NCBI GenBank assembly: GCA_963773045.1 | Contig: CAVYZT010000009.1 | Coordinates: 257,857-321,856, forward strand | Direction: 5' to 3' | Origin: an uncultured Acidobacteriota bacterium | GTDB taxonomy: Bacteria > Acidobacteriota > Vicinamibacteria > Vicinamibacterales > UBA2999 | Length of the DNA: 64,000 nucleotides | In this document: positions 1 through 64,000 of the stretch, piece after piece | Numbering within the stretch: the stretch's first letter is position 1 | How the letters are laid out: each line of letters begins with the position of its first letter | Translations under genes and position numbers: made by a program | Notes under the pieces: model-generated | What the model saw: only the letters and a program-made list of their open reading frames with translations | Told to the model about the DNA's origin: nothing | Database searches by the model: none

Positions 1-1169
1 GTGGCGTTGAAGAAGTACGGCGCGGCGAAATCGGGGAACCCGATATCTTTCATACGACGGGTTTGATAGCGCAGACGCAGGCTCTGCCGATCGTCGAGCT
101 TGACCAGACCCGAGGCGTTCACGAAGTGACCGTTCGCCTCTGAGTTCAACACCTCATCGCTGGTTCGGACGTAGGGGGCGTTGAACGGATCCGGAAACGC
201 GCCGAAGGCGAACCCGAAGTTGTCGTCGATCGTGTCGGCGCGATGCAGCTGGCCCGACGCAAAGAATGGCCGCGTGTCCTCGCTGTCGAAGGATCCGGCC
301 TTGTAGTTGTCGTAGCGCTCGGCGCCGGCCTGGACGCGGGCCGCGAAGCGCGGCGTGGTCCCGCCAACCGTCAGCGACCCGCGAAGGCCGTTTTCGTTGG
401 AGCTGTAGTAACCGTTGAAGCCGTAGAGGAACTGCGGAGCAGGCGTGAATCCGGGTTCGGTGGTGATGATATTGATGGTGCCGGCGAGCGCGTCGGACCC
501 ATACATCAGCGTCCCCGCGCCATTGACGATCTCGACTCGACGAATCGTCTCTGGCGCAATCAGTCCCACCTCGGCGCCGGTGCGGTCGGTGGCCTGGCGG
601 GCGGTGTTCAGCCGTTCGCCGTCAACCAGCACGAGCAAACGCGTCGAGTCGAGGCCGCGGAGACGCGGGCGCACGCCAAAGGGACCGTTGCCAACCGGCT
701 CCACGTTGACGGCTGAGGCAATCACATCGCCGGTCGACAGCGGATTCTGCGCTTCGATGGCGGCTGCGGGTATCGAATCGACGTGCAACGGAATCTGGCG
801 CACTTCACGCTCGGCGCGAGCGGAGGTCACGCTCACCTCCGCGGTCATGCTGCCCAGCTCCAGTTGAATCGGAAGATCGATGGTCTGCTCGGCGCTCTCG
901 ATCACGACGGTTCTCGCGCTCTGCGAGAAACCCGCCCGCGTCGCGATCACGAGATACGTGCCAATGGCCGGCGTTTCCAGCCGGTAGCGGCCTTCCCGAT
1001 CGGTTTCAACCGACGATTCCTGTCCGGTCGCGACGTCGCGGGCCACGACCCGAGTCGAGGGAAGCGACGCGCCGGTTACGTCCACAACGACGCCGGTGAT
1101 CGTGGCGGCCTGAGCCGATGCGGCTGCGCAAGCCGCAACTGCGAATACGAGAACGCGAAATACGCACAT
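1..1169 (-). CDS. TonB-dependent receptor-like outer-membrane protein, N-terminal part (gene continues beyond position 1)
   Basis: Absent from the ORF track because no stop lies inside the window. My hand translation of the minus strand from ATG 1169 gives MCVFRVLVFAVAACAAASAQAATITGVVVDVTGASLPSTRVVARDVATG. This reads as a signal peptide followed by a carboxypeptidase-regulatory-like domain. The same frame is still open at the window edge and reads RRMKDIGFPDFAAPYFFNA. Confidence 0.8.
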   Translation of the reverse strand, partial: MCVFRVLVFAVAACAAASAQAATITGVVVDVTGASLPSTRVVARDVATGQESSVETDREGRYRLETPAIGTYLVIATRAGFSQSARTVVIESAEQTIDLPIQLELGSMTAEVSVTSARAEREVRQIPLHVDSIPAAAIEAQNPLSTGDVIASAVNVEPVGNGPFGVRPRLRGLDSTRLLVLVDGERLNTARQATDRTGAEVGLIAPETIRRVEIVNGAGTLMYGSDALAGTINIITTEPGFTPAPQFLYGFNGYYSSNENGLRGSLTVGGTTPRFAARVQAGAERYDNYKAGSFDSEDTRPFFASGQLHRADTIDDNFGFAFGAFPDPFNAPYVRTSDEVLNSEANGHFVNASGLVKLDDRQSLRLRYQTRRMKDIGFPDFAAPYFFNA

Positions 1170-1206
1170 GACAAGACACTCCGGGCGAGTCCCCAAGAAA
1201 TTGATT

Positions 1207-1286
1207 GAAGGCAAAAGGCAGAAGGCAAAAGGCAGAACGCCAATTCGCCAGCGCTTTCTGCCTTGTGCCTTGTGCCTTCTGCCTTG
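1207..1286. repeat. Inverted pair of 7-nt-unit tandem arrays (unit GGCARAA)
   Basis: gaaGGCAAAAGGCAGAAGGCAAAAGGCAGAA (1207-1237) faces the near reverse complement TTCTGCCTTGTGCCTTGTGCCTTCTGCCTTG (1256-1286). It is intergenic. Confidence 0.85.
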
Positions 1287-1324
1287 ACTTGCGGGCGGGT
1301 TGTTCAGGCGGCCCGCAGTGGCCC

Positions 1325-1849
1325 CTAGATGCGCGGAGGCGGACGAGGAGAAAACGGACGCCGTCGAGGATCAAGACGACGACGAAGCTCCGGCACTGCT
1401 GGTGCGAGCCGTAGAGTTGAACGGCGCTCGGACGCGCCGAGAAGCCAACTCAGGACCCAGAGGCCCAGCGCGAGCGATCCCGCCGTGGCCGTGATCTGAA
1501 GGACGGCGGTCGCAACCGCCTCCGGCAAAGCCAGCACACCGGATGGGTCGGCGGTCGCAGCGGCTACTGCCGGGCCGTGCAGCAATGCCGCAAGCACCCA
1601 GATGGCAATCCCTTTCCGGCTCAACTGCGATGCGCGCGAGCGGTAAAGGGCGGCAAGACCGGCGGCCAGGGCGGCGGCGACCAACCACCGCAACGCGAGA
1701 CCCGGTTCGGTCAGCCGGCCATCGGCAATCTGCGTCGCCAGCAACCACCCGTGGAAACCCACGAGCGCCGCCCCGCTTAGACCGGTAGCAACCCGGATGG
1801 CGCGTCGGTAGCGTTCTATCCCCCGGAGCGAGGGAGCGGCGGCGGGCAT
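1325..1849 (-). CDS. hypothetical integral membrane protein
   Basis: 174-aa ORF directly downstream of malQ on the same strand. Several Ala/Leu/Trp-rich hydrophobic stretches (LSGAALVGFHGWLLA, WLVAAALAAGLAALY, IAIWVLAALLHG, LALGLWVLSWLLG). No family recognised. Confidence 0.45.
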   Translation of the reverse strand: MPAAAPSLRGIERYRRAIRVATGLSGAALVGFHGWLLATQIADGRLTEPGLALRWLVAAALAAGLAALYRSRASQLSRKGIAIWVLAALLHGPAVAAATADPSGVLALPEAVATAVLQITATAGSLALGLWVLSWLLGASERRSTLRLAPAVPELRRRLDPRRRPFSPRPPPRI

Positions 1850-1914
1850 CGGAGCATTCTATCCGACTCTTTCCTTCTTTCTTTCCCCAGGCTTCTTTCG
1901 TCCCCTGGGTGTCC

Positions 1915-3432
1915 TCAGCGGCCCGCTGAGCGGGTCCACTGGTGCAGGAGTCTTGCCCGCGACATCGTCTCTTGCCGATGGAGCCATTCGTCAACTGGCC
2001 ATGGCAATCGCCACGTCCAATTCAGTTCGTCGACAACGGCAGGTGTGTTGATGCGATCGGTCCAGCCGAAGACGTCTTGCAGCGGCATGAGGGCAAGGTT
2101 GGATCCGGACTCGAGCAGATCGTGCAGCACCGCTTCTCGCTTCTCGTCGGTATCGCCTTCTTCCGTGGCTGCCAGCGGCTCGATATCGTGAGTGCCGGTC
2201 GTCGCCACAGAGAGCGGTGGATAGTCGCGCGGGTCGAGCAGCGGCTGACCCGGCAGATCCCACTCGCGTTCCCAGCGGAGCACTTTCATGCCCGGCAGGC
2301 GCAGACGCTTCATCGATTTGCGAACGAAGGCCGGAATCACGCCGAGATCTTCGGCGATGACCTCCGGCTGCCTCTGATTGGCGGCGGTGGCCTGACCCTG
2401 GTGATCCAAACGAAGAATGCCGACCAGCGATTCCCCAAGCTCGGTCTGCAGCGTTTCCTCGCCGGGCTCGAAGAAGGGCTCGATCGATTCGTCGATCGGT
2501 CGGATGTAGGTTCGGTACAGGCCCACAAGGTGATCGATGCGATAGCCGTCGAAGAGCGCCGCGTAGCGTTTCGCGCGCATGTTCATCCAGGCGAAGCGCT
2601 TGGCGGCCATCACCTCCCACCGCCACGGCGGCAGGCCCCAATCCTGTCCCGTCTCGCTGAACTCGTCAGGAGGAACTCCGATGGTCGCGTCGAACCGGAA
2701 TTCGGGTTGCCGCGCCCAGACATCGGGGCTGTCGGCGGAGATCATGAACGGCAGATCGCCGAAGATTCTCGTCGGCCAGGCGCGGCGCTTCGCCTCGGCC
2801 CACTGCTCCGACGCCGACCACTGCAGGTACTTGTAGTAGGCGATCTCCGTCTCGAGATGCGTGCGCGCCTGGCTAATCGCCTCTGGATCTGCTCGCCGGA
2901 GCTTATCCGGCCACTCCTGCCATCGATGATCGGCAAAGTGCGAATGAAGCGCGCGAAAGGTCGCGTACTCCTCGAGCCACCAGGCTTCACGTCGCGTGAA
3001 GTCGCCGAACTGCATCGCGCGGGCGGAGCCGCGCTGCAGCTCCACTTGAACGAAGCGATCCCATGATCGGCGCAGCCAGCGGTTCTTCACGCGCCTGACA
3101 TCGGCGTAGCGAATCCGCGGAGACTGGCGCAGGACCTCGAGTGCCGCACGGTCGGACGCGTCCAACGCGAGCTCGCCGCCCAGACCGGCGAAGTCCGGAA
3201 GATCAGCCATCGACAAATAGATCGGATCGAGGGCCATCGCCGTCATGGAGGAATACGGCGACCGTTCGATCGGCGGCATCTCGCCAACGGGCAGAATCTG
3301 CAGCACCGCCTGTCCCGCTTCCGCCGCCCAACGAGCGAAGCGCGCCAAGTCGGGAAACTCGCCGATGCCCCACCCGCGCGACGAGGCGAGGGAAAACAGG
3401 GGAACGTTCAGGCCGCTCTCACGGCGGGTCAC
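1915..3432 (-). CDS. malQ: 4-alpha-glucanotransferase (amylomaltase, GH77)
   Basis: 505 aa. GH77 hallmarks are visible: SRGWGIGEFPDL...SPYSSMTAMALDPIYL, RIDHLVGLYR, EDLGVIPAFV..PGMKVLRWE, TGTHD. GTG start overlaps the upstream gene stop (GTGA). Confidence 0.9.
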   Translation of the reverse strand: MTRRESGLNVPLFSLASSRGWGIGEFPDLARFARWAAEAGQAVLQILPVGEMPPIERSPYSSMTAMALDPIYLSMADLPDFAGLGGELALDASDRAALEVLRQSPRIRYADVRRVKNRWLRRSWDRFVQVELQRGSARAMQFGDFTRREAWWLEEYATFRALHSHFADHRWQEWPDKLRRADPEAISQARTHLETEIAYYKYLQWSASEQWAEAKRRAWPTRIFGDLPFMISADSPDVWARQPEFRFDATIGVPPDEFSETGQDWGLPPWRWEVMAAKRFAWMNMRAKRYAALFDGYRIDHLVGLYRTYIRPIDESIEPFFEPGEETLQTELGESLVGILRLDHQGQATAANQRQPEVIAEDLGVIPAFVRKSMKRLRLPGMKVLRWEREWDLPGQPLLDPRDYPPLSVATTGTHDIEPLAATEEGDTDEKREAVLHDLLESGSNLALMPLQDVFGWTDRINTPAVVDELNWTWRLPWPVDEWLHRQETMSRARLLHQWTRSAGR

Positions 3433-4604
3433 GCGTGGACCCCTCGCGTCGCTCGCCGGAGCACGCGCTCAACCGCAGACGTGAATACCGCCGGCTCGAC
3501 GAGCAGGCTCACAACCACGAACGCTTCACGGGCAAAGTCGAAGAAATAGCCTGGGTGTACGAGGACGCCATCACCCTTGAGGATGTCGATGACCAGCGAT
3601 TCCTCGGCGGCGATCGATGGAATCTGAAGCACCGCCGACCAGCCGCCTTCGACGCGAAGCAGGTTCACCGACGGAAACGACTGGACGCGCTGCCGTAGCG
3701 CTTCGAGATTGCTTCTGATCCGTGCTTGAATCTGCTCACGAATCGCGGCGCCGCGCTCGATGAGCGCGGGCGCGGCGATCTGAACCGGCGTCGACACCGA
3801 GAGATAGGTGTCGGCCACGATCTCGTAACTCGACAGCGCCTCATCGACCGCATGGCTTGGGCCGCCAAACCCGATCCAGCCCAGCTTCACCTGCGGCAGG
3901 CCGGCGGATTTCGAGAGACCTCCCAGACTGGCCGTGAGCACTTCCGACTGGCCGAGCACCGAGGACGCGGCAGGGGCAGGATCCAAGGGATAGTCGGCAA
4001 ACACTTCGTCGCCGATGAGCGCACAGCCGTGCCCGGCGCAGACCACTGTCAGCGCGGACAGATCGTCGCGGTGCAGAAACGATCCGGTCGGGTTGTTCGG
4101 AGACACGACGAGAATGGCGCGGACGCGAGGGCCGATCGCCCGCTCGATCGACGCCAGGTCGATGCGCCACGACCCGTGATACTCGAGATCGTAAGGTGTC
4201 GCGACAATCGACTCGAGGCACGTGAGATGTTCGAAGAGCGGATAGCTCGGCCGCGGCACCAGAACGGCGTCACCAGGGTCGCACCACAGCTTGAACAACA
4301 GCGCGTAGGCCTCGCTCGTGCTCGCGGTGATGGCGACACGGTCGGCCGACACCGCGATGCCCCGGCGACGGAAGTCTCCAGCCACGGCGGCTCGAGCCGG
4401 CCACAGGCCCAGCGGTTGCGGGTCGTAGCGCAACGCCTCGGGGTCGGCAAGCGTTGCCAGCAAATCCGGCGGATACACCAGACCGATACGTGTTGGATTC
4501 GACTCGGTGAGATCGACGATGGGCTGGCCGAGGCGCCGCAGCTCGGCGACCGCCCGCGCCAGCGAGTTGGGTTCGAGATTCGACGGCAGGCGCGTGGAGC
4601 GCAT
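3429..4604 (-). CDS. PLP-dependent aminotransferase, class I/II (AlaC/AspC-like)
   Basis: 391 aa. ESNPTRIGL N-terminal motif, SPNNPTG, and the LGGLSKSAGLPQVKLGW Lys-containing PLP motif. Confidence 0.85.
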   Translation of the reverse strand: MRSTRLPSNLEPNSLARAVAELRRLGQPIVDLTESNPTRIGLVYPPDLLATLADPEALRYDPQPLGLWPARAAVAGDFRRRGIAVSADRVAITASTSEAYALLFKLWCDPGDAVLVPRPSYPLFEHLTCLESIVATPYDLEYHGSWRIDLASIERAIGPRVRAILVVSPNNPTGSFLHRDDLSALTVVCAGHGCALIGDEVFADYPLDPAPAASSVLGQSEVLTASLGGLSKSAGLPQVKLGWIGFGGPSHAVDEALSSYEIVADTYLSVSTPVQIAAPALIERGAAIREQIQARIRSNLEALRQRVQSFPSVNLLRVEGGWSAVLQIPSIAAEESLVIDILKGDGVLVHPGYFFDFAREAFVVVSLLVEPAVFTSAVERVLRRATRGVHA

Positions 4605-4663
4605 TTTAGGGCTGGTGAGGCGGGTCGGACAGGTGGGTCGGGTGGGACAACCGAGCTCTCGTT

Positions 4664-6793
4664 TCAGCGTCCGACGAGCTCGACGCGATCGATCACATCC
4701 CCTTCGAGAACGCCGTCCACAACGTCCATCCCTGCGACAACCGTGCCGAAGACCGTGTAGGTGTGGTCGAGCCTGGGTGAATCCACGAGGTTGACGAAGA
4801 TCTGCGCGTCACCGGTGTCGCGGCCACGGGTGGAAATCCCGACGGTGCCGCGAAGATGCAACCCCACCTCGTCTCGCATATAGAGGGTGTCGCCGGCATA
4901 CTCGTTGGCGCCGGGGCTGCCCCCTTGAATGACAAAGTTGGGCGCAACGCGGTGGAACGTGAGTCCGTTGTAGTAGCCTTCGCCGGCCCGCCGGGCGATG
5001 CGCGCGGCCGACAGCGGCGCCGCATCAACGTTCAAGGCGATGTCGAAGGACCTCCCGCCACTCATGAAGAACCGGAGCGACCGCCCGCGTAGTGAATCCA
5101 CGGTGGCTGCAGTGACCCCGGGCGCAGGCAGCGGCTGCGGCGCCGCCGTTCTCGGCTGGTTTGTCCACGCGCTCAGGATCTCCGCCGCCTTCTCGGCGAC
5201 ACGGGGATCGAAGTCTCGAAGATACCCCTCGAGGTCGGTGGCGCGCGCGGTATCGCCGTACGCCTGAAGGCGATTGAGGATCGCCATTCGCGGATCGCGC
5301 GAGGTGTCCTTGTGCTCTTGCGTGATGCGGCCTAACGCGGTCAGCAGCGCGGGCGTGCCGCGAGCCGCGACGCTCGGCTCCGCCAGCGCGCGAGTCGCCG
5401 TGAGGATGAGCTGATAGTCCGGACGCGACAGATCCTCGATGGCGAGCGGAATCGCCTCCGGCCGCTTCAATTCGATGAGCGCCGTGAGCGCAGCCTCGCG
5501 GACGTTGTCGACCCGATCGCGGCCGAGCGTGTTGAGCGCACCGAGATCCGAGAGCACACCGGCCGCTCGAGCCGCGTACATCCGAACCTGCCAGACCGGA
5601 TGCTCCACAAATCGCGGCAGTGCCTTCTGCGCCTGCGCTGGAGACTGCCGCGCGAGCGAAACGATAGCGTGAGCGGGCGCGTGCCAGGAACGAGGCGCAT
5701 TGGAAAGAGTCTCGACGAGAGCCGTGATCTCGGGCACGGCCGCTTCTGCAACAGGGCATCCGGCGCCAAGCAGATCGATGGCCTGCAGCCGGACATGCGT
5801 GTCCGTATCGTTCAGCGCCGCGCGAAGGGGCGCGCACGAAGTCTTCTGGAACTGCCGTCCCCAGCCGCGAAGCGCATCCCAGCGGACCCGCGCATCGCGA
5901 TCGGCCAGCGCGCGCTTCAGCAGCGCGTCGCGGCCCTCAATCGGGGCATCGCCGCTCGCCGCCAGCGCCGCAAGCCGGCGGACCTCCGCGTCGCCATCGA
6001 GCAGCGCGCGATCGATGACCGAAGGCGTCGCTGGTCCACCAGTGACCAGAGCGGACATCGCCAGACGTCGAATGAGTGCCGATCGAGGATCGGCGGCCGG
6101 CCGCTGCGCCGTGGCGGCCCACCGCAGCAATTCCCAGGTCCGCGGCTCGAGCGCACCGATCTTTCTCGAGATCCGGGACAACGACTCGAGCCCGCGCACT
6201 GCTCCAACCAGAGCCGCGGTCTCGACTTCGGTGAACGAATCGGGCGCCGGCAGCCCCCGGGCGAGCACGGCCTCCGCTCTCGACACCTGCTCCGCCGACT
6301 CATAGGGCAGGCGTCCGAGCGCCGCCGCCATCTCACCCCACGATTCCCACGTTTCGAGTTTCGCATCCATCGCCGCGCGTTCGATCAGCAGGCGCTGAAC
6401 TTCTGCGACCGCGGCCGGCGTTCTGGCCATCTGCGCCAGCGCGTTGGCCGCCTCGGCGCGAATGCCGACGCCGTCGCCCAGTGCCGGTGCGACGAGCGGG
6501 ATCAGATCGGCCCGCTCGATCCGGCCAATCGATCGAATGGCCGTTCGCCGCAAGTTGCCGTTCAGCGCCTCGCGCAGAATCGTGATCTGCGTGTCGGTGA
6601 CCGGCCGCGTGTCCTCGGCGATCAATAGCTGATCACGCAACACCAACACAGATTGGGCGGATGACACAGAAACAGAAATACCAGGGCCGCAGATGACACA
6701 GATGACACAGATCAGGCAGACCGGAAGAAAGGCCTGATTAGCTATTGCTTTGATCCAGCAGTGATTAATGCCCGTCTGTGTTATCTGCGTCAT
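4664..6793 (-). CDS. HEAT-repeat protein fused to a C-terminal cyclophilin-type peptidyl-prolyl isomerase
   Basis: The C-terminal ~170 aa are cyclophilin-like (YYNGLTFHRVAPNFVIQGG..GTVGISTRGRDTGDAQIFV..HTVFG). Upstream are repeated Arg/Ala-rich HEAT-like helices (VRRLAALA, ARVRWDALRG, HVRLQAIDLL, WQVRMYAARA). The start is uncertain because the first ~45 codons run through a repeat array and encode a signal-peptide-like LPVCLICVICVICGPG. Confidence 0.8.
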   Translation of the reverse strand: MTQITQTGINHCWIKAIANQAFLPVCLICVICVICGPGISVSVSSAQSVLVLRDQLLIAEDTRPVTDTQITILREALNGNLRRTAIRSIGRIERADLIPLVAPALGDGVGIRAEAANALAQMARTPAAVAEVQRLLIERAAMDAKLETWESWGEMAAALGRLPYESAEQVSRAEAVLARGLPAPDSFTEVETAALVGAVRGLESLSRISRKIGALEPRTWELLRWAATAQRPAADPRSALIRRLAMSALVTGGPATPSVIDRALLDGDAEVRRLAALAASGDAPIEGRDALLKRALADRDARVRWDALRGWGRQFQKTSCAPLRAALNDTDTHVRLQAIDLLGAGCPVAEAAVPEITALVETLSNAPRSWHAPAHAIVSLARQSPAQAQKALPRFVEHPVWQVRMYAARAAGVLSDLGALNTLGRDRVDNVREAALTALIELKRPEAIPLAIEDLSRPDYQLILTATRALAEPSVAARGTPALLTALGRITQEHKDTSRDPRMAILNRLQAYGDTARATDLEGYLRDFDPRVAEKAAEILSAWTNQPRTAAPQPLPAPGVTAATVDSLRGRSLRFFMSGGRSFDIALNVDAAPLSAARIARRAGEGYYNGLTFHRVAPNFVIQGGSPGANEYAGDTLYMRDEVGLHLRGTVGISTRGRDTGDAQIFVNLVDSPRLDHTYTVFGTVVAGMDVVDGVLEGDVIDRVELVGR

Positions 6794-6830
6794 CTGCGGC
6801 CCTGACCCGTGCTATCTGCGTCATCTGTCT
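6658..6830. repeat. Inverted GATGACACA-type arrays flanking an AT-richer core
   Basis: gatgacacagaaacag...cagatgacacagatgacacagat (6658-6712) faces gtctgtgttatctgcgtcatctgcgg...ctatctgcgtcatctgtc (6774-6830). The same unit recurs at 34485 and 36256. Confidence 0.8.
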
Positions 6831-8779
6831 CTTCGGTGTTGTGAGTACTCCAGCATCTGCGTGGCAAGGTCGCAAGGATATGAGATGTCGACGTCGGTGA
6901 TGGCGCCCGTCGCGGCGCGGATGGGCTCGAGCTTCGGCATCACGAAACCCGTATAGGAAGGCAACCCCAGGCGATCGACTCGGCGGACGATCTCGTCGCG
7001 GAGGTCCGGGTCGAAGTGCACGCCGTAGGTTTCGAACAGCACCTTGGCGGCGGCGTAGTCGCCTTCCGACTTGATTCGCTGCACTTCGGTCAACAGCCGG
7101 GCGACGCCCTCGCGGAACTCCACGACGTCGACGACCACGTAATAGGTCTTGCCATCCCGCTGCCGGATCTCGATTGCTCCGGTATGCGCCAGCAGCCAGT
7201 TCACGATCGCCTGGCGATTGCGCATGTGGTCCTCTTCGAGCTGCGTGCCGAGGCGCACCCGCCGGAGCTGGACAAGGGCATTGCGGGCGTACGCTTCGTA
7301 CTCGGCGCGGACGATCGTGTCCTGATCCTCGGCGGAGAGGATGCCGAGCGCGGCGAGATACGGATCGGCGACGAAATAGAGCGCGACCAGATCGGCTCGC
7401 GTCTCTTCGAGCGCCGAGTACTGCTCTTTCAACAGGTCCTGTGGCTGCTCGATCACATCGTCAGCCATGCGGCCGGATCCGTGGCCGAGGACTTCGTGAA
7501 TGTCTGTGGTCAGCTCTCCGGCGAACGCCCCCCAGCGCGTCGCGCGCTCCACCTCGCTTTCGTCCCACGCGAATTCTTCCCGATAGGAAGGCAACGTGGA
7601 ACGCTCGTAGGCGTCCAGTACGTTGGCGAGCGACACCGATTTGCTGCCGAATTCCTCGCGAATCCGCTGATCGTTCGGCAGATTGACGCCAATCGGCGTG
7701 ACCGGTCCGGAGTCGCCGGTCTCGACGACGACCTCGATCGCCATGCCGGTGACACCCTGCACGACCGACTTGCGATAGCGCGCGTCGAAGGGCATGTGAT
7801 CCTCGAACCACTGCGCGTGCTCGGCAATGGTGCGGATCTTCTTCGTCTTCTCGTGGTTGGCGTAATAGACCACGCCTTCCCAGGATCCCTTGACGCCTCT
7901 CGCGTCCATGTAGACCTCGATGAAGCCGTTCATCGTGTCCACGGTCGACTCGCGATTCTGGACCCACGCGATGTCGAAGGCTTCGCGATCGGAGTCGTTG
8001 CCGGACTCGTAGAAGCGGATCAACGCGCGCAGCGCTTTGGCCAGCGGCTCAGGTGCATACCGAGCCGCGTCTTCCAGGTGACGGATGATCCGGCGGATCT
8101 CAACGTCGTAGAGGCCACCGACGCGGTACACCTGCTCGACCAGTCCCCCGTCCTCCTTGACGAGCCGTGAGTTCAGCGGATGACGCTCGACGAAACTCTC
8201 CAGATCGGCCATCGTCGCGCCGCGATACATGTTGTTCGCGCTGCTCGCGAGGATGTCCTGACCCTCTCCGGGGGTCTTGTTCGTGACCATCGGCTCGAAC
8301 GCCGGGTCGAAGAACATCGGCGCCAGCCGATCGATCAGCTCGAGTACACCGCCCTCGAGATCTGTCGACCTGCCTTCGAAGGAGCCAGCGCCATTGCGTC
8401 GCGCGATTTCGGCGGCGGCCAGCAACCGATCGCGATCGAGCCGCAGCGTGAACTTGCGGGCCGTGAGGTTGTTATACGGTCCCGTGTTGATCCAGAAGAG
8501 CTTCGTGTAGCGAGTGATCTCGACGAGCGCCGCCTCGTCGATGCCGCTCGGATGTGTAAGGATGCCTTCGAGCAGGTCGCGCATCTCCAGGTTATGGCGA
8601 TGGCGCTGGTCGTAGTAGATGTCGCGGCCGGCGATCGCGGCCTGGTATAGATGCCAGACCAGAATCTTCTCGTTGAGCGTCAGCGCCGCGAACCCGTCCG
8701 CGTAGACTTGCACGACGGCAGCGTCATCGATCTGCTCCAGCAGGTATGGCCGCCGATCGAGCGGCGTGTCTAGAGGCAT
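6821..8779 (-). CDS. dipeptidyl-peptidase III-like zinc metallopeptidase (family M49)
   Basis: Both M49 signature motifs are present: HEVLGHGSG (HEXXGH) and EETRADLVALY (EEXRAE/D). I place the start at ATG 8779 (MPLDTPLDRRPYLLEQ). The ORF-track extension to 9046 runs through a repeat array and into the neighbouring gene. Confidence 0.8.
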   Translation of the reverse strand: MPLDTPLDRRPYLLEQIDDAAVVQVYADGFAALTLNEKILVWHLYQAAIAGRDIYYDQRHRHNLEMRDLLEGILTHPSGIDEAALVEITRYTKLFWINTGPYNNLTARKFTLRLDRDRLLAAAEIARRNGAGSFEGRSTDLEGGVLELIDRLAPMFFDPAFEPMVTNKTPGEGQDILASSANNMYRGATMADLESFVERHPLNSRLVKEDGGLVEQVYRVGGLYDVEIRRIIRHLEDAARYAPEPLAKALRALIRFYESGNDSDREAFDIAWVQNRESTVDTMNGFIEVYMDARGVKGSWEGVVYYANHEKTKKIRTIAEHAQWFEDHMPFDARYRKSVVQGVTGMAIEVVVETGDSGPVTPIGVNLPNDQRIREEFGSKSVSLANVLDAYERSTLPSYREEFAWDESEVERATRWGAFAGELTTDIHEVLGHGSGRMADDVIEQPQDLLKEQYSALEETRADLVALYFVADPYLAALGILSAEDQDTIVRAEYEAYARNALVQLRRVRLGTQLEEDHMRNRQAIVNWLLAHTGAIEIRQRDGKTYYVVVDVVEFREGVARLLTEVQRIKSEGDYAAAKVLFETYGVHFDPDLRDEIVRRVDRLGLPSYTGFVMPKLEPIRAATGAITDVDISYPCDLATQMLEYSQHRRDR

Positions 8780-8790
8780 CAAGGAGGCAG

Positions 8791-8892
8791 AACCGGGATC
8801 CGGCATCCGGGATCCGGCATCGGAGCGTTCGACGTCTTCGAGATTCCGGTTGTTTGGTACCGGTTCGCGGTTGCCGGTTGCCGGATCCCGGC
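8791..8892. repeat. Inverted 7-nt-unit arrays (CCGGATC / CCGGCAT family)
   Basis: ccgggatccggcatccgggatccggcatcgg faces ccggttcgcggttgccggttgccggatcccgg. It fills the whole intergenic gap between two minus-strand genes. Confidence 0.85.
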
Positions 8893-10266
8893 TCAAAGTC
8901 CCACCTCTACAGTGGTGCCGTAGGAAGGAATCTCCACCGGCCATTTGAGCTCCGAGGTGATGCGGGTCTTCAGCGCTTCCTGCGCTGGCGGTTCTCCGTG
9001 CACGAGGTACGTCATTTTGGCGGGCTTGGGAAACGTCCGCAGCCATCGGATGATCTCGCCGGCATCGGCATGAGCGGACATGCTGTTGAGCTTGTCGATT
9101 TTGGCGCGAACCAATACCTGCTGACCGTACATCTTCACGTAGTGAGCGCCGTCGATCAGTTGCCGGCCGCGCGTCCCGGCCGCCTGGAATCCCACGAACA
9201 ACACGGTGTGGCGAGCGTCGGAAAGGTTGGCAAACAGATGGTGAACGACGCGACCGCCGGTGGCCATACCGCTCGAGGCGATGATGATCGCCGGCTGATC
9301 GTTTTCGACCAGCGCCTTTGACTCCGCGGCCGAGGCAACCGGCCGGAATCGCGGGGCGGCGCGACGCATGGTGGCGACCTCGGGGTCGAGCTCGGCGTCA
9401 TGGTGACGATAGAACTGCAGCGCGCTCAGCGCCATCGGGCTGTCCACGTAGATCGGCAGCGTGGGAATCTGCCTGGCGTCTTCCAGCTTGAAGAGCCAAT
9501 AGAGAAGCTCTTCGACCCGTCCGATGGCAAACGCCGGGATGATCAGCTTGCCGCCGCGCGCATAGGATTCGCTCACCACCTCGGCGAGCCTCGCGCCATC
9601 GTCTTCGTTCGGATGCAGACGATCGCCGTAGGTCGACTCGACCAGGAGCACATCGGCCTCGACACCCGGCGAGGGATCGGGAAGAACGGGCCGGCTGTAC
9701 CGGCCAAGGTCTCCGCCGAACAGGATGCGCCCGCTCGTGCTGTTGCCGCGGCTGACGAGGACATATGCCGACCCAAGCAGATGACCCGCGTTGATGAACT
9801 GCGCCTCGATCCCTGGAGCGATCGGAAGCGGATGCCGGAAGGGATGCGTCACGAAACGAGACAGGGCTTCTGCCGCATCCTCCTTGGTGTAAAGCGGCAA
9901 GGCTGGATCGTGCTTGGAGTAGCCCCTCTTGTTGGCGAACTTCGCGTCCTCTTCCTGGAGGTGTGCCGCGTCAGGCAGGACGAGCTTGCAGAGATCGGCG
10001 GTGGCCGCGGTGCAATGAACCTTGCCTTTGAACCCGCCTCTCACCAGCCGCGGCAGCCACCCGCTGTGATCGATGTGCGCGTGAGTGAGGACTACGGTCT
10101 CGATCGAGTCCGCCGGAACGGGGAGCGGCAGCCAGTTGCGCTGGCGAAGCTCCTTCAGCCCCTGAAACATCCCGCAGTCGAACAGGATGCGATGGCCATC
10201 GACTTCCAAAAGATGTTTGGATCCGGTCACGGTGCGCGCGGCACCCAGAAACGTCAGCGACGCCAT
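8893..10266 (-). CDS. MBL-fold / beta-CASP RNA-metabolising hydrolase
   Basis: 457 aa. N-terminal LTFLGAARTVTGSKHLLE, the MBL motif LTHAHIDHSG, ESTYG, and a C-terminal SAHAD motif typical of beta-CASP nucleases. Confidence 0.85.
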   Translation of the reverse strand: MASLTFLGAARTVTGSKHLLEVDGHRILFDCGMFQGLKELRQRNWLPLPVPADSIETVVLTHAHIDHSGWLPRLVRGGFKGKVHCTAATADLCKLVLPDAAHLQEEDAKFANKRGYSKHDPALPLYTKEDAAEALSRFVTHPFRHPLPIAPGIEAQFINAGHLLGSAYVLVSRGNSTSGRILFGGDLGRYSRPVLPDPSPGVEADVLLVESTYGDRLHPNEDDGARLAEVVSESYARGGKLIIPAFAIGRVEELLYWLFKLEDARQIPTLPIYVDSPMALSALQFYRHHDAELDPEVATMRRAAPRFRPVASAAESKALVENDQPAIIIASSGMATGGRVVHHLFANLSDARHTVLFVGFQAAGTRGRQLIDGAHYVKMYGQQVLVRAKIDKLNSMSAHADAGEIIRWLRTFPKPAKMTYLVHGEPPAQEALKTRITSELKWPVEIPSYGTTVEVGL

Positions 10267-10333
10267 TGCTCGTCACTGGTACTAAAGAATTCAGTGACGG
10301 GCCGTGAGCCATGAGCCGTGAGGGGAAAACAGA

Positions 10334-10585
10334 TTAGAGGAATCGCAACACGGCGGTGATCGCCTTCCCAACGGCGACGGCGAGAGCCTTGACGACCGGC
10401 AGGAGATCTCCGCGCTCGAGAACGCCAGCCGCGGTGACGGGATCGGTGAGCAGCAGCCACAAAGCCGACGCGGACACGGGCGCCAGGACCACCGCGCTCA
10501 CACTCACCGCGCTGAAAATCTTGCGGAACACGCGGCCCTTGGGTGGGGCCACTCGCGGACGATCGGTCTTGGGCCTGGGAGACAT
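10334..10585 (-). CDS. hypothetical small membrane protein
   Basis: 83-aa ATG-initiated ORF. A basic N-terminus is followed by a hydrophobic segment (IFSAVSVSAVVLAPVSASALWLLL). No family recognised. Confidence 0.35.
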   Translation of the reverse strand: MSPRPKTDRPRVAPPKGRVFRKIFSAVSVSAVVLAPVSASALWLLLTDPVTAAGVLERGDLLPVVKALAVAVGKAITAVLRFL

Positions 10586-10746
10586 CGGAGCAATTCGCTA
10601 TCTGTTTAGCGAGGAGCGTACCAACTGAATGATTCGACGTAACTCCAAGCAAACAGGTTGGTTGGGAAAGAACCAGATTTACGCCATCGCTTAGAGGTGT
10701 CCGTTTGTGGGACGCCCGAGTAGCTAGCCGAACACGATTGCTTTGG

Positions 10747-10853
10747 GGCCTTCTGCCTTCTGCCTTCTGCCTTCTGCCTTCTGCCTTCTGCCTTCTGCCT
10801 TTTGCCTTCTGCCTTTGCCTTCTGCCTTCTGCCTTTTGCCTTTGCCTTTTGTC
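10747..10853. repeat. Long direct array of GCCTTCT heptamers with GCCTTTT/GCCTTT variants
   Basis: gccttctgccttctgccttctgccttctgccttctgccttctgccttttgccttctgcctttgccttctgccttctgccttttgcctttgcc. It ends 20 nt before the YciI-like start codon. Confidence 0.9.
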
Positions 10854-10873
10854 TTCCGAGTATCCTGTCGCGC

Positions 10874-11167
10874 ATGTACGCCATGCTCATCGTCCGCTAC
10901 CGCCGCCCGCTCGAAGAGGTCGTCGCTCATCAGGAAGCGCATCGCGCCTTCCAACGGAGACTCAAGGAGGAGGGCACCCTCCTGGCCGCCGGACCTCACG
11001 AGCCACGATTTGGTGGAATGTTTCTGGTCAGGGTCCCCGACGACAACCCGCAGGCCGCTGTCGACGCCATCCGTGACGCGGACCCGGACCATCAGGCCGG
11101 CGTGGTCCAGTACCAGTCGTTGCTATGGAACGTGGTAATCGGCAAAGAAACGCTCGATCGGCTCTGA
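10874..11167 (+). CDS. YciI-family (YCII-related) small protein
   Basis: I place the start at ATG 10874 (MYAMLIVRYRRPLEEV...). The size (97 aa) and the pattern ..LLAAGP....GGMFLVRV......A...I..DP....G.. fit the YciI fold family. The ORF-track start at 10802 lies inside the heptamer array. Confidence 0.7.
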   Translation: MYAMLIVRYRRPLEEVVAHQEAHRAFQRRLKEEGTLLAAGPHEPRFGGMFLVRVPDDNPQAAVDAIRDADPDHQAGVVQYQSLLWNVVIGKETLDRL

Positions 11168-11174
11168 GAGAATC

Positions 11175-11375
11175 TTGCGATCTTGTGAGGTTGTGAGCTT
11201 GTGATCGATCGGCAGATCTGGTGATCGAGTGATCTGGAGATCGATCGGTTGATCTATCGGGCGATCTCCAGACAGTAGATCCACGAGATAGCTCAGCAGA
11301 TCGATCGACCGATCATCACATCACGAGATCATCAGATCGATCACCACATCACCACTTCACCAGATCAACAGATTC
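11175..11375. repeat. GATC-saturated imperfect inverted array (units like GTGATCG/GAGATCG/TTGATCT)
   Basis: I counted 18 GATC tetranucleotides between 11179 and 11366. The left half (gtgatcgatcggcagatctggtgatcgagtgatctggagatcgatcgg) resembles the reverse complement of the right half (..gatcatcagatcgatcaccacatcaccacttcaccagatc). Confidence 0.8.
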
Positions 11376-11471
11376 TCATCGCCGTCTTTGGCGCAGGTAT
11401 TCTCCCAGCGCCCAGGAGACGACCATCACGAGAATCACCAGGAGGATCGGGCCGATGAGGAAGCGGACCAC
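11376..11471 (-). CDS. possible 31-aa single-TM micro-protein coupled to the SSS transporter
   Basis: Below the ORF-track length cut-off. Hand translation gives (GTG)VVRFLIGPILLVILVMVVSWALGEYLRQRRR*. The GTG overlaps the transporter TAG stop by one base (TAGTG). Confidence 0.3.
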   Translation of the reverse strand: MVRFLIGPILLVILVMVVSWALGEYLRQRRR

Positions 11472-13159
11472 TAGTGTCGCTTCGGGATGAGGGCACTCAC
11501 GGCCAAGCCGACGGTCACGACGACGACGGTCGCGATGAGGTTGTGCCAGAGAAAGGCGACCTTCGTGTAGAGCGCGACGTAGACGATCGTCGCCATGCCC
11601 ACCGCCATGCCGACGAAGGCGCCGGTGCCGTTGGCGCGCTTGAAGCCGACCGCGAGGACGAAGACGCCGAGAATCGAGCCGTAGAAGAGCGACCCGAAGC
11701 GGTTTACGACTTCGATGAGCGACCCGAGCTCCGCCGCGCGAATGGCGACGAGCGACGCCAGTAGTCCCCAGAATGCCGTAGCAAAGCGCGTGGCTCGAAG
11801 CAGATGCGCTTCGCTGGCGCCCGGAGCGACGAGACGTTGATAGATGTCGATCACGGTAGAGGTCGACAGCGCGCTCAGTTCGGCAGACGAGGCCGACATC
11901 GCGGCCACGAGAATCGCCGACACCAGAAGCCCGACGAGGCCAATCGGCAACTGCGTCGTCACAAACGTCGGGAACACGTAGTTCACGTCGTTGTAGGTGG
12001 TGTCGCCCGACACGGCTCGCACGATGCCGACGGCTTCGGTACGGATTCCCTTCACTTCATCCTCTGAAGCCTTGAATCGCTCCATGGATGCGGATCTCGC
12101 GGCTGGATCGCCGGCGCGGGTCGCGGCGGCCAGCTGATCCGCCGCGACCCGGCGGCCTTCGACCGCACGATCGAACCGCTGTTGCAGCGCCGCGTACTCG
12201 CCACTGCGTTCGCTCGCCAGCACCTGAGCATCGTGCGTCCCGTTGAACAGCATCGGCGGACGGGTGAAGAGGTAAAACGTGAAGGTCAGCACGCCCACGA
12301 GCAGCACCAGCGCCTGCAGGGGGATCTTCCAGTAGGCGCTGACCAGGAGCGAGGTGCGCGCCTCGTCCACCGACCGCGCCGACAGATACCGTTGCACCTG
12401 GCTCTGATCGGTGCCGAAGTACGACAAGAAGAGAAACAGCGCCGCGATAGTGCCCGACCAGAACGTGTACTGCTCGGTGATGTCGAAGCGGAAGTCGAAC
12501 ATCTGCAGCCGGCCCGTCGTACCGGCGACCCGCAGCACATCAGTGAACCCGACGGAGTCGGGAAGGCCGATCACCAGCGCGACGACGGCAGCTACGAGCG
12601 AGAGGACGACTACGACCATCTGTTTCACGTCGGTGTACGCGACCGCTCGCACTCCGCCGAACATCGTGAAGATGGTCGTCGGCAGCCCGATGAGAAGACA
12701 AGTGAGCGTGAGATTGAGCCCGAGGATCACCGACATCACGACCGCGGGAGCGGAAATCACGACGCTGCATGACAAGCTGCGAGAGAAGAGAAACAGCAGC
12801 GACGTGAACGTGCGCGTCTTCTGGTCGAATCGCCGCTCGAGATACTGGTAGGCGGTAAAGATGTTGGCCTTGTGGAAGAACGGCACTAGCGTGAGCGACA
12901 GCACGACCATGGCGATCGGCAGCGCATAGTAGTACTGCAAGAAGCGCATGCCGTTTGCGTAGCCCTGACCGGTGGTGCCGATCATCGTGATGGCCGACAG
13001 CTGTGTGGCCATCACCGACAATCCGACCAGCCACCAGGGAAGACTGCGGCCGGCGAGGAGGTATCCCTCGAGCTTCTTCGAACGTCTGGCTTGCCGCAGG
13101 CCGTCCCAGACGACCCACGTCACATAGCTGGCGACAACCAGCCAGTCGATGGGCGACAT
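11471..13159 (-). CDS. sodium:solute symporter family (SSS) transporter
   Basis: Multi-TM protein with an SSS-like N-terminus: YLLAGRSLPWWLVGLSVMATQLSAITMIGTTGQGY. Start placed at ATG 13159 (MSPIDWLVV). The upstream 15 codons of the track ORF lie in a repeat array. Confidence 0.85.
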   Translation of the reverse strand: MSPIDWLVVASYVTWVVWDGLRQARRSKKLEGYLLAGRSLPWWLVGLSVMATQLSAITMIGTTGQGYANGMRFLQYYYALPIAMVVLSLTLVPFFHKANIFTAYQYLERRFDQKTRTFTSLLFLFSRSLSCSVVISAPAVVMSVILGLNLTLTCLLIGLPTTIFTMFGGVRAVAYTDVKQMVVVVLSLVAAVVALVIGLPDSVGFTDVLRVAGTTGRLQMFDFRFDITEQYTFWSGTIAALFLFLSYFGTDQSQVQRYLSARSVDEARTSLLVSAYWKIPLQALVLLVGVLTFTFYLFTRPPMLFNGTHDAQVLASERSGEYAALQQRFDRAVEGRRVAADQLAAATRAGDPAARSASMERFKASEDEVKGIRTEAVGIVRAVSGDTTYNDVNYVFPTFVTTQLPIGLVGLLVSAILVAAMSASSAELSALSTSTVIDIYQRLVAPGASEAHLLRATRFATAFWGLLASLVAIRAAELGSLIEVVNRFGSLFYGSILGVFVLAVGFKRANGTGAFVGMAVGMATIVYVALYTKVAFLWHNLIATVVVVTVGLAVSALIPKRH

Positions 13160-13171
13160 CAGAGGCTGATC

Positions 13172-13291
13172 AAGGAAAGGCAGAAAGCAGAAGGCAGATG
13201 GCATCCGCCTTCGCTCGCATTCCGGTCGAGCGAGCTATGGCGCGATGACGAGCCGAAGCAGTAGGGCTGCGAAGGCAGCCAGAAGGCAGAA
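13172..13291. repeat. GGCAGAA-type heptamer arrays flanking a short hairpin
   Basis: aaggcagaaagcagaaggcagatggca ... gaaggcagccagaaggcagaacg, with gctcgc/gcgagc pairing between them. Same unit family as 1207 and 10747. Confidence 0.7.
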
Positions 13292-13313
13292 CGAGACATC
13301 GGCCGAGAACCCA

Positions 13314-13409
13314 TTACCGGGTGAAGAACGTCTGCGCGAGATATAGGGCTGAAAGCGTCACGACCCACACGATCAGGACGCGGACGTAGCTGCGAGTCAT
13401 GTCGCTCAT
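13314..13409 (-). CDS. possible 31-aa single-TM micro-protein
   Basis: Hand translation gives MSDMTRSYVRVLIVWVVTLSALYLAQTFFTR*. The ATG overlaps the TGA of the upstream lyase gene (ATGA). Confidence 0.3.
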   Translation of the reverse strand: MSDMTRSYVRVLIVWVVTLSALYLAQTFFTR

Positions 13410-14860
13410 AGCTGAGCGGCCCTCGCCCGAAGAGCGGACTCTGCGTGTTCGAGCGCTTCGCGCCGGCCGCACCACGCGGCGCGATCCGCCGCGAGCAGGA
13501 GCTTCGACTCGCCGATGGCTCGGCGGGTCTCACTCGGCGCCGGCCCGCCCAAGGTCGTACGGACCTCCACGAAGTGCTCGGGGCTCATCACCCTCTGGAG
13601 ATCGGCCTCGCTGTAGTGGAGCGCGCGGCCGAGAATCGCCTGGGACGCCTTGGCCAGGGCGCCTGACAGGGCGACGTCAGGGTCCTCGGTGCGAGCCTTC
13701 AACAACAAGGCGGCAATGCCATGCGCGCAACGGAACGACAGCTGATGGTCGCGCACCAGCGTATCGGCCAGCTCCGTGAGCGTGGTGCCGCCGATCCCGG
13801 CGCGCGAGGCGAGACGCGAAGTGTCGAAGGCGGCGAGACGCATCGCCGCAGCGACGAGCTTGACCATGCGGATCGCATCCCGGAACATCGAGGCCACGAG
13901 CGGCTGCAGATCGTCCTCGGTATCGACGATGTCGCCGAACGGCGTGTTGTGAACCGCCGTGACGATCGCTTGCGCCTGGCCGACGGCCTTGCTCCCGATC
14001 GCGCGCGCATGCTCGAGGGCCACGGGGTTCCGCTTCTGCGGCATGATGCTGCTGCCCTGTACGAATCCCTCGCTCAGCCGCAGATAGCCGAACTCCATCG
14101 TGCACCACAGCAGCAGGTCCTGAATGACCCGTCCGAGCCCGACGATGAGGACGCTGGTGGCTGAAACGCTTTCGAGCAGGTAGTCCACCGTCGCGATGCT
14201 GCCGTAGGTGTTGCCAGTCGGCCCGCCGAATCCCAGGAGCGCGCTCGTCCGGTTGCGGTCGATCGGGAAGCCGGTGCCGGTGATGGCGCACGCGCCGAGC
14301 GGATTGCGGTTGGTCGATTCGTACGCCGCGGCCAGCCGCGTCGTGTCGCGCTCGAGCTGCTCGATCACGGCCAGCAGGTAGTGGGCGATCGTGGACGGCT
14401 GCGCCGGCTGTGTATGGGTATGCGCGCCGTAGACCGAGTGCGTGTGCCGCTCTGCCAGCGACAGCAAGGCCTCTCTCAAATCGAGCACAGCCCCGGCCAG
14501 CGACGCGATGAACTCACGCTGCCGTATCCGGTACATCGTCATGTCGATGTCGTTCCGGCTGCGCGCCGTGTGCAGGCGGCCGGCGACGTCTTCGTCGCTG
14601 CCCTCCTTGATCAGCCGCTCGATGTAGAAGAAGAGGTCTTCGTAAGTGCCGTCGTAGAGCACTTCGCGGACCTGGCTCATCGAAATGCGATCGAGGGCGC
14701 GGCGCAGTTTGGCCGCGTCGGCGTTCGAGACGATGCCCTGCTCGGTGAGCATCACGAGATGGGCGTAGTGAATCGCGATCAGGGGAGAGAGGAGCAGCTC
14801 CTTGGCGTCCTCGAAGTTCTCGTTCAGGACGTTGGTGACATACTCCGGCGCAAACTTCAT
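13406..14860 (-). CDS. argininosuccinate-lyase-like enzyme (fumarate lyase superfamily)
   Basis: Superfamily signature GSSIMPQKRNP, plus TARSRNDIDMT and THTQPAQPST. Start placed at ATG 14860 (MKFAPEYV). The track extension to 14932 is repeat-encoded. It lacks the usual ArgH N-terminus, so the substrate is uncertain. Confidence 0.8.
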   Translation of the reverse strand: MKFAPEYVTNVLNENFEDAKELLLSPLIAIHYAHLVMLTEQGIVSNADAAKLRRALDRISMSQVREVLYDGTYEDLFFYIERLIKEGSDEDVAGRLHTARSRNDIDMTMYRIRQREFIASLAGAVLDLREALLSLAERHTHSVYGAHTHTQPAQPSTIAHYLLAVIEQLERDTTRLAAAYESTNRNPLGACAITGTGFPIDRNRTSALLGFGGPTGNTYGSIATVDYLLESVSATSVLIVGLGRVIQDLLLWCTMEFGYLRLSEGFVQGSSIMPQKRNPVALEHARAIGSKAVGQAQAIVTAVHNTPFGDIVDTEDDLQPLVASMFRDAIRMVKLVAAAMRLAAFDTSRLASRAGIGGTTLTELADTLVRDHQLSFRCAHGIAALLLKARTEDPDVALSGALAKASQAILGRALHYSEADLQRVMSPEHFVEVRTTLGGPAPSETRRAIGESKLLLAADRAAWCGRREALEHAESALRARAAQL

Positions 14861-14877
14861 CTCTAGGAGTATATAGT

Positions 14878-15031
14878 CCGGGATCCGGCAACCGGGATCC
14901 GGCAACCGGGATCCGGCAACCGGGATCCGCAACCGGAATCCGCAACCGGAATCCGCAACCGGAATCAGGCAACCGATTGCGATCGAAGCTCGTCCGCTGC
15001 CGGATGCCGGCTGCCGGATGCCGGTTCCCGG
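14878..15031. repeat. Tandem arrays (ccgggatccggcaa x3, ccggaatccgcaa x3) plus an inverted gccggatgccgg array
   Basis: Read directly from the sequence. It fills the divergent intergenic region between the lyase (-) and the acylase (+). Confidence 0.9.
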
Positions 15032-15046
15032 AACTGGGAGAATGAC

Positions 15047-17560
15047 ATGGCGCGCACGGTTCTGATGGCGTTGTTGATCGCGGTCACGCTCTCTTCGGGG
15101 GGCCGCGCCCTGAGCGATGAGAGCGGTCGTCGAGCCGAAGGGCAGGCGCCGGCGACCCGCACGCTACAGGCCGTGGGGCTGAGCCAGCCGGTCGAGATCA
15201 TCCGCGACCGCTGGGGCATCAATCACATCTACGCGCAAAACGAAGGCGACCTCTTCTTCGCGCAGGGATATGCGGCCGCGAAGGATCGATTGTTTCAGTT
15301 CGAGATCTGGCGGCGGCAGGCGACGGGCACGGTGGCCGAGATGCTCGGACGGCGCGAGCTCCGCCGTGACATCGGGGCGCGATTGCACCAGTTCCGCGGC
15401 GATCTCGACGGCGATCTCGCGCGGTACCATCCGCGCGGCAAGGCGATCATCGAAGCGTTCGTGCGCGGCGTGAACGCCTACATCGCCGAGACCGAGCGAA
15501 ACCCCGCGCTGCTGCCGATCGAGCTCAAGATGCTCGGCATCACGGCGGGACGGTGGACGCCGGCGGTCGTGATCTCCAGGCACCAGAGCCTGACGGCGAA
15601 CGTGACCGACGAGGCGCGGTTCGTGCGCGGCATGAATGCCGTCGGCGCCGACAAGCTGCGGGAGCTGCTGTACTTCCAGGGCGGCGAGCCGGTGTTCACG
15701 CTCGATCCAGCAATCGACGCGAAAGTGTTTCCCGAAAACGTGCTCGAGCTGTACTCGAGCTTTCGCGAGAGTGTGGAATTCAAGCCGGAAGATTTAGGAC
15801 AAGCGTACCGGGATCCGGCAGCCGGCAACCGGCAACGTCAAGCCGGGATCCGGCATCCGGCAACCGGCATCGCGACCGCGCCCGATCCGGCCGGCCCCCT
15901 GTCACTCGACGCCGACCCGCGTGACATCGGGTCAAACAACTGGGTGGTCGCCGGATCGCGGACGCAGAGCACGTATCCGATGCTCGCCAACGACCCGCAT
16001 CGCGTGATTGCAGCGCCCTCGCTCCGCTACTGGGTGCACTTGGTTGCGCCCGGATGGAATGTGATTGGCGGCGGAGAGCCGGTGCTGCCGGGCGTGTCGA
16101 TCGGCCACAACGAACATGGCGCGTGGGGGTTGACGATTTTCGGCCAGGACAGCGAAGACCTCTACGTCTACGACACCAACCCGGCAAACACGAACGAGTA
16201 TCGCTACCGCGGCGGCTGGGAAGCGATGCGCGTGATGACGGAGAGCATCGCCGTCAAAGGCGAGAAACCCGAGACCGTCGAGTTGAAATACACGCGTCAC
16301 GGCCCTGTGTTGTTCGAGGACAAGACCAATCACAAGGCCTATGCGCTGAGGGCGGCGTGGATGGAGCTGGGAGGCGCGCCGTATCTGGCCAGCCTGCGGA
16401 TGGATCAGGCCAAGACGTGGGAAGAATTCCGCGAGGCTTGCGCCTTCAACCACATGCCCTCAGAAAACATGGTGTGGGTCGATCGGCACGGGACCATCGG
16501 CTGGCAGGCGGCAGGGGTGCAGCCGCTCCGCCGCAACTGGAGCGGGTTGCTCCCGGTGCCCGGCGACGGCCGCTACGAATGGGACGGCTTCTTTCCGATC
16601 ACCGCGCTTCCCCACGAGACGAACCCGGCGCGCGGCTTCGTCGCCACGGCGAACAACTACCTGTCGCCGAACGACTATCCTTGGCCGGAAGCGCAGCACT
16701 ACGAGTGGACCGATCCGTTCCGCGCATCACGCATATCAGAAGTGCTCGGCTCCGGACGACTGTTCACCGTCGGTGAGATGGTGCGGTTGCAGAACGACGA
16801 CCTCTCGATCATCGCCCGCGCGATTGTGCCGTTGCTGCGCGATCTCAAACTCGCGCCGGCATCGGCCAAGGCACGCGACACGCTGACCACATGGGACTAC
16901 GTCCTCGACAAGGACTCGGTCCCCGCTGGCGTGTACGCGATGTGGTTTCGACGGGTGCTCGCCAACACCAGGGACGTGGTGGTGCCGCCGGTACTGCGCA
17001 CTGCAATGGGCGGCAATTTCGTCTCGACCAGGCGGTTGATCGACTGGCTGCACTCGCCCGACGGCCGCTTCGGCGCTGACCCGATCGGGGGGCGCGACGG
17101 GGTGCTCGGCAAAAGCATGGACGAAGCCGTCGCCGAGCTCACCAAGCGGTTCGGGCCGGATATGACCGGGTGGAGATACGGACAAGAAGGCTTCCACCAT
17201 GCGTTGGTGCAGCATCCCATGACCAACGCCGTGAACGCCGCCACGCGAGCGAAGCTCAACGTCGGACCGCTGTCACGCGGCGGCGATGGCACGACGGTGA
17301 GCGCGACCGGCAACAGCGACAACCAGACCTCGGGCGGATCGCTCAAGATCGTCGCCGACACCGAGGATTGGGATAACTCGGTCGGCTTGAACACGCCGGG
17401 ACAATCCGGCGATCCCGACAGTCCGCACTACCGCGACCTCTTCGAGCTCTGGGCACGAGGCAAGTACTTCCCGATTGCCTACTCGAAGAAGAAGGTCGAC
17501 TCAGTCGCTGAAAGCGTCACGCGACTGACGCCCAACACAGCGTCCACCCAACAACGATGA
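15047..17560 (+). CDS. penicillin-acylase-family Ntn hydrolase (peptidase S45)
   Basis: 837 aa. Signal peptide, then RDRWGINHIYAQNEGDLFFAQGYAAAKDRLFQ (alpha-subunit start) and a GSNNWVV nucleophile-Ser motif (Ser codon at 15932). The C-terminal GQSGDPDSPHY motif is present. Confidence 0.9.
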   Translation: MARTVLMALLIAVTLSSGGRALSDESGRRAEGQAPATRTLQAVGLSQPVEIIRDRWGINHIYAQNEGDLFFAQGYAAAKDRLFQFEIWRRQATGTVAEMLGRRELRRDIGARLHQFRGDLDGDLARYHPRGKAIIEAFVRGVNAYIAETERNPALLPIELKMLGITAGRWTPAVVISRHQSLTANVTDEARFVRGMNAVGADKLRELLYFQGGEPVFTLDPAIDAKVFPENVLELYSSFRESVEFKPEDLGQAYRDPAAGNRQRQAGIRHPATGIATAPDPAGPLSLDADPRDIGSNNWVVAGSRTQSTYPMLANDPHRVIAAPSLRYWVHLVAPGWNVIGGGEPVLPGVSIGHNEHGAWGLTIFGQDSEDLYVYDTNPANTNEYRYRGGWEAMRVMTESIAVKGEKPETVELKYTRHGPVLFEDKTNHKAYALRAAWMELGGAPYLASLRMDQAKTWEEFREACAFNHMPSENMVWVDRHGTIGWQAAGVQPLRRNWSGLLPVPGDGRYEWDGFFPITALPHETNPARGFVATANNYLSPNDYPWPEAQHYEWTDPFRASRISEVLGSGRLFTVGEMVRLQNDDLSIIARAIVPLLRDLKLAPASAKARDTLTTWDYVLDKDSVPAGVYAMWFRRVLANTRDVVVPPVLRTAMGGNFVSTRRLIDWLHSPDGRFGADPIGGRDGVLGKSMDEAVAELTKRFGPDMTGWRYGQEGFHHALVQHPMTNAVNAATRAKLNVGPLSRGGDGTTVSATGNSDNQTSGGSLKIVADTEDWDNSVGLNTPGQSGDPDSPHYRDLFELWARGKYFPIAYSKKKVDSVAESVTRLTPNTASTQQR
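15808..15872. repeat. CCGGATC/CCGGCAA heptamer array embedded in frame inside the acylase gene
   Basis: ccgggatccggcagccggcaaccggcaacgtcaagccgggatccggcatccggcaaccggcatcg encodes RDPAAGNRQRQAGIRHPATGIA. It ends 60 nt upstream of the nucleophile Ser codon. Confidence 0.85.
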
Positions 17561-17568
17561 CGGACATG

Positions 17569-17680
17569 GCCACGGAGACGCGGAGACACGGAGCCAATTC
17601 GTTTAGTGAATCTTCCTGGCTGCCTGCCGAACGGCGCTTTTGATTGCGTTTCTCCGCGACTCCGCGCCTCCGCGGCTTCG
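17569..17680. repeat. Inverted arrays of the CGGAGAC / GTCTCCG family
   Basis: ccacggagacgcggagacacggag faces ctccgcgactccgcgcctccgcgg. It lies between convergent genes. Confidence 0.8.
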
Positions 17681-17691
17681 TTCGTCGTCAT

Positions 17692-18213
17692 TTAGATAGC
17701 GAGACCGTAGCGCTCACGCAGGATACCCAGGTGATGCTCCGCGTGGCCGGCGAGGATCCACGTGAGCGCCCGCGCGGTGATGGCAGCGTTGTTGGCGGTC
17801 CCCTGATGTGCGATCGCCGTGGCGTCGAGCGAGTGACACAGCGCGAGCGATGCCGCGCGCACCGCCGACATCTCTTCGGCGATCTCCTTGATGGCCCGAT
17901 GCGCATGAGGCGCGGTCACTGCCCACGCGTTCTCGTCGAAGCCGGCCAGCGGCGTCTGATCGCCGCGGGCGATGCGCAGCAGCCGATAGGCAAAGACGCG
18001 TTCGGTGTCGGCCATATGGCCCAGCACTTCCTTCACCGTCCACTTGCCTTCCGCGTATCGGTAACCACCACGCTCCTCGTCGAGGGCGCCAAGCTTCGCA
18101 ATCGCCGGCTGTTGCGTTTCCAGTAGCGCGACCGGCCCGCTCACCGGGACCTTGCCCACATAGCCGGCGTAGAACTTCGGATACTCGCCTTCCTGAGGCT
18201 TGGGAATCGTCAT
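17692..18213 (-). CDS. DinB-family (DinB_2) metal-dependent protein
   Basis: 173 aa from ATG 18213 (MTIPKPQEGEYPKFYAGY...). The His pattern (VLGHMADTE ... AGHAEHHLG) is typical of the DinB four-helix bundle. The ATG overlaps the upstream TGA (ATGA). The rest of the 332-aa track ORF is Arg-rich read-through. Confidence 0.75.
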   Translation of the reverse strand: MTIPKPQEGEYPKFYAGYVGKVPVSGPVALLETQQPAIAKLGALDEERGGYRYAEGKWTVKEVLGHMADTERVFAYRLLRIARGDQTPLAGFDENAWAVTAPHAHRAIKEIAEEMSAVRAASLALCHSLDATAIAHQGTANNAAITARALTWILAGHAEHHLGILRERYGLAI

Positions 18214-19163
18214 CGTGACAGCAATCCTTCCGTGTCCTTCGGGGTCGTGGTCTCGCTGCCGATGAGCCGCGCGGCGATCTCGCCGAGCGTCGTCAGGCCG
18301 TGGACATCCGACGGCAACTGCGGCAGATGAGTCATCGAGTGGCTGGCGAATCGTCGAGCGATCTCGTCGAGATACACCTGCTCCTGCTGACGGCGGGATC
18401 GCAGGAACGGATCGGGACTCGAATCCGGCAGCACGCGATTCACCACCAGGCCGCCAAGGTTCACGCCGGCCTCGGCGAGCTGCTCGATCGCGCGCGCCGT
18501 CTCCTCGATGGGAAGACGTTCGGGCACGAGCACCAGCACGAACGCCGTGGTGCGCGGACTGAGGAGCCGGCCGCGAAACTCGCGCAGCCGCTCGAGCCGA
18601 TCCGACAACGACCGCATGATCGGATCGTTCGAGTCGTCTTGATCGGCACCCAGCATCGCTTGACGCGACCGGGAGAGCGCCCGAATCCACGCCTCCATCA
18701 ACTCCGGCATCTGAATCAAGCGCAGGGTGTGCCCCGTCGGCGCGGTGTCGAAGACGATCAGGTCGAACTGCGTGTCCTCGCCGCGAATCAGCTCACCCAT
18801 ACGATCGAACAGCGCCACCTCTTCGGCGCCGGGCATGCTGGCGGCGAGATCGATCTGGCGCCCCGCCTCCTTCAAGATGTGCGGGCCGAACAAGGCCTTG
18901 ATGTGATCCTTCACCTTGGCAACGTAGCGCCGGGATTCGAAGCCGCCATCGATCTCCAGGCCGGTAAGGCCCGGCAGCAGCTCCACCGGCTCAGGACCGA
19001 TCGGGCGCTCGAAGAGATCCGACGTCGAGTGCGCCGGATCGGTGGACACCAGCAGCACGCGCCGGCCGGCACGGCTGGCGGCCAGCGCCATGGCGGAGGC
19101 GCACGTGGTCTTCCCGACGCCGCCTTTGCCGCCAAAGAACAGGATGCGCTGGTTCAGCAGCAT
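18210..19163 (-). CDS. ArsA/GET3-family P-loop ATPase
   Basis: Start at ATG 19163. ILFFGGKGGVGKTTCASAMAL deviant Walker A, STDPAHS, DTAPTGHTLRL. Confidence 0.85.
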   Translation of the reverse strand: MLLNQRILFFGGKGGVGKTTCASAMALAASRAGRRVLLVSTDPAHSTSDLFERPIGPEPVELLPGLTGLEIDGGFESRRYVAKVKDHIKALFGPHILKEAGRQIDLAASMPGAEEVALFDRMGELIRGEDTQFDLIVFDTAPTGHTLRLIQMPELMEAWIRALSRSRQAMLGADQDDSNDPIMRSLSDRLERLREFRGRLLSPRTTAFVLVLVPERLPIEETARAIEQLAEAGVNLGGLVVNRVLPDSSPDPFLRSRRQQEQVYLDEIARRFASHSMTHLPQLPSDVHGLTTLGEIAARLIGSETTTPKDTEGLLSR

Positions 19164-19408
19164 GGCAACGTTCCGAGCGGCGAGTGGTCCATGCCCATGC
19201 GCCGGTGCCACTGATGAAACTGCTCGAGCAGATACGGATACACGTCGAGCAGATACAGCGTCGCCGGATTGGGCAACCCGACGATTTCGAGATAGCACAG
19301 CAGCAGGAAGAGGTCGTTCAGCTCCGCGGCCTGGCGCCGCAGCTCTCGCTCGTATTGCCCATACGCCGCGCCATGCAGGAAGTCGCGGACGTTGCGGCGA
19401 AAGGACAT
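19154..19408 (-). CDS. small protein ending in Cys-Cys, overlapped with the ArsA-like ATPase gene
   Basis: 84-aa ORF (MSFRRNVRDFLHGAAYGQYEREL...LGTLPCC*). Its last 10 nt overlap the ATPase start. Composition is balanced and not Arg-rich like the shadow ORFs. Confidence 0.55.
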   Translation of the reverse strand: MSFRRNVRDFLHGAAYGQYERELRRQAAELNDLFLLLCYLEIVGLPNPATLYLLDVYPYLLEQFHQWHRRMGMDHSPLGTLPCC

Positions 19409-19425
19409 ACGGCGATGATATCGCC

Positions 19426-19508
19426 TCGCCGCTGTTCGCTGTTCGCTATTCGCTGTTCGCCATTGCCCAACGCGGCCCTGCGAAAAGCGAACCGCGAAAG
19501 GCGAAGAG
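19426..19508. repeat. Inverted arrays, unit CGCTGTT / its complement GCGAA-type
   Basis: ccgctgttcgctgttcgctattcgctgttcgcc faces gcgaaaagcgaaccgcgaaaggcgaagagc. Confidence 0.85.
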
Positions 19509-19511
19509 CCC

Positions 19512-22097
19512 TCACATGTTGATCCAGTAACTGAACTTCACCAGGAACACGTTGTGCGCCGGCGCCTTGAAGACACCGGTGTAATCGCGCCCGAAGCTGA
19601 AGTCACCGAACTCTTCCGTAGCCTCCTTGTTCTGCTGCCAGACGATGAAGAGCGTGGAGCCGGGCTTGTACTCCCATCGAAGCACGTTGGTGGTCCGGAA
19701 GGAGCGGTAGTTGAAGTCGGGATTGCTCTCGTAGGCGTAGGGCCGGTACCGATCCTCGTAGCGCGGCGCGCGGCCGTCAGCGAGCTCCTTGAATCCGGAA
19801 TAGGTGCCCGCCGAGACGAACGGCTCGGCGTACACCTGCAGCGACAGGTTTGGCGTCATCGTGTAGTTGAAACGTGTGGTCATCGCCGTGGTCGTTTGGT
19901 CGATGTGCCCGAACACATAGCGCGTCTTCCCGTTCGCGTCCTCCACGTTCTCCACCCACTGCGCATCGTCGTGGTTGATGTCGTAGCGGATGCCGAGACT
20001 GAGGGAGATCGACGAGGTCGGCCGGACGTTGATCCAGGGGTTGAAGTCGTGCTGCTTCAGGCTGTCGCGATCGACCCAGTGGTTGCCGTTGTAGCTCACC
20101 GAGAACGGTTTGCGACTGTCGGAGTTGAAGTAGAACCAGAGGCCTCGTCCGGGATTGCCGAGCACGCCCGGCCCGCCCCGCGTGACGCGATCTTTGAACG
20201 GCGCGCCATTGACGTTGAGGCCAAAGCCGTTGCTGAAATAGTTGGCCCACGTCCAGTGCATGTTGACGTTGCCGCCCGAGAACGTGCGGTCGCCGCCGAA
20301 GTTCCAGCCGGCCCACTGATTGAGATTGAACGAGTAGGTCCTGACGTACTTGCCGGGATTGAAGTCCCTCCACTGGAACCAGTTGCTGATCGTCTTCTCG
20401 TCCGCGCGGCGCATGAACCCGAGGTCGTTGCTGTCGAAGCCCGGACTCTTGTAGCCGACGAACGTATTGAACCGGGTGCGCTCACCGGCAATCTTGCCGA
20501 AGCTCATCGATCCGGCGTGACCGCCCAGGGTTGTCGCTAGCGGATCGGATTCCACGTAGTCGGCGTCCGGCCGCTGGAACGAGTGGACGTTGTTCTCTTG
20601 CAGGCGCTCGATTGCTTCGGGGCTGCCCGTGATGTGGCTGCCCGCCCAGTAACCCGAGAACGAGTACTTCGGCCCGAAGCGCCAGTCGTAGTCCACGCCG
20701 CCGGTGAACGCGTTGTTGGCGAGGAAGCTCACCTCGTCGACGATCTGCCGATTGGTCGAGGTCCCCATGAAGCCGATCGACGATTGATTGGCGAACTCGC
20801 GCTTGGAACGAAGCACGGTGTAGGCCGTCATCGGCTCGACGGTCTGGGTGCGATGATCGATGTCGTCGGACCCCGCGATGTTGGCCTCCTCTCTCTCGGT
20901 GACTGCGGTAAGGGCGCCAACGGCGAACTTTCCAACCCGCCCGGTGACCTTACCGGCGCCGATGATCGTGGCGGCAACCGGCGTCTCGGAGAACTCCTCG
21001 TCCGCTGTGTCGGGGCTCCCCTGCGGCGCACGACCGATCCGGCGCGAGTAGAAGAGGCCGGTACAGTTGCCGTCGTTGCAGTCCATGTTGAAGCGGAAGT
21101 TGCCCGATCCTTCGACGAAGAACGGGCGGCGCTCCGGAAAGAACGTCTCGAAGGCATCGAGGTTGACGACCGCGGGATCGGCTTCGACCTGGCCGAAGTC
21201 TGGATTCGCCGTCGCGGTCACCGTAAGACCAGGCGTGAGCGCGTACTTCATGTCCAGGCCAACCGAGGCGCCGGGCTCGACCGGACCGACCAGGGGATTG
21301 CCCGCTTCGACGGTCTGCGTCTCGATCTCTCCGACGGTGTACGGCACAATCTCGAACTTCTTCGGCGCCCCGCCCATCCTGAGACCGCGCACTTCACCGA
21401 ACTGCGAGACGAAGCCGTTGGCGTTGCGCGAGAGCAGCGGCCACGTCGACGTCTCGGCGAGGCGTCCGACCTCGCGAATGATCGCAAAGCCCACCGGGCC
21501 ACCCTCGCGCTGATTGAAGCGGAGCTGCGAGAACGGAATGCGGAACTCGGCGCGCCAGCCATCAGAGTCGCGAACCGCTTTCACATCCCACACGGCATCC
21601 CAGCTGTCATCGCTGTTGCCATCGTTGAAGTAGTAGCGATCGGTCTTCACGCCAACCGGGTTCACGGCAAACTCATAGGCCGACCGACGGTCGTAGTACG
21701 AGTCCACGACGATCCTCAGCCAGTCCGACGGCGAACGCTGATCGCGGCGGGTCAGGATGCCGACCACCTTGTTGGGCTCTGAGTCGAGGGCGCGGATCGC
21801 GACGTACAGCGCCTCGTTGTCGTACGCGATCCGCGCTTCGGTCGGGTGCGTTGGTGCCGCGCCCTCATCCGGTTCGCGCTGGAGGAACTCGTTGATGAGC
21901 GGGGCCTGCTTCCAGACCTCTTCGGAGAAGTTGCCGTCGATCACGATGGGGCCGTTTGCCGGGACCGCCAAGGCCTCGACGACGGCCGCGGCGGCGGTGC
22001 GGCGATCGCCGCTACCAGCCAGAGTGGGGGAAAAGGCAAGCACCAACAACACGGCGGCCATTCCGCCGCGTACGAAAACGTTCATAGCACCCACCAT
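19512..22097 (-). CDS. CBM9-like / DUF5916-type outer-membrane protein
   Basis: 861 aa with a signal peptide. The N-terminal IDGNFSEEVWKQAPLINEFLQREPDEGAAPTHPTEARIAYDNEALYVA pattern matches what I recall of carbohydrate-binding family 9-like domains. The long beta-rich C-terminus ends in aromatic residues (KFSYWINM). An alternative ATG lies at 22085. Confidence 0.7.
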   Translation of the reverse strand: MVGAMNVFVRGGMAAVLLVLAFSPTLAGSGDRRTAAAAVVEALAVPANGPIVIDGNFSEEVWKQAPLINEFLQREPDEGAAPTHPTEARIAYDNEALYVAIRALDSEPNKVVGILTRRDQRSPSDWLRIVVDSYYDRRSAYEFAVNPVGVKTDRYYFNDGNSDDSWDAVWDVKAVRDSDGWRAEFRIPFSQLRFNQREGGPVGFAIIREVGRLAETSTWPLLSRNANGFVSQFGEVRGLRMGGAPKKFEIVPYTVGEIETQTVEAGNPLVGPVEPGASVGLDMKYALTPGLTVTATANPDFGQVEADPAVVNLDAFETFFPERRPFFVEGSGNFRFNMDCNDGNCTGLFYSRRIGRAPQGSPDTADEEFSETPVAATIIGAGKVTGRVGKFAVGALTAVTEREEANIAGSDDIDHRTQTVEPMTAYTVLRSKREFANQSSIGFMGTSTNRQIVDEVSFLANNAFTGGVDYDWRFGPKYSFSGYWAGSHITGSPEAIERLQENNVHSFQRPDADYVESDPLATTLGGHAGSMSFGKIAGERTRFNTFVGYKSPGFDSNDLGFMRRADEKTISNWFQWRDFNPGKYVRTYSFNLNQWAGWNFGGDRTFSGGNVNMHWTWANYFSNGFGLNVNGAPFKDRVTRGGPGVLGNPGRGLWFYFNSDSRKPFSVSYNGNHWVDRDSLKQHDFNPWINVRPTSSISLSLGIRYDINHDDAQWVENVEDANGKTRYVFGHIDQTTTAMTTRFNYTMTPNLSLQVYAEPFVSAGTYSGFKELADGRAPRYEDRYRPYAYESNPDFNYRSFRTTNVLRWEYKPGSTLFIVWQQNKEATEEFGDFSFGRDYTGVFKAPAHNVFLVKFSYWINM

Positions 22098-22147
22098 AGA
22101 CGCGTTTTCTGAGCAAAAGGTTGGGATACGGCTCCATTCCTCCTTGT

Positions 22148-22167
22148 CAAGTTATCTATATAACTTG
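22148..22167. promoter_or_regulatory. Palindromic candidate operator in an AT-rich divergent promoter
   Basis: caagttat-ctat-ataacttg: perfect 8-bp inverted arms with a 4-bp spacer. It lies 24 nt upstream of the AraC-family GTG start, in the only strongly AT-rich stretch of this intergenic region. Confidence 0.4.
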
Positions 22168-22190
22168 TTGAAATAGCTGTAATATGACGC

Positions 22191-22952
22191 GTGCCAGAAC
22201 CGCTCGTTCGAGGGCAAGGCCAACGATATTCCCGCGGCAAAACTCCGGAGTTCGCTCACGACCGGCATCAACTGATCGCCGTTTCTCGAGGCGCGCTGAT
22301 TGTCTCGAGGCGCGAGGCCAGATGGGTCGTGCCGGCAGGCCACGCGGCCTGGATTCCAGCAAAGACTCGATGCTCTCTGGAGCCATCGGGCCAGACCGAA
22401 GCCTGCGTTCTGTATCTGCGCTCAGACCTAGTGCGTCCTCGCGCGCTCTGCGAGGTGCTCGACAACCCGCCGTTGCTGCGGGCGCTGGTCGATCATCTCG
22501 TGCGGCTCGAGGCGCTGCCGTCCGATCGCGCCGGCCGCCGATTGGCGAGCGTGCTCGTCGATCAGATCGACGCGGCGCGGCGGATCGAGCTCCGGCTGCC
22601 GACGCCGCAAGATCCGCGTGCGCTTCACGTCGCCGATCTGCTGATGTCCGATCCGAGCGAGACGCTGTCGCTGGTCGCGCTCGGTCAGACGTTGTCGGTC
22701 AGCGCGCGAACCCTGGCGCGCCACTTCATCAGCGACACCGGCGTCACGCTCGGCCAATGGCGTCGCCAGTTCCGGCTCACGCACGCGCTCACGTTGGTCG
22801 CCTTGGGGAAGCCGGTGAAAGAGGTCGCGCTCGAAGTGGGTTATGAAAGTTCCAGCGCGTTTGTCGCCGCTTTCAAACGTGCGCTGGGGACGACGCCGGC
22901 AAGACTGTTCAAAAGCGGTTCACGGCACGGAGGCGCGGAGCGCATCTACTAA
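22191..22952 (+). CDS. AraC-family transcriptional regulator (cupin-like N-terminal domain plus HTH)
   Basis: C-terminal twin HTH: LSVSARTLARHFISDTGVTLGQWRRQFRL...VALEVGYESSSAFVAAFKRALGTTPARL. GTG start. Confidence 0.85.
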   Translation: MPEPLVRGQGQRYSRGKTPEFAHDRHQLIAVSRGALIVSRREARWVVPAGHAAWIPAKTRCSLEPSGQTEACVLYLRSDLVRPRALCEVLDNPPLLRALVDHLVRLEALPSDRAGRRLASVLVDQIDAARRIELRLPTPQDPRALHVADLLMSDPSETLSLVALGQTLSVSARTLARHFISDTGVTLGQWRRQFRLTHALTLVALGKPVKEVALEVGYESSSAFVAAFKRALGTTPARLFKSGSRHGGAERIY

Positions 22953-23036
22953 GAGAATTCTCTGTGTCTCCGCGTCTCCGCGGCCAACGTGCGTTTCCCT
23001 GTTTATTTGCCTTTGCAAGAAGGGATAGCGGAGATT

Positions 23037-24959
23037 CTACGGCTCGAGCGAGAACGGCCTCGTGACTCGCGCCAGCTCGCGATCCACTGCCATGACTCGG
23101 GCCGTGGCGACATATCTGCCGGGGGGCAGTGCCGACAAAAGCATGATCGCCCGCGCCGACGAGAATTTCGCCATTCGCTGAACCGGACTGGTCTCGACGA
23201 TGGTGCGTGCAGAGCCGGGTGACACCACCTCGAATATGACCCGCGCGTCACCAAGGTCTTCAATTGGATACAGCTCCAGGTACGCGATGACACGACGGTC
23301 GCGAATGCGGTCCACCAGCGGCTGCAAAGGCGATTCGGGCGTGGCGGGCACCGGCGCGAGAATCAAATCGCTGAGGCGGAGTCCCGCCTGGCTGTCGACG
23401 GCGGCCGCGAACGGCCGCTCCACGAGTCCGCGACGACCAAGTGGATCGATCCCGCCAACCCGCAAGGTATATGGGCCTTCTGGCACGGTTGCGCTGAAGG
23501 TATGCCGGCCCAGTGGCGCCTGATACGCGCCGCTGGCGGCGATGACACCGCCGGCGTCGGTGAACACGTAGCCGAAGAGCACTTGCGAAGCGGCCGACCC
23601 GTTGCCATCCGCTTCGGTGCTGACCACCACGCGAACGGCTGCAGACTCGGGTTCTCGATACGTGTATGTCGCGACGCGGACCGGCAATTCGGTGGCCGAT
23701 CCGCCCCGCAGGAGAGCGACGAGGTCCTGTTCACGCGACTGATCCGACGGCGCCACTTGCGGCATGCGGAACGCGGGGCGGGCGCGAAGGCTTCCGCCGC
23801 CACGCGCAAGCTTGACTTCCACTCGGTGGACGCGTCCGTCGCGATCGGCCTCGATCGCTTCGAAGCCAAGCAGGTAATAGCCCGAGATCTCGGTCGCAAT
23901 CCGTTCGAATGGCCGCTGGTCGCTCCCGTTCAGCCTGAACACCGCGCCCTTGGTTGCGCCGGCGAGACGATCGAGTCCGTCGCCAAGCAGGTTCACGTCG
24001 CGAATGAACGTCGGCGAGACGCGATCCTGAGACGCCTCGAACATTGGCACTTCCATCTGGAGCACGTAGATCGTGACGCGCGCGTCCTTGGCCGCAGCCG
24101 CGAGGTTGGTCACATCCACCAGACGGGGATCGAGCACCATCCCTTCGGAGAGGAGAACGACCGTTTTCGGCCCTTCGAGGCTCTTCAGGTTGCCGATCAG
24201 CGCGTCGATCGCGCTGAGCGAGATGCTCGCCTGCGTCCGCGCGTGCTGAGACATGACGCGCGCTTCCTGTTCGACCTGCTCAGGGCACCCGTCCCGACCC
24301 GTGACATCGTCGACAGCGCGCGCCGCGCTGGCGTACTCGGTCAGCGACCGCCCGCACTCGCGAAGGACCACATCGCCGAGCTTGGCGCGCCCGCCATCGG
24401 CGATTTCGATCGCTTCGCTGAGGCCGATGTTGAACTGCAGGAACACGGGATCGCCTTGACCCCTGATCTCCTCCAGACGCTGACGGAGTGCCCATCGATC
24501 GCGGGTGAACTCGGTCACGCCGACCCTGCCCAACGGGGTCACGGCCACGCGATCCGTCGGGTTCAAGCGATCGATGAAGGCGCTGGCGGCGCGTATCGCC
24601 GGACGGCCCTCGAGCCGCCGGATGTGAGCTTCGTCGACGGCGACCACGACGAAACGACCCGCATCCGCCGCTTGATTGGTGGAAAAATGACGAACCTCAA
24701 GAGGCTGAGTGGAACGAGTGGTCCGACGAGAGTCGCCCACAAACTCCGCCGTGACGATGGGCCGCATCTGGCCGTCGACTCGGAGAACGAAATCGCCGGC
24801 CTCGAGGGTGGAGTCCGGTATCCCGTCGGCCCCCAGCACCGTCGCGTCCACAGTGACCAGGTCAACCCGCGACCGGAAGACGGATTGCTGGGCGGCTCCC
24901 GGCCACACGAGCGCCGTGACGATCATCGCCGCGAGACAGTGCATCCGCACTCCTGTCAC
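23037..24959 (-). CDS. VWA-domain protein with an N-terminal VWFA-related domain
   Basis: Signal peptide, then FRSRVDLVTVDATVLGADG..LEAGDFVLRVDGQMRPI, which I recognise as the acidobacterial VWFA-related domain pattern, followed by a VWA-like core (VVVAVDEAH...). An alternative ATG lies at 24944. Confidence 0.7.
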   Translation of the reverse strand: MTGVRMHCLAAMIVTALVWPGAAQQSVFRSRVDLVTVDATVLGADGIPDSTLEAGDFVLRVDGQMRPIVTAEFVGDSRRTTRSTQPLEVRHFSTNQAADAGRFVVVAVDEAHIRRLEGRPAIRAASAFIDRLNPTDRVAVTPLGRVGVTEFTRDRWALRQRLEEIRGQGDPVFLQFNIGLSEAIEIADGGRAKLGDVVLRECGRSLTEYASAARAVDDVTGRDGCPEQVEQEARVMSQHARTQASISLSAIDALIGNLKSLEGPKTVVLLSEGMVLDPRLVDVTNLAAAAKDARVTIYVLQMEVPMFEASQDRVSPTFIRDVNLLGDGLDRLAGATKGAVFRLNGSDQRPFERIATEISGYYLLGFEAIEADRDGRVHRVEVKLARGGGSLRARPAFRMPQVAPSDQSREQDLVALLRGGSATELPVRVATYTYREPESAAVRVVVSTEADGNGSAASQVLFGYVFTDAGGVIAASGAYQAPLGRHTFSATVPEGPYTLRVGGIDPLGRRGLVERPFAAAVDSQAGLRLSDLILAPVPATPESPLQPLVDRIRDRRVIAYLELYPIEDLGDARVIFEVVSPGSARTIVETSPVQRMAKFSSARAIMLLSALPPGRYVATARVMAVDRELARVTRPFSLEP

Positions 24960-25124
24960 TGCTTTTGTCCCTTGACTCTAAGCTTACGACGTTCTATTTA
25001 CGCTCATTACAAGGGACGGATAGCTCTCAGCAGGTGTGACTGACCTGATTTTGGTGATGAACGTCATGATGGTATCGCGTGATCGCGCGGTGCTTTTTCA
25101 GCTTCTGGAGGGGGGAGGGCTCGA

Positions 25125-28100
25125 ATGGGCTTCTTTACTCGATCGTTGCGGAAGGGCGTCTTCGTCGTTCTGGCGTTGGGGGTTTCCGCGTCTGCCTGGG
25201 CACAGGCTGGCACGGGCTCGCTGGTAGGTGAGGTTACCGACCAGCAGAAGCAGGTCATCCCGGGCGCGACGGCGACGCTCACCAGCCGGCAGACCGGCGT
25301 CGCACAAGGGACTGTCTCTGACGAGCGCGGGACATATCGATTCGTCAACATCCAGCCGGGCCGCTACGACCTGAAGGTCGAGCTTTCGGGATTCAAGACC
25401 TCCGTCACCACGAACATCCCGCTGGTGGTGGACTCGACCGTGCGACAGAACGTGACGCTGGAGCTGGGCGGGGTCACCGAAACCGTCAATGTCGTGTCGC
25501 AGACAATCGTGCTCAACACCACCGATGCCAGCGTGGGGAACACCATCTCGACCGAGCAGATTCGCAGTCTGCCGATTGAAGCACAGAACGTCGTTCAGCT
25601 CCTCAGCCTGCAGCCGGGCGCGGTCTTCATCCCGACCAACGCCGAACTCCGACGCCGAGGACCCGCGCTACGGCGCCGTCGCTGGCGCGCGCGCCGACCA
25701 GCAGAACGTGACGCTCGATGGCATCGACGTGAACGATCCGCAGAACCAGACGGCGTTTACGTCGGCGGTGCGAATCACGCAGGAGGCGCTGCAGGAATTC
25801 CGCGTCAGCACATCCAATTACAACGCCGACAGCGGCCGTTCGAGCGGTGCGCAGGTGTCGCTGGTGACCAAGAGCGGGACGAATCAGTACAACGGATCTG
25901 GGTACTGGACCCTCCGCCGAACCCAGACGTCCAGCAACGAGTACTTCTTGAAGCTGGCCCAGTTGCTGGGGGGAAAGGAGAACCAGGCGCCGAAGCTCGA
26001 CAAGGACATCTACGGTGGCGCCTTCTCCGGACCGGTTCAGCGAAACCGGCTGTTCTTCTTCGGCAACATCGAGCGGCTCCAGGAACAGAGCGAAAGCCCG
26101 GTCGTGCGCGGCGTGCCTTCGAACTCGTTCCGCGACGGCGTGCTCATGTATCAGTGCGCGTCGGCGGCCGTGTGTCCCGGCGGCAGCGTTCGCGGCTTGA
26201 GCAACACTCACACCGTGCCGAGCGGTTGGTATGGGATGACACCGGCCGACATCGCGGCCATCGATCCCCTGCGGATCGGTCCGAGCCTCGCGGCAGCCAG
26301 GTACTTCAGCCAGTACCCGTCGCCGAACGAGCCGGGCCAGCGTCCGAACAACATCGACTCGTTCCGATTCGCGTCGCCGATCGAGAATCAGTTCTACACC
26401 TTCCTCACGCGCGTGGACTACAACTTGTCGTCGACCGGCGACCACAAGTTGTTCGGCCGGTTCGGCAAGCAAGACGACACGATCAACGAGGCGGCGCAGT
26501 TCCCCGGTCAACCCGCACGGCGCCAGGCGCTCCGCGCCAACTTCGGGCTGGCGCTGGGTTACGACACGGTGCTGACCTCGCACCTCACCAACAGCTTCCG
26601 TTACGGCATGACGCGGATCGACGAATCCAATGAAGGACGCACGGACGCCAATTACGTGACGTTCCGCTTCATCGACCCGTTTGACGCCCTCGGCTCGACC
26701 TTCACCGATTCGCGCCAGCCCAATACGCACAATTTCGTGGACGACGTCAATTGGTTCAAGGGCACGCACGGGTTCAAGGCCGGAACCAACATCCGCTACA
26801 GCCGAGTACCCAAGGAACGCTTCCAAAGTTCCTACCTGAACGCAACAGGTCAATCCCTCATGGGTGGCCGGCGTCGGCCGGCGCAACATGCCGGGCAGCG
26901 CGTTCTGCACGGTGGCCCGCTGTTCAGAGCTTCCGGCAGTGGCGAGCGCGGGCCAGGCCGGTTACGCGGACGCCTGGCTCAACATCATTGGCGTGCTGTC
27001 GCAGTCGACCCAGCGCGCCAACTACGATCGCGACGGCACGCCGCAGGCGCCGGGAACTCCGGTCGCTCGCACGGTCGCCTCGGACGAGTACGAGGTCTAC
27101 CTGCAGGATAGCTGGCAGGTGCGACCGAACCTCACGATCACTGGCGGCGTGCGTTACAGCCTGTATTCGCCGCCGTATGAGGCCAACGGGCTGCAGGTCG
27201 CCCCATCGATCAGCATGGGCGAGTGGTTCGACCAGCGGGTCGCCAACATGGCAAAGGGCATCCCGTCGAACCAGTCCCCAATCGTCACGTTCGATCTCGC
27301 GGGCCCCAAGAACGACCGCCCCGGATTCTACGGGTGGGACAAGAACAACATCGCGCCGCGCATCTCGGCGGCCTGGACGCCGACCGCGGAAAAGGGATTC
27401 CTGCACAAGCTCACCGGCAACGGGGCGTTGACCGTTCGCGGCGGGTACACGAAGGTCTTCGACCGTGTCGGTCTGGGCCTGGCCACGAATTTCGACGAAG
27501 GCTTCGCGTTCGGGATGTCGACGCAGATCAGCAGCCCGTTCGGCGCGCCGTATGAAGAGAATCCCGCGGTCCGGTTCATCGATACCAAGACGCTGCCGCC
27601 GACCGTGCCGGCCGCACCGCCGGGAGGGTTCCCTCAGACACCGCCACGTCGAGCCGGAATCATCACGCAGAGCATCGACGACACGTATGACGACGCCGTC
27701 GGCCCACATGCTCAGCGCCGTCGTCGGCCGCGATCTCGGGCGGAACTATCAGATGGAAGTGGGATACCTCGGTCGATTCGGCCGGGATCTCCTGATTCGT
27801 CGCGACATCGCGATGCCGCTGAACCTCGTCGACGCGAAGAGCGGCATGGACTATTTCACGGCGGCGCAGCAGATCATCGGCGCCGCCCAGGCACGCGGCA
27901 TCACCGGCAATTCGGCGGCCTCGGCCTACGGCGTGCTGCCGGCGCTCGCGTATTGGGAGAATCTGTTCCCGGGTGCGGCCGGCAACGGGCTGACGGCCAC
28001 ACAGGCGATCACGCGCGCCTACATGCAGAACGGTCCGGACTGGATCACGGCGCTCTACGACATGGACACGTCGTGCAGCCCGTCATGCAGCATCTTCGGT

Positions 28101-28968
28101 CCCTACTCGCTACTTCGCTGAGCAGTACGACTCACTGGCCGCAATCAGCTCCATCGGCCGCTCGAACTATAACGCGATGCTGTTCACGTTGAGAAAGCGA
28201 TACTCCGGCGGCACCCAGTTCGACTTCAACTACACGTTGTCGAAATCCATGGACATGGGCTCCCAGGTGGAGCGCGGAAGCGCCTTCGGCAACTTCTCGA
28301 ACGGCGGCAACTCCGGCTTCCTGATCAACTCCTTCGAGCCCGATCTCAATTACGGGATCTCGGACTTCGATCTGCGTCATCAAATCAACATCAACGGTCT
28401 CGCCGAGCTGCCGTTCGGCGCCGGCAAGCGCTGGGGCAGCAACGCCCACGGTCTGGTGAACGGCCTGATCGGCAACTGGTCGGTGGCCGGCCTCATGCGT
28501 TGGACCAGCGGCTTCCCGTTCAACGTCGCCAACTGCCGTTCGTGCTGGGCGACGAACTGGAACCTGACCGGCAACGCGATGCTGGTCGATCCCAACAAGC
28601 TCCCGCCCACCGAGACGACGATGAACACGGTGGACAATCGGCCGAGCCCATTCGTCGACGCGACCGAAGCGCTCACGTACTTCCGGCGCGCGCTGCCGGG
28701 CGAGGCCGGCATCCGCAACCTGCTGCGCGGCGACGGGTATTTCACGATCGACACCAGCCTCAGCAAGTCGTGGGGAGTGGGCATTTCCGACCATCGAATC
28801 CGATTCCGATGGGATGTCTTCAACCTGACGAACACACCCAAGTTCGATGTCGGGCAGTTGTCGGTCACGCCGGATATCGCCGGCTTTGGCAAATACACCG
28901 GCACGCTGGCCACCTGCGACGCGCAGGCCGGCCGCTGCATGCAGTTCGCGTTTCGATACGAGTTCTGA
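25125..28968 (+). pseudogene. CarboxypepD_reg / TonB-dependent-receptor-like giant outer-membrane protein, broken by at least 4 frameshifts
   Basis: One continuous homologous reading is recovered only by joining five track ORFs across frame changes near 25640, 26848, 27685 and 28110. The ORFs are 25125.., 25489.., 26864.., 27465.. and ..28968. The N-terminus has a signal peptide plus GSLVGEVTD..GATATL..RGTYRFVNIQPGRYDL. The C-terminus ends FAFRYEF, a typical terminal aromatic. Confidence 0.8.
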
Positions 28969-28996
28969 GTCGACGATCCTTCAACGATCACGTCTC

Positions 28997-29024
28997 GGGG
29001 GCGACCCATAATCTGGGTCGCCTC
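28997..29024 (+). terminator. GC-rich stem-loop after the receptor pseudogene (no U-tract)
   Basis: ggggcgaccca-taatc-tgggtcgcctcc: a 9-bp perfect core stem, 29 nt after the stop at 28968. No T-run follows, so intrinsic termination is unproven. Confidence 0.35.
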
Positions 29025-29215
29025 CAGATGACTAGTGCTCCGCTCCGCGCTTCTCCCCTCTAGTCAGCCGTTCGCCCCGCGTGCTTGATCGTTCGTCCCT
29101 GAGTTTTGCGGACGAACGGGAGTGCCTGGTTGACAACCCTAGGGACGAGGGCTACAACCGGATACACTTCCTGCGTTTGCATTGCATTGCACTACACGTC
29201 GAAAGGGGATGGTCC

Positions 29216-32200
29216 ATGCGCCCGCGTTTTCCTCTGATCGTAGGGTTTGTTGGTGTACTTGCGTTCTCCTCCACTGCCTTCGCACAAAGAACCTCGGGTG
29301 ACATCAGCGGTACCGTGACCGACGGCACCGGCGGGGTCCTGCCGGGTGCCACCGTCACCGCGGTGTGTACCTGACACGAGTCTCACTCGGACCGCAGTGA
29401 CCGACACTCAAGGCGGATTCCGCTTGTCGGAACTTCCCCTTTGTCTGTATCGCGTCACGGCCGAGCTGGCCGGGTTCAAGACCGTCACCCGCGACGCGCA
29501 GGTGTTCGCCAACGGGATGGCCAAGGCGGACTTCAAGCTCGAGGTCGGCGTCCAGACCGAAACGATCACCGTCCAGGGCGTCAGCCCGCTGATCGAGTTC
29601 TCTGACGAGTTGAACAGCCGCATCGACAGCAAGCGGGTCGAAGAGATGCCGCTCAGCGGCCGCGACTTCAACTCGCTGCTCAACATGGTCCCGGGCGTGC
29701 AGCACCGGCCCGGTGGCGGCTTCCAGGGCGTGAACGCCAGCGGCGCACGAACCTCGTCGAACAACTTCATGATCGACGGCATCTCGAACAACGACCGCTA
29801 CTACGGCGACTCGGTGATGAACCAGACGGGCGTCGTCGGCGTGCCTGCCACGCTCGTGCCGATGGACGCCATCGGCGACTTCACCGTGCAGCAGACGCCG
29901 TCGGCCGAGTTCGGCGTCAAGGGTGGCGCAGCGATCAATATCGTCATGAAGAGCGGCGGCAACACGCCGCATGGAACCGGGTATTACTTCCGGCATGACG
30001 ACTGGACCGACTCGCCGAACTTTTTCGTGAAGCGCGCGGCGGAGGCGGCCGGCACGTCTGCCGATCCGACGCCGACGAAGAACCAGCAGTACGGCGGCAC
30101 CTTCGGCGGGCCGATTCGCAAGGACAAGACGTTCTTCTTCGGCTACTACGAGGGCCAGCGGCTGGCCGTCACCTCACCGTATGTCGTTCACGTGCCGACA
30201 CAGGGGCAGATCGCCGAAGCGCGCGCGCGAATCGCGGCCGCAGGCATGCAGGTGAATCCGATCGGCGAGAACTTGATCAAATATTACCCGACCGATCCGA
30301 CCGGCAACATCAACGTGAACGCGCCGAACGTGTCGAACATGAACACGTTCTCCGTGAAGATCGATCACAACCTCAACGCCAACAACCTGATCAACGGCCG
30401 CGTGTTCTACGGGAAGAACTTTCAGTCGGCCCCGGCCGGCAACAGCGGCGAGATCGTGCCGCCGAACGGTCCCATTGACATGTTCAACTCGGTGACCGAC
30501 CCGACCATCGCTTCACTGGCCGGACTCGTCTGGAACTCGACGCTCTCGAACAGCACGCTGCTCGAGACCCGCATCGGGTGGAACCTCTTCTCACAGACGA
30601 TCGAGCCGAACAACAAGATCGATCCGATGAGCCTCGGCATCAACACTGGTCCGCTCGATCCGGAAGACCTGGGCGTCCCCGGCGTCACGACGCCATTCGG
30701 ACACATCGGCGGCGTCGGCGGCTACCCGATCACCACCAAGCCGACAACGACGACGCAGATTTCCACGGCGCTGACGCAGACTCGTGGATCGCACACCTAC
30801 AAAGTCGGCGCGGCGTGGGACTACGCCTACAACCGCAGTGTCAGGAACCAGGCGCGCACGACGCTGACCGCCAACGGCAGCAGCAGCCGTGACGTGGACT
30901 CGGTGGTAGGCCTGCTGCTCGGCCGGTTCGAGAACGCGGCGCGATCGTTCGGCCAGACCGAGCGGCACATGAGCCAGTCGTCGATCGGCGTGTTCATCAA
31001 TGACGATTGGAAGGTCACCGCGCGTCTGACTCTGAGCGGCGGCATTCGCTACGAAGTGTTCTCGCCGGTCAGCGAGCAAGACGAGCTGGCGACCAACTTC
31101 TTCCCCGACAAGGGGCTCGTGCAGCTCGGCAACGGCATCGACAAGCTGTACAACGCCGACACGAACAACTTCGGGCCGCGCGCCGGCCTGGCGTGGGACG
31201 TCATGGGTGACGGCAAGACCAGCGTCAGGGCGGGCTACGCGCTCACCTACGACTCGGCACAAATCGGCGTCGTGCATCCGGGACTGTTCTCGACGCCGAC
31301 GCTCGGCGTCTTCCGCGTGTCGTTTGCGCAGTCGCCGCGATTCGCGCCCGACAACCCGTTGGCGACGTGCCTCGACCCGAACAACTCAGCCGCAGGCGGC
31401 GACTACATCTGCTTGCAGCCGGGAGTGCCCATCTTCGGCAGTTCGCCGACCGGCGCGCCGCCATTCAACATTTTCCAGGTGCCCGACGACTTTCAGTTGG
31501 GGCGGTATCACTACTTTCACACGACGGTTCAACGCCAGATTGGCGAGAGAAACTCTGTCACCGTGTCGTATGTCGGTTCACGAGGACAGGGCCTGGTGTG
31601 GCGGAAGGAGACCAACGCGCCGCCACTCGGGTCGCCGACCACGAGCCCGGACCTGTTGAGGCCGTACCGATCGACGTTCCCGCAATATCGCAGCATCGTC
31701 GCGTACACCAACGACGGCCAATCCTGGTACGACAGCCTTCAGCTCTCGTTCCGGCAGAACGCGTGGCATGGCATCAACACGCAGTACAGCTACACACTGT
31801 CGAATTGCACCGACTACAACTCGGGCAACCGTGACGCGGCCAACGCCCAGTCGGCCAACCCCTACGACCCGGCCGCCAATGAAGGCCCTTGCGACTTCGA
31901 CATCCGCCACAACTTCAGTGCGGGCGGCAGCTACGAAATTCCCGGCGCGTCGATGGGTGGCGGGCCGTTGCAGATTGGCGTGGCGTTCTCGGCGGTTTCG
32001 GGCCGGCCGTTCACTCCTGGCCAAGGCACGACCGATCTGTCAGGCCAGGGGACCGGCGTGATGCGCGCCAACTGCCTCGCTGAGCCGACCTACAACTACG
32101 ACCTCGACTATCTCTTCCCCAACCCGACGACCAGCCGATCGGCGATCACCAATGCGTCGCAGGCATTTGCCAACCCCCCTGCGGGAACGCTCGGCACCTG

Positions 32201-32471
32201 TGGACGCAACAGCGGCCGTCGGCCGGGATTCTCGGCGCTCGACTTGAACATCCTGAAGGAGTTCAAGCTGCGCGGCAACACGCGGATTCAGGCGCGCTGG
32301 GAGATCTTCAACGTCACCAATCGTGTGAACCTCGGCACGTTCCTGAGCACGAGCACACGCAGCGGCGTCTTTGGACAAATCGGGTCGACGCCGGACGTCG
32401 ATCGCGGCAACGCCGTCATCGGCTCGGGCGGTCCGCGCGCGATGCAGTGGGCGCTTAAAGTTCTCTTCTAA
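29216..32471 (+). CDS. CarboxypepD_reg / TonB-dependent-receptor-like outer-membrane protein (one apparent frameshift near 29372)
   Basis: ATG 29216 is preceded by aaggggatgg. MRPRFPLIVGFVGVLAFSSTAFAQRTSGDISGTVTDGTGGVLPGATVTAVCT stops at 29374. The +1 frame continues PDTSLTRTAVTDTQGGFRLSELP..YRVTAELAGF and runs to 32471. An extra t at 29372 explains the break. Paralogous to the upstream pseudogene. Confidence 0.8.
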
Positions 32472-32477
32472 CGCTAC

Positions 32478-32557
32478 GGGTGCCAGGTGCCACGTGCCTG
32501 GTGCCAGGGTGGGTGTTGATGCACCAACCTTGGCACGTGGCACGGGGCACTTGGCAC
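32478..32557. repeat. Inverted arrays, unit GGTGCCA
   Basis: gggtgccaggtgccacgtgcctggtgccaggg faces ccttggcacgtggcacggggcacttggcacc. It lies between the receptor stop and the sulfatase start. Confidence 0.9.
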
Positions 32558-32567
32558 CTTTTCGTAA

Positions 32568-34481
32568 ATGCATCGATTCCTGACGGCGGCGCTGGTTGTC
32601 ATTAGCGCAGCCGCGATCTTTCTCCGGAACAACGCGGCGATGTCGGCGCAGCCGTCGACGACCCCCAATGTCCTTCTGATTACGCTCGACACGACGCGGG
32701 CGGATCGGATGGGGTTTCTCGGATCGACGCGAGGTCTGACCCCTGCGCTCGACGCTCTGGCGAAGAGTGCCATCGTCTTCGAGCGTGCCTACGCGCAGGC
32801 GCCGATCACCACCGTCTCTCACGCGACCATCCTGAGCGGCACCTATCCGCCCTTCCATCACGTGGATGACTTCGGCGCGCCACTGCCGGCGCCGGTGCCG
32901 TATCTGCCCGACCTGTTGAAATCGAGCGGTTATCAGACCGCGGCGTTCGTCGGGTCGCTGATCCTGGATCCGCGCAACGGCACGGCGCCCGGATTCGATC
33001 GCGGGTTCGATGTCTATGACGCCGGCTTTCGTCTCCGCCGGCCCGGCGAGGATCGATACACCACGATCGAGCGGCGCGGCGACGAAGTGGTGCGGCGCGC
33101 CCTGGCGTGGGTCACCACGACGAACACGAAGGACACGAAGGCTGCGCGTGCGCCGTTCTTCCTGTGGGTGCATCTCTTCGACCCACACGATCCGTACGAG
33201 CCGCCGGCCGATCTGCGGGCGCGTTTCGCGACGGAGCCGTACGACGGCGAAGTCGCGTTCATGGACCAGCAGATCGGCCGCCTGGTCGCGGCATTCGGCG
33301 GCGACACAGCGGTTGTGGTCGCCTCGGATCATGGCGAGTCGCTTGGCGATCATGGAGAGACGACCCACGGTGTGTTCCTGTATGACGCGACGCAGCGAGT
33401 GCCGTTGATCGTGCGGCTACCCGGCGGTCGTGGCGCGGGAACGCGGATTGCCACGCGCGTGCGCTTGGCGGACATCGCGCCGACGCTGCTCGAGAGTGCG
33501 GGGTTGAGCACCCCACCAGCGATGCAAGGCCAGTCGCTGTTGCCGCTGACTCGCGCGGGGTCGAAAGGGGAAGACCGCCCCGTCTATTCGGAGAGCTCGT
33601 ATCCGCGGCGCGCATTTGGCTGGAGTCCAGTTATCTCGTGGCGCGCTGACCGTTTCCTCTATGTCCGAGCGCCGAAGCGTGAGCTCTACGACCTGGTGGC
33701 CGATCCTGACGCCGCAAGAAACCTCGCGCTCAGCCGCGCCCGTCTGGCCGATGGATTGGACGGAGAGCTGGCTCAATTTCTCGGACGGTCAGCCACCGGC
33801 GCGAGCTCGCAAGCGCGGGTCGATCCGGCCGTAGCCGAGCGCCTGGCCGCTCTTGGCTACGTCGGCGGATCGTCGGGCACATCAAGGGCCACCGGCATCG
33901 ACCCGAAGGACCGCATCGCAATCGCCAACACGCTTCACGACGCGATCGTCGCGGTCGAAGACGGCGCGTTCACCCGCGCGGTCCCACTCCTGGAAAAGGT
34001 CGTCGCCGCAGAGCCGGACATTCCGATTGCCCAGCTCAACCTCGGCGTGGCGCGCGCGCGGCAAAGGCAGTTCGCGCGGGCGATCGCACCGCTCAGGCGT
34101 GCGGCGACGCTGCAACCGGACAACATGCGCGGTCACTACGAACTCGGACTGGCTCTCTATGAAACCGGCGATCTGAAGGGCGCCGCAGGCGAGCTGGCGG
34201 TTGTCGCCGCCGCGCTCCCGCAATGGGCCGATGCGCGCTATTCGCTGGGGTCGGTCTACGCGCGAATCGATCGCGTGGCGGATGCGCAAACAGAGCTGCG
34301 CGCGGCCCTTGCGCTCGAGCCGCGCCACTTCAGAGCCAACCTGCTGCTCGGCCGGCTCCTGACGCTCACCGGACGCGCCGCAGAGGCCGTTCCTTATCTC
34401 CAAACGGCGGTTGACGTCGACCCCAAATCGACCGAAGCGCGCCAGTTCCTCGCCGCCGCGCTCGCCAAGAAAGGAATTTAG
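32568..34481 (+). CDS. sulfatase-like (alkaline-phosphatase superfamily) hydrolase fused to C-terminal TPR repeats
   Basis: PNVLLITLDTTRADRMG metal-site motif. At the position where true sulfatases carry C/S-x-P-x-R, this protein has PITTVSHATILSGTYP (Thr, no Pro/Arg). DHGESLGDHGE is present. The C-terminal ~200 aa are TPR-like (NLGVARARQRQFARAIAPLRRA..). Confidence 0.8.
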   Translation: MHRFLTAALVVISAAAIFLRNNAAMSAQPSTTPNVLLITLDTTRADRMGFLGSTRGLTPALDALAKSAIVFERAYAQAPITTVSHATILSGTYPPFHHVDDFGAPLPAPVPYLPDLLKSSGYQTAAFVGSLILDPRNGTAPGFDRGFDVYDAGFRLRRPGEDRYTTIERRGDEVVRRALAWVTTTNTKDTKAARAPFFLWVHLFDPHDPYEPPADLRARFATEPYDGEVAFMDQQIGRLVAAFGGDTAVVVASDHGESLGDHGETTHGVFLYDATQRVPLIVRLPGGRGAGTRIATRVRLADIAPTLLESAGLSTPPAMQGQSLLPLTRAGSKGEDRPVYSESSYPRRAFGWSPVISWRADRFLYVRAPKRELYDLVADPDAARNLALSRARLADGLDGELAQFLGRSATGASSQARVDPAVAERLAALGYVGGSSGTSRATGIDPKDRIAIANTLHDAIVAVEDGAFTRAVPLLEKVVAAEPDIPIAQLNLGVARARQRQFARAIAPLRRAATLQPDNMRGHYELGLALYETGDLKGAAGELAVVAAALPQWADARYSLGSVYARIDRVADAQTELRAALALEPRHFRANLLLGRLLTLTGRAAEAVPYLQTAVDVDPKSTEARQFLAAALAKKGI

Positions 34482-34484
34482 CCA

Positions 34485-34730
34485 CAGATGACACAGATGA
34501 CACAGATGAAATGCCTGTCATGGTCAAACGCGGCGAACGCGCAGCAGAGTTGCAATGCAAGAGCGCGGCGCTCAAGCGGCGAAGCCGCTCACGAAGACAC
34601 GGAGACCGCCAGATGAGAGTCGCTCATGAACGGCTCCGAAGACTCTCATCTGACGGTCTCCGTATCTTCGTTGCGCGCGCCTTCGGCGCGCGTGAGCGCC
34701 GCACAGCATCTGTGTAATCTGTGTCATCTG
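34485..34730. repeat. Nested inverted-repeat element (MITE-like or cruciform)
   Basis: The outer 24-nt arms are cagatgacacagatgacacagatg (34485-34508) and catctgtgtaatctgtgtcatctg (34707-34730), with 1 mismatch. The inner 30-nt arms are 34592-34621 and 34641-34670, with 2 mismatches and a 19-nt loop. Confidence 0.85.
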
Positions 34731-34835
34731 CGGCTGACTCTCGGGGCCGACTCTTGCCCCGGCGTTCGTCCCTCAAAGAGCGAGTCGAGTCTCCGGCTGC
34801 GTAAGAGGGATACCCAGCACGTGTTAGCGTTCTGC

Positions 34836-36265
34836 ATGCGCCGATCGACGACCCTTCTTCTGAGGCTGGCTGGGCTGACCGTCCTGCTCCTGGTTCCGCT
34901 CGAAGCGCGGCGCGCGGCAGATCCCGCGTGGCCGCAGTTCCGCGGGCCCAACGGCGCGGGCATCCTCGACGAAGCGCAGTGGCCCTCCTCATGGTCCAGC
35001 ACCAGCAACGTTCGCTGGACGGTCGAGGTAGCCGGGCGCGGGTGGTCGTCGCCGGTGGCGTGGAAAGACCAGGTGTTCGTCACATCCGCGATCAGTCCAG
35101 GAGCGTTCAAGGCACCCTCGACCGGCATCTTCGGTAACGACTATGTGGCCGAGCTCTCGGCGAAGGGCTTGTCGGACGATGAGGTGCTGAAGGCTGTCAC
35201 GGCTCGCGACATCGAGCTGACCGCGGAGAGCGGCGAGATCCGGTACATGGTTTATGCGTTCGACGCCGCGACTGGTCGCATGCGATGGGAGCGGGAGGCG
35301 CACAGGGGCCTGCCCTTTGGCGGCCGGCACCGGAAGAACACCTTCGCGTCGGAAACACCAACCACCGACGGCGAGCGGCTCTATGTCTACTTTGGGAACG
35401 TCGGGCTGTTCGCCTTCACGCTCGACGGCCGGCCGCTGTGGACGAAGCAGTTCGATCCGCAGCCAATGTATCTCGACTTCGGCACTGCGTCGTCGCCGGT
35501 CGTGCACGACGGCCAGGTCTTCGTCCTGCACGACAACGACGGTCAGTCATTTCTCGCCGCGGTCGACGCACGGACCGGCCAGGAGCGCTGGCGCGTCAAT
35601 CGAGATCTGCCGAGCGGCCAGTCGACGTCAGGGTGGTCGACTCCGTTCGTGTGGAAACATGCGCTCCGGACCGAGCTGGTGATCATCGGCCGGCGCCACG
35701 CGGTCGGCTACAGCCTGGATGGGAAGGAATTGTGGAGACTGGGCGGCTTGATCGGTCAGTCCACGCCCAGCCCGGTCGCTGCCGGCGGGTTGTTGTACGT
35801 CGGCACCGGGTCACAGGGCGAGTCGAATCGTCCGCTCTTCGCGGTGCGGCCGGGAGCGAACGGCGATATCTCTCTGGCCAAAGGAGAGACGAGCAATGCG
35901 TTCGTGGCATGGACGCATCCGCGAGCCTCGGCCTACACCTCGTCACCTCTCGTCTACCGCGGACGCGTGTACATCGTGAACGACAACGGCATCCTGACGG
36001 TGTTCGACGCGCTCGCCGGCAGAGAAATTTACAAGGCCCGCGTGGGGGAAGCGGCAACACGTTCTCGGCTTCGCCGTGGGCCAGCAACGGCAAGGTCTAT
36101 TTCCTGAGCGAGGACGGCCACACGTTCGTGATCGAAGCCGGCGACAAGTACGTCGAGATGGGGAAAAGCAGCCTGGATGAGATGAGCCTCGCCACGCCCG
36201 CTCTGGCGCCCGATGCCATGTTCATCCGCACGCAGACGAAGCTCTATCGCATCGGCCACAGATGA
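34836..36265 (+). CDS. PQQ-like beta-propeller repeat protein (one apparent frameshift in a G-run near 36044-36048)
   Basis: ATG 34836: MRRSTTLLLRLAGLTVLLLVP.. signal peptide, then WPQFRGPNGAGI, WSSPVAWKDQVFV, and repeated ..G..W.. blades. The reading continues in the +1 frame as GSGNTFSASPWASNGKVYFLSEDGHTFVIEAG... A G5 run where G6 would restore the frame. Confidence 0.75.
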
Positions 36266-36297
36266 TACAGATGGCACAGACGAGAATGCCTGTCATA
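36256..36297. repeat. Partial copy of the left end of the 34485 element
   Basis: ccacagatgatacagatggcacagacgagaatgcctgtcatagcg versus ccacagatgacacagatgacacagatgaaatgcctgtcatggtc at 34482. Confidence 0.75.
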
Positions 36298-36331
36298 GCG
36301 CGAGCGCGAGGAAATGAATTAGCCGCTCGCG

Positions 36332-36784
36332 CTACTGCTTCTCTATGGCTTCGCCGCGCTCGACCCACTCATTCCAGCCGCCTTTGAGCGCCTTGGCGCC
36401 GGGCACACTGCGCTCGGCGAGATCGACCGCGGCCCTGGCGGCGGTCATCTCGTTGGCGCAGGCGCAATAGGCGACGATGGTCCGCTTCTCGCCGGCGAAT
36501 CGGCCTGCCTCCTTGAAGACCTCGGTGTAGTTGATGTTGATCGCGCCGGGGATGCGGCCCTGTGCGAACTCGTCGGCTGTCCGCACGTCGAGGATGACGA
36601 CCGACTGCTGCGCCATCAGTGTCTTCAGCTCGTCGATCGTGACGCGTGGGACTGCACGCAGCGCCTGTGCGCCGAGTCCGATGCTCGCGAGCACGAGACT
36701 CGCGAGCACGAGACTCGCGATCCTTTCTTTCTTCGTTCTTCTTTCCTCTTTCCTCTTAGGCTTCTCCGGCCTGAGGTCGGTCAT
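36332..36784 (-). CDS. rhodanese-domain sulfurtransferase-like protein
   Basis: VILDVRTADEFAQGRIPGAINI .. IVAYCACANEMTAARAA (active-site Cys loop) .. GGWNEW. ATG 36784 overlaps the mtnC TGA (ATGA). The N-terminus contains a 15-nt tandem duplication. Confidence 0.8.
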   Translation of the reverse strand: MTDLRPEKPKRKEERRTKKERIASLVLASLVLASIGLGAQALRAVPRVTIDELKTLMAQQSVVILDVRTADEFAQGRIPGAININYTEVFKEAGRFAGEKRTIVAYCACANEMTAARAAVDLAERSVPGAKALKGGWNEWVERGEAIEKQ

Positions 36785-37533
36785 GTGTTCCCCTTCGAAT
36801 CCACCGTCCAATTCTGCAACTCGTCGAACCGTCGAATCACGGGATAGCCCCCGGTGAGCAGCAGGGGCTTGTTACCCGGCCGAATCGACAGGGCCGCCTG
36901 CATTCCAGCGCCGCGGGCGGCATCGAGCTCTCCCGTCACGTCGGAGACGAACAGGATAGCCTCGGCGGGAATCGCCATCCTCGTGGCGATGCGCCGGTAG
37001 CTGTCGCTCTCTGTCTTCACGCCAATCGACGTATCGAAGTGCCATTGAAGAAACCTCGCGAGATCTCCAGCCGACGAGTGACGGAAGAGGAGCTGTTGCG
37101 CCAGCGCGCTCCCCGACGAGTAGATGCCGATCGGCAAGTGCTGAGCATGCCAGCGCTGGAGCGCACCAGGCACATCGTCGAAGACCTCGCCCACCAGCTC
37201 ACCGCGCGTGTAGCCCTCTTCCCACATCCTTCCCTGCAGCGTTTTCAGAGGATTGGACTTGCGATCCCGGTCCATGAGCCATTCGCTGTAGGCGGCAACC
37301 GACTCGAGCCGCGACGCGGCCGGCGTGTCGATCCATGGCGGCACAGCCCCGCCCGCGCGCGAATCGGCGGCATGCTCCTCACGCAGTCGATCGAACAGCT
37401 CCCTGTACTCGCTCGATGACGCGTGCTGCTCGATATGGCGTCGCAGGTTCCTCCGCGCGAACGGAAAGAGCACTTCGGTGACAAATGCGATCGGCGTCGT
37501 CGTGCCTTCGATGTCCAGCAGAATTGCCCGCAT
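36781..37533 (-). CDS. mtnC: enolase-phosphatase E1 (HAD family), methionine salvage
   Basis: MRAILLDIEGTTTPIAFV (HAD motif I DxEGT), WMDRDRKSNPLKTLQGRMWEEGY, IYSSGS, FVSD. Confidence 0.85.
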   Translation of the reverse strand: MRAILLDIEGTTTPIAFVTEVLFPFARRNLRRHIEQHASSSEYRELFDRLREEHAADSRAGGAVPPWIDTPAASRLESVAAYSEWLMDRDRKSNPLKTLQGRMWEEGYTRGELVGEVFDDVPGALQRWHAQHLPIGIYSSGSALAQQLLFRHSSAGDLARFLQWHFDTSIGVKTESDSYRRIATRMAIPAEAILFVSDVTGELDAARGAGMQAALSIRPGNKPLLLTGGYPVIRRFDELQNWTVDSKGNT

Positions 37534-37557
37534 CTCCGCTGGAGCGGCGTCTCGCGC

Positions 37558-38121
37558 TCACATGGGCGCGGACGAAGACACGTAAGAGGGACCGAAGCAG
37601 ACGGGCTGAAACCCTTTGTCGATCCCCGTGTCGGTGTAGTGCGGCGTCCAGCCCGACGTGTCCTGAAACAACCGGATGGCCCGGATCCGGCGATCGGCGC
37701 AGAGGTCGAACCAATGGTGCGTGCCACGAGGCACGCGAATGAGATCGCCCGCCTCGACCTCTATCGCGAAGACCGGACCTGCCTGCGGATGCACGTGAAA
37801 CAAGCCGCGACCCTCGACGATGAAGCGGACTTCGTCTTCGTCGTGCCAGTGCTCGCGGCTGAATTTCGCGAGCATCGCGTCGAGATTCGGCGTGTCGGAC
37901 CGGACGTCGATGACGTCGGCCGTGCGATAGCCGCCACGGGCCTTGAGCACGTCTATTTCTGCCGCATACGCTGCGAGCAGCATTTCGGGTGTCGCGTTGG
38001 CGTCGACGGGACGGTCGAGTGTCCACCGCTCGTAGTCGATGGCATGAGCGGCGAGGAAAGCGGTCACCGCTTCGGGTTGGGCGATGACTTGATTCTGGGC
38101 CGGGATCTTGACGACCGCCAT
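37558..38121 (-). CDS. mtnD: acireductone dioxygenase (ARD, cupin)
   Basis: 187 aa from ATG 38121. [20 protein letters not shown] .. [12 protein letters not shown] cupin His/Glu motifs. The 429-aa track ORF is a read-through artefact that joins it to the mtnB 5' part. Confidence 0.85.
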
Positions 38122-38784
38122 GGTGTGACCTCCTCGGCTCGGGCCACGGCTTCGAGCAGGAACTCGACGATTTCGACGTGGCGGACGGCCTGCGGCAGCG
38201 AGTTGCCCCAAGTGTACATCCCGTGACGGCGCAGGAGGAACGCGTGGGCGCTCGGATGGCGGCTCAGCATCTCTCGAACGGCGAGGCCAAGCCGCGCCAT
38301 GTCCTGGTCGTTCTCGAGAATGGGAACCCATTCCCGATGCTCGTGGGTCGTCACGCCTTCCAGGCCCTTCAGCATTTCGTAGCCCTCGATGGCGAGGCCG
38401 TGCGCTGCCTGGTGCTTGTCGGACAGCAACGTGCTCCACATCGAATGCGTGTGTAGCACGGCGCCCGCGCCGCGGGCGCGGACGATCTCGACGTGGAGTT
38501 GCGCCTCTGCCGATGGCTTGCGCAAGTGCGGCCGGCGCCCAGAGCCAGCGACGAGTTGCCCCTCGGCGTCGATTTCGAGGATCTCCTCGAAGCGTGAGCT
38601 CGCCCTTGCCGGCACCGCTGGACGTGATGGCCAGGCGAAGCGGCTCGCGACCGAGCACCGCGCTGAAATTGCCGCTGGTGCCGAGCACCCACCCGCGCGC
38701 GTCGAAGCGGCGGCCAATCTCGATCAGCCGCCGCGACGTGTCGCGGCCGCGATCAACGCTTTTGTGCCGAGCTGAGCCACGCAT
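38064..38784 (-). CDS. mtnB: methylthioribulose-1-phosphate dehydratase (class II aldolase/adducin fold), one apparent frameshift near 38592
   Basis: The N-terminal part is in one frame ([39 protein letters not shown]). The rest is in another frame ([40 protein letters not shown]). The junction reads acg-c-ttc. Confidence 0.75.
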
Positions 38785-40717
38785 CCCTGAACTTCCGCTG
38801 CTCCGCCGTGAGCTCTCCCCCGGCACGCTCGATGGGGACGATTTCAATCCGCGGATCCTCTTCCAGCTTCACTGTTCCGTTCACGGTCTCTCCGCCTCGC
38901 CGAACGTAGCGAATCGGAATCGTGTCGCCGGGCTTGTGCCGCGACAACACCTGCTCCATCGTGGTGGGCGAGCTCAGCTCGGTGCCGTCGAGGCTGACGA
39001 TCCGATCGTCCTGCTCGACGCCGGCGACATAGAGCGGCGAGCCAAAGGGAACCAGACCGGCCACTCGGGTCCCGCTGCTGTTCGATTGAAACTGCGCCGC
39101 GCCGACCCACGGTCGGCCCGGCGATCGCTTTCGCGCCACTATGCCGGCGCGCGTCAGCAGCTTCGAGTAGTCCACCAGCTCACGGCCTTCGATATAGCGC
39201 GTGAAGAACTCCTGGGCGAAGGCCCGGTCCCCGGTCACGCTGGCCAGCGTTTCCTTCAGGCCATCCATCGTGTACGGCGTCGCCACCAGACCCGGCACCT
39301 TCTGTCCCGGCCGGCCATAGTTGGCCCAGAGGGCCTGCATGTAGGTGTCGAGCGTGACGCGGCCGTCGGTCTTGTCCCGCATCGCGAGATCGAGCCCGAG
39401 CCCAATCGCCGCTCCATAGGTGTAGTACGAAATGAACGTGTTCGGCCACGCCGTGCGATCGACCGTAACCGCCGCGTCGACAAACGGCGCCATGCGGCTC
39501 ATATCCACCGCGCTTCTGATCCTGCGCCCCGGGCTGAGCTCGACTGCGTCGATCGTGTCGGCCAGATCGCCAAGCAGGTTGTCCATCGGCTGCAGGCCGG
39601 CGCGTTCGAGGATGAGGCCGTCGTAGTAGCTCGTGAAGCCCTCGCCGATCCACAGCTCGCCGCTCACGTCGGCTTCTTCGAAGTCGAACGGCTCGATGCC
39701 TTTTGAGCGGATGCGCTCCATGTTCCATGCGTGAAAGAACTCGTGCGAGACTGCGCTCAGCATGCCGCGGCGCTGGCTGGGATTGCGCAGCGCACCCTGC
39801 CCGGTCAGCGAGGTGCTGTTGCGATGCTCCATGCCGTCGCCATTGGCCCATGGCAGGTAGACGGCGAGGAACGTGTAGGTATTCGTCTCGAACTGCGGCA
39901 GCTCGCCAAACACCGGAATGGCTTCCCTGACGATGCGCTCGATGTCGGCGGCGTAGGCATCGGCGTCGGCGTCAGTGCCGTCGTGCGTGAGCGCGACGCG
40001 GAAGGTTGCCTTGTCGACGCTGAAGGTCCGGAGCGTGAAGGCGCTGAAATCGCTCGGGCTGTCCATCAAGTAGTGGAGGTTGGGAGCGGTGTAGACCAGC
40101 GGATCGCTGGTCGGAAACAGCTGCGTGGCAACCTTCCAGCTCTTCCCCGGCGGCTCGACGAAGGTCACGCGCGCCGGCCGATCGAGCCAGCCGCGCGCGA
40201 ACATCAGCGCCGCAGGAATGTTGATGTGCGCGTGCATCGAGTCGATGCCGAGATACGTTCCGTCGGTGCGATCGCCGTAGACGACGTAGCGGACCACGAC
40301 GGTACCATCGTGGCCGGTCACGTCCCATTGATGCAGGTTCGGCCGGGCGGCGGTCAGGTTCTTGCCAGCGCCGTCTGCGATCGAGACGTCGAACACGTTC
40401 TTGGCGAACTCATGCAGCGCGTAGCGGCCCGGCGAGGTTCGCGCCATCCGCAGCTGCAACGTGCCGGCGGGCACCTTTGAGAATCGCGCCTCGACCACCA
40501 TATAGCGATGTTCCGGGGCCGGGAACGACAGCGTGTACTCAATCGACGCCGGCGCTGCGACCGGGGAGGCTACCGGTTTGGGCTCCACCGCCGTCGCTTG
40601 AGCCCACGACGGCGCAGCCAAGAAGAGAAATAGAGCCGCCAGCAGACCGCTTTTCGCTCTTCGCTCTTCGCCTTTCGCGAGTTCGCAGCTCATCATCGCG
40701 CTAGCATATCTGCTCAC
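38753..40717 (-). CDS. M61 family glycyl aminopeptidase-like metallopeptidase with a C-terminal PDZ domain
   Basis: [12 protein letters not shown] zinc motif, a downstream EGFTSYY motif, and a C-terminal PDZ-like [20 protein letters not shown]. The start is uncertain because the first ~25 codons overlap a repeat array. Confidence 0.85.
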
Positions 40718-40816
40718 GAGAACCCTCGCCGTTTGACACGCGGTGCATTGCGCGTCGACGCGTTCGCGGCTCCTATTGTGGCGAAACGCGAATCGCGAAC
40801 CGCGAACCGCGAATCA
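40649..40816. repeat. TTCGC / GCGAA heptamer arrays in inverted orientation
   Basis: cgcttttcgctcttcgctcttcgcctttcgcgagttcgc (40649-40687) versus gcgaaacgcgaatcgcgaaccgcgaaccgcgaatc (40781-40815). Confidence 0.75.
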
Positions 40817-41941
40817 CTGCGGTTTCTTCTGCGCGGCGGCCGTCCGCTCCTGTTGTCGAGCGCCGCTCAAGACGTTGACGAGGCCGTAGTTGCCTTCGTG
40901 ACAGGCGTACTCGTAGACCTGCTCACCTGGCGGCATCGTGTTGAACGCCAGCTCACCAGTGAACGGAGCGACGAAGGTGGATGGATCTTCCACCGTGAAC
41001 CGGTAGCTGATTGTGTTGGCATCGACTCGCCGCAGCCGTTCGGTCACCTTCAGGTTCTCCCACGAGTTGCGGAAGCCGTGCAGCGGATGGAAGTTCGTCG
41101 TCTCGATGACCAGCGTGTCACCGTCCCACCGTCCGATCGAGTCGCCGAACCATTGGCGGAAGCTCGATGGAGGATGCTGACCGCCGATCCGGACGATGCG
41201 CGCGTCGTGCACCATCTCCGTCATGATCATCACCGTGTCGGCGGTCTGCACGATCGTGTAGTTGTTATTGTAAAAGTAGTTCGGCAGCATCGGCGGCCCG
41301 GCGTTGTTGCCAAACGAGGTGATGCAGCGCTCCCCGAGCGGGCGCAGTTCCGGATGGTCGAACTCGCCGCCCTGGGTCTTGCGGGCGGCCCCCGCCTGCG
41401 CCATTCGAGCGCGCGCCTCTGCGGTGTACACCGGCACCCTGCCATCCGCCGGGTCGATCACGATCGAACTTCTCGGCAGCCCATCGACCCGCAGGACGCG
41501 CTCGCCGGGATCGATCCAGAAGGAGTTGTACCCGCCGACGAGGCCGGCGCCCCCTTGCCACACACGTTCGATGAACGTGGGCTCGGCGTTCGGGCTCTTC
41601 CTGGCCTCGCCACCGACAGGTGGAGCGGCTCGATTCGGATCACTTGGCTGTTCGCGGGCCTCCAACGCCCGCCGGGTGCTCTGTTCCTGCGCGATCGCGG
41701 CGTCGTCGGTCAGCACGAGCGGCTGGTTTGCGCCAAGACGTTCGAACGGTGTGATCGTCGCGTTGGTCCAATTGCCTTGGAAGTCAGGACGTCCATCCGG
41801 CGTGCGGGGGATCGCCGCCGGCTTGGCCGCCGGTTTCGCGGCAGCGGGCTTTTGCGGTGGGGGCGCGGTCGCCGGGGCCTGCGCGCCGGCGGTCGCCAGA
41901 GCGAACACCGCGGCCGTGAGCGTGACACCCAGGGTTCTCAT
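40814..41941 (-). CDS. secreted protein of unknown function (paralogue B)
   Basis: ATG 41941 overlaps the upstream TGA (ATGA). Signal peptide MRTLGVTLTAAVFALATAGAQA, a Pro/Ala/Lys linker, and the shared core ..DSIGRWDGDTLVIETTNF..LKVTERLRRVD.NTISYRFTVEDPSTF. Confidence 0.6.
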   Translation of the reverse strand: MRTLGVTLTAAVFALATAGAQAPATAPPPQKPAAAKPAAKPAAIPRTPDGRPDFQGNWTNATITPFERLGANQPLVLTDDAAIAQEQSTRRALEAREQPSDPNRAAPPVGGEARKSPNAEPTFIERVWQGGAGLVGGYNSFWIDPGERVLRVDGLPRSSIVIDPADGRVPVYTAEARARMAQAGAARKTQGGEFDHPELRPLGERCITSFGNNAGPPMLPNYFYNNNYTIVQTADTVMIMTEMVHDARIVRIGGQHPPSSFRQWFGDSIGRWDGDTLVIETTNFHPLHGFRNSWENLKVTERLRRVDANTISYRFTVEDPSTFVAPFTGELAFNTMPPGEQVYEYACHEGNYGLVNVLSGARQQERTAAAQKKPQ

Positions 41942-42801
41942 TTCAGCGGCTCCTTCCGCAAATGACCGTACATCAACTCGGTGACGAACTCGACGCACTT
42001 GAACTGACCCAGCCGCGCGCCCTTCTCGACCCGGCGATAGAGCGGCAGGCTCATCTTCCAGGGTCGGGTGAAGGTCTGCGGGTCCTCGATCGTCGCCTCG
42101 TACTGAATGTGATCGGAGTCGGTCATCGTGTAGCGTTCGGTGACCTTCAGGTCCGAGCTGTGGTGATTGCCGGCCCGATCGAACCAGCTTCCGTCGGTGA
42201 ACCCGGTGACGTCGATCACGAAAATGTCGCCTTCCCAGCGGCCCACCGATTGACCCATCCAGCTGTCGAGCGGCGCCGGGCCCGGGTCCTTCAGCATGAC
42301 GTTGCGGGTGGCGCCCGCATACTCGTAGGCGATGAAGAACGACGTCGCGCTCTGCAGGATCTGAAACGGAAACGGCATGTAGGTGGCGCGCGGCACGCCC
42401 GGCAGATAGCACTTGATCTCGGGATCGAGCGTCAGCCAGTTCGCCTGATTCTCCTGCTTCTTCTTCAACGCCTCGGGCTTGTACGGAAGCTCATCGCCCT
42501 CGACGATCCCGAGTCCCGAGGGCACCGATCCCGCCGCACCAAAAGCCAGCACTTCTTTGGCGGGAACTGGAACGACAGGGCCCGGACGCATCGCGAGCGC
42601 CGCCTTTGCGCTGTGCGCTTGAATATCCCAGTTGGCGGTGTTGATCGCCTGCCAGATGCCATTCAAGTTGGGCTTGCCGTTGAGCCGCGGAATGTTGGAC
42701 GTGCGAGTCTGGCCGGTCAACGGTGACAGCGACACCAGTGCGAAGGCACCGGCGGCCACACCAGCCACGATCGAAGTCTGCAGAACCGACACCCAGCGCA
42801 T
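41938..42801 (-). CDS. secreted protein of unknown function (paralogue A)
   Basis: 287 aa with a signal/TM segment. It shares QSVGRWEGDIFVIDVTGF..DLKVTERYTMTDSDHIQYEATIEDPQTF with the downstream gene. Confidence 0.6.
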   Translation of the reverse strand: MRWVSVLQTSIVAGVAAGAFALVSLSPLTGQTRTSNIPRLNGKPNLNGIWQAINTANWDIQAHSAKAALAMRPGPVVPVPAKEVLAFGAAGSVPSGLGIVEGDELPYKPEALKKKQENQANWLTLDPEIKCYLPGVPRATYMPFPFQILQSATSFFIAYEYAGATRNVMLKDPGPAPLDSWMGQSVGRWEGDIFVIDVTGFTDGSWFDRAGNHHSSDLKVTERYTMTDSDHIQYEATIEDPQTFTRPWKMSLPLYRRVEKGARLGQFKCVEFVTELMYGHLRKEPLK

Positions 42802-42848
42802 GTGGAAACCTCTCTGAAGGGCGGATTATACGGCGAGCGAAGCTGGAT

Positions 42849-45704
42849 CTAGGATCCGGGAAGTTTCTCGAAGTCCCGGCGCGCTTGGACGAGCATCGGC
42901 ACATCCGGGTCGGCGTCCTTCCACAGATCGAAGAACTGCTGGTAGATCTTCCGCGCCTCACTCGTTTGTCCAAGCGCCGCGCGCGCTCTGGCAAGCGAGA
43001 CCATCGCCGAGGCCTTCGATGCGCCCAGACCGCTGCGCGGCTCCTTCTGAACCACCCATTCGAGACCCTTGGACGCTTCGAGCCAATGTTGGAGCCGGAC
43101 CTGGGCAATGCACCAGACGGCCACCTGCTGACCGTGAGCGGTGTCGAAGGTCACCGGCTCGAGGAGCGTCGCGGCCTCGGCCGGTTTGGCCTCGGCGAGC
43201 GCCAGCAACGACTCCAGGAAGCGCGCCGCTTCGAGACGCCGAGCCGGATTGGCAATCGACTTCTTCGCTTCTTCGACGGCGCCGATGAAGATCGCCTTGG
43301 CGCGCGCGCGATCCTGCAGCAGGGCGCTCAGTACCAGGTCTTCGTCGAGAGCGCCCGCCTGCACCAGACCGCCGGTTCGGGCGCGGGTCGCGCGGGCGCT
43401 CGCGACATCCGTCAGTCCCACCAGCGCTTCGTTGATCGCCAGATCCAGGATCCGCTCGCCGATCCGATCGGCGAGGCTGGCCTGCTCCAGGCGGGACTGC
43501 AGCTCGACGATCAGCCGGTCAGCGTCGCTCATCTTTCCGAGATACGTCGCGCCGGCAATCCGAGTCCCCACCATCTGCACTTCGTCGCGGCGGCCATGAA
43601 CCGCCGCCACCTGCGCGTCGGCCAGCGCCGGGTCGCCGGTCACAATCGCGAGCGCATAGAGGCCTGCCCTGGAATTGGTGGAGTCCTGAAGCTTCAGCGC
43701 GGTATCGATCGCCTTGCGCGCATCTTGGTAGCGGCCGGCATCGAAATAGGCGTTCGACAGGTTCTGCCACGCCAGCGGCTGGTCGGCGCCGATCACGACC
43801 GCATGCTCGAGCTCGCGGATCGCTTCCTCGTCTTGTCCCAGGGTGCGCAGCAGTAATCCGAGGTTCACGAGCGACGAGTAATCGTCCGGATAGGTCGCCA
43901 ACAGCACCCGGTATGTTTCGGCGGCCTTGCTGAGGTCCTGGTCCACGGTCGTGTAATAGCGCGCTTCGATGTAGGCGCGTTCGGCGTCGCTCACCTTGCT
44001 TCTGAGCTCGAACGCTTTGCCCGTCATCTTGCGTCCTTCGTCGGACTGCCCCAGGTTGTTGAACACGGTGCCGAGTCGCGCGTAGGCGAGCGCGAACTCG
44101 GGATCGAGCTCGATGGCCTTGCGGAAGAACGGAACCGAGTCGAAGTCGCCGGTCGTCTTGCGCGTCCGGACCCCCTGGCTGTACGCCTTCAGCGCATCCA
44201 GCGATCGCGTCGTCGCTTCTTCGACCGTGGCGTCGTAGCGCTGAATCGACGCCAGCGACTCGCCGAGGTTTCCGCGCAGCGCCGAGACGCCGCTGCCGAG
44301 CGCTTTCAAGACGTTCTCTTTCGAATCCGACTGCACCTGTTGTTCGGCGAGCACGCGGCCGGTGAGACAGTCTTGCGCGTTGAGCGTGACCACGTATGAG
44401 GACCCGAGCATCGCGATCGAGCCGCCGAGCATCGCCTTGGCGGCGACGCGCTGGCAGAGCTCGCGCCCGACGTCACCGGTGAGCGGGGTCATCGGATCGC
44501 GACCCATGAGCCGCAGCGTGGACTGCACCTGCTGATCGGCGACCACAGTCAGAAACGGCGACTGCCGCAGTTGAACGCCCAGCGCCTCGCCCAGGGTGTC
44601 GTCGAACATGGCGTCGCCGGTTCGATTCATCATGGCGGCGAGCACCACCGGATCCTTGGCGGCGAACGCCGGCGTGCTCACCGACCAGTAGAAGAACAGA
44701 CCGCCAACCACCGCGAGGGTCATGAGCGTCACGCCGACGAGCGCCGGCTTGAGCCATGGCCGGGGCTCGCGCTGAACGGCGGCGACACCTGACTGAAGAT
44801 TCGATGCGGCCGCGCCTGGCGCCGCTCCAGTCGGAGTCGCAATCGCCCCGCTCTCTGCCGCCTTCCGCAGGCGCCGAAGCTCGGCACGCAGGTCCGCGGC
44901 GCTCTGGAAGCGCGTGTCGCGATCCTTTTCGAGCGCGCGGGCGATCACGTGATCGAACGCCGGTGGCAAGCCGGGCTCGATTTGCGATGGCGGCACGGGA
45001 GCTTTCGTGAGGATCCCCTCGAAGATCGTCGCCGGCGTCGCCCCAGGGAATGGGAGCGTGCGAGTCGCCATTTCGTACAGCACGATGCCGGCGGAAAACA
45101 GATCGCTGCGCGCATCGATCTCGTGACCACGCGCCTGCTCCGGCGACATGTACGCGATCGTCCCAACCGTCGACCCGACCGTCGTCAGCTGATTCGAGCC
45201 GCCCACGGTCGTCTCGCTCGTGTCACCGCCGGCGCGGCTGAGCTTGGCGATGCCGAAGTCCAGCACCTTCAGCGATCCACGCTTGCTCACGAAGAGATTC
45301 GCCGGCTTGATGTCACGGTGGACGACGCCTTCACCGTGCGCGGCGTCGAGCGCATCGGCCATCTGTTCGCCAAGCCGAAGCACCTCGTCCAGCGACAGCG
45401 GACTCCGATCGATCCGCGCGCGAAGCGACTCGCCGTCGAGCAGCTCCATCACCATGAAGCGCTGATCGTGATGCGCGCCGATGTCAAACAGCGTGCAGAT
45501 GTGAGGGTGGGTCAACGAGGAGATGACTCGAGCTTCGCGAAAGAACCGCTGCGCCGCCTCGGGCGTGACGCCGGAATCGTCGGGCAGAAACTTGATGGCG
45601 ACGCGTCGGCCGAGCCGGGTGTCTTCGGCCTGGTACACGACCCCCATACCACCGGAGCCAAGCCGGGACAGGATCCGATAGTGCGAAACGGTCTCGCCAA
45701 TCAT
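42849..45704 (-). CDS. Ser/Thr protein kinase with a TM segment and a large TPR-repeat C-terminal region
   Basis: ATG 45704. GSGGMGVVYQAED..VAIKFL, HRDIKPANLF, DFGIAK, YMSPEQ. A hydrophobic segment follows, then more than 500 aa of TPR-like repeats. Confidence 0.85.
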   Translation of the reverse strand: MIGETVSHYRILSRLGSGGMGVVYQAEDTRLGRRVAIKFLPDDSGVTPEAAQRFFREARVISSLTHPHICTLFDIGAHHDQRFMVMELLDGESLRARIDRSPLSLDEVLRLGEQMADALDAAHGEGVVHRDIKPANLFVSKRGSLKVLDFGIAKLSRAGGDTSETTVGGSNQLTTVGSTVGTIAYMSPEQARGHEIDARSDLFSAGIVLYEMATRTLPFPGATPATIFEGILTKAPVPPSQIEPGLPPAFDHVIARALEKDRDTRFQSAADLRAELRRLRKAAESGAIATPTGAAPGAAASNLQSGVAAVQREPRPWLKPALVGVTLMTLAVVGGLFFYWSVSTPAFAAKDPVVLAAMMNRTGDAMFDDTLGEALGVQLRQSPFLTVVADQQVQSTLRLMGRDPMTPLTGDVGRELCQRVAAKAMLGGSIAMLGSSYVVTLNAQDCLTGRVLAEQQVQSDSKENVLKALGSGVSALRGNLGESLASIQRYDATVEEATTRSLDALKAYSQGVRTRKTTGDFDSVPFFRKAIELDPEFALAYARLGTVFNNLGQSDEGRKMTGKAFELRSKVSDAERAYIEARYYTTVDQDLSKAAETYRVLLATYPDDYSSLVNLGLLLRTLGQDEEAIRELEHAVVIGADQPLAWQNLSNAYFDAGRYQDARKAIDTALKLQDSTNSRAGLYALAIVTGDPALADAQVAAVHGRRDEVQMVGTRIAGATYLGKMSDADRLIVELQSRLEQASLADRIGERILDLAINEALVGLTDVASARATRARTGGLVQAGALDEDLVLSALLQDRARAKAIFIGAVEEAKKSIANPARRLEAARFLESLLALAEAKPAEAATLLEPVTFDTAHGQQVAVWCIAQVRLQHWLEASKGLEWVVQKEPRSGLGASKASAMVSLARARAALGQTSEARKIYQQFFDLWKDADPDVPMLVQARRDFEKLPGS

Positions 45705-45837
45705 GGGCGCTGGTCGATCAACTTCCGGATCTTCGTCGCGAGCTGGACCGGTGTAAAGGGTTTCTGCAGGAAAGATTTGCGCACGCAAGGACAGCGTAGC
45801 GGGCGGCTACGCAGCGTGGCAAGCGGCGGTCCGCCGG

Positions 45838-47530
45838 CTAGCGCAATCGCGCGAGGCTGATGGCGCGGGCGACCGAGCCAACCAGCTCGTCGAGATCGAT
45901 CGGCTTGGCGAGGTGCCAGTCGTAGCCAGCCTCGATCGCCGCGGCGCGCTCGGGGAGGCTGGCGTAGGCGGTCACGGCAACCGCAGGAACCCGGCCACCT
46001 AAGTCGGCGGGCAGCGTTCTCACCGCCTGGATCAAGGCGTATCCATCCTTGCCGGGCATGGCGATGTCGCAGAAGAGCACATCGAACGATCGATGGCGAA
46101 GCGCGCGCAGCGCCTCCTCGGCCGACCCGGCGGTGACGACGTCTGCGCCTCGTGATTCGAGCATCGCGCGCATCAGATCCCGCGCGTCGGCCTGGTCGTC
46201 GATGACCAGGACGCGGGCAGCCGACAGCTGCATAGGTTGGCTGTCCTGAGCCGGCGAATCCGTTTTGGCCTTCGGCCGCACCGACTTGATCGGCAACTGC
46301 ACGGTGAACGTCGCGCCGTGACCATCACCGAGACTCGCGGCCAGGACGTTGCCGCCATGCGCCTCGGTGACATGCCTGACGATCGCAAGCCCGAGGCCGA
46401 GCCCGCCGTGACTTCGCGCGCTGGTGCTGTCGGCCTGGCGGAACCGCTGGAACATGAGTGGCAAGAAATCCGGGCGAATGCCCTGTCCCGTGTCTTTCAC
46501 GACGATTTCCGCGGTGGATTCACGCGCCCGCAACTCGACTTCGACTTGGCCATCGGCCGGGGTGAATTTGATCGCGTTCGAGAGGAGATTCCAGATGACC
46601 TGCTCCAGGCGCTCGGCATCGCCCTGAACGAGGATGTCGATATCGGACGGCGTCTTGACCACCAGGCGAATGCGTTTGGATTTCGCCGTCAACAGATGCG
46701 TTTCGACCGCGCTGGTGATCACCGACCCCAGATCGACCGCATCCTGCTTGAGCTGGAACTTGTCCGACACGATGCGCGAGATGTCGAGCAGGTCCTCGAC
46801 GAGCTGCGCCTGCGCCTTGGCATTGCGGCGGATGACGTCGATGGCTCGCTGCTGGGCGTCGAGCGACAGGGTTCGCTCGCCCAGCAGGTGGGTCCATCCG
46901 AGGATGGCATGCAACGGCGTTCTCAGCTCGTGCGAGAGCGTGGCGAGGAATTCATCCTTTACGCGGTTCGATTCTTTGAGCAGTTCGTGCGCCGCGGCCA
47001 GCTCGGCCTGATGCTTCTGAGAGGAGAGGTCGGTGAGCAACACGCCGACGCCGCTCGAGTCCTCGAGCGCGCTGAGGGTCAGGTAGACGGGAACGCACGG
47101 TGCCGTCTGCGGCCTGCATGAGAATTTCGCCCTGGCTGGCCGATGCCTGCCCCTCGAGCACGAGGGTGAGGTATTCCGCATGCTGATTGAGCGAGACGAA
47201 ATCGACCAGCGGCGTGCCGATGAGCTTCTCGAGCGAGACGCGCAGCATGGTGGCGAGCTGGCGATTGGCGTAGACAATCGTCCCGTCGGGGCCGAGCATG
47301 GCGGCGCCTTGATGCATCCGTTCGATCAAGACGCGGTACGGACGCTCGGCCCCTTCGAGCGTGTAGATTCGATTGCCGTTCTCGCCGTTGACGACAAACG
47401 CGTCCACCGCGCCCGAACGAATCGCCTCGAGCGTCTCTTGCGCCTCTTCCAGCCGCCGCCGAAGATCCGCGTTCTCGCCTTCGAGATCGTCGGCGGACAT
47501 GCGGGCTCCTGCCGCGGTCCTCCTGGTCAT
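45838..47530 (-). CDS. PAS - HisKA - HATPase - REC hybrid sensor kinase (one apparent frameshift near 47094)
   Basis: The N-terminal coiled-coil plus PAS is in one frame (..RIYTLEGAERPYRVLIERMHQGAAMLGPDGTIVYAN..EILMQAADGT). It continues in another frame (PCVPVYLTLSAL..FLATLSHELRTPL..GGLGLGLAIV..VLVIDDQADARD..DIAMPGKDG). The ATG overlaps the kaiB TGA (ATGA). Confidence 0.8.
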
Positions 47531-47886
47531 CGACCGGCCTCGCCTCGCGGGCGCAGATCCAGGCCGACCAGGACGCGTTCGACGTCGGACAAGTTGCCGA
47601 TCAGGCGGCGCAACGGGAGCGGGAGTTTCTTGACCAAGGTCGGCGCGGCAACGATCTCCTCGTCTCGCGCCGCTTCCGGATGCTGATAGATATCGATGAC
47701 CTCCAGCTCGTAGCGTCCTTGGAGGTACTTCGCGCAGAGCGATTTGAGCGTCTGGATCGCTTCCGACGAACGGGCTGTCATGCCGGTGACGAACAGCCGC
47801 AAGACATAGCGCTCACTGTTGGTCGCGGCAGAAGCCAAGGCCTCTTCAAATTCTTCCGTGCTTGATTTGCCAGGCTTCTTCATCAC
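47527..47886 (-). CDS. kaiB: KaiB-family protein (copy 2)
   Basis: [85 protein letters not shown] is the canonical KaiB pattern. Confidence 0.85.
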
Positions 47887-48218
47887 ACTTCGATCCTCGC
47901 GGGCCGGAGCTGCAACCCGACCAGCACGCGCTCGGTGTCGCGGAGGTCACCCACGATCTTGCGCAGCGGTTCGGGCAGCTTCCGGACCAGCGTAGGAATC
48001 GCGATGATCTGATCGCCCGCGGCCAACTGCGGGTTCACTAAGAGATCGACGATCTCGATCTCGTAGCGGCCGGCCAGATGCTCTTCGCAAAGCCGCTTGA
48101 TGTTGGCGAAGGCGGCAATCGACTTCGGCGTCTGGCCGGCAACATAGAGGCGAAGCTGCCACACCTCACCATTCCCGAGGTCGTCTGGTATCGGGTCTTC
48201 TCGAAGGGCTTCGTTCAT
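47883..48218 (-). CDS. kaiB: KaiB-family protein (copy 1)
   Basis: [89 protein letters not shown] overlaps on both sides. Confidence 0.85.
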
Positions 48219-49972
48219 TTGCGCCCCCTCCGTCCTGTGGTCGTTGCCTGGCCGTCGATTGGCGGGGGGTCCGCGTGGCGGCTGTGAATCATCTGCGACT
48301 GCTCGTCCTGACGCGCCACTTCGCGATCGCGTTCCTGAAGTTCTGAGATTTCCGAGGCTTGTTCCTCTGCTTCGAATTCCCGGCGCAGCGCCGCGATTCG
48401 CGCCTCGTGCGCTTCTCGCCTCCGCCGGCGCTCGCGCTGCACGGCCTCGGCCGCATGTTGCTGCGCGACCCCCGCCGCCTTCTCGCGCGCTTCTTGCACT
48501 ACCCGCGCCGACCCGGTGAGCGCGCCCTCCGGTCCGAGATACACGTCTCGCAGCTCGATGCCCCGGTCGGTCAACAGGAACTCGCGCAATTGATTCGAGT
48601 GCGCCATGCCGCGTGACTTGAGGATGGAAATCTGGCGGTTGCGCTCGCCGGAGGACTCGACGGTCCGCAGCAAGATCCAGGTATCGACGAGCGACGAGAT
48701 GCCAACCTCGGTGGCTTCGAGGACCTGGTTGCCCGACGTCAGATCGGTCAGCAGGACCGTAATCTGGCGCACCTTTAGAAAATCGATCAGGCGGATCAGC
48801 ATGATGCCGGCCTCCCGAGTGGTGCCGGCGTGCAGCAGGCTGCTGATCGGATCGAAGATGACCGCGCGCGTCTCAAAGTCCTGAATACGCCTGAGCACTC
48901 TCGCCAAGTGGGCTTCCAGGCCGTACAGGTTCGGTCGCGTGCTGTGAATCTCGAGGAGTCCCTGGTTCGTCCACCGCTCGAGGTCGAGCCCGATCGAGCG
49001 CATGTTGCGCACGATTTGTCCAGGCGACTCTTCGAGGGCCAGATACAAACAGCGCTCGCCTCGCGCGCACGACGCGTCCGCGAAATGCGCGGCCACGCTG
49101 GTCTTGCCGCTGCCTGCGGTTCCAGAGATCAGGACCGTAGTGCCCCGGTAGTACCCTCCGTCTCCCAGCATCGTGTCGAGACGGGGGACGCCACTGGGGA
49201 CCCGTTCATCGCTGGCGATGTGCGCCAGGCCAAGCGAGGTGATGGGCAGGACGTTGAACCCGGTTTCGTCGATGAGAAACGGGTACTCGTTGGTGCCATG
49301 CGTCGTCCCCCGATACTTCACGATGCGCAGCCGGCGCGTGGAGAGCTGATCGGTCACGCGATGGTCGAGGACGATGACGCAATCCGAGATGTACTCCTCG
49401 AGGCCGTGCCTCGTCAGCAGACCCTCCCCGCGTTCGCCGGTGATCACGGCCGTTACCTGCCGGTCCTTGAGCCAGCGGAACAGTCGACGCAGTTCGGCCC
49501 TCAGGATGGATTCATTGGAGAGACCGGAAAACAACGTCTCGAGAGTGTCGAGCACGACCCGCTTGGCGCCAATCGTGTCGATGGCATGCCCCAGGCGGAC
49601 AAAGAGGCCTTCGAGATCGTACTCACCGGTCTCGTCGATCTCGCTCCGCTCGACCCGGACAAAGTCCACGACCAGCAGCTTGCGATCGATCAAACCGTCG
49701 AGGTCGAACCCCAACGAGCGGACGTTCTGCGTCAGTTCCCGGGCGGACTCTTCGAAGGTCAGCAAGACGCCCGGCTCGCCGTATTCGGTGGCGCCGCGGA
49801 CCAGGAACTCCATCCCCATGAGCGTTTTACCGCACCCGGCGCTGCCACATACCAGCGTCGAGCGGCCGCGGGGAAAACCGCCGAACGTAATCTCATCCAG
49901 CCCGCGTATGCCCGTAGGAGTTTTGGGCAGCTGAGGCTCAGAGTAGGTAGATGGGGGACCGGCCTTGGGCAT
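48215..49972 (-). CDS. kaiC: KaiC-family double-domain ATPase with an extended charged C-terminal tail
   Basis: ATG 49972. [17 protein letters not shown]. Two Walker A motifs (GSAGCGKT and GTAGSGKT). [11 protein letters not shown] lies at the position of the cyanobacterial phosphosite segment. The last ~90 aa are Arg/Glu/Ala-rich ([47 protein letters not shown]). Confidence 0.9.
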
Positions 49973-50118
49973 CTTAGGGTTCTTTCTGTGAGGCAACCTC
50001 AGAAACCGCCTTTCGATGAGTAGTCGGGAAAGTGAAGAAAGCAACAAGCAAGCCATAGTGAAATGCAGGCGGAGTTCTTGGTTCGAAGCGGGATGGGTAG
50101 ATAATTGGAGCCTCCCAA

Positions 50119-50409
50119 ATGGCTGAACACGAGTTGAGCGCCAGCTTCGCTGCGTCTGACGATGTCGTCTCCCGCCGCCTCGACGACATCGTGGTTCTCA
50201 TCCACCTGAAAACCAACCGGATCTTCGAGCTCAACGCGACCGGCGCGCGTCTCTGGGAATTGATCAGCGCTGGAACGGATACCGGCGAGATCCGCGAGAT
50301 CATGCTGAACGAGTTCGACGTGGCGCCAGCTGAGCTGGCCAACGCCATCGCGTCGTTGACCAGGCTGCTCGCCTCAGAGGAACTGATTGCCAAGCGCGAC
50401 GCCGGTTAG
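50119..50409 (+). CDS. PqqD-family RiPP recognition element (lasso B1)
   Basis: 96 aa with ggag 9 nt upstream. ..VVLIHLKTNRIFELNATGARLWELISAGTDTGEIREIMLNEFDV.PAEL..AIASLTRLL is the PqqD/RRE pattern. Confidence 0.8.
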   Translation: MAEHELSASFAASDDVVSRRLDDIVVLIHLKTNRIFELNATGARLWELISAGTDTGEIREIMLNEFDVAPAELANAIASLTRLLASEELIAKRDAG

Positions 50410-52265
50410 CCGCCCTGCGGCCGAGCTCACGTGCCAATGGGTGGCGCGCGTGCCTCTGCGTTCTTCCGGGTCTTCAAGCGGATTCAGCATCACGGGCGAG
50501 CGGGGACGGTTTCTCAGCTCGGTTCAGCGGCACTCGTCGGCCGCGATGTTCAGCGGTCATCTCCACAATCGTCCGGCCCTGATCGCGACACTTGGAGGAC
50601 CCGGAGAGTCGCTCGACGATGCCGAGTTGATGCTGCGCGCGTACGAACGCTGGGGGCAGGACTGTCCTCGCCAGATCCGCGGCATCTTCGCTACCGTGAT
50701 CTGGGACGCGGACCACGCCACGGTGTTTGCGGCCCGCGATCGGATTGGCGTCCATCCGCTGTTCTGGGCGAGTACAGGATCCGATCTTCTGTTCTCGTCG
50801 TCGATCCTCTCGCTGGCTTCTGATCCCCGGGTCTCGCGAGCACCGAATCGCTCCGCGATGGTGGATCACATCAGACACACCTGGGGCGACCACCCGACCG
50901 AGACATTCTTCCAGGCCATCCGTCGCGTCCCTGCCGGTCACGCCTTTGCTGGCTCCTACGGCCAGCTGCGCGAATGGCCCTACTGGCACGTCCTGAAGCC
51001 TGATCGAGAGATCGATTGGATGGCAGACGAGGAGGCCGATCGCTTCGACACGATGCTCGACGAGGCCGTCGAGCGCTGCCTGGAGTTGGGACCGAGCGCG
51101 ATCTTTCTGAGCGGCGGGCTGGATTCGGTGAGCGTCGCCGCCGCGGCGATCGACCTGTCGCGGCGATCGGGACGGCGCGCGCCGCTCGCGTTGTCGTTGG
51201 CGTTTCCACACCCTGAGTGCAATGAAGAAGACGTCCAGCGCGGCGTGGCGTCTGGTCTGGGCATTCCACAACTCATCTATCCGTTCGAGGAAACGGTTCA
51301 ACCCCACGGCTTGATGGAGTCGGCCCTTGCCTTGACGCGGAAGATGGGCGCACCGCTGGAGAACCCTTGGGAGCCGGCGTACCACCGTCTCAGACACGAG
51401 GCGCGTCAGCGTGATTGCCAGGTGATCATGACGGGCAATGGCGGCGACGACTGGCTCACGGTGGATCCGTATTACGTCGCGGATCTTCTGCGCACGTGGA
51501 ATGCCGGTGATCTGATTGAACTGCTGCGCAACTCGTTGCGGTCGGTACGATCTGCCCCGCGTCGCCCACGTCCGCCGCTTGCTGTGGAACTACGGGCTCC
51601 GGCCGTTGCTGTCGCGGCGGTTGTCGCGACTGCTCACGCGAGTGGCGCCTTCGGTCCTGGCCACGCATCGGCGCCACCGGCAAGAGTCGGTGACGCCCGA
51701 TTGGCTCGCGCCGGATCCGGAACTGCGCCGCGAATCGGTTCGCCGATTTGCCGAGGTGGCCGAGCGCATACGGCGGCGGCCGGCGCCAACCGGTCCGTAC
51801 GGGTTCTTCTCGATGGAAGGCCCAACCGGATTCATCCGGCCGTCGATGGCCATGGAGTTCGAAGAGCAATTCGAGTTCAGCCGGATGACGCAGACCCTCG
51901 AGATGGCTCCGTATTGGGATGCGGACCTGGTCGAGTTCCTCCATCGCATCCCGCCAAGAATCCTGGACAAGGGCGGGCGCGCTAAAGGAATGGTTCGCGA
52001 GACGGTGGCCAGACGCTTCCCACGGCTGGGCTTCGACCGCCAACGCAAGGTGTCAGCGGCAAACTATTTCGTCTCGGTGCTCTCCACTGCAGGCGCGGCA
52101 GCTTGGCAACGCTCGGGCGGCGCCAAAGAGTTGGCGCGATTAGGAGTGGTTGGCCCAGGCGTGAGCGAGTTCGCTCGCCAGGCCTTCGAGTCTCGAGACA
52201 CGGCGCAAATGCCCCAGATCTTGGATATCATGCACTTGGAAGAATGGGTGCGGGCACATGTCTGA
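50387..52265 (+). CDS. asparagine-synthetase-like lasso cyclase (C protein), one apparent frameshift near 51544
   Basis: RIGVHPLFWA, AIFLSGGLDSVSVAAAA (PP-loop SGGxDS) and GNGGDDW are in frame 1. The reading continues as YDLPRVAHVRRLLWNYGLRP...PYWDADLVEFLHRIPP in the 51516..52265 ORF. The exact start is uncertain. Confidence 0.8.
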
Positions 52266-52291
52266 TCCCGAGGCCGGCCAGAGGAGGCCAG

Positions 52292-52468
52292 ATGCAAAGA
52301 GATTCGGAGCGGAAACATTCGACCGAGCGCACCGAGAAAAAACCGTGGGAGACTCCGAAGCTGTCGTACGTCGGCGCGGTCGAGGACGTGGTCCAGCAGG
52401 GCGACGGCAAGCTCACAGCGGTTGCGGCCGATCCTGGTGAGAGCAAGAAGACGAAGCCTTCAGGCTGA
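52292..52468 (+). CDS. lasso-peptide precursor (A peptide), 58 aa
   Basis: ATG 52292 is preceded by gaggagg. MQRDSERKHSTERTEKKPWETPKLSYVGAVEDVVQQGDGKLTAVAADPGESKKTKPSG. W-x-x-P-x-L-x3-G matches the conserved lasso leader motif YxxPxLxxxG. The gene sits between the cyclase and kinase genes. Confidence 0.7.
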   Translation: MQRDSERKHSTERTEKKPWETPKLSYVGAVEDVVQQGDGKLTAVAADPGESKKTKPSG

Positions 52469-52474
52469 GCACGT

Positions 52475-53422
52475 TTGACGCCTTTCGCGGCGTCACCGCC
52501 GCCTTCCATGCTTTCGCTCGCCATCCTCCAGGGAGAGGACCAGCATCCAACCCAACTGGATCCATCCGCGCCAGGCGTAAACATCTGGCGAAGCCCGGAC
52601 GGGCAGCCGGTGGCGTTCTCTTCCACCAACGGCGATCGGCGCTGCCTCGATTGGCCGGGCGTCGCGAGCTTTGAATTCTCCGCCGGCTCCGCTCACATCA
52701 CGGCCATCCCCTATCGGCCGGCCCGCCCCGACCTCATCACCGAAGCGTTTCATCACAGCGTCTTGCCGCTGGCACTGCAGTCGCTCGGCCGTGAGGCCAT
52801 ACACGCCAGCGGTGTCCTGACTTCGCAGGGCGTGGTCGGTTTCTGCGGCCACGCTGAAGTCGGCAAGTCCACCATGGCGTACGCGTTGAGCCAACGCGGA
52901 TATGCCGCATGGTCGGACGATGCAGTGGTGTTTGAGATCGTTCGGCAACAGCCGCGTTCGCTGCGCCTGCCCTTCGAGTTCAGGTTGAGGCCACCTTCCG
53001 CCGCGCATTTCGGAACTCCAGCGCGACTGCAGCCCGAGACTGTGGCAGACGTGAACCAGAGAGCGCCGATCGCCGCCTTGTGCGTCCTGGCTCGCCAGAC
53101 CCCAGAGTCGGAGACGGGTGTCTCGATTGCCAGACTCGAAGGGCGTGCCGCGCTCACGACGGTGCTGGGACACGCGCTCTGCTTCGACTGGCACGATGGT
53201 GCGCGCAAGCGGCAGTTGCTCGTCAATTATCTGGCCCTGGCGTCCTCGATTCGAGTCTTCGACGTGCGCGTGCAGCCTTCGCTCGCCCGCCTCTCACACG
53301 TGGTGGACGCCATCGTCGATCGCGTGGTCGCCCCGTTGGCGGCGCGCGGTTCGCTCTCGCACCAGGTCGCGGTAGTTGGGCCGGGACCGGAACCAGCCGG
53401 CATAGGCAGTCTTCGGCGCTGA
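52475..53422 (+). CDS. HPr-kinase-like serine kinase (lasso tailoring kinase candidate)
   Basis: IHASGVLTSQGVVGFCGHAEVGKSTMAYALSQRGYAAWSDDAVVFE parallels the HprK P-loop segment (..G.GVL..G.SG.GKS..AL.L..RG..LV.DD). TTG start in the track; an alternative ATG lies at 52508. Confidence 0.7.
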   Translation: MTPFAASPPPSMLSLAILQGEDQHPTQLDPSAPGVNIWRSPDGQPVAFSSTNGDRRCLDWPGVASFEFSAGSAHITAIPYRPARPDLITEAFHHSVLPLALQSLGREAIHASGVLTSQGVVGFCGHAEVGKSTMAYALSQRGYAAWSDDAVVFEIVRQQPRSLRLPFEFRLRPPSAAHFGTPARLQPETVADVNQRAPIAALCVLARQTPESETGVSIARLEGRAALTTVLGHALCFDWHDGARKRQLLVNYLALASSIRVFDVRVQPSLARLSHVVDAIVDRVVAPLAARGSLSHQVAVVGPGPEPAGIGSLRR

Positions 53423-53998
53423 GCCGACGACGTCGGTCACGCGGTGTCGCAGACCGGGATCGATGCGAAACATCAGGGCGTCGCCGATGCCGAGATTTGC
53501 GATCTCACAGAACACGTGATCGGAATCGGCCTGACGCATTTGCAGCAACCCGCCGCTGTAGGGTGTCGCGCTCAAGTTGATGCTCAACGCGATCATTCGA
53601 TCGCCACCGACATCCGAGTGCCACGAGTCGTAGTGGCCTTGCCCGGGCACCATCCGATACACCCGGCCGACAAACGATCCGATTGGTCCGCAGCCGGTGA
53701 GGGTGCGAACGATCGCGAAAAACTCCGGATCGTTGGCCAGCAGTTCGAGGACTCCGGTTGCCAGTCCGTGCCGCGCGCAAAGCTCCGACCCGATGCCTTC
53801 GTGTTCGTAATCGGAGAAGCTGGTCTGCTCGAACGCCGTCAACACCGCGGTGACAAGCTCGGGCGCCAGCAGGCTGGGCAGCAGGATGCAGTGTCCCTGC
53901 TCGAATCGCTGGCGCGCCTGAGTCAGGGCTGAGGCATCCGGAACGGCGACGCCCCGGTGGCGAAGCTGAACGATCATGCGGGCCTTCTCTGGAATCAT
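53294..53998 (-). CDS. 2OG-Fe(II) oxygenase-superfamily protein
   Basis: 234 aa. WHSDVGGD (HxD) plus the distal LRHRV His within a beta-rich core. It lies downstream of the B2 gene on the same strand. Confidence 0.6.
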   Translation of the reverse strand: MIPEKARMIVQLRHRGVAVPDASALTQARQRFEQGHCILLPSLLAPELVTAVLTAFEQTSFSDYEHEGIGSELCARHGLATGVLELLANDPEFFAIVRTLTGCGPIGSFVGRVYRMVPGQGHYDSWHSDVGGDRMIALSINLSATPYSGGLLQMRQADSDHVFCEIANLGIGDALMFRIDPGLRHRVTDVVGSAPKTAYAGWFRSRPNYRDLVRERTARRQRGDHAIDDGVHHV

Positions 53999-54132
53999 TT
54001 ACGCATTTGACGCCCTTGGATCAGGAGTCCCGGTGACGGGCACCGGCCGCGCGCCAGTGGTGACAGGCCTGATCGGGGCGCTCGAGACATTCGACACGTG
54101 GGGTTGACGCGAGCATTCCCGGCGACACAACG

Positions 54133-54576
54133 CTATTGGGCGATGGCGCGATCGAATGCCGCGAAGCGTTCACGGACATCGTCGTCGTCGTTGAGCACGA
54201 TGCCGCCGTGTTCCACCCACGCGTGCGCCTCGATCTCCGTGCTGGCCTTGCGCACGCCGAATCGGAGCACCGCGTTAATGCCCTGGCGCCGCAACAACCA
54301 CCAGAGAACGACCGAATGCGGCAGGCAGCTGACGCGAAACAACCCTCGTTCCGCTGCCAGCCGCACCAATCGGGTCGTCGCGTGCACTCGTTCGAGTGGG
54401 GAGGACGCGCCGTCCGACGGACGCGGCAGCGTGGTCGAGATCAACGACTGGAGGCGCGCAAAACTGAGCAAGCGAAGCGCGCCGGCCGTGAGCGGCAGCA
54501 GAGCCAGCGCCTGAAGAAATATCCATCTGTCGCGCGGTGACAGTTGGTCGAATGCGCGCCAGCGGTTGAGCCGCAC
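54133..54576 (-). CDS. lasso peptide biosynthesis B2 protein (transglutaminase-like leader peptidase)
   Basis: 147 aa. C..H..D arrangement: RVSCLPHSVVLWWLLRRQGI..LRFGV..EAHAWVEHGGIVLNDD. Confidence 0.85.
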   Translation of the reverse strand: MRLNRWRAFDQLSPRDRWIFLQALALLPLTAGALRLLSFARLQSLISTTLPRPSDGASSPLERVHATTRLVRLAAERGLFRVSCLPHSVVLWWLLRRQGINAVLRFGVRKASTEIEAHAWVEHGGIVLNDDDDVRERFAAFDRAIAQ

Positions 54577-54693
54577 CCGGAAAAGCTACCACGGCATCCG
54601 GGATCCGGCACGCGGCAGACGGCAGATGACAGACGGCCGCTGCGACATCATGCCGCAGGGCGCATCGGAAGTCGCCGACCTAGGATTGAATCC

Positions 54694-55956
54694 ATGCGAT
54701 TGGCGCTTGTCCTTGCCGCACTGATCTCGATTGGTCACTCATTGCTCGCCGGCTCGCCGGGCGAGGTCACTTTCGCGGTCAAGGACCGCGTGAACAGCAC
54801 GCCATGGGTCGCAGCCGCTGGATCGTTCGTCGCGGTGGCGTGGGGCGCGTCGGCGAATGGCAAGGGCGATGTCTACGTCGCCGTCAGCCGTGATGGAGGG
54901 CAGACGTTTGGTCAGCCGGTGCAAGTGAATGCGACCGCTGGCGAGGCCCGGCTCGGTGGCGAGATCCCGCCGCGAGTCGCGCTCCTGACGGCGAACGCGT
55001 CCACCGTTCCCGAGATCGCCGTCTTGTGGAATGCGCGCGGTGAGACCACGTCGATCAAAACGTCTCGATCGCGAGACGGCGGCCGCACGTTCGATCCGCC
55101 AGTCGTCTTGCAGACGATGGGCGCGCCTGGCGATCGGGGTTGGCCTGCACTCGCTCTGGATCAGCAAGGCATCGCACATGCCATCTGGCTGGACCACCGC
55201 GGGCTCGCGGCGGACCGCCTCGAGGGTCACGCGGACCATAAGAGCGCGGGCGAGCATGACGGCGTCGCAATGGCTCAGCGCTCCGGGTTGTACTACGCGG
55301 CAACCGGCCAGTCGTCCTTGCCGCGCGAGCGGGAGCTCTTCAAAGGCGTCTGCTACTGCTGCAAGACCGCGCTCAGTGTCGGGCCCGACGGCGCCGTCTA
55401 TGCCGCGTGGCGGCACGTCTACCAGGGCAACATCCGGGACATCGCCTTTACGGTGTCACGGGACGGTGGTCGATCGTTTTCAGCGCCGGTCCGGGTGAGC
55501 GAGGACAAGTGGGAGCTGAACGGATGCCCAGACGATGGGCCGGCGATGGTGGTGGATGCGCGAGGCACGGTGCACCTGGTCTGGCCCACGCTGATTGGCG
55601 GAACCAATCCGGAAGGCGCCCTCTTCTATGCGTCTTCGCGTGACGGGCGATCGTTCACGCCGCGCGTGCGGATTCCGACGCTTGGCAGCCCGAAGCCGTC
55701 GCACCCCCAAATCGCCATCGACTCGGCCGGCCGCGTCGTCGTCGCGTGGGACGAATCCGTGAATGGCCGCCGAGTGGCTGCGGCGCGGGTCCTGAATCGC
55801 GACGCCGGGCAGCGTGTCGGTGAACCGATCACGCTCGCTGCCGATGGAGCGTCCACGTATCCGGTTCTCGCCGCCACCGACCGGGGAGTGATTGCGGTCT
55901 GGACCACGGGCGGTGAGTCTGCCGTCGTCCGCGCGCGCCAGTTGCTGTTGCCCTAA
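54694..55956 (+). CDS. BNR/sialidase-fold (exo-alpha-sialidase-like) secreted protein
   Basis: ATG 54694 and a signal peptide. Four Asp-box-like repeats: SRDGGQTF, SRDGGRTF, SRDGGRSF, SRDGRSF. Confidence 0.75.
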   Translation: MRLALVLAALISIGHSLLAGSPGEVTFAVKDRVNSTPWVAAAGSFVAVAWGASANGKGDVYVAVSRDGGQTFGQPVQVNATAGEARLGGEIPPRVALLTANASTVPEIAVLWNARGETTSIKTSRSRDGGRTFDPPVVLQTMGAPGDRGWPALALDQQGIAHAIWLDHRGLAADRLEGHADHKSAGEHDGVAMAQRSGLYYAATGQSSLPRERELFKGVCYCCKTALSVGPDGAVYAAWRHVYQGNIRDIAFTVSRDGGRSFSAPVRVSEDKWELNGCPDDGPAMVVDARGTVHLVWPTLIGGTNPEGALFYASSRDGRSFTPRVRIPTLGSPKPSHPQIAIDSAGRVVVAWDESVNGRRVAAARVLNRDAGQRVGEPITLAADGASTYPVLAATDRGVIAVWTTGGESAVVRARQLLLP

Positions 55957-56491
55957 TCCGATCATCGGAGGGCTCGACAACCGAGACGAACGCCCTGGCC
56001 GAGCCGGCGTTCCTTCCATTCGCGCCGTCCGCTCCCGGAGTGGACCCCTGAGCGTTGGCCGCATTCGGAAGGTCCCAAAGAAGTGGCGACGTGTTGATCG
56101 CGGCATCCTCGCTCGCCCACACCAGGCGGCGCGCGTAAATCGTCACGTCCGCCTCGGGCACGCAGAACTCGCCGTGCACTTCGAGCGTGTCGCAGCAAAT
56201 CGTCAGCGACCGCGTCGCCATCAGGAACTTTGTCGGGTCCTTCTTCTGGGTCGTGGCGTTCAGCCTCTGAGCCTTGCGGTCGATGTGAAGTGTCTCCCAG
56301 AGCCCGTTGGGATGTCCGGCGGCCAAGACAATTTGCACTCCGACGATCGTGTGATCTTGACCGCCACTGATGTTGTCGGTGGCGGAGCGCGTCAGATAGA
56401 GCGTGCTGTCGGCCTTGGGCGGCTGCGGGTGAGATTCGAGGAATGTGCACTGAGGGCTCACTGTCGACAGATCAGCAATCTCGTTGCTCAT
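55829..56491 (-). CDS. hypothetical protein, probably a 3'-truncated gene remnant
   Basis: ATG 56491 is preceded by ggaggaatc. About 175 aa of balanced sequence (MSNEIADLSTVSPQCTFLESH...TPGADGANGRNAGSARAFVSVVEPSDD). It then turns Arg-rich exactly where it enters the 3' end of the opposite-strand BNR gene (55956). Confidence 0.4.
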   Translation of the reverse strand: MSNEIADLSTVSPQCTFLESHPQPPKADSTLYLTRSATDNISGGQDHTIVGVQIVLAAGHPNGLWETLHIDRKAQRLNATTQKKDPTKFLMATRSLTICCDTLEVHGEFCVPEADVTIYARRLVWASEDAAINTSPLLWDLPNAANAQGSTPGADGANGRNAGSARAFVSVVEPSDDRIRATATGARGRRQTHRPWSRPQSLPGRWRREPDTWTLHRQRA

Positions 56492-56568
56492 GATTCCTCC
56501 GCTCAGAGTCGGTGCGCGTTGGCTCAGCGGGCCTGACGATCGCCCGAGTGTTTTTCGCCGATCGATTT

Positions 56569-56990
56569 CTATTGATTCCAGTCCAGCGCTTCGAAGGCCG
56601 CCAACTCGGCTTCCAGTCGCCACTGCTCTCGCGCGCGTTCGCTGGACGTGAGAAAGGCCGCACATGCCGAAGAGGGAGACGACGATCCCGGCGAAGTGTC
56701 TTCGCAGTCTTCGACAACTGCTAATGGATCGTGGCGTCGCCACAGGCTCCGGCCGGGCAGAAAGCTGTAGTGGAGTGCGTTTCTCGCCAGATCCTTCAAG
56801 TCCCGGTAGCCCAGCCCGTAGCCTACCGCTGCCCGCAAGAACTCGTTGCTCAGATCGATCCGGGAAACTCCCTCGTCGTCGGTAGCGAGCGTGAGCGGCG
56901 CTTTGGCCGCCCTGTAAGTCTTGAAAGGATGCTGCTCTCCTCTGATTCCAAGGATGACGTCGTTGCCGCTCGATGCTCTAGACTCCGAGG
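56569..56990 (-). pseudogene. adenosine/AMP-deaminase-family gene fragment (C-terminal third only, no start codon)
   Basis: Hand translation upstream of the 89-aa track ORF, in the same frame, gives ..ASSGNDVILGIRGEQHPFKTYRAAKAPLTLATDDEGVSRIDLSNEF-LRAAVGYGLGYRDLKDLARNALHYSFLPG. This includes the ..HP..........TDD....... and ..LA.N....SFL motifs of the A_deaminase family. The frame has no ATG/GTG/TTG upstream and runs into the patatin gene start. Confidence 0.7.
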
Positions 56991-57011
56991 GTCTGAACCA
57001 AGGGAGTCGAT

Positions 57012-58136
57012 ATGAGCGCCGCCCAACCCGGCTCGATTCCGATGACGACGGAGCCGGGGCTCGAGGAACCTGCCGACGGCATCGCGCTGTGCCTCTCCGG
57101 CGGCGGGTATCGCGCCATGCTCTACCATCTCGGGACGTTGTGGTACCTCCACCACGCGGCCATCCTGGCGAAACTCGCGCGCGTGTCGAGCGTCTCAGGC
57201 GGATCCATCACCACCGGTGTGCTCGCCCTGAACTGGACACTGGCGATCGGCGGCCAGGACGGTTTCCGGCGAGGCGTCGTGGAGCCAATCCGCCGAATGG
57301 CCTCCACCACGATCGACAAGAAGTCCATCCTGGGCGGGATTTTTCTCCCGGGGACCGTCAGCGATCGGATCGTCGCGAACTATCGCAAGCTGCTCTTCGG
57401 GGACAAAACGCTGCAGGACTTTCCCGATACGCCGCGCTTCGTGATCAACGCGACCAACGTGCAGACCGGCTCGCTGTTCAGATTCTCGAAGCCCTACATC
57501 GCCGACTGGCGGCTCGGACGCTACCTCAAACCGAGGACGAGCGTCGCCGAAGCTGTGGCAGCGTCCTCGGCGTTCCCTCCGGTCCTGTCGCCGGTTCGCC
57601 TCGAGTTCGCACCCACCGCTTTTTCGACCGATCTCGGTCCTCAGGGACGCCCGCCGTTCACGACCTCGGTAAATCTGACCGACGGGGGCGTCTACGACAA
57701 CATGGGGATCGAGACCACCTGGAAGCGCTACAGCACCATTCTGGTGAGCGACGCAGGCGGCAGAATGCAACCGCAGGAGCGGCCGCACGCCGACTGGGCA
57801 CGCCACGCCCTTCGTGTGAACGAGCTCATCGACAACCAGGTGCGCAGTCTGCGGAAGCGCCAGATCGTGGCGGCCTTCCTGAATCAGGATCGCAAAGGCG
57901 CGTACTGGGGAATGTGGACCGATCCGGCTGAGTACCCGGCCACCAGCGCGCTCGATCTGCCAAAGGACAAGGCCGGGGAGCTGGCACGTACACCCACGCG
58001 TCTGGCGGAGCTGCCAGACGAGGTGCAAGAGCGGCTGATCAACTTCGGCTACGGCATGGCCGAACGCGCGGTTCGCAGCTACTACGATCCGTCCGCGCTT
58101 GCCGCGACGACGTTCCCCTACCCGCGCGGTATCTAG
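57012..58136 (+). CDS. patatin-like phospholipase
   Basis: 374 aa with aagggag upstream. LCLSGGGYRA (GGGxR oxyanion hole), SVSGGS (GxSxG with the first Gly replaced by Ser), LTDGGVYDN (catalytic Asp, DGG). No signal peptide seen. Confidence 0.85.
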   Translation: MSAAQPGSIPMTTEPGLEEPADGIALCLSGGGYRAMLYHLGTLWYLHHAAILAKLARVSSVSGGSITTGVLALNWTLAIGGQDGFRRGVVEPIRRMASTTIDKKSILGGIFLPGTVSDRIVANYRKLLFGDKTLQDFPDTPRFVINATNVQTGSLFRFSKPYIADWRLGRYLKPRTSVAEAVAASSAFPPVLSPVRLEFAPTAFSTDLGPQGRPPFTTSVNLTDGGVYDNMGIETTWKRYSTILVSDAGGRMQPQERPHADWARHALRVNELIDNQVRSLRKRQIVAAFLNQDRKGAYWGMWTDPAEYPATSALDLPKDKAGELARTPTRLAELPDEVQERLINFGYGMAERAVRSYYDPSALAATTFPYPRGI

Positions 58137-58154
58137 GTTCCCCAGGAGGGACAC

Positions 58155-60233
58155 ATGGCTGTCAGGAAACGACGCGCGAAGAGCCCCGGGCCCGGTGGCC
58201 GCGGGCCCGAAGACGCCGGCAAGCCCGGCAGCGACGCTCTCAGCCGGCGGTTGCTCGAGGACTTGATGTTCGGAACTGGCAGGGTCCGCCGCTTTACGCA
58301 GGACTCGCCGGTGCTCCCCGACGTGTGGCTCGCCTACGCCGGCGTCGCCGGAGACCAGGATGAAGGGCGACAGCCCCGGCCGTTGACCTTTCCGTTTCCA
58401 AGAATCAAGCTGCTGCTCACTCCGTTCCGCGAGAACGCGCCTGGGGACGTCCGGACGCTGCTGGTCGAGCGTCTCACGCCCGAGAAGCATGGCATCGACA
58501 CGTCAACGAGGTTTGGACACAAGCCCGAGTACCCACGTGTCGCCTACAACCTGACCACCGTCGCGGCGACGCTGTACTTCGAGGAGCTCGTGCAAGTCGT
58601 GCTGCCGATGACCGAGTGGTGGGCTCTCCACTGCGAGGAGTTCGGTCTTGGTGGCCGGCCCAGCGGTGCACTGAAGAACGCGCTCGTCGCCGGCGTCCGC
58701 GATCCGGAGCACGCTCGGCCGCTCGAACCAGCCGCGCGCCCGAAGGCGACACGCAAGGGATCCTCGGGAAAGCCAGTGCCACGTGCGACGCGGCTTCCGC
58801 GTGAGCTTCTCTGGACCATTCGAGTTGTCGGGGCGCTGGCCATCGCGCAGAGCAATCGCCCTCTCCCACAGAGGCTGCGAGAAAACGTCGCGACCGCCAA
58901 GGAAGAAGACTGGGCCGAAGTGGTAGACGCGTTTCTCGATCTGGTGCGCGGCGTCGAAGCCGCGCCCAAAGACAAGCGGATCTACGCCGTGAGCCGCAAC
59001 CGCGTGGCGACAGCGAGCATCGCGCGGTCCACGCTGGCGATCAAGGCCGATGCGGCTCGCCGCCTCTTCGACATCTCGTGCAAGAGCCTGGCGTGGGCGA
59101 TCATCGACAGCGGCATCGACGCCGAACATCCGGCCTTCCGTCAGCGCGTCAACCGGATACCAATGAAGCACGCTTTCAGGAATGGGCGTGAGCAGGGGAA
59201 TTTCACGCGCATCGTCGACACCTACGACTTCACCCAAATCGACCTGCTTCTCGATCCACAGACGTCCGAGCAGCCGACCTGTTTGCGGGAGCGGCTCAAA
59301 CGCGGGACCGATCAAGAGGGACTGAACGACAAGATCCAGGACTTGCAGTCGGCCCTCAAGCAAGGACGCACGCTGGATTGGAAGATCATCGCGCCGCTGC
59401 TTCGCATCCCGCATCGCGAACGCCAGTACGTGGCGCCTGATATGGATCACGGCACACACGTCGCCGGCATCCTCGCCGGCGACTGGAAGAAGGACGATCC
59501 GGGCGCGTCGCTCGAGGAGGATCTGGTCGGCGTCTGTCCCGATCTGCGGTTGTACGATCTGCGGGTTCTGAATGCGCAGGGGGTCGGCGACGAATTCGGG
59601 GTGATGGCGGCGATGCAGTTCGTGCGCTTCCTCAACTCGACCAACGACTTCGTTCTCGTCCATGGCGTGAATCTCAGCCTGTCGTTGTGGCACGACGTGG
59701 CCAACTACGCGTGCGGCAGGACGCCGGTGTGCGAAGAGGCCGAGCGCGTCAGCTCGAACGGGATCGTCGTCGTCGCCGCGGCCGGCAATCAGGGCTACCG
59801 CAAATACACGACCGACGAAGGCCTTACGAGCGAGGCCTACAACAGCATCAGCATCACCGATCCGGGCAACGCCGACGCGGTGATCACGGTCGGCGCGACG
59901 CATCGCTACCGGCCGCACACCTACGGCGTGAGCTATTTCTCGAGCCGCGGGCCGACGGGCGATGGCCGGCGCAAGCCCGATCTGGTGGCGCCGGGAGAGA
60001 AGATCACGTCCTGCCTGCCGTCGGGGAGTTACGGACTCAAGGATGGCACCAGCATGGCGGCGCCCCACGTGAGCGGGGCGGCCGCGCTGCTCATGGCCCG
60101 GCACAGCGAGCTCATCGGCCAGACCGATCGCATCAAGCACATCCTGTGCGATACAGCGACCGACCTCGGCCGCGAGCGGTACTTTCAGGGCGCGGGCATG
60201 CTGGATGTCCTGCGCGCATTGCAGTCGCTCTGA
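58155..60233 (+). CDS. S8 (subtilisin-like) serine peptidase with an unassigned ~300-aa N-terminal region
   Basis: 692 aa with ggaggg upstream. Triad motifs AIIDSGIDAEHPAF, DHGTHVAGILAG, GTSMAAPHVSGAAALL, plus AAAGNQG. I could not place the N-terminal ~300 aa in any family. Confidence 0.85.
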   Translation: MAVRKRRAKSPGPGGRGPEDAGKPGSDALSRRLLEDLMFGTGRVRRFTQDSPVLPDVWLAYAGVAGDQDEGRQPRPLTFPFPRIKLLLTPFRENAPGDVRTLLVERLTPEKHGIDTSTRFGHKPEYPRVAYNLTTVAATLYFEELVQVVLPMTEWWALHCEEFGLGGRPSGALKNALVAGVRDPEHARPLEPAARPKATRKGSSGKPVPRATRLPRELLWTIRVVGALAIAQSNRPLPQRLRENVATAKEEDWAEVVDAFLDLVRGVEAAPKDKRIYAVSRNRVATASIARSTLAIKADAARRLFDISCKSLAWAIIDSGIDAEHPAFRQRVNRIPMKHAFRNGREQGNFTRIVDTYDFTQIDLLLDPQTSEQPTCLRERLKRGTDQEGLNDKIQDLQSALKQGRTLDWKIIAPLLRIPHRERQYVAPDMDHGTHVAGILAGDWKKDDPGASLEEDLVGVCPDLRLYDLRVLNAQGVGDEFGVMAAMQFVRFLNSTNDFVLVHGVNLSLSLWHDVANYACGRTPVCEEAERVSSNGIVVVAAAGNQGYRKYTTDEGLTSEAYNSISITDPGNADAVITVGATHRYRPHTYGVSYFSSRGPTGDGRRKPDLVAPGEKITSCLPSGSYGLKDGTSMAAPHVSGAAALLMARHSELIGQTDRIKHILCDTATDLGRERYFQGAGMLDVLRALQSL

Positions 60234-60245
60234 TCAGGAGATCCT

Positions 60246-61382
60246 ATGTTGATTCTCGAGGCACTCCGCGCAAAGCACGGCGACGCCCTGCTGCTCCACC
60301 ACGGCACCAAAGCCAAGCCGGGATTGATTCTGATCGATGGTGGTCCGCCCGGTGTCTATCCGGATGCAGTGAAGCCGCGTCTCGAGCTACTGCGCCAGGA
60401 GCGGAAGCTCGAGGCGAGCAAACCGCTCGACATCGATCTGCTGATGGTGAGCCACATCGACGAGGATCACATCGCCGGCGTGCTCGAGCTGATGCAGAAG
60501 CTCAAGGATCAGCAGGGGCCGAAGTCCTGGAGGATCCGCCGGTTCTGGCACAACGCGTTCGACGACATCCTCGGGAACACCGACGCCTCGATCGCCACGG
60601 CTACCGGCGCCATGTCGCCGGCGTCACTCGGCGGCGTGCTGGGTCCGGAAGGGTCGCTGGTGCTCACCACCGTCGGACAGGGAAGGGACTTGCGCAAGCT
60701 CGCGGACTTCTTCTCGCTGAAGGGCAATCTGCCCTTCAACGGCTTGGTGATGCAAGGTCATGCGCCAATCAAGATTGGGACGCTCACGCTCACGGTCGTC
60801 GCCCCCGACAAGAAGAACCTCGACAAGCTGCAGAAGGACTGGGACGAGAAGATCAAGCCGATTCTCAAGAAGGAGAAAGCGCACAAGGCGGAGATCGCCG
60901 CGTATATCGACCGATCGGTCTACAACCTGTCGAGCATCGTCGTGCTTGTGGAGTCGGGCGGCAAACGGATTCTGCTCACCGGCGACGGACGCGGCGACCA
61001 CACGCTCAAGGGCATTGCCGCGGCTGGACTACTCGACACCAAAGGCCAGCTTCGCGTCGACGTGCTGAAGTGCCCGCACCATGGAAGCATTCGCAACGTG
61101 AAAGAGGATTACTTCGAAACGATCGTCGCCGACCACTACGTGATTTCGGCGGACGGCAAGTTCGACAACCCCGACGTCGACACGCTTCAGATGATCTCGG
61201 ACATCCGGAAGGACGACAAGTTCACCATCCACCTCACCAATCCATTCGACGCGTTTGCGAAACCCGCTGTCGGCAAAGCCGTCAAGCAGTTTTTTGACAA
61301 GGAGAAGGCCGCGGGACGCAAGTACAAGGTGGTGACGCGAGCGGCGAACGACCTCTCGATTCGCGTGTCGTTGAGCGACTGA
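60246..61382 (+). CDS. stand-alone ComEC/Rec2-type metallo-beta-lactamase-fold hydrolase (putative nuclease)
   Basis: 378 aa with aggag upstream. HGDALLLHHG, LIDGGPPG, LLMVSHIDEDHIAG, LLTGDGRGD and LKCPHHGS mirror the motif order of the ComEC C-terminal MBL domain. No TM segments seen. Confidence 0.7.
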   Translation: MLILEALRAKHGDALLLHHGTKAKPGLILIDGGPPGVYPDAVKPRLELLRQERKLEASKPLDIDLLMVSHIDEDHIAGVLELMQKLKDQQGPKSWRIRRFWHNAFDDILGNTDASIATATGAMSPASLGGVLGPEGSLVLTTVGQGRDLRKLADFFSLKGNLPFNGLVMQGHAPIKIGTLTLTVVAPDKKNLDKLQKDWDEKIKPILKKEKAHKAEIAAYIDRSVYNLSSIVVLVESGGKRILLTGDGRGDHTLKGIAAAGLLDTKGQLRVDVLKCPHHGSIRNVKEDYFETIVADHYVISADGKFDNPDVDTLQMISDIRKDDKFTIHLTNPFDAFAKPAVGKAVKQFFDKEKAAGRKYKVVTRAANDLSIRVSLSD

Positions 61383-61399
61383 TCGAAAAAGCCCCTACG

Positions 61400-61783
61400 C
61401 TACTTCGCGGGCGTGGCGAGCGGCTTGCCCTTTTCCACGATGTAGGTGGAGACGATCGTGGCCGGACCGGTTCCCAGGTTCGTGGCGTTGTGCACCTTGC
61501 CTGCGGGGATGGCGAACGCGTCACCCGGCTTGAGCGTCTTCGAGACACCGTCCATCTCGACGGCGACGCTGCCTTCGAGCAAGTAGCCGATTTCCTCGCC
61601 CGGATGCGTGTGGCGGCCGGCCGATGCTCCCCCTGGGAACTCCGCCTTCGCCGTCACGGCTTGCCGGTCGGCGATGGACAGGTCCACCGTCTGCAGCACG
61701 GTGCGCTTGAACGCCGGCTGCTGCGCGAGGACCGCAGTCGCCGTCACGAGAACGAGCAAAGCCACGAACCATTTTTTCGACAT
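61400..61783 (-). CDS. secreted cupin-domain protein
   Basis: 127 aa with a signal peptide. GRHTHPGEEIGYLLEG ... GDAFAIPAGKVHNATN are the cupin motifs. Confidence 0.8.
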   Translation of the reverse strand: MSKKWFVALLVLVTATAVLAQQPAFKRTVLQTVDLSIADRQAVTAKAEFPGGASAGRHTHPGEEIGYLLEGSVAVEMDGVSKTLKPGDAFAIPAGKVHNATNLGTGPATIVSTYIVEKGKPLATPAK

Positions 61784-61792
61784 GAGATCTCC

Positions 61793-61860
61793 AGTCAGCT
61801 TTCAGCTATCGGCTATCAGCTATCAGCAAAAGCTTGTGCCGAAAGCTGAGAGCCGACTGC
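61793..61860. repeat. Inverted arrays, unit CAGCTAT
   Basis: cagtcagctttcagctatcggctatcagctatcagc faces gccgaaagctgagagccgactg. Confidence 0.8.
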
Positions 61861-61874
61861 CCGGCAGCCAGTAA

Positions 61875-63996
61875 TTAGAACACCTTCCGGCCTTCGAGGT
61901 TTGCCTCGATGTCCTTCCTGAGCCGCCACATCGGACGCATCTCCTTGCGCGACGCCAGCGGCAGTTGATCCTCGACGTGCTTCGACCCCTTCTTCGACCA
62001 GTTGCCATAGTTGAGCAGCACTTCGGCGCGCTGCGGCGTCGAGATACTCGATTACGGCGTAGAACGTGTCGCCCGACACGGCTTCGGTCCGGCCGTTCAC
62101 GAACGGTGAAATTCCGATCGTGCGAATCGCGCCGAGCTGCGACGGCGCGCCATTGCCGGGCACGTCGGCGTTGCCGCGACGGAAGCGCAACACGTCGCCC
62201 CACTTGACGCTGAGCGATCCGTACTCCTTCTCGACCTCGCCCGCCACCGTGTCGAGCACCGTCATCGCTTTCGCAGGATCCTTGAAGCCGCGCGGCGTCT
62301 CGAGCGGACGCCGATCGTCGGTCGGCACCTTGAAGCCGCCGATCGACGCGAAGCTCTGGCCCGCCGCGGTCATGAACTTGTAGAAGAGCAGGGTACCTTC
62401 GCTCCCCACTTCCGCCTCGCGGTCCCATTTGGCGAGCACATCGGCCGCGCGTTTCGCGCGCTCGGTGCCCATCGCCTTTGCGATCGAGACGAGCTCGTCG
62501 ACGAACTGATCGGCGGTCTCAACGTGCGTCGACAGCTTCCATTTCTTGATGTCTTCGAACGTCATCTTCGCCGGCGCTGTGCTCAGGATGCGGATGCCGC
62601 GCTGCGCGCGCTGGGTGATGCCCTGCGGCGCGGCAAAGCCGGCGGCGAACTTCGTCGAGTCGAGCATCATCGGGTACACCGACGTCCACGGCATGTCGTT
62701 GGAGTTCTGCACCCAGCCGGTCGGCGGATCGATCACCTTCGGGATGGCGTCGTACGGCTGAATGGTGGTCGCAATCAGCTCCGACCTGTCGCCGGGCACG
62801 ACGCCCTGCCAGAAGCGATAGTCGCCCGTCTTGTGCAGCCACAGCGTCGAGTTGTAGACGTAGGCAATGTGGCCGTCGCGGTCGGCGTAGGCGGTGTTGA
62901 AGAGCGGAAGCTGCTGCATCCGCATGGCGTCCTGCCATTCGCCGAGGTTCTTCGCCAGACCCATGCGCCAGAACTGTTCGAAGAGCCGCGGCCGATCGAT
63001 GGCGGCGACGCGCATGGCAATCGGCGCGCCGCGGTCGGCGACAACCGGACCGTGCACGCTGCGACGAACCTCCAGAGCCACGTCGCGGAGCGATCCGTTC
63101 GCCTCACGGACCTTGATGGTCTCGGTGTGCGTCTCGAACTGTTTCACCTGCCCGTCGAGCACGTAGCCGCCGTCTTTCAGCACCAGGCGATACAGATCCG
63201 ACTCGGCAGGATTGTTCGTCGTCTGCGTCCAGCCGACGTACTCGGTGAAGCACTGGCGCAAGACGGGGAATCCGACCCACACGGCGCCGTACGACGTGAC
63301 GCCGGGCGCCGAGAGCTGCACTTCGAAATAAGTGTGGATGTCGCCCCACTGAAGATGCGAGTTGCTCATCAGGATCGCCTTGCCGGTTGCGGATCGGGAC
63401 CTAGCGATGGCCCATTCGTTGGAGCCGTGCGTCTCGGCTTCCGCGCGCGACAGCCTCGTCTCCAGCTTCGCGGGATTGATGATCCAGTCGTAGTGGATCA
63501 CACGAAGGCAGTGCGCGTACACGTCCTCGACGCTTACCGGCAGCACCCGCTGCGCCTCGGGACTGAGTTCGGCCTTGTGCTCGACCGCCCAGGCGTTCAG
63601 CCCGCGCACGAATGACTCGATCAGCGGACCGAACTCCTGGCTCTGCCCCGCGGCCCATTTCTTCGCGATTTCGGGGATGCCGTTGGTGCGAACCCAGCGG
63701 TCCGCCGCGAGGTAGGTCGGGCCGTAATACTCGGCTCCGCGTCCGCGCGCTTGCGCGTAAAGCCGAAGCAGCAGCTCGCTGTGCGCCTCCATCTGCGCAT
63801 ACCCGTAGGCATAGAACAGACTGGGGTGGTCTGGTGCGAAGATGTGCGGCACGCCGTATCGATCCCATAGGATTTCGGTGCCCCTGGCGGGTCCTTGGGC
63901 GAGTGCCGGCGCGGGCGCGGCAGCCGTGACCAGGCCGACCACAATGGCAAGCGCCAGACGAGATGCGGATGGCACGCGGCGCCAGACGATGTTCAT
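61875..63996 (-). CDS. penicillin-acylase-family Ntn hydrolase, second copy (one apparent frameshift near 62043)
   Basis: Signal peptide, EILWDRYGVPHIFA, THGSNEWAIA nucleophile motif. After ..GDTFYAVIEY the track frame degenerates. Shifting one base gives STPQRAEVLLNYGNWSKKGSKHVEDQLPLASRKEMRPMWRLRKDIEANLEGRKVF*, with the stop at 61875-61877. Confidence 0.8.
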
Positions 63997-64000
63997 CAGT

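Follow-up and report, generated by a model that had tools for sequence, protein, structure and literature searches.

Several families of short tandem repeats described in bacteria resemble the arrays reported here. STRR repeats are heptameric, and slipped-strand mispairing is the proposed origin of heptameric LSSRs (Mrazek 2007, as represented in PMC4679880 and PMC4692102). Xanthomonas genomes carry 70–75 convergent inverted pairs of GGGAATC arrays each (PMC4692102), and the stem of the Coxiella intervening sequence holds copy-number-variable heptamers (GACAGAT) at a mapped RNase III site (PMC4990558). In a soil acidobacterium (Vicinamibacterales, Acidobacteriota), analyzed here over a 64-kb stretch of DNA (the window), the gaps between genes are home to tandem repeats of 7–9 nt, and these arrays belong to the same known kind as STRR, the heptameric LSSRs and the Xanthomonas pairs. 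The first-pass annotation of the window had named STRR as the closest analogy, which is apt, but the Xanthomonas arrays are closer. It had also been aware of no description for this lineage; none for Acidobacteriota was found in the searchable literature, and the kind appears to be undescribed there.

Tandem arrays are present at all 18 loci that the annotation had listed, within a few bases of where it had placed them (TRF and sequence inspection). At a threshold of score ≥40 and ≥2.8 copies, TRF returned 14 period-7, two period-8, one period-9 and one period-14 rows, while 30 dinucleotide-preserving shuffles gave ∼0.3 rows per shuffle of any period and none of period 7. The strict 7-nt period claimed for the arrays holds for those 14 rows, but GATGACA(CA) has a period of 9 and the CGGAGAC and GATC-rich loci are of period 8 or irregular, so that the class is one of 7–9 nt. 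An inverted partner arm is found at 11–12 of the 18 loci (about two thirds), giving arm-spacer-inverted-arm hairpins, and the RNA folds of paired arrays are much more stable than those of shuffles (z −3.3 to −8.2); pairing at most loci is thus upheld, although four loci are unpaired. Rfam gave no matches for the arrays. Similarity among the intergenic regions, as judged by BLAST of these regions against each other, is practically limited to the arrays. Canonical units recur across loci (AGGGATC at six, ACTCCCG at four), AAGGCAG and AGCTATC units are also present in other genomes, and the purine-rich arm comes first in 28 of 38 ORF-less pairs (p = 0.005), the TTCGC family having a polarity opposite to that of the other pairs. 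Such recurrence and polarity argue against the sequence-independent mechanism that had been suggested.

The intergenic BLAST comparison groups 1207–1286, 10748–10856 and 13176–13203 in an AAGGCAG family. The first, between two minus-strand genes, pairs (AAGGCAR)x4 with (TGCCTTS)x4 across a 21-nt spacer and folds at −51.3 kcal/mol (z −7.3). The longest array, (GCCTTCT)x16 on the plus strand at 10748–10856, is unpaired and, in a gap between divergent genes, immediately precedes a YCII-family gene. The relatives L083, L081 and L082 have (GTCTTCT)x∼6, (CCGGTTG)x3 and nothing, respectively, at the orthologous site. The minus-strand (AAGGCAG)x4 upstream of an SSF transporter gene (13176–13203, unpaired over 13177–13203) illustrates how array copy numbers differ between syntenic relatives, with 4 copies in the window, 2 in L081, ∼1.5 in L083 and 0 in L082. 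A second family, CCGGGATCCGGCA, comprises 8791–8891, 14878–15032 and 54592–54610. In the gap between the M49 peptidase and beta-CASP genes, 8791–8891 pairs (CCGGGATCCGGCAT)x2 with (GGTTGCCGG..GATCCCGG) (z −5.2), and the same junction is graded in relatives, from nothing in L082 through a short array in L083 to one arm in L081. The divergent promoter region at 14878–15032 holds (CCGGGATCCGGCAA)x7 paired with (GCTGCCGGATGCCG)x2.6 (z −4.7), where L083 has one single CCGGGATCCGGC, and the compound CGGCATC/CGGCAGA array of the CCGG family at 54592–54637 also lies in a divergent intergenic region. Since 10748, 14878 and 54592 are all in gaps between divergent genes, a position exactly between stop and start codons is not universal. 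Placement is largely intergenic, as claimed, except that a plus-strand CCGG-family array of 63 nt (15807–15869) is in frame within the penicillin-amidase ORF, in a hypervariable linker (residues 254–275).

Units of 9 nt form the arms (CAGATGACA at 6686–6712, TGTCATCTG-like at 6775–6800) of the long hairpin at 6657–6820, which separates a PPIase/HEAT gene from the M49 peptidase gene; L081 and L083 keep the arms around a different interior, and L082 is without the element, its two genes overlapping there. This CAGATGACA family (6686–6800, 34483–34734 and 36256–36296) includes outer arms (CACAGATGA)x3 and (TCATCTGTG)-like around nested near-perfect palindromes at 34483–34734 (total fold ∼−150 kcal/mol), and what had been taken for an array at 34592 is instead part of this nest. 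The plus-strand solo arm of the CACAGATGA family at 36256–36296 is unpaired and matches 34482–34521 across 41 nt, including the non-repeat AATGCCTGTCAT. In the CACGGAGAC family (17567–17589 and 22964–22986), a paired 8-nt array, (CACGGAGA)x3 with (TCTCCGCG)x3, lies between convergent genes at 17567–17674 (z −3.3); its weak relation (GTCTCCGC)x2 at 22964–22986, entered as an array at 22958, has only about two copies. The TTCGC family (19493–19509 and 40663–40679) is represented by (TTCGCNN)x5 paired with (NNGCGAA)x4 at 19430–19509 (z −4.2), a hairpin conserved in L081, L082 and L083 with 3–5 copies per arm in the four genomes, and by (CGCTCTT)x3.4 with (GCGAACC)x4.7 around a ∼100-nt spacer at 40648–40813. 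Further loci are a short unpaired (GCCGTGA)x3 at 10296–10322 (unpaired over 10301–10322), a ∼200-nt GATC-rich hairpin at 11174–11373, whose units are 8 nt long or irregular and which separates convergent genes and is kept in L081, and (TCAGCTA)x4.7 at a gene boundary (61795–61827), whose unit is identical in L022. After the stop codon of a TonB-dependent receptor gene, (GGTGCCA)x4 and (TGGCACN)x4 (32479–32558) fold at −71.1 kcal/mol (z −8.2), the sole locus with a short T-run (TTTT) behind the stem.

Enrichment at gene boundaries extends beyond the window. Related high-GC loci totalling 1.12 Mb contain 64 period-7, 30 period-8 and 15 period-9 arrays in their intergenic DNA (123 kb) and 12, 4 and 6 in their coding DNA (994 kb), a ∼43-fold enrichment between genes. 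One orthologous intergenic region in ∼30 relatives carries paired arrays with at least eight different units, bearing out the earlier view of a constant architecture built from varying units, and left arms there are similar to conserved sequence beside the start codon. As shown by comparison between relatives, arrays expand in situ from single-copy local seeds, which points to ordinary slipped-strand mispairing rather than to an unknown mechanism. Arrays also appear at sites where relatives' genes overlap, and the elements, judged by such alignments, are therefore dispensable and turn over rapidly.

Small genes of the family PF05635, the '23S rRNA intervening-sequence protein' (S23p), are found between inverted arrays of the same kind. 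In L005, L006 and L029 the orthologous counterpart of window positions 19409–19511 contains a PF05635 gene (E 4e-31) bracketed by inverted GGGATCR arrays. Period-7 or period-8 arrays occur within 250 nt of 54 of 56 metagenomic S23p loci, and where both flanks are available they are inverted-complementary in 39 of 47 (83%), as against 13 of 738 ordinary genes (1.8%). Xanthomonas XCC0516 orthologues are bracketed by GGGAATN/ATTCCCN, S23p also lies between inverted arrays in Nostoc edaphicum, Calothrix, Anabaena, Geminocystis and Riemerella, and the Azospirillum 23S rRNA intervening sequence has the same framing; in Gemmatirosa the inverted score exceeds shuffles with less clear-cut arms, and Nostoc PCC 7120 has the downstream arm only. 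Arms upstream of S23p tend to be rich in G (28:7) and those downstream in C (37:10), S23p sequence clusters follow unit family and period, and ORF-less arrays neighbouring S23p loci share the unit of the S23p arms. The median array has ∼6 units, the inverted-array architecture encloses genes of 0.3–6.4 kb, and the cargo between arms is found in flipped orientation between close relatives. This framing of S23p across several phyla looks new, and it connects a long-standing puzzle, the heptamer repeats of bacteria, with rRNA intervening sequences (IVS). The link escaped the first-pass annotation, outside data being needed to see it.

The window pairs and the S23p cassettes appear to have a common architecture, shown in part: 7–8-nt tandem units, an inverted partner, polarity and a flush intergenic position, with an identical unit in two cases (CCGGGAT flanks S23p in L084, L085, L090 and L135, and (C/T)TCTGCC in Nostoc PCC 7120). 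This architecture, together with the S23p cassette at an orthologous site in three relatives, is why we read the window pairs as IVS-like stem elements that lack an ORF, are built by slippage and, once transcribed, are probably cleaved by RNase III, a reading to which we give an even chance. In this account the arrays are Acidobacteriota members of the bacterial 'heptamer-type' simple-sequence arrays with units of 7–9 nt. In the common form, a purine-rich arm, a spacer and a complementary arm, slipped-strand mispairing adds and removes units, and the arms may stay complementary through recombination or gene conversion between them or through selection for pairing, either of which fits the flipped cargo. 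Upon transcription of the surrounding genes the arms would pair into an extended stem of double-stranded RNA, mismatched once every 7 nt, and RNase III would cut it by analogy with rRNA intervening sequences and their terminal stems, for which the Coxiella heptamers are a precedent. The transcript would be severed between cistrons and the insert removed, which would account for operons tolerating such insertions. A borderline hint at the RNA level is that, of 21 co-directional hairpins, 15 fold more stably as the sense strand (Wilcoxon p = 0.06, some data points being mutually orthologous). Long unpaired arrays in promoter or 5′-leader positions would be by-products of slippage that at most tune expression via copy number. 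Against the IVS-like reading, no S23p gene lies in the window, the internal mismatches, which recur every 5–6 bp, might block RNase III cleavage, growth from local seeds requires neither cassette nor protein, the TTCGC family runs counter to the shared polarity, and at the three divergent-gene loci a transcript spanning both arms is not assured. Of the ∼9 unit families in the window, only two correspond to arms known from S23p loci, and in L005, L006 and L029 the nearby ORF-less arrays differ in unit from the S23p arms.

Growth in situ with changing copy number would also be expected if the arrays are functionless mutational by-products, the polymerase slipping preferentially on intergenic 7–9-nt units and quasi-palindrome template switching making the palindromes, with S23p having no true kinship and landing or surviving in hairpin loops. 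This is possible but doubtful. Close relatives lacking arrays with no visible consequence, the array tolerated in the penicillin-amidase linker and the ascription of heptamer excess in many genomes to polymerase slippage (Mrazek 2007, as represented in PMC4679880 and PMC4692102) are consistent with it; however, the same units turn up at unlinked sites and in separate genomes much more often than ∼1170 possible canonical heptamers lead one to expect, arm polarity is consistent, inverted arrays bracket S23p far more often than other genes, protein clusters follow unit families in a way that passive landing does not predict, and the TTCGC hairpin is kept in four genomes at ∼84% protein identity. 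Host-selected elements at transcript 3′ ends, whether factor-independent terminators or exonuclease-blocking stem-loops likened to REP elements in E. coli operons, with the tandem structure incidental, are unlikely. Most pairs start a few bases from a stop codon, folds are very stable, 15 of the 21 co-directional hairpins fold better as the sense strand (p = 0.06) and TTTT follows 32479–32558, but terminator-like stem-plus-T-run sites are not enriched (14 found, 11.5 ± 3.3 expected), pairs lie between divergent genes (14878 and 54592) and at junctions whose relatives have translationally overlapping genes, and an architecture that encloses whole genes is unlike a terminator.

We consider it very unlikely that the arrays are tandem DNA or RNA binding sites for an oligomeric protein in a regulatory network or nucleoid-organizing system, for which a pentameric S23p ring contacting one unit per subunit would be the candidate. 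S23p forms a homopentamer in which each subunit is a four-helix bundle (PDB 2gsc; PMC4990558), it also matches PF22296 and is a homologue of Avd, a DGR protein that binds nucleic acids (PMC10053308), its clusters vary together with the family and period of the units, the median array length would suit such a ring, and a post-transcriptional regulator has been proposed for TAACTGA repeats (PMC4679880); yet ∼9 unit families in the window would demand several specificities, a search for an S23p gene in the 64-kb window found none, and the co-variation is possibly mere co-inheritance. There is next to no likelihood that the arrays are artefacts of sequencing or assembly, or that they represent degenerate CRISPR, MITE or G-quadruplex elements. 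Short-read assemblies are error-prone at repeats and CCGGGAT units contain G3 runs, but assemblies made independently in different projects share orthologous arrays, unique CRISPR-sized spacers are absent, interiors differ between copies and target-site duplications were not noticed at aligned junctions, most units are without G-runs, and Rfam is silent on all of them.

The arrays also bear on gene calling. At one array-bearing junction in L081, the genes as called share 4 nt. False N-terminal extensions, suspected earlier on at least eight genes, are plausible: the longest ORFs at seven places (4664–6793, 6821–9046, 11471–13204, 13406–14932, 34626–36107, 38753–40717 and 54544–55956) run into arrays, and their starts as predicted from codon usage fall outside them.

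The tandem arrays of the window are real. TRF rows were recovered at every locus tabulated by the first-pass annotation, with the sequences reading as it described them, and at a cut-off of score at least 40 and at least 2.8 copies they comprise 14 period-7, two period-8, one period-9 and one period-14 rows, compared with no period-7 row in 30 dinucleotide-preserving shuffles of the window, which averaged ∼0.3 rows each over all periods. A 7-nt period, originally ascribed to the whole class, is correct for the 14 rows, the real span of the class being 7–9 nt, and the entries at 22958 and 34592 are weak or no arrays. Intergenic-versus-intergenic BLAST of the window reveals five multi-locus unit families (AAGGCAG, CCGGGATCCGGCA, CACGGAGAC, TTCGC and CAGATGACA), and similarity between spacers is essentially limited to the arrays themselves. 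An inverted partner arm is present at 11–12 of the 18 loci; the hairpin pairing claimed for most loci does not extend to the longest array, (GCCTTCT)x16, nor to those at 13177–13203, 10301–10322 and 36256–36296, all of which are unpaired. Where both arms are present the stems follow the repeat, with 5–6 paired and 1–2 mismatched bases per unit, and six representative pairs compared with their own shuffles give fold z of -3.3 to -8.2, the lowest energy being -81 kcal/mol. For the nested 34483–34734 pair the fold energy is about -150 kcal/mol, a single value without shuffle comparison. Most arrays occupy gene boundaries, as had been noted from the sequence, the exception being a CCGG-family array at 15807–15869 that runs in frame within the penicillin-amidase gene, where it encodes residues 254–275 of a hypervariable linker at which orthologues differ in both length and sequence. 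The more specific statement that arrays lie between stop and start codons fails for three loci, whose flanking genes are divergent.

A 41-nt direct repeat at window 34482–34521 and 36256–36296, composed of the CACAGATGA arm and the non-repeat AATGCCTGTCAT, flanks a PQQ-propeller gene (34836–36107) that also scored positive for inverted-complementary flanks, and 34540–34700 contains near-perfect palindromes nested within the outer arms (e.g. ACGAAGACACGGAGACCGCCAGATGAGAGTC ... GACTCTCATCTGACGGTCTCCGTATCTTCGT), giving a multi-hairpin of about -150 kcal/mol. At 36684–36757, (CTCGCGAGCACGAGA)x2.5, a perfect repeat with a 15-nt unit, precedes (TTCTTTC)x4.7 in a stretch modelled as coding; the ORFs around it (36332–36811 and 36781–37533) overlap and gene boundaries there are uncertain.

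The enrichment of such arrays between genes is not confined to the window. Gene calling by a codon-usage model across 63 high-GC loci (1.12 Mb in total, 89% coding) places 64 period-7, 30 period-8 and 15 period-9 arrays in 123 kb of intergenic sequence, against 12, 4 and 6, respectively, in 994 kb of coding sequence. The intergenic preference suggested earlier for period 7 is therefore borne out at ∼43-fold over these loci, with periods 5, 6, 10 and 11 almost absent. Canonical units recur across genomes (AGGGATC at six loci, ACTCCCG at four), AAGGCAG and AGCTATC being common to the window and others. These properties are those of heptameric LSSR5-11, namely head-to-tail units of 5–11 bp that run longer than composition predicts and, where the unit is not a multiple of 3, lie mainly in non-coding DNA. 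It has been proposed that heptameric LSSR(5-11) arise by polymerase slippage (Mrazek 2007, as summarised in PMC4679880 and PMC4692102), and in the same accounts heptameric LSSR/STRR are over-represented in the large genomes of free-living bacteria (PMC4692102, PMC4679880).

The inverted arrangement is that described for Xanthomonas, in which GGGAATC gives ∼186 heptamer occurrences per genome, with 70–75 convergent inverted pairs (Rehm et al. 2015, PMC4692102), and in which the arrays are overwhelmingly intergenic, show no IS-element association and differ in length between species with the single or paired type retained (PMC4692102). At 11–12 window loci, two arrays built of a common heptamer likewise converge as inverted copies in a single intergenic region. 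A single G-rich unit predominates in Xanthomonas and was read as G-quadruplex-forming, whereas the window has ∼9 unit families with periods of 7–9 nt; only the CCGGGAT family contains G3 runs and the other units have none, which argues against a G-quadruplex explanation here. The window arrays are thus multi-family heptameric LSSRs and also include Xanthomonas-type inverted pairs. The parallel with cyanobacterial STRRs drawn by the first-pass annotation is sound as an analogy, both being tandem heptamers of few unit families per genome in intergenic positions. It does not amount to membership, as the organism belongs to the Vicinamibacterales and AAGGCAG, CCGGGAT, TTCGCNN and GGTGCCA are not known as STRR1-3 consensus units. 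That annotation also knew of no description for this lineage, and none was found for Acidobacteriota in the literature covered, most subscription journals being outside it.

Array lengths in related genomes, a comparison raised at the outset, differ site by site between window 4664–22952 and three syntenic loci (L081–L083, ∼84% protein identity). The (TTCGCNN)n/(NNGCGAA)n hairpin at the DUF7990|DUF5916 junction is shared by all four genomes, its arms having 3–5 copies each. At the PPIase/HEAT|M49 junction the CAGATGACA arms are kept in three genomes around a varying interior, and are missing in L082, in which the two genes share 4 nt. The M49|beta-CASP junction provides a graded series, from none in L082 through a short CCGG-rich stretch in L083 and one arm in L081 to the full 113-nt pair in the window. 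Upstream of YCII the window and its relatives carry (GCCTTCT)x16, (GTCTTCT)x∼6, (CCGGTTG)x3 or nothing, and (CCGGGATCCGGCAA)x7 in the window corresponds to a single CCGGGATCCGGC at the same place in L083. The arrays are dispensable, with turnover at roughly the genus level, and their growth and shrinkage in place indicates that they expand and contract as slipped-strand mispairing predicts. Recombination between arms may in addition keep the two arms of a pair homogeneous.

Array mobility would offer another origin for the pairs. BLAST similarity between them lies only within the arrays, with the exception of one 41-nt match, which argues against mobile copies in general and, there being no conserved interior, against MITEs in particular. 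Clean insertion of the M49|beta-CASP pair is contradicted by the aligned junction, which records graded growth in situ and at which no target-site duplications were noticed. Of the other known elements considered, intrinsic terminators are disfavoured in that stem plus T-run sites number 14 against 11.5 ± 3.3 expected, with a TTTT tail only at 32479–32558. CRISPR arrays consist of 23–50-nt repeats with unique spacers, as opposed to the contiguous 7–9-nt units seen here, and the window gives no Rfam covariance-model match at gathering score. REP/REPIN elements are short intergenic palindromes in many copies per genome, each a single 20–40-nt palindrome with a conserved head, and they share with the present arrays a short palindromic intergenic form, high copy number and an associated gene bracketed by inverted copies. 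The finding that RAYT genes are flanked by inverted REPs, by Nunvar in 2010 and by Bertels and Rainey in 2011, was reportedly a clue linking REPs to RAYTs. The window units are nevertheless tandem 7–9-mers and not single palindromes, and the REP/REPIN assignment is rejected on these grounds.

The DUF7990|DUF5916 spacer was followed across about 30 genomes and takes several forms. It is empty (at most 27 nt) in five genomes and has single arms in two, and ORF-less pairs elsewhere are built of TTCGCNN, AGTCGGG, TAGGCTC, ACACGAAG or GGGATCA. In three relatives, at the orthologue of window 19409–19511 (L005:5004–5699; L006:9087–9549; L029:7507–8090), inverted (GGGATCR)n arrays enclose a ∼120-codon gene. 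With E = 4e-31 it falls in PF05635, the ‘23S rRNA intervening-sequence protein’ family, for which S23p and ‘four helix bundle protein’ are other names. In L013, L017 and L009 the cargo measures 6.4 kb (L013:7433–13873), 0.57 kb (L017:7856–8420) and 0.3 kb (L009:14384–14683), and lies between inverted arrays of 18–19-nt units (GTCGGGAGGGNAC...); by eye, that of L017 includes a short ORF whose C-terminus is RHH/HicB-like. A small conserved palindrome spans the DUF7990 start codon (19409–19425). Its sequence is GGCGATgatATCGCC in the window and CCCGAtcatagTCGGG in relatives, and its 3′ half is similar to the first array unit, which suggests that the palindrome may be the seed of array growth.

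S23p is an Avd-like four-helix-bundle protein, and the arrangement found in the three relatives proved to be general. A metagenome scan with an S23p alignment yielded 56 loci, 54 of which have period-7/8 arrays at most 250 nt from the S23p ORF, and flanks are significantly inverted-complementary at 39 of the 47 loci having both. The identical flank test, applied to 738 ordinary genes taken from the high-GC loci, was positive for 13 (1.8%), two of them S23p genes. Upstream arrays are mostly G-rich (28 loci, against 7 with a C-rich array) and are followed by a ∼132-nt leader and the ORF; downstream arrays start ∼19 nt past the ORF and are mostly C-rich (37 loci, against 10 with a G-rich array). 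The unit measures 7 nt in 38 arrays and 8 nt in 45, with a median of 5.9 copies. S23p sequence clusters follow unit family and period, and the ORF-less arrays near a cassette have the same unit as its arms. In three independent comparisons (L005/L006, L088/L096 and L097/L107) S23p of related genomes points in opposite directions between the same neighbours, consistent with either re-insertion or an inversion of the cargo in which the two inverted arrays recombined.

The same bracketing is seen in cultured organisms. Orthologues of the crystallised S23p of X. campestris (XCC0516, PDB 2gsc) lie between accB and accC (L141:1425–1866; L147:1487–1930), with the upstream arm GGGAATC GGGAGTG GAGAATC GGGAATC and the downstream arm CCCATTC CCCATTC CCGACTC CCTATTC. 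These arms are the very heptamers counted by Rehm et al. 2015, where the gene goes unmentioned (PMC4692102). Inverted heptamer arrays also flank S23p in Nostoc edaphicum (nrdB-nrdA, L148), Calothrix, Geminocystis and Riemerella, and less clearly in Gemmatirosa. S23p of Anabaena sp. 90, again between inverted heptamer arrays, sits between cas6 and cas4 (L150), a position that may explain why ‘23S rRNA IVP’ was included among CRISPR-associated genes in a CRISPR-discovery study (PMC10910872). Plasmid-borne S23p genes are mostly those of Nostoc, Calothrix and Anabaena, and the genes on these plasmids lie between inverted heptamer arrays, in contrast to GGGGA(C/T)T, the one Nostoc family considered in PMC4692102, for which inverted pairing was reported there to be rare. 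The downstream arm in Nostoc PCC 7120 is (C/T)TCTGCC, the first unit family of the window. In Azospirillum, helix 45 of 23S rRNA contains an S23p ORF between inverted GAGGACG/GATGACA arrays, as judged by eye (L153). S23p cassettes, i.e. the S23p ORF between inverted arrays, are therefore found both inside conserved operons, between cistrons, and in helix 45. Bracketing of S23p by inverted heptamer or octamer arrays native to the genome spans at least six phyla, and was seen in Acidobacteriota, Gemmatimonadota, Cyanobacteria, Bacteroidota, Alphaproteobacteria and Gammaproteobacteria.

In S23p-bearing rRNA intervening sequences (IVS), terminal inverted repeats form a stem that is cut by RNase III (PMC4990558), and the Coxiella IVS stem has copy-number-variable heptamers (GACAGAT) at the mapped RNase III cleavage site, their number differing between strains (PMC4990558). 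Beyond this Coxiella observation the bracketing rule appears to be unreported in the literature covered, although most subscription journals lie outside it and earlier work may exist.

Whether the ORF-less pairs of the window belong with S23p cassettes depends on how these similarities are weighed. The two are alike in architecture and in placement flush between genes, inside operons. Of 38 ORF-less pairs, 28 start with the purine-rich arm (p = 0.005), a polarity they share with S23p cassettes, and the window pairs resemble IVS/S23p stems in having terminal inverted repeats of tandem 7–8-nt units with the purine/G-rich arm first. One window array site has an orthologue occupied by an S23p cassette, and two of the window's units, CCGGGAT and TTCTGCC, recur exactly in the arms beside S23p genes elsewhere. 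On the other hand, rRNA IVS (Coxiella, Leptospira and others) carry the S23p ORF within rRNA, whereas the window elements are ORF-less and lie between protein-coding genes, tblastn detecting no S23p (PF05635) gene in the 64 kb. Most window units are without a known S23p partner, the ORF-less arrays near the L005, L006 and L029 cassettes have units unlike the cassette arms, and growth in situ from local seeds requires no cassette. The Vicinamibacterales comparison loci contain only three copies of S23p, all at one orthologous site, and S23p therefore cannot be an in-cis component of most arrays. Shared features set against these counter-points allow us to call kinship between the window pairs and S23p cassettes likely, but close to evenly balanced.

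More speculatively, S23p cassettes and ORF-less inverted 7–8-nt arrays could be two forms of one widespread, unrecognised element family, with S23p as the cognate protein of its genome's arrays, in a relation like that of RAYT to REPINs. One foldback-like system, which inserts between cistrons, is removed from transcripts via its stem and is able to invert or exchange cargo, would then underlie STRRs, the GGGAATC repeats of Xanthomonas, the arrays of Vicinamibacterales and rRNA IVS alike. We offer this wider proposal tentatively and consider it rather unlikely. RAYT is a transposase, whereas the S23p four-helix bundle has no known nuclease or transposase motif. Eukaryotic foldback (FB) transposons have long terminal inverted repeats of short tandem subrepeats, with variable, unequal arms and a variable or absent middle; they are eukaryotic elements, some copies encode transposase, and their likeness to the arrays implies no homology.

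At the RNA level, by extension from rRNA IVS, the only elements for which such RNase III excision is known (PMC4990558), a transcript crossing a paired array would be expected to form a long stem and to be cut there by RNase III, a cut that would separate the cistrons and excise any cargo. Tolerance of insertions at accB-accC, nrdB-nrdA and M49|beta-CASP would follow from stem cleavage of this kind. Among 21 co-directional hairpins, the sense-strand RNA folds more stably in 15 (p = 0.06, some loci being mutual orthologues; 5 of 8 in the window alone), which is compatible with RNA-level selection but suggestive only. For the long unpaired arrays of promoters and leaders, neutrality is one possibility and tuning of expression via copy number another. 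Copy number of heptamer SSRs upstream of Haemophilus influenzae hmw1A/hmw2A modulates expression with the involvement of RNase III (PMC12721329), and Beggiatoaceae TAACTGA repeats are mostly just upstream of start codons (PMC4679880). The (GCCTTCT)x16 array upstream of YCII is similarly an unpaired heptamer array in a promoter/5′-leader position; unlike those examples, it has a different unit in each relative. Sigma-70-type promoter-like sites number zero in window 1–20000, against 3.0 ± 1.7 in shuffles, and the consensus of this lineage may differ.

As far as we are aware, bacterial heptamer repeats have been catalogued in 1990 (STRR), 2007 (LSSR) and 2015 (Xanthomonas) with origin and function both unexplained, and S23p, whose crystal structure dates from 2006, still has no known function. 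The bracketing rule opens both puzzles to tests in the tractable Xanthomonas and Nostoc. The protein complement of the window, with CarboxypepD_reg/OMP_b-brl_4 receptors, DUF5916 and Ser/Thr kinase-TPR proteins, is that of a typical acidobacterium, the closest penicillin amidase relatives being from Vicinamibacterales MAGs, and the phenomenon thus extends to an abundant, poorly studied soil phylum, in which arrays take a large share of intergenic space and mislead start-codon choice by gene callers. In practice, such arrays should be masked in high-GC metagenome-assembled genomes before start codons are chosen. Period-7/8 arrays are also present in distant loci fetched via the penicillin-amidase query, from Cytophagales (L074, L080) and Gemmatimonadetes (L052), for example (AGGAAGC)x14 at L080:13674–13773.

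Follow-up and report, generated by a model that had tools for sequence, protein, structure and literature searches.

What kind of Kai system is encoded by an acidobacterial operon in which kaiC is followed by two kaiB genes and a PAS sensor kinase, and what part might the second KaiB play in it? The question arises from a 64-kb window (the whole stretch of DNA analyzed), and the reading favored here, with a probability of about 0.7, is that the locus encodes a KaiC2-class, KaiA-independent KaiBC phospho-timer in a two-KaiB form, with a PAS hybrid kinase as its partner and an assembly error as the source of the base that splits the kinase gene. The four genes lie in one direction on the minus strand at 45838-49972, and their order and domains agree in the ORF map and Pfam searches with those given in a first-pass annotation: kaiC (48215..49972; 585 aa; Pfam KaiC matched twice, E 9e-112), the proximal kaiB-I (47883..48218; 111 aa; R. 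sphaeroides KaiB type; Pfam KaiB, E 4e-26), the distal kaiB-II (47527..47886; 118 aa from ATG 47883 or 119 aa from GTG 47886; Pfam KaiB, E 9e-24), and the sensor kinase (45838..47530). Purifying selection acts on all four genes (dN/dS 0.08-0.15), and a KaiC protein identical to that of the window (P0001), with the same start, is encoded on a 336-kb NCBI contig.

Three ATGA overlaps had been proposed to chain these genes, and two of them are present: the ATG of kaiB-I overlaps the stop codon of kaiC (48218-48215), and that of the kinase overlaps the stop codon of kaiB-II (47530-47527). The kaiB-I/kaiB-II junction instead reads GTGATG, so that kaiB-II may start at GTG 47886, with a GTGA overlap, or at ATG 47883, with a TGATG overlap of 1 nt; gene callers picked the latter start. 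The commonest junction of co-directional bacterial genes is a short overlap of stop and start codons. Such junctions are compatible with the suggested translational coupling, but do not prove it. Upstream, a 146-nt divergent intergenic region separates kaiC from a lasso-peptide PqqD gene (49973..50118, from the ORF map and sequence) and presumably holds the operon promoter; within it, no sigma-70-like site and no match to an Rfam family were found, and terminator-like matches were at background level only. On the other side, a Ser/Thr protein kinase with TPR repeats (42849..45788, minus strand; Pfam Pkinase 5e-48, plus TPRs) follows the kai kinase after 50 nt. An 80% identical gene also follows the kai kinase on the contig encoding KaiC P0004; it is a conserved neighbor in this lineage, with an uncertain tie to the kai genes.

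By its sequence, KaiC can be assigned to the KaiC2 class, typified by the KaiC of Rhodobacter sphaeroides (PDB 8DBA). The two Walker A motifs noted at first pass are present in CI (GSAGCGKT, residues 43-50, 49846-49823) and CII (GTAGSGKT, residues 284-291, 49123-49100), as is the Ser-Ser pair at the phosphosite position, S426/S427 in ISSLVDTW (48700-48677), which is invariant in the KaiC homologue alignment and aligned to the Ser pair in GLSSLMD of KaiC-RS. Catalytic Glu pairs are found at E74/E75 in CI (within 49759-49745) and E314/E315 in CII (within 49036-49025), and both the Walker A and Glu-pair positions are invariant in 20 homologues, except for the variable Walker A residues 2, 5, and 8. 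The C-terminal tail (residues 487-585, 48514-48218) is likewise kept across 20 homologues, with a conserved stretch of 18 residues. The best PDB match is 8dba (E 4e-196), aligned over residues 16-550, with residues 487-550 falling on its tail; the full length of 585 aa compares with 519 for S. elongatus KaiC chains. A tail that stands in for KaiA, combined with the Ser-Ser pair, is what defines the kaiC2 clade (Pitsawong et al. 2023, PMC10076222). On NCBIfam models, KaiC reaches 717.9 bits with NF006799, passing the cut-off of 408, but 336 bits with the cyanobacterial-type model TIGR02655, below the cut-off of 546. No KaiA domain was detected in about 60 ORFs scanned across the 64-kb window. 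Furthermore, KaiC scores 656 bits against R. sphaeroides KaiC and about 333 bits (E about 1e-98) against cyanobacterial KaiC; lying far nearer to an hourglass KaiC than to a clock KaiC, it upholds the earlier view of a KaiBC-type system that lacks KaiA and is partnered by a PAS kinase.

In cyanobacterial KaiABC, with its SasA and CikA outputs, a histidine kinase reads the state of KaiC and KaiB. The window system shares homologous KaiC and KaiB proteins with it, but has no KaiA (in 64 kb), a Ser-Ser rather than a Ser-Thr pair, a tail, and a kinase without a KaiB-like domain. The R. sphaeroides system (8DBA, 8FWI, 8FWJ; PMC10076222) is closer, sharing a KaiC2 KaiC, the Ser-Ser pair, a tail of ~50 residues, the lack of KaiA (for the window, within its 64 kb), and the order kaiC, kaiB, and then a PAS kinase, with KaiB-RS as the nearest solved relative of KaiB-I (8fwj_M, in complex with KaiC, 112 bits). 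What the window has of its own is KaiB-II between kaiB and the kinase, a HisKA hybrid kinase with REC, and an apparently non-phototrophic soil host. A kaiC-B-PAS/HK operon has been described for both R. sphaeroides and Rhodopseudomonas palustris, in the latter as a KaiA-less, proto-circadian timer whose three genes lie under a single predicted promoter; R. palustris differs in having one kaiB and, as a phototroph, an adaptive role of the system for nitrogen fixation in light-dark cycles (Ma et al. 2016, PMC4794148). The only mention of kaiC with two kaiB genes found in the literature is a passing remark, one sentence of a genome report, on "kaiCBB" beside a diguanylate cyclase in Thiodictyon syntrophicum Cad16T (THSYN_19820-19830; PMC5944118); the KaiBs were not analyzed there, and their match to the KaiB-I/KaiB-II pair is assumed.

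The family comprises more than 8000 close homologues and at least 598 species-level genomes, and 81 related species-level loci were surveyed. At least one kaiB follows kaiC in 79 of these, and a tandem kaiB is found in 42, across many phyla, the second KaiB being missing from the other 37 with a single copy. In 71/81 loci, the gene next after kaiB shares the N-terminal PAS module of the window kinase, and a contig edge ends seven of the ten exceptions. With so frequent a layout and a published kaiC-B-PAS/HK operon (PMC4794148), the earlier idea of an unusual architecture is not supported. Nor is a KaiBC system in an acidobacterium, an origin made plausible by the genes of the window, notable in itself, Acidobacteriota belonging to the most frequent carriers (28 of the top 80 loci, taxonomy as given in record titles). 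The architecture has thus proved to be common in this phylum, but not to be already characterized there. Overall, the locus is an ordinary member of a known system, with a widespread and already annotated layout.

On the model of its relatives, we infer the following course for the putative timer. KaiC hexamers would be paired through a coiled coil of the long C-terminal tail, as homology to 8dba/8fwj suggests, and this pairing would keep the A-loops exposed and, as long as ATP is abundant, let KaiC autophosphorylate on S426/S427 in a KaiA-independent manner. KaiB-I would then bind KaiC at its CI ring, once KaiC is phosphorylated and in the post-hydrolysis state, and, under a falling ATP:ADP ratio, speed up ATP hydrolysis and dephosphorylation. 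The outcome would be an hourglass that environmental conditions reset, not a free-running clock; the closest characterized relative is itself an hourglass, and self-sustained oscillation is not expected. KaiB-II, an ancient paralogue, would act in the same complex as KaiB-I and KaiC, with its N-terminal helix (STEEFEEAL) most likely making an extra contact, for example with the N-terminal cap and PAS of the kinase. The kinase may relay the KaiBC state by phosphotransfer from His200 to Asp488 and on to downstream partners, for which no HPt or response-regulator candidate was identified. We know of no experiments on members of this family outside Alphaproteobacteria.

It is possible, though the less probable choice, that the module is no day-timer but a KaiC-based switch for the energy or stress state, with KaiC phosphorylation reporting the ATP:ADP ratio or redox and the PAS kinase tuning stress resistance or biofilm-type behavior. 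Such a role has been proposed for KaiBC in non-photosynthetic bacteria, and Legionella KaiBC, which has been linked to the stress response rather than to rhythm, counts in its favor. The window genes are of heterotroph type (peptidases, amidases, sulfatase, TonB-type receptors), with nothing phototrophic among them, and the host is apparently a non-phototroph; the conserved PAS module is joined to a wide variety of output domains, as expected of a general signaling input, and the R. sphaeroides system itself is run by the ATP:ADP ratio (PMC10076222). However, KaiC of R. palustris confers a fitness gain specifically in day-night cycles (PMC4794148), and strong daily cycles reach the surface layers of soil. 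Moreover, an hourglass and an energy-state switch are nearly identical mechanistically, the difference being one of physiological reading.

The kinase of the putative phospho-timer is a hybrid histidine kinase by its domains and acceptor residues, and its gene is interrupted. The PAS-HisKA-HATPase-REC order reported earlier holds in that all domains were found (Pfam PAS; HisKA, 1.6e-17; HATPase_c, 7.9e-29; Response_reg, 6.6e-24), but they occupy two frames, split by an extra base, G on the coding (minus) strand, at 47094. The 5′ part (47095..47530, minus strand, codons 1-145) covers the N-terminal cap (residues ~23-60) and runs two-thirds of the way through the PAS domain, with the Pfam PAS_4/PAS match reaching only profile positions ~76-87 of 110-113; the 3′ part (45838..47093, minus strand), in the shifted frame, encodes the end of the PAS domain, HisKA, HATPase_c, and REC. 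The 1693 nt from 47530 to 45838 are not a multiple of three, the frame of the PAS part running from 47530 to a stop at 46952, and that of HisKA-HATPase-REC from 47277 to 45838. The H-box (SHELRTPLH, 46935-46909) carries His200 of the repaired protein, N and G boxes are present, and the REC domain has Asp488 in FCDIAMPGKDG (46074-46042) and the conserved Lys in HLAKP.

In a DNA alignment with an 84%-identical relative (L001), the window reads GTGC[G]TTCCC against GTGC-TTCCC, and the extra base is the sole uncompensated gap in the kai genes. The kinase is 92% identical to that of L001 before the shift (frame +1) and 91% after it (frame +2), and intact kinases of 563 aa and >539 aa are encoded on the contig of KaiC P0004 and in L001, respectively. 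At least four further window genes are frame-broken, namely those for a TonB-type receptor (at least three shifts), a PQQ propeller protein, a class II aldolase, and a lasso cyclase. Because the relatives are intact, the frame stays open with a low dN/dS after the shift, and other window genes are broken, the insertion is most likely an assembly error. That the frameshift is real, the output kinase being a recent pseudogene in this strain and the operon losing its signaling arm, is rather unlikely. The extra base does stand in the given sequence, outside any homopolymer, and the gathering of at least three breaks in a single TonB-type receptor gene resembles genuine decay and speaks for a real pseudogene more than for random error; the case for an artifact is therefore not airtight. 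Against decay of the kinase, besides the intact relatives, there is no second lesion in the 1.26 kb downstream of the shift, where dN/dS is 0.09. Furthermore, at least seven frame breaks in five genes per 64 kb, a methionine-salvage aldolase and a biosynthetic cyclase included, far exceed the expectation for a free-living genome and are typical of error-prone long-contig assembly (here a 336-kb contig).

The two KaiBs are, as judged by profile scores, KaiB-family proteins and not equivalogs of clock KaiB: both exceed the gathering score of 27 for PF07689 (KaiB-I, 90.9 bits; KaiB-II, 83.4 bits), whereas the cut-offs of NF006798 and TIGR02654 (110 and 145.3) are reached by neither KaiB-I (93.3 and 89.7 bits) nor KaiB-II (90.9 and 87.6 bits). 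KaiB-II also gives a weak match (25.6 bits, far under the 342-bit cut-off) to the NCBIfam histidine-kinase model NF006800, which we take to be the SasA model. The two were correctly recognized as diverged, being 48% identical, but the pair is no local duplication; it is an ancient paralogue pair, with a separate KaiB-II clade across many phyla. In all 42 two-KaiB loci, the first copy is KaiB-RS-like and gives a better score with KaiB-I than with KaiB-II, the position-2 KaiBs fall into one bipartition of a neighbor-joining tree (41/41; bootstrap 64/100), and the pairs average just 44% identity, which points to ancient divergence. KaiB-II has an N-terminal extension with the motif STEEFEEAL ahead of the KaiB domain, and its F12 and E13 show no or almost no variation in the KaiB-II alignment; an [FY][ED] motif 9-24 aa upstream of beta-1 occurs in 34/42 position-2 KaiBs, but in 1/42 position-1 and 1/37 single KaiBs. 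In-frame KaiB-I::KaiB-II fusions occur inside kaiC-kaiBB-PAS-kinase loci of independent ENA and JGI samples, although some of the listed fusions are garbled and probably frameshift artifacts.

KaiB-II as a redundant spare KaiB with no distinct role is improbable. Both KaiBs do retain the conserved C-terminal half, A-PTL-x-K-LP-P-x-R-x-IG-x-LS-x-ERVL-GL, and the 37 loci without KaiB-II manage with one copy. Low-confidence AF2 models (pLDDT about 61) place both in one ground-state-like fold (TM 0.63-0.80 to ground-state KaiB crystals, normalized to target), align with fold-switched KaiB structures over only about 55 N-terminal residues, and do not tell KaiB-I from KaiB-II. Order and subfamily identity, however, hold in 41-42 of the 42 loci, which span many phyla, the divergence is old, KaiB-II carries an N-terminal motif of its own and evolves under purifying selection (dN/dS 0.12, compared with 0.08 for KaiB-I against L001), and the fusion proteins retain both domains.

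The effector downstream is also constant at its N-terminus, kinase residues 23-100 being the best-conserved block across 54 loci. The cap and PAS are kept with a range of outputs (HisKA-REC, HisKA_3-like, HWE-like, GGDEF-EAL-like, and HD-GYP-like), a HisKA-HATPase-REC output like that of the window being found in 13/42 two-KaiB loci. A programmed ribosomal frameshift in the window kinase, suggested by its two long ORFs overlapping in the right order, is effectively refuted, the site (GTG CGT TCC) having no slippery or stop-codon context and the shift being missing from the 84% and 80% relatives, each with a single kinase ORF.

A KaiB-fold adaptor has a precedent in SasA, whose KaiB-like domain docks it to KaiC. 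A tentative proposal, which we hold possible rather than probable, is that KaiB-II belongs to the core of the ancestral KaiC2 system as its third component, sitting with KaiB-I in one complex on KaiC, its helix coupling the effector cap and PAS to the KaiC state. No KaiC residue was found to separate two-KaiB from one-KaiB loci, and there is thus no co-evolution signal for a KaiC contact specific to KaiB-II. If the proposal is true, KaiB-II would be a free-standing counterpart of the SasA docking domain, timer dynamics may change, the studied alphaproteobacterial KaiBC systems would be secondarily reduced, and three-protein machines would make up the majority of soil-bacterial KaiC2 systems, apparently with some archaeal ones as well.

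The locus alone adds little, being one more KaiA-free KaiBC operon with the usual PAS kinase among thousands of annotated metagenomic members, and the second KaiB is the only lead of moderate interest. The gain is comparative: two distinct KaiBs, in fixed order and sometimes fused, occur in about half of the sampled KaiC2-class loci, and the same N-terminal module opens the downstream effector whatever its output domain. To our knowledge, biochemical work to date has dealt with one-KaiB systems in all cases, and no study of the second KaiB seems to exist. If it is an adaptor or modulator, models of pre-cyanobacterial Kai timer signaling and evolution would need revising, and it would offer a concrete handle on timekeeping in non-phototrophic soil bacteria.

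The four kai genes lie on the minus strand, with kaiC at 49972-48215 (585 aa, two KaiC domains), kaiB-I at 48218-47883 (111 aa), and kaiB-II running from 47883 or 47886 to 47527 (118 or 119 aa), all from ORF listing and Pfam, and with the sensor kinase at 47530-45838. The first-pass annotation had the genes joined by ATGA overlaps, and such overlaps were found at the first and third junctions, but not at the middle one (kaiB-I/kaiB-II), which reads GTGATG, so that the two genes overlap either by GTGA or by a single nucleotide, as TGATG; the ATG was picked as the kaiB-II start by gene callers on an independent contig. The reported KaiC motifs were all recovered—that is, both Walker A motifs and the Ser-Ser pair, S426/S427 in ISSLVDTW—together with both catalytic Glu pairs, and the tandem KaiBs are indeed diverged, the two copies being 48% identical. 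A KaiA domain was absent from the approximately 60 window ORFs scanned, in agreement with the reported lack of KaiA. The window matched no Rfam family; a search for sigma-70-like promoters was negative, and terminator-like matches did not exceed background.

KaiC matched 8dba, the structure of the Rhodobacter sphaeroides protein KaiC-RS, with an E value of 4e-196 over residues 16-550, C-terminal tail included, whereas its matches to cyanobacterial KaiC reached only ~1e-98. KaiC scored above the cut-off of NCBI model NF006799 and below that of the cyanobacterial-type model; both KaiBs fell slightly under the NCBI KaiB equivalog cut-offs. The top solved relative of KaiB-I is R. sphaeroides KaiB (KaiB-RS) bound to KaiC, while KaiB-II is similarly close to cyanobacterial KaiB and KaiB-RS. 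The kaiC2 clade is defined by a C-terminal tail and a Ser-Ser phosphosite pair, the tail forming a coiled coil that links two hexamers and makes KaiA unnecessary, and the ATP:ADP ratio and KaiB drive the KaiC-RS system as an hourglass (Pitsawong et al., PMC10076222). Homology gives good support to the proposed reading of a KaiA-less KaiBC timer that has a PAS kinase as partner. The system itself is known; the locus represents, in ordinary form, its two-KaiB variant, which is very common but largely uncharacterised.

The suggestion that this architecture is rare was not supported by database comparison. More than 8000 KaiC homologues were retrieved at E ≤ 1e-50, with a typical identity of 65-70%, and many already carry the name KaiC from JGI or NCBI. 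With each species represented by one genome, at least 598 KaiC loci were counted, the top KaiC matches being at most 71% identical. By record title, Acidobacteriota account for 28 of the best 80 loci, the other carriers being Chloroflexota, Nitrospirota, Planctomycetota, Verrucomicrobiota, Bacteroidota, Proteobacteria, Desulfobacterota-type lineages, Gemmatimonadota, and two bins labelled archaeal. When 81 loci were mapped for KaiB, PAS, kinase-core, and REC homologues, the order kaiC-kaiB-kaiB was found in 42 and a single kaiB in 37; the same N-terminal PAS module came next in 71, and 7 of the 10 exceptions stop at a contig edge. Two KaiBs together with PAS, HisKA-HATPase, and REC matches occurred as in the window in 13 of the 81 loci, a count of same-strand matches that may or may not fall in one gene at each locus. 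Published work already reports a kaiC-kaiB-PAS/HK operon from R. palustris and R. sphaeroides (PMC4794148). Thus, the architecture is a common one, and its one-KaiB form is already known. Three kaiC-kaiB-kaiB-PAS loci (L060, L065, and L077) come from bins labelled archaeon, Candidatus Methanoperedens, and Candidatus Nealsonbacteria, and their KaiCs are ~60% identical to bacterial KaiCs; unless mis-binning is the cause, these loci would point to lateral transfer.

The two KaiBs appear as distinct types across the loci. Among the 42 two-KaiB loci, the first copy after kaiC scored better against KaiB-I in all 42, and the second scored better against KaiB-II in 41. In a neighbor-joining tree, which took in the 41 second copies of sufficient length, a single bipartition (bootstrap 64/100) grouped all of these with 4kso, the cyanobacterial KaiB reference, and also with five single KaiBs from beta- and zeta-proteobacteria and one cyanobacterium; the first copies, most single KaiBs, and KaiB-RS lay on the opposite side. 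An (S/T)xxF(E/D)xxL-like motif in the N-terminal extension was present in 34 of 42 second copies, 1 of 42 first copies, and 1 of 37 single KaiBs; in the window KaiB-II it reads STEEFEEAL and is predicted as a helix in a low-confidence model. Terriglobia-type single KaiBs have a conserved N-terminal motif of their own, approximately PLSLxEI (loci L003-L005, L008-L011, L013-L018, L020, L022, and L081), which is unlike the KaiB-II motif and is absent from the KaiB-I of two-KaiB loci.

In a UPGMA clustering of KaiC, every deep branch carried two-KaiB loci, and the one-KaiB loci were nested within, for instance as the groups of Terriglobia and Betaproteobacteria; this clustering weakly suggests that the KaiB pair may be ancestral, with KaiB-II lost repeatedly. 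No KaiC positions discriminating two-KaiB from one-KaiB loci were found. AF2 modelling with KaiB subfamily alignments A5 and A6 gave low-confidence models (pLDDT 60.8 and 61.5) that showed no difference between the paralogues, both being predicted as ground-state-like and resembling ground-state KaiB crystals in Foldseek. KaiB-II, but not KaiB-I, weakly matched NF006800 ("histidine kinase"; 25.6 bits versus a 342-bit cut-off), which we take to be the SasA model; this match is a hint at best. In the open-access literature, two-KaiB systems surfaced only once, as "kaiCBB (THSYN_19820-19830)" in the genome report on Thiodictyon syntrophicum (PMC5944118), and no functional study was found.

Natural in-frame KaiB-I::KaiB-II fusions were also found. 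The evidence is good for a short-linker group of database proteins (P0122, P0241, P0242, and P0123; 73-87% identical); within kaiC-kaiBB-PAS-kinase loci, P0122 was seen on three contigs and P0123 likewise on three, drawn from independent ENA and JGI samples. The fusions at L082 5001-5609, L083 3766-4374, and L084 5001-5615 encode 202-204 aa and lie between kaiC and a PAS kinase. About 10 more intact two-domain KaiBs have longer linkers; the remaining candidate fusions have garbled sequences and are probably artefactual. The fusions argue for joint action of both KaiBs in a single complex. In MAFFT alignments, every single-domain KaiB was matched to the first domain of the fusion, giving no usable paired alignment for fusion modelling.

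The hybrid kinase has the domains ascribed to it (PAS, HisKA, HATPase_c, and receiver, by Pfam), but not a single ORF: 47530-45838 spans 1693 nt and so cannot be one reading frame. By ORF listing, the PAS part occupies 47530..46952 and the HisKA-HATPase-REC part 47277..45838 in a different frame. In L001, a relative with an 84%-identical KaiC, the kinase is a single ORF, which the window follows in frame +1 as far as residue 145 and in frame +2 from there on, and DNA alignment located one extra base in the window at 47094, GTGC[G]TTCCC; all other gaps in the kai genes are compensated. In a second relative, the kinase is intact and 563 aa long. The frame remains open downstream of the shift, and dN/dS against L001 is 0.09 past the shift, as low as the 0.11 before it and comparable to the 0.08-0.15 of the kai genes. 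Further breaks were seen in the lasso cyclase (~51544), the CarboxypepD_reg/OMP_b-brl_4 receptor at 25083-28965 (at least four frame segments, at least three shifts), a PQQ-propeller BamB-like protein (near 36050), and a class II aldolase (~38590; Pfam profile positions 2-45 and 46-181 in different frames). Kinase included, at least seven frame breaks thus fall in five genes within 64 kb of the 336-kb contig, which suggests an error-prone assembly, and the kinase frameshift is most likely an assembly error (roughly three chances in four). Alternatively, it may be a very recent real mutation. A programmed frameshift was rejected because the shift is not conserved, and a slippery context is absent. 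A 4565-nt short-read Logan contig from a near-identical strain ends before the site.

The broken receptor may be a real pseudogene, since an intact paralogue lies at 29319-32468. Two apparent frameshift pairs proved false, 40817-42490/41941-42825 being two separate genes in a relative and 6824-9397/8896-10272 two different genes; a third candidate, the lyase-like gene at 13409-15163, probably has an unbroken frame.

The putative acidobacterial assignment of the window is based on gene content, which includes CarboxypepD_reg/OMP_b-brl_4 receptors and Ser/Thr kinase-TPR proteins. One of the latter (42849-45788, 979 aa) begins 50 nt past the histidine kinase on the same strand and could be co-transcribed with the kai operon. 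In an 80%-identical relative, such a gene also adjoins the histidine kinase and is followed by two unannotated genes matching window 40817-42825. Immediately upstream of kaiC, and divergently transcribed, is a lasso-peptide cluster (50119-54585) that is shared with L001, comprising a PqqD-type chaperone (50119-50409, plus), the frame-broken Asn-synthase-like cyclase (50387-52265, plus), a candidate 58-aa precursor matching no family (52292-52468, plus), an HprK-related kinase-like protein with a weak match only (52475-53422, plus), and a B2 protease (54136-54585, minus; NF033537, 87 bits versus a cut-off of 33). A Transglut_core3 gene lies upstream of kaiC on the contig of the 80%-identical relative, which encodes KaiC P0004.

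In a comparison of 54 loci, residues ~23-100 were better conserved than any other part of the protein downstream of the KaiBs; they comprise an N-terminal cap plus the leading half of the PAS domain, with the consensus L..RLEEAEETLRAIR.GEVDA.VV....G..VYTL.GA..PYR.L.E.M..GA. In L003, L026, L050, L065, and about 50 further loci, the gene after kaiB always starts with this cap-PAS module, but the C-terminal output differs: HisKA-HATPase-REC in the window, where it was assigned by Pfam scan, and, from motifs read in the proteins, HisKA_3-like in L003 (Terriglobia), GGDEF-EAL-like in L026 (a Rhodoferax bin), HD-GYP-like in L050 (a Chloroflexia bin), and HWE-like in L065 (the Methanoperedens bin). 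Precomputed Pfam matches gave HisKA_3 and HisKA for the fusion-locus kinases. In ~0.8 Mb of locus sequence, the cap-PAS module was found almost solely beside kaiB, and it is the obvious candidate for a reader of the KaiBC state. The pattern suggests that one KaiBC-reading input module has been wired to many outputs. Overall, a modest but genuine lead lies in KaiB-II and its fusions and in the conserved effector module.

Follow-up and report, generated by a model that had tools for sequence, protein, structure and literature searches.

A split-B lasso-peptide cluster encoding both an HprK-like kinase and an Fe(II)/2OG oxygenase, member of a cluster family from uncultured soil bacteria

The described systems closest to the locus analysed here are lasso-peptide clusters that carry a kinase or an Fe/2OG oxygenase. 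In the BsfA/BsfK system from Bradymonas sediminis, the kinase BsfK phosphorylates core Ser3 with the aid of B1, and the mature lasso peptide was never obtained (Duan et al. 2023, PMC10368454). The paeninodin-type kinases PadeK, ThcoK and SyanK (Zhu et al. 2016, reviewed in PMC8498205 and PMC9266682) are HprK homologues with the His-Lys-Asp-Asp motif, which is defined in PMC10368454 and PMC9266682. Pseudomycoidin, a phospho-glycosylated lasso peptide whose phosphosite is a C-terminal Ser, involves the kinase PsmK and the nucleotidyltransferase PsmN (Zyubko et al. 2019, PMC6993621). In Streptomyces canus, the Fe/2OG lasso hydroxylase CanE of canucin A beta-hydroxylates a C-terminal Asp while the precursor is still linear, and B1 stimulates the reaction (Zhang & Seyedsayamdost 2020, reviewed in PMC9266682). 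The searchable literature yielded no paper on the pairing of a kinase with an oxygenase in a lasso family and no experimental characterisation of any member of the family described below, in agreement with the first-pass annotation, which had taken the doubly modified product to be probably uncharacterised.

The locus is a real six-gene lasso-peptide cluster of the split-B type. It lies in a 64-kb stretch of DNA (the window), and the organism is plausibly acidobacterial, judged by the nearest relatives. All six genes were found on the strands and at the positions that had been assigned to them, and the HprK-like kinase and the Fe/2OG oxygenase were both identified, as had been proposed. B1, the cyclase and B2 match family models; the 58-aa precursor matched none.

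Table 1 Features of the lasso-peptide locus, in positions of the window.
Feature	Position	Strand	Basis
B1: PqqD-like leader-recognition protein (RRE), 96 aa	50119..50409	+	PF05402
C: Asn-synthetase-like lasso cyclase, ~625 aa if repaired	50387..52265	+	GATase_7, Asn_synthase, NF033535
Frameshift site, one extra G	51544..51545	+	DNA alignment with L023
Shine-Dalgarno-like AGAGGAGG, 5' of the precursor ATG	52279..52286	+	Read off the sequence
Precursor A, predicted leader, 38 aa	52292..52405	+	Family alignment; cleavage site inferred
Precursor A, predicted core GKLTAVAADPGESKKTKPSG, 20 aa, plus stop	52406..52468	+	Position frequencies, 63 precursors
K: HprK-fold peptide kinase ORF	52475..53422	+	hhalign and blastp to BsfK; Foldseek
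Fe(II)/2OG oxygenase (2OG-FeII_Oxy_3)	53294..53998	-	PF13640
B2: transglutaminase-like leader peptidase, 147 aa	54133..54576	-	NF033537, PF13471

Conservation was assessed in 25 well-covered, non-duplicate loci including the window, from Acidobacteriota and Actinomycetota MAGs and soil metagenomes. All 25 loci carry B2, 21 the oxygenase, 20 an NTP_transf_5 gene and 13 an ABC exporter, and many family loci form a single colinear B2-Oxy-B1-C-A-K operon. The kinase family comprises 387 clusters at 50% identity (E <= 1e-30). Double tailoring is not confined to this genome; judged from gene content, the kinase and the oxygenase are the conserved core of a large and widespread family from uncultured soil bacteria. 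In 20 of the 25 loci the kinase is accompanied by an NTP_transf_5 gene, as PsmK is by PsmN in the pseudomycoidin cluster, so in many relatives the phosphate may itself be extended by a further group. The window differs from pseudomycoidin in lacking the nucleotidyltransferase and in having an oxygenase, which the reviews do not describe for the pseudomycoidin cluster.

When the ABC exporter and the other accessory proteins of relatives were searched against the whole 64 kb by tblastn (E <= 1e-4), there were zero matches, and the NTP_transf_5-like nucleotidyltransferase likewise gave none. Among the neighbours scanned, no gene was noticed that resembles an isopeptidase, and the sole peptidase seen was an S8 subtilase; the reported absence of an exporter and an isopeptidase nearby thus stands. 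Roughly half of the relatives likewise lack the exporter. Among the 25 loci, the window alone is without both the exporter and NTP_transf_5, for which reason we regard it as a minimal version of the family, and it also lacks the second oxygenase common in most relatives. In contigs 96% identical to the window (L024–L026), B2 is missing upstream of the oxygenase and an FGE-sulfatase gene occupies its position, a difference compatible with a locus in flux.

B1 matches PF05402 with an E-value of 5e-14, above the gathering score, and the lasso PqqD NCBIfam models at E 1e-8, under their cutoffs; its identity to the PqqD proteins of two relatives (L001 and L002) is 59–66%. The end of B1 and the start of the cyclase gene share 23 nt, an overlap also present in L002. 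B2 scores 87.1 bits on NF033537 (“lasso peptide biosynthesis B2 protein”, cutoff 33), matches PF13471 at E 5e-25 and shows Cys...His-Ala-Trp-Val-Glu motifs.

The cyclase as given is split into two overlapping ORFs in different frames (50387–51985 and 51516–52265). It contains GATase_7 and Asn_synthase domains and an SGGLDS PP-loop, and it matches NF033535 (“lasso peptide isopeptide bond-forming cyclase”) at E 2.8e-46 with 158 bits, under the full-length cutoff of 525. By tblastn, the intact 641-aa cyclase of L002 aligns through amino acids 7–388 up to nt 51556 and through amino acids 390–625 from nt 51561 in the next frame, with 56–57% identity on either flank and no further stops or indels; at the junction, between ...NSLRS and YDLPR..., zero residues are lost. 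In a DNA alignment with L023, whose cyclase stays in one frame across the site, the frameshift is exactly one extra base (GGTCGGTACGAT in the window, GGTC-CTACGAT in L023). Conserved genes of the window hold at least four further frame breaks: a TonB-receptor-like gene is scattered over at least four frames, and a frame change cuts the PAS domain of a histidine kinase. Split cyclases also occur in several long-read MAG relatives. Since L023 reads through in frame and at least four other conserved-gene breaks lie in the window, the frameshift is probably an assembly or sequencing error, and in the organism the cluster probably works. The frameshift noted in the first-pass annotation is present in the given sequence, but most likely arose in assembly.

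If the frameshift were genuine, the locus could be a decaying remnant that has lost the exporter, the nucleotidyltransferase and a second oxygenase and PqqD and makes no mature peptide. This is unlikely. It would agree with the break in the given sequence, with an extra base (51544/51545) that lies outside any long homopolymer, with the joint lack of exporter and NTP_transf_5 that sets the window apart, and with the lack of B2 upstream of the oxygenase in the 96%-identical contigs, which implies that the locus has rearranged. However, both halves of the cyclase are equally similar to an intact orthologue and otherwise undamaged, the remaining five genes are intact with conserved catalytic residues, the breaks in unrelated conserved genes of the window indicate that sequence quality is a problem of the 64 kb as a whole, and many relatives with intact operons also have no exporter within 10 kb.

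The precursor gene (52292–52468, + strand) has AGAGGAGG just upstream, and clear homologues of its product sit 5' of the kinase in relatives. In an alignment of 63 distinct family precursors, the leader motif W-x-x-P-x-L (W-E-T-P-K-L in the window), of the YxxPxL type, lies at -20/-17/-15, not -17/-14/-12, and the distance from its Trp to the core is 20 residues in 52 precursors, 21 in 10 and 22 in one. The leader ends in a Gly-rich junction, QQGD in the window, in which the penultimate residue (-2) is Gly and not Thr; with the preferred boundary, Gly occupies -2 in 62 of the 63. At this position all characterised B2 proteases recognise Thr (or Ile/Val), not Gly; Ile and Val are documented exceptions to Thr(-2) (PMC10368454).

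Across the 63 precursors, G/A1, K2, S/T4, G11 and E/D12 are found in all, K15 in 59 and P10 in 54, and position 9 is Asp in 61, Glu in one and Asn in one (L015, at the predicted ring acceptor). Ser/Thr4 is also kept in 9 additional loci found by a pattern that did not require it. The spacing from G/A1 to D/E9 is constant in 63 of 64 distinct precursors (one of the 63 with Asn9), and length variation is confined to the stretch before G1 and to the tail. An acceptor within positions 7–9, namely Asp9, is obtained only with the core starting at Gly39; the canonical -17/-14/-12 spacing would place Val at -2, yet it leaves no acidic residue at core positions 7–9. We thus predict a Gly1–Asp9 ring from the alignment, with Thr4 (52415–52417) as the candidate phosphosite and Pro10 (52433–52435) as the candidate hydroxylation site. 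Conservation is the basis for the boundary, the ring and both sites, since no family member has an observed product.

Lasso cores that begin with serine are well established, and a cut before the invariant Ser/Thr (TAVAADPGE... in the window) would give a Thr1–Glu9 ring through the invariant Glu/Asp of the P-G-E motif, leaving other residues, for example Ser13, Thr16, Ser19, Lys or Asp, to the kinase and the oxygenase. The spacing from Ser/Thr to Glu/Asp12 equals that of G1 to D9 in invariance, and the Asn of L015 stands at the other acceptor candidate. On the other hand, the residue before Lys is Gly (61) or Ala (2), the classic position 1, directly after the length-variable stretch; neither Thr at residue 1 nor Lys/Leu at -2/-1 has a known precedent; Ser13, Thr16 and Ser19 vary across the family; and the interchange of Ser and Thr suggests that the hydroxyl matters, consistent with a kinase target. 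This boundary therefore seems improbable to us, and the core starting at Gly1 is used in what follows. Its tail has no aromatic or Arg plug and no bulky residues for a ring of 9, so that a stable threaded lasso is not assured; holding of the thread by modifications, as considered for pseudomycoidin, may apply to such a plug-poor tail.

The kinase ORF opens at TTG 52475, and the true start is likely ATG 52508, giving 304 aa. HprK models match it weakly (E 5e-4), whereas hhalign relates it to the validated lasso kinase BsfK with a probability of 95.4% (E 1.8e-8, 176 columns) and blastp does so over the catalytic region (E 2e-7). An AF2 model (pLDDT 88.6) is closest to HPr kinase/phosphatase structures, the best Foldseek matches being the HprK/P structures 3tqf, 1kkl and 1ko7. 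The P-loop G-x4-GKS(T) and the His110...Lys131...Asp148-Asp149 motif are present; among 36 kinase homologues, H110, G130, K131, T133 and D149 are invariant and D148 occurs in at least 90%.

The resemblance to the Bsf system extends to a split-B cluster with an HprK-like kinase, which in BsfK acts on the linear precursor, to a -2 residue other than Thr, and to alignment of the whole catalytic domain (hhalign 95%) with identical H...G-x4-GKS...DD spacing. Identity of ~25–36%, limited to the catalytic region, indicates membership of one superfamily and does not imply orthology. The cores are unrelated (GTSGNEVD with a G1–D8 ring in Bsf, GKLT....D with a predicted G1–D9 ring in the window), Ile stands at -2 in Bsf and Gly in the window, the hydroxyl residue is at core position 3 in Bsf and at invariant position 4 here, and the leader motif of the window is 3 residues farther from the core. 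In addition, genes for an ABC exporter and a nucleotidyltransferase belong to the bsf cluster, for which no oxygenase is listed.

Like the paeninodin-type systems, the window combines a split-B cluster with an HprK-homologous kinase bearing an identical His-Lys-Asp-Asp motif (PMC9266682), and modification before leader removal is proposed for it too. The first-pass annotation had drawn the analogy with kinases that phosphorylate a C-terminal Ser, and the penultimate Ser19 of the ...KPSG terminus could be taken as a target in the C-terminal region, as in paeninodin, ThcoA and SyanA. The C-terminal Ser is, however, an “extremely conserved” determinant for paeninodin-type kinases (PMC9266682). 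In the window the last residue is Gly, and Ser is the final residue in none of the 44 distinct family cores, most of which have no Ser/Thr among their last three residues; the analogy does not fit, and modification of Ser19 appears very unlikely. The window also departs from these systems in lacking Thr(-2) and an exporter and in adding an oxygenase. By this comparison the family appears closer to the BsfK (Ser3) precedent than to the paeninodin model, and the alignment makes the invariant Ser/Thr4, rather than a C-terminal Ser, the most likely phosphosite.

The oxygenase, whose 3' end overlaps that of the kinase by 129 nt, likely starts at ATG 53977 (227 aa). It matches PF13640 at E 4e-7, and the H127-x-D129...H185 triad is invariant among 43 homologues. 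In the PDB, its AF2 model (pLDDT 91) best matches Tpa1/OGFOD1, a Pseudomonas P4H and PHD2, which places it nearest to protein prolyl hydroxylases among solved folds. The fold is also similar to free-amino-acid hydroxylases and halogenases (HalB, BesD), and Pro is for this reason not the sole candidate target. In the dereplicated set, 21 of 22 oxygenase-positive cores have Pro10, while Ser or Lys replaces it in 2 of 3 well-covered oxygenase-negative cores (Fisher p ~0.03, in a small and phylogenetically non-independent sample); L062 has the oxygenase, yet Ser at position 10. Pro10 of the conserved D-P-G-E motif is thus a plausible, unproven hydroxylation target.

An oxygenase encoded on the strand opposite to the precursor, and belonging to a family as broad as PF13640, might be an unrelated neighbour that leaves the peptide unmodified. 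We give this almost no weight, as the gene adjoins B2 in the closest relatives and belongs to B2-Oxy-B1-C-A-K operons in two phyla, is found in 21 of the 25 loci and is fused to an N-terminal PqqD domain in several relatives (P0072, P0078, P0108 and P0118), one such fusion adjoining B2-K-A-C. All oxygenase homologues with context examined belong to lasso clusters. The fusions argue for leader-guided hydroxylation, as with CanE and CanB1 (PMC9266682), and parallel the stimulation of CanE by B1. Both systems encode an Fe/2OG oxygenase in a lasso cluster, with the HxD...H triad intact in the window. Compared by description, they differ in that the window has a C-terminal Gly, not Asp, and a fold closest to protein prolyl hydroxylases; the can cluster has no described kinase.

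The cluster is probably a minimal member of the widespread family, with the module B2, oxygenase, B1, C, A and kinase acting as follows. B1 would bind the precursor through the W-x-x-P-x-L motif of the leader. On the linear peptide, the HprK-fold kinase would phosphorylate a core hydroxyl, most likely that of Thr4, and the prolyl-hydroxylase-like oxygenase, guided by the leader, would hydroxylate the core, with Pro10 as the best guess. B2 would then cleave after the Gly-rich junction without Thr at -2, and the cyclase would form the isopeptide between the amine of Gly1 and the side chain of Asp9, giving a product of 20 residues, 9 of them in the ring and 11 in a Lys-rich tail. The macrolactam is expected at a monoisotopic mass of 1923.04 Da; phosphate would raise it to 2003.01 Da, and phosphate plus one oxygen to 2019.00 Da. 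The product would be retained in the cell or exported by a transporter encoded elsewhere.

It is conceivable, though doubtful, that the family is a new lasso subclass, defined by cleavage between Gly-Gly and Gly without Thr, Ile or Val at -2, by phospho-Ser/Thr4 in the ring and by hydroxyproline made beside the isopeptide Asp by an enzyme of the prolyl-hydroxylase type. If so, the peptide, very hydrophilic and rich in Lys, would have its thread held or tuned by modifications rather than by bulky side chains. Since an exporter is lacking in about half of the clusters, that of the window among them, the product may have its action within the cell and not as an antibiotic.

The first-pass annotation had placed lasso-peptide genes for B1, a cyclase, a precursor, a kinase, a 2OG-Fe(II) oxygenase and B2 in the window, and an ORF list together with Pfam and NCBIfam scans located every one of them as described. 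The identities of the genes are clear from these scans and from the comparisons below.

Genes of the lasso-peptide cluster in the window
Gene	Position	Strand	Evidence
B1: PqqD protein	50119-50409	+	ORF list, Pfam/NCBIfam scans
Cyclase C: Asn-synthetase-like, two overlapping ORFs	50387-51985 and 51516-52265	+	Top NCBIfam model 'lasso peptide isopeptide bond-forming cyclase'
Precursor A: 58-aa ORF	52292-52468	+	Strong Shine-Dalgarno sequence in front
Kinase K: 315-aa ORF	52475-53422	+	HprK matches weak
Oxygenase: 2OG-FeII_Oxy_3 protein	53294-53998	-	Pfam/NCBIfam scans
B2 protein	54133-54576	-	Score far over curated cutoff

Homologues and independent gene calls suggest that two of these genes are shorter than their longest ORFs, the kinase probably starting at ATG 52508 (304 aa) and the oxygenase at ATG 53977 (227 aa; AGAAGG upstream). 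The convergent 3' ends of the same two genes overlap by 129 nt (53294-53422), and similar overlaps were found in the related loci L023 (129 nt), L001 (80 nt) and L002 (77 nt); of the residues encoded in the overlap, those of the kinase (295-315) show no conservation and low pLDDT, and those of the oxygenase include invariant positions. Directly upstream of the cluster, kaiC, two kaiB and a hybrid histidine kinase/response regulator lie on the minus strand (45838-50056), and a BNR-repeat protein, a patatin and an S8 subtilase are encoded downstream. When the ABC exporter, nucleotidyltransferase, second oxygenase and other accessory proteins of relatives were used as tblastn queries, none of them had a match in the 64-kb window; therefore the earlier observation, including its absence of a transporter gene, stands.

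Because the sequence models for the kinase were weak by themselves, we applied three further tests, and these establish that it is homologous to BsfK, a validated lasso precursor kinase. The catalytic motif defined with BsfK consists of H148, G163, G166, G168, K169, S170, D186 and D187 (PMC10368454). The window kinase has H110, G125, E128, G130, K131, S132, D148 and D149 at identical spacing, the sole change being the replacement of the dispensable G166. The kinase family alignment matched BsfK over 176 columns with 95.4% probability (hhalign, E 1.8e-8), and a fold search with the AF2 model (pLDDT 88.6) returned HPr kinase/phosphatase structures at the top and PEPCK next. A PDB profile search with a 6-sequence kinase alignment recovered no HprK chain. 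By exhaustive phmmer, the kinase family comprises 387 clusters at 50% identity (E <= 1e-30). Some homologues (P0135, P0136, P0150 and others; L107 7849-8712) carry a precomputed assignment to Pfam PF27840 'ScmC', a name given to the SynChlorMet cassette protein of TIGRFAMs; this would link those kinases to another peptide-modification cassette. A literature search on 'ScmC' found nothing relevant. More distant kinase homologues (L078, L099 and L104; 33-38% identity) lie beside precursors with the same leader style and unrelated Cys- or Arg-rich cores (e.g., YEKMTVSLVG...CDSDLSTNFQSKTDDQGDGNNEFC).

In the oxygenase, the H127-x-D129...H185 motif is invariant among homologues (n=43). The structures nearest to its AF2 model (pLDDT 91) are Tpa1/OGFOD1, a Pseudomonas P4H and PHD2, all of which are protein prolyl hydroxylases, and amino-acid hydroxylases and halogenases rank after them. 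All homologues with readable genomic context are located in lasso clusters. Four homologues carry an N-terminal PqqD fusion, one of them adjoining B2-K-A-C, which ties the oxygenase to RRE domains. As PqqD is a leader-binding domain, these fusions are strong evidence that the oxygenase acts on a lasso precursor, like CanE, the Fe/2OG hydroxylase of canucin A, which works together with its B1 partner CanB1 (PMC9266682). The window oxygenase is 100% identical to a database entry (P0001).

No family model matched the precursor, in the case of NCBIfam even at E <= 10. Of the 64 distinct precursors collected from upstream of the kinases, 63 share a single anchoring pattern, W-x-x-[P/M]-x-L-x-x-x-G ... 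V-[V/L]-Q, followed by 3-5 variable, Gly-rich residues and a core of the form [G/A]1 K2 x3 [S/T]4 x5-8 [D/E]9 [P]10 G11 [E/D]12 x [R/K] K15 [P]. Throughout the anchored set the spacing from G1 to D9 is constant, and lengths differ immediately before G1 and in the tail. An acidic residue falls at position 7-9 only if the core starts at this Gly/Ala; we therefore predict the core GKLTAVAADPGESKKTKPSG with a Gly1-Asp9 ring, and the residue at -2 is then Gly, not Thr, in 62/63 precursors. The canonical -17/-14/-12 spacing, which starts the core one residue after V-x-Q, was rejected, since it gives a first core residue that varies among Q, G, E, V, T, S, A and I and leaves positions 7-9 without an acidic residue as ring acceptor. 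Double-glycine/C39-type cleavage was also rejected, the recorded Pfam hits of the relatives' ABC transporters including no peptidase domain, and the Acidobacteriaceae precursors with Ile/Val at -2 (Granulicella type, ...YQADE; PMC10368454) are a different family. One Vicinamibacteria precursor (L015, about 9721-9861) has Asn (…SPANPGE…) at the predicted ring acceptor, which is Asp/Glu in all others.

Phosphorylation of a C-terminal Ser, as in paeninodin, had been cited as the known precedent for the kinase, and that analogy does not hold. The C-terminal Ser is the determinant of that mechanism (PMC9266682, PMC8498205) and 0/44 distinct cores end in Ser, which excludes it. The only invariant hydroxyl residue of the cores is Ser/Thr4, kept also in nine loci found with a pattern that left this position free; the nearest precedent for this candidate phosphosite is Ser3 in the core that BsfK phosphorylates with stimulation by B1 (PMC10368454). 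Pro10 is present in 21/22 dereplicated oxygenase-positive cores (L062 is the exception), and position 10 is Ser or Lys in 2/3 well-covered oxygenase-negative cores (Fisher p ~0.03, from a small, non-independent sample). Because of this correlation and the P4H-like fold, Pro10 is the leading candidate for hydroxylation.

In the pathway that we propose, B1 would bind the W-x-x-P-x-L leader, the kinase would phosphorylate Thr4 and the oxygenase would hydroxylate Pro10, both on the linear peptide, B2 would cleave after Gly-Asp and cyclase C would close Gly1-Asp9. The predicted neutral monoisotopic masses are 1941.05 Da for the linear core, 1923.04 Da for the macrolactam, 2003.01 Da for the macrolactam with phosphate, 1939.04 Da for it with one oxygen and 2019.00 Da for it with both. 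Threading may be unstable, or may rely on the modifications, since the tail lacks a bulky plug.

As sequenced, the cyclase gene is broken by a frameshift. When aligned with the intact 641-aa cyclase of L002, the window follows aa 7-388 in one frame to nt 51556 and aa 390-625 in the next frame from nt 51561, with 56-57% identity on both sides and zero residues missing. In contig L023 (78% nt identity) the cyclase is in one frame throughout, and comparison of the window GGTCGGTACGAT with GGTC-CTACGAT of L023 shows one extra G at 51544/51545. The 96%-identical contigs L024-L026 and two Logan contigs with an identical precursor all end before this site, and split cyclases also occur in several relatives from long-read MAGs. 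In view of the alignments and of the further frame breaks described below, the simplest reading is a sequencing or assembly indel. Real decay, with a genuine frameshift, would fit the accessory genes missing from the window and the FGE-sulfatase gene that replaces B2 upstream of the oxygenase in the 96%-identical contigs, and we consider it unlikely. These contigs (L024 1-1329, L025 and L026) match window 52459-54031, and the break in identity at ~54031, beyond which an FGE-sulfatase-domain protein is encoded, is evidence that the edge of the cluster was rearranged recently. Elsewhere in the window, a CarboxypepD_reg/OMP beta-barrel (TonB-receptor-like) gene (25125-28968, +) runs through four or more reading frames, with profile segments 1-320, 363-516 and 610-830 in different ORFs, which points to either low local sequence quality or a pseudogene, and the PAS domain of the upstream hybrid histidine kinase is cut by a frame change in the 46952-47277 overlap of two ORFs. 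In any expression attempt, the cyclase must first lose one G.

Scans with kinase alignments yielded 15 genome loci, all from MAGs of Acidobacteriota/Vicinamibacteria and Gaiellales/Solirubrobacterales, and 80 soil-metagenome loci; the metagenome scan used the 6-sequence alignment, the 36-sequence one being too divergent. Every family source recorded in searches other than phmmer was a metagenome or MAG. In the 25 non-duplicate loci, the window included, whose sequence extends 5 kb or more upstream and 4 kb or more downstream of the kinase, B2 was present in all 25, at least one oxygenase in 21, NTP_transf_5 in 20 and an ABC exporter in 13; only the window is without both exporter and nucleotidyltransferase. 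A large subgroup of loci has a single colinear B2-Oxy-B1-C-A-K operon, and the window and its closest relatives share a convergent layout in which B1-C-A-K faces Oxy-B2. Thus the six window genes are exactly the conserved core of the family, which the window represents in a pared-down and possibly mis-assembled form.

The window lacks three genes that are syntenic with the cluster in Acidobacteriota relatives (L002 12834-16252; L001, L004, L006, L011-L015, L018): one for a 262-aa NT5C/HAD-like protein that may be a phosphatase, one for a HEAT-repeat protein and one for a 438-aa protein without known function. The Vicinamibacteria loci among these relatives (L004/L006/L011-L015/L018) also have a second PqqD, two adjacent oxygenases, a methyltransferase, an FAD-dependent oxidoreductase, a Wzy_C-like protein and, in some, a GT2 glycosyltransferase, which suggests that tailoring there is far more extensive than in the window.

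The family is squarely within lasso-RiPP logic, and the cluster resembles a hybrid of BsfK-type core-proximal phosphorylation and CanE-type RRE-assisted Fe/2OG hydroxylation. It differs from the paeninodin type in its C-terminal residue, which is not the defining Ser, from the CanE type in having no defining C-terminal Asp, and from the pseudomycoidin type in having no nucleotidyltransferase of that type. The searched literature, itself incomplete, contained no paper describing a kinase+2OG lasso family and nothing relevant on Vicinamibacteria lasso peptides; the tailoring combination is genuine, belongs to a widespread family and is apparently uncharacterised.

To our knowledge, phosphorylation and Fe/2OG hydroxylation of lasso peptides each have few characterised examples, in separate clusters and mostly at the C-terminal residue. 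Here both tailoring enzymes belong to the conserved core of a large family, whose kinases form hundreds of 50%-identity clusters and which is hosted by uncultured soil Acidobacteriota and Gaiellales/Solirubrobacterales, and the precursor departs from two textbook rules in having neither Thr at -2 nor a C-terminal Ser. A characterised member would test how the B2 protease recognises a Gly-rich junction and whether an HprK-type kinase can target the ring-forming part of a linear precursor, would identify the action of a P4H-like enzyme on a RiPP, and would supply RRE-guided tailoring enzymes for peptide engineering.
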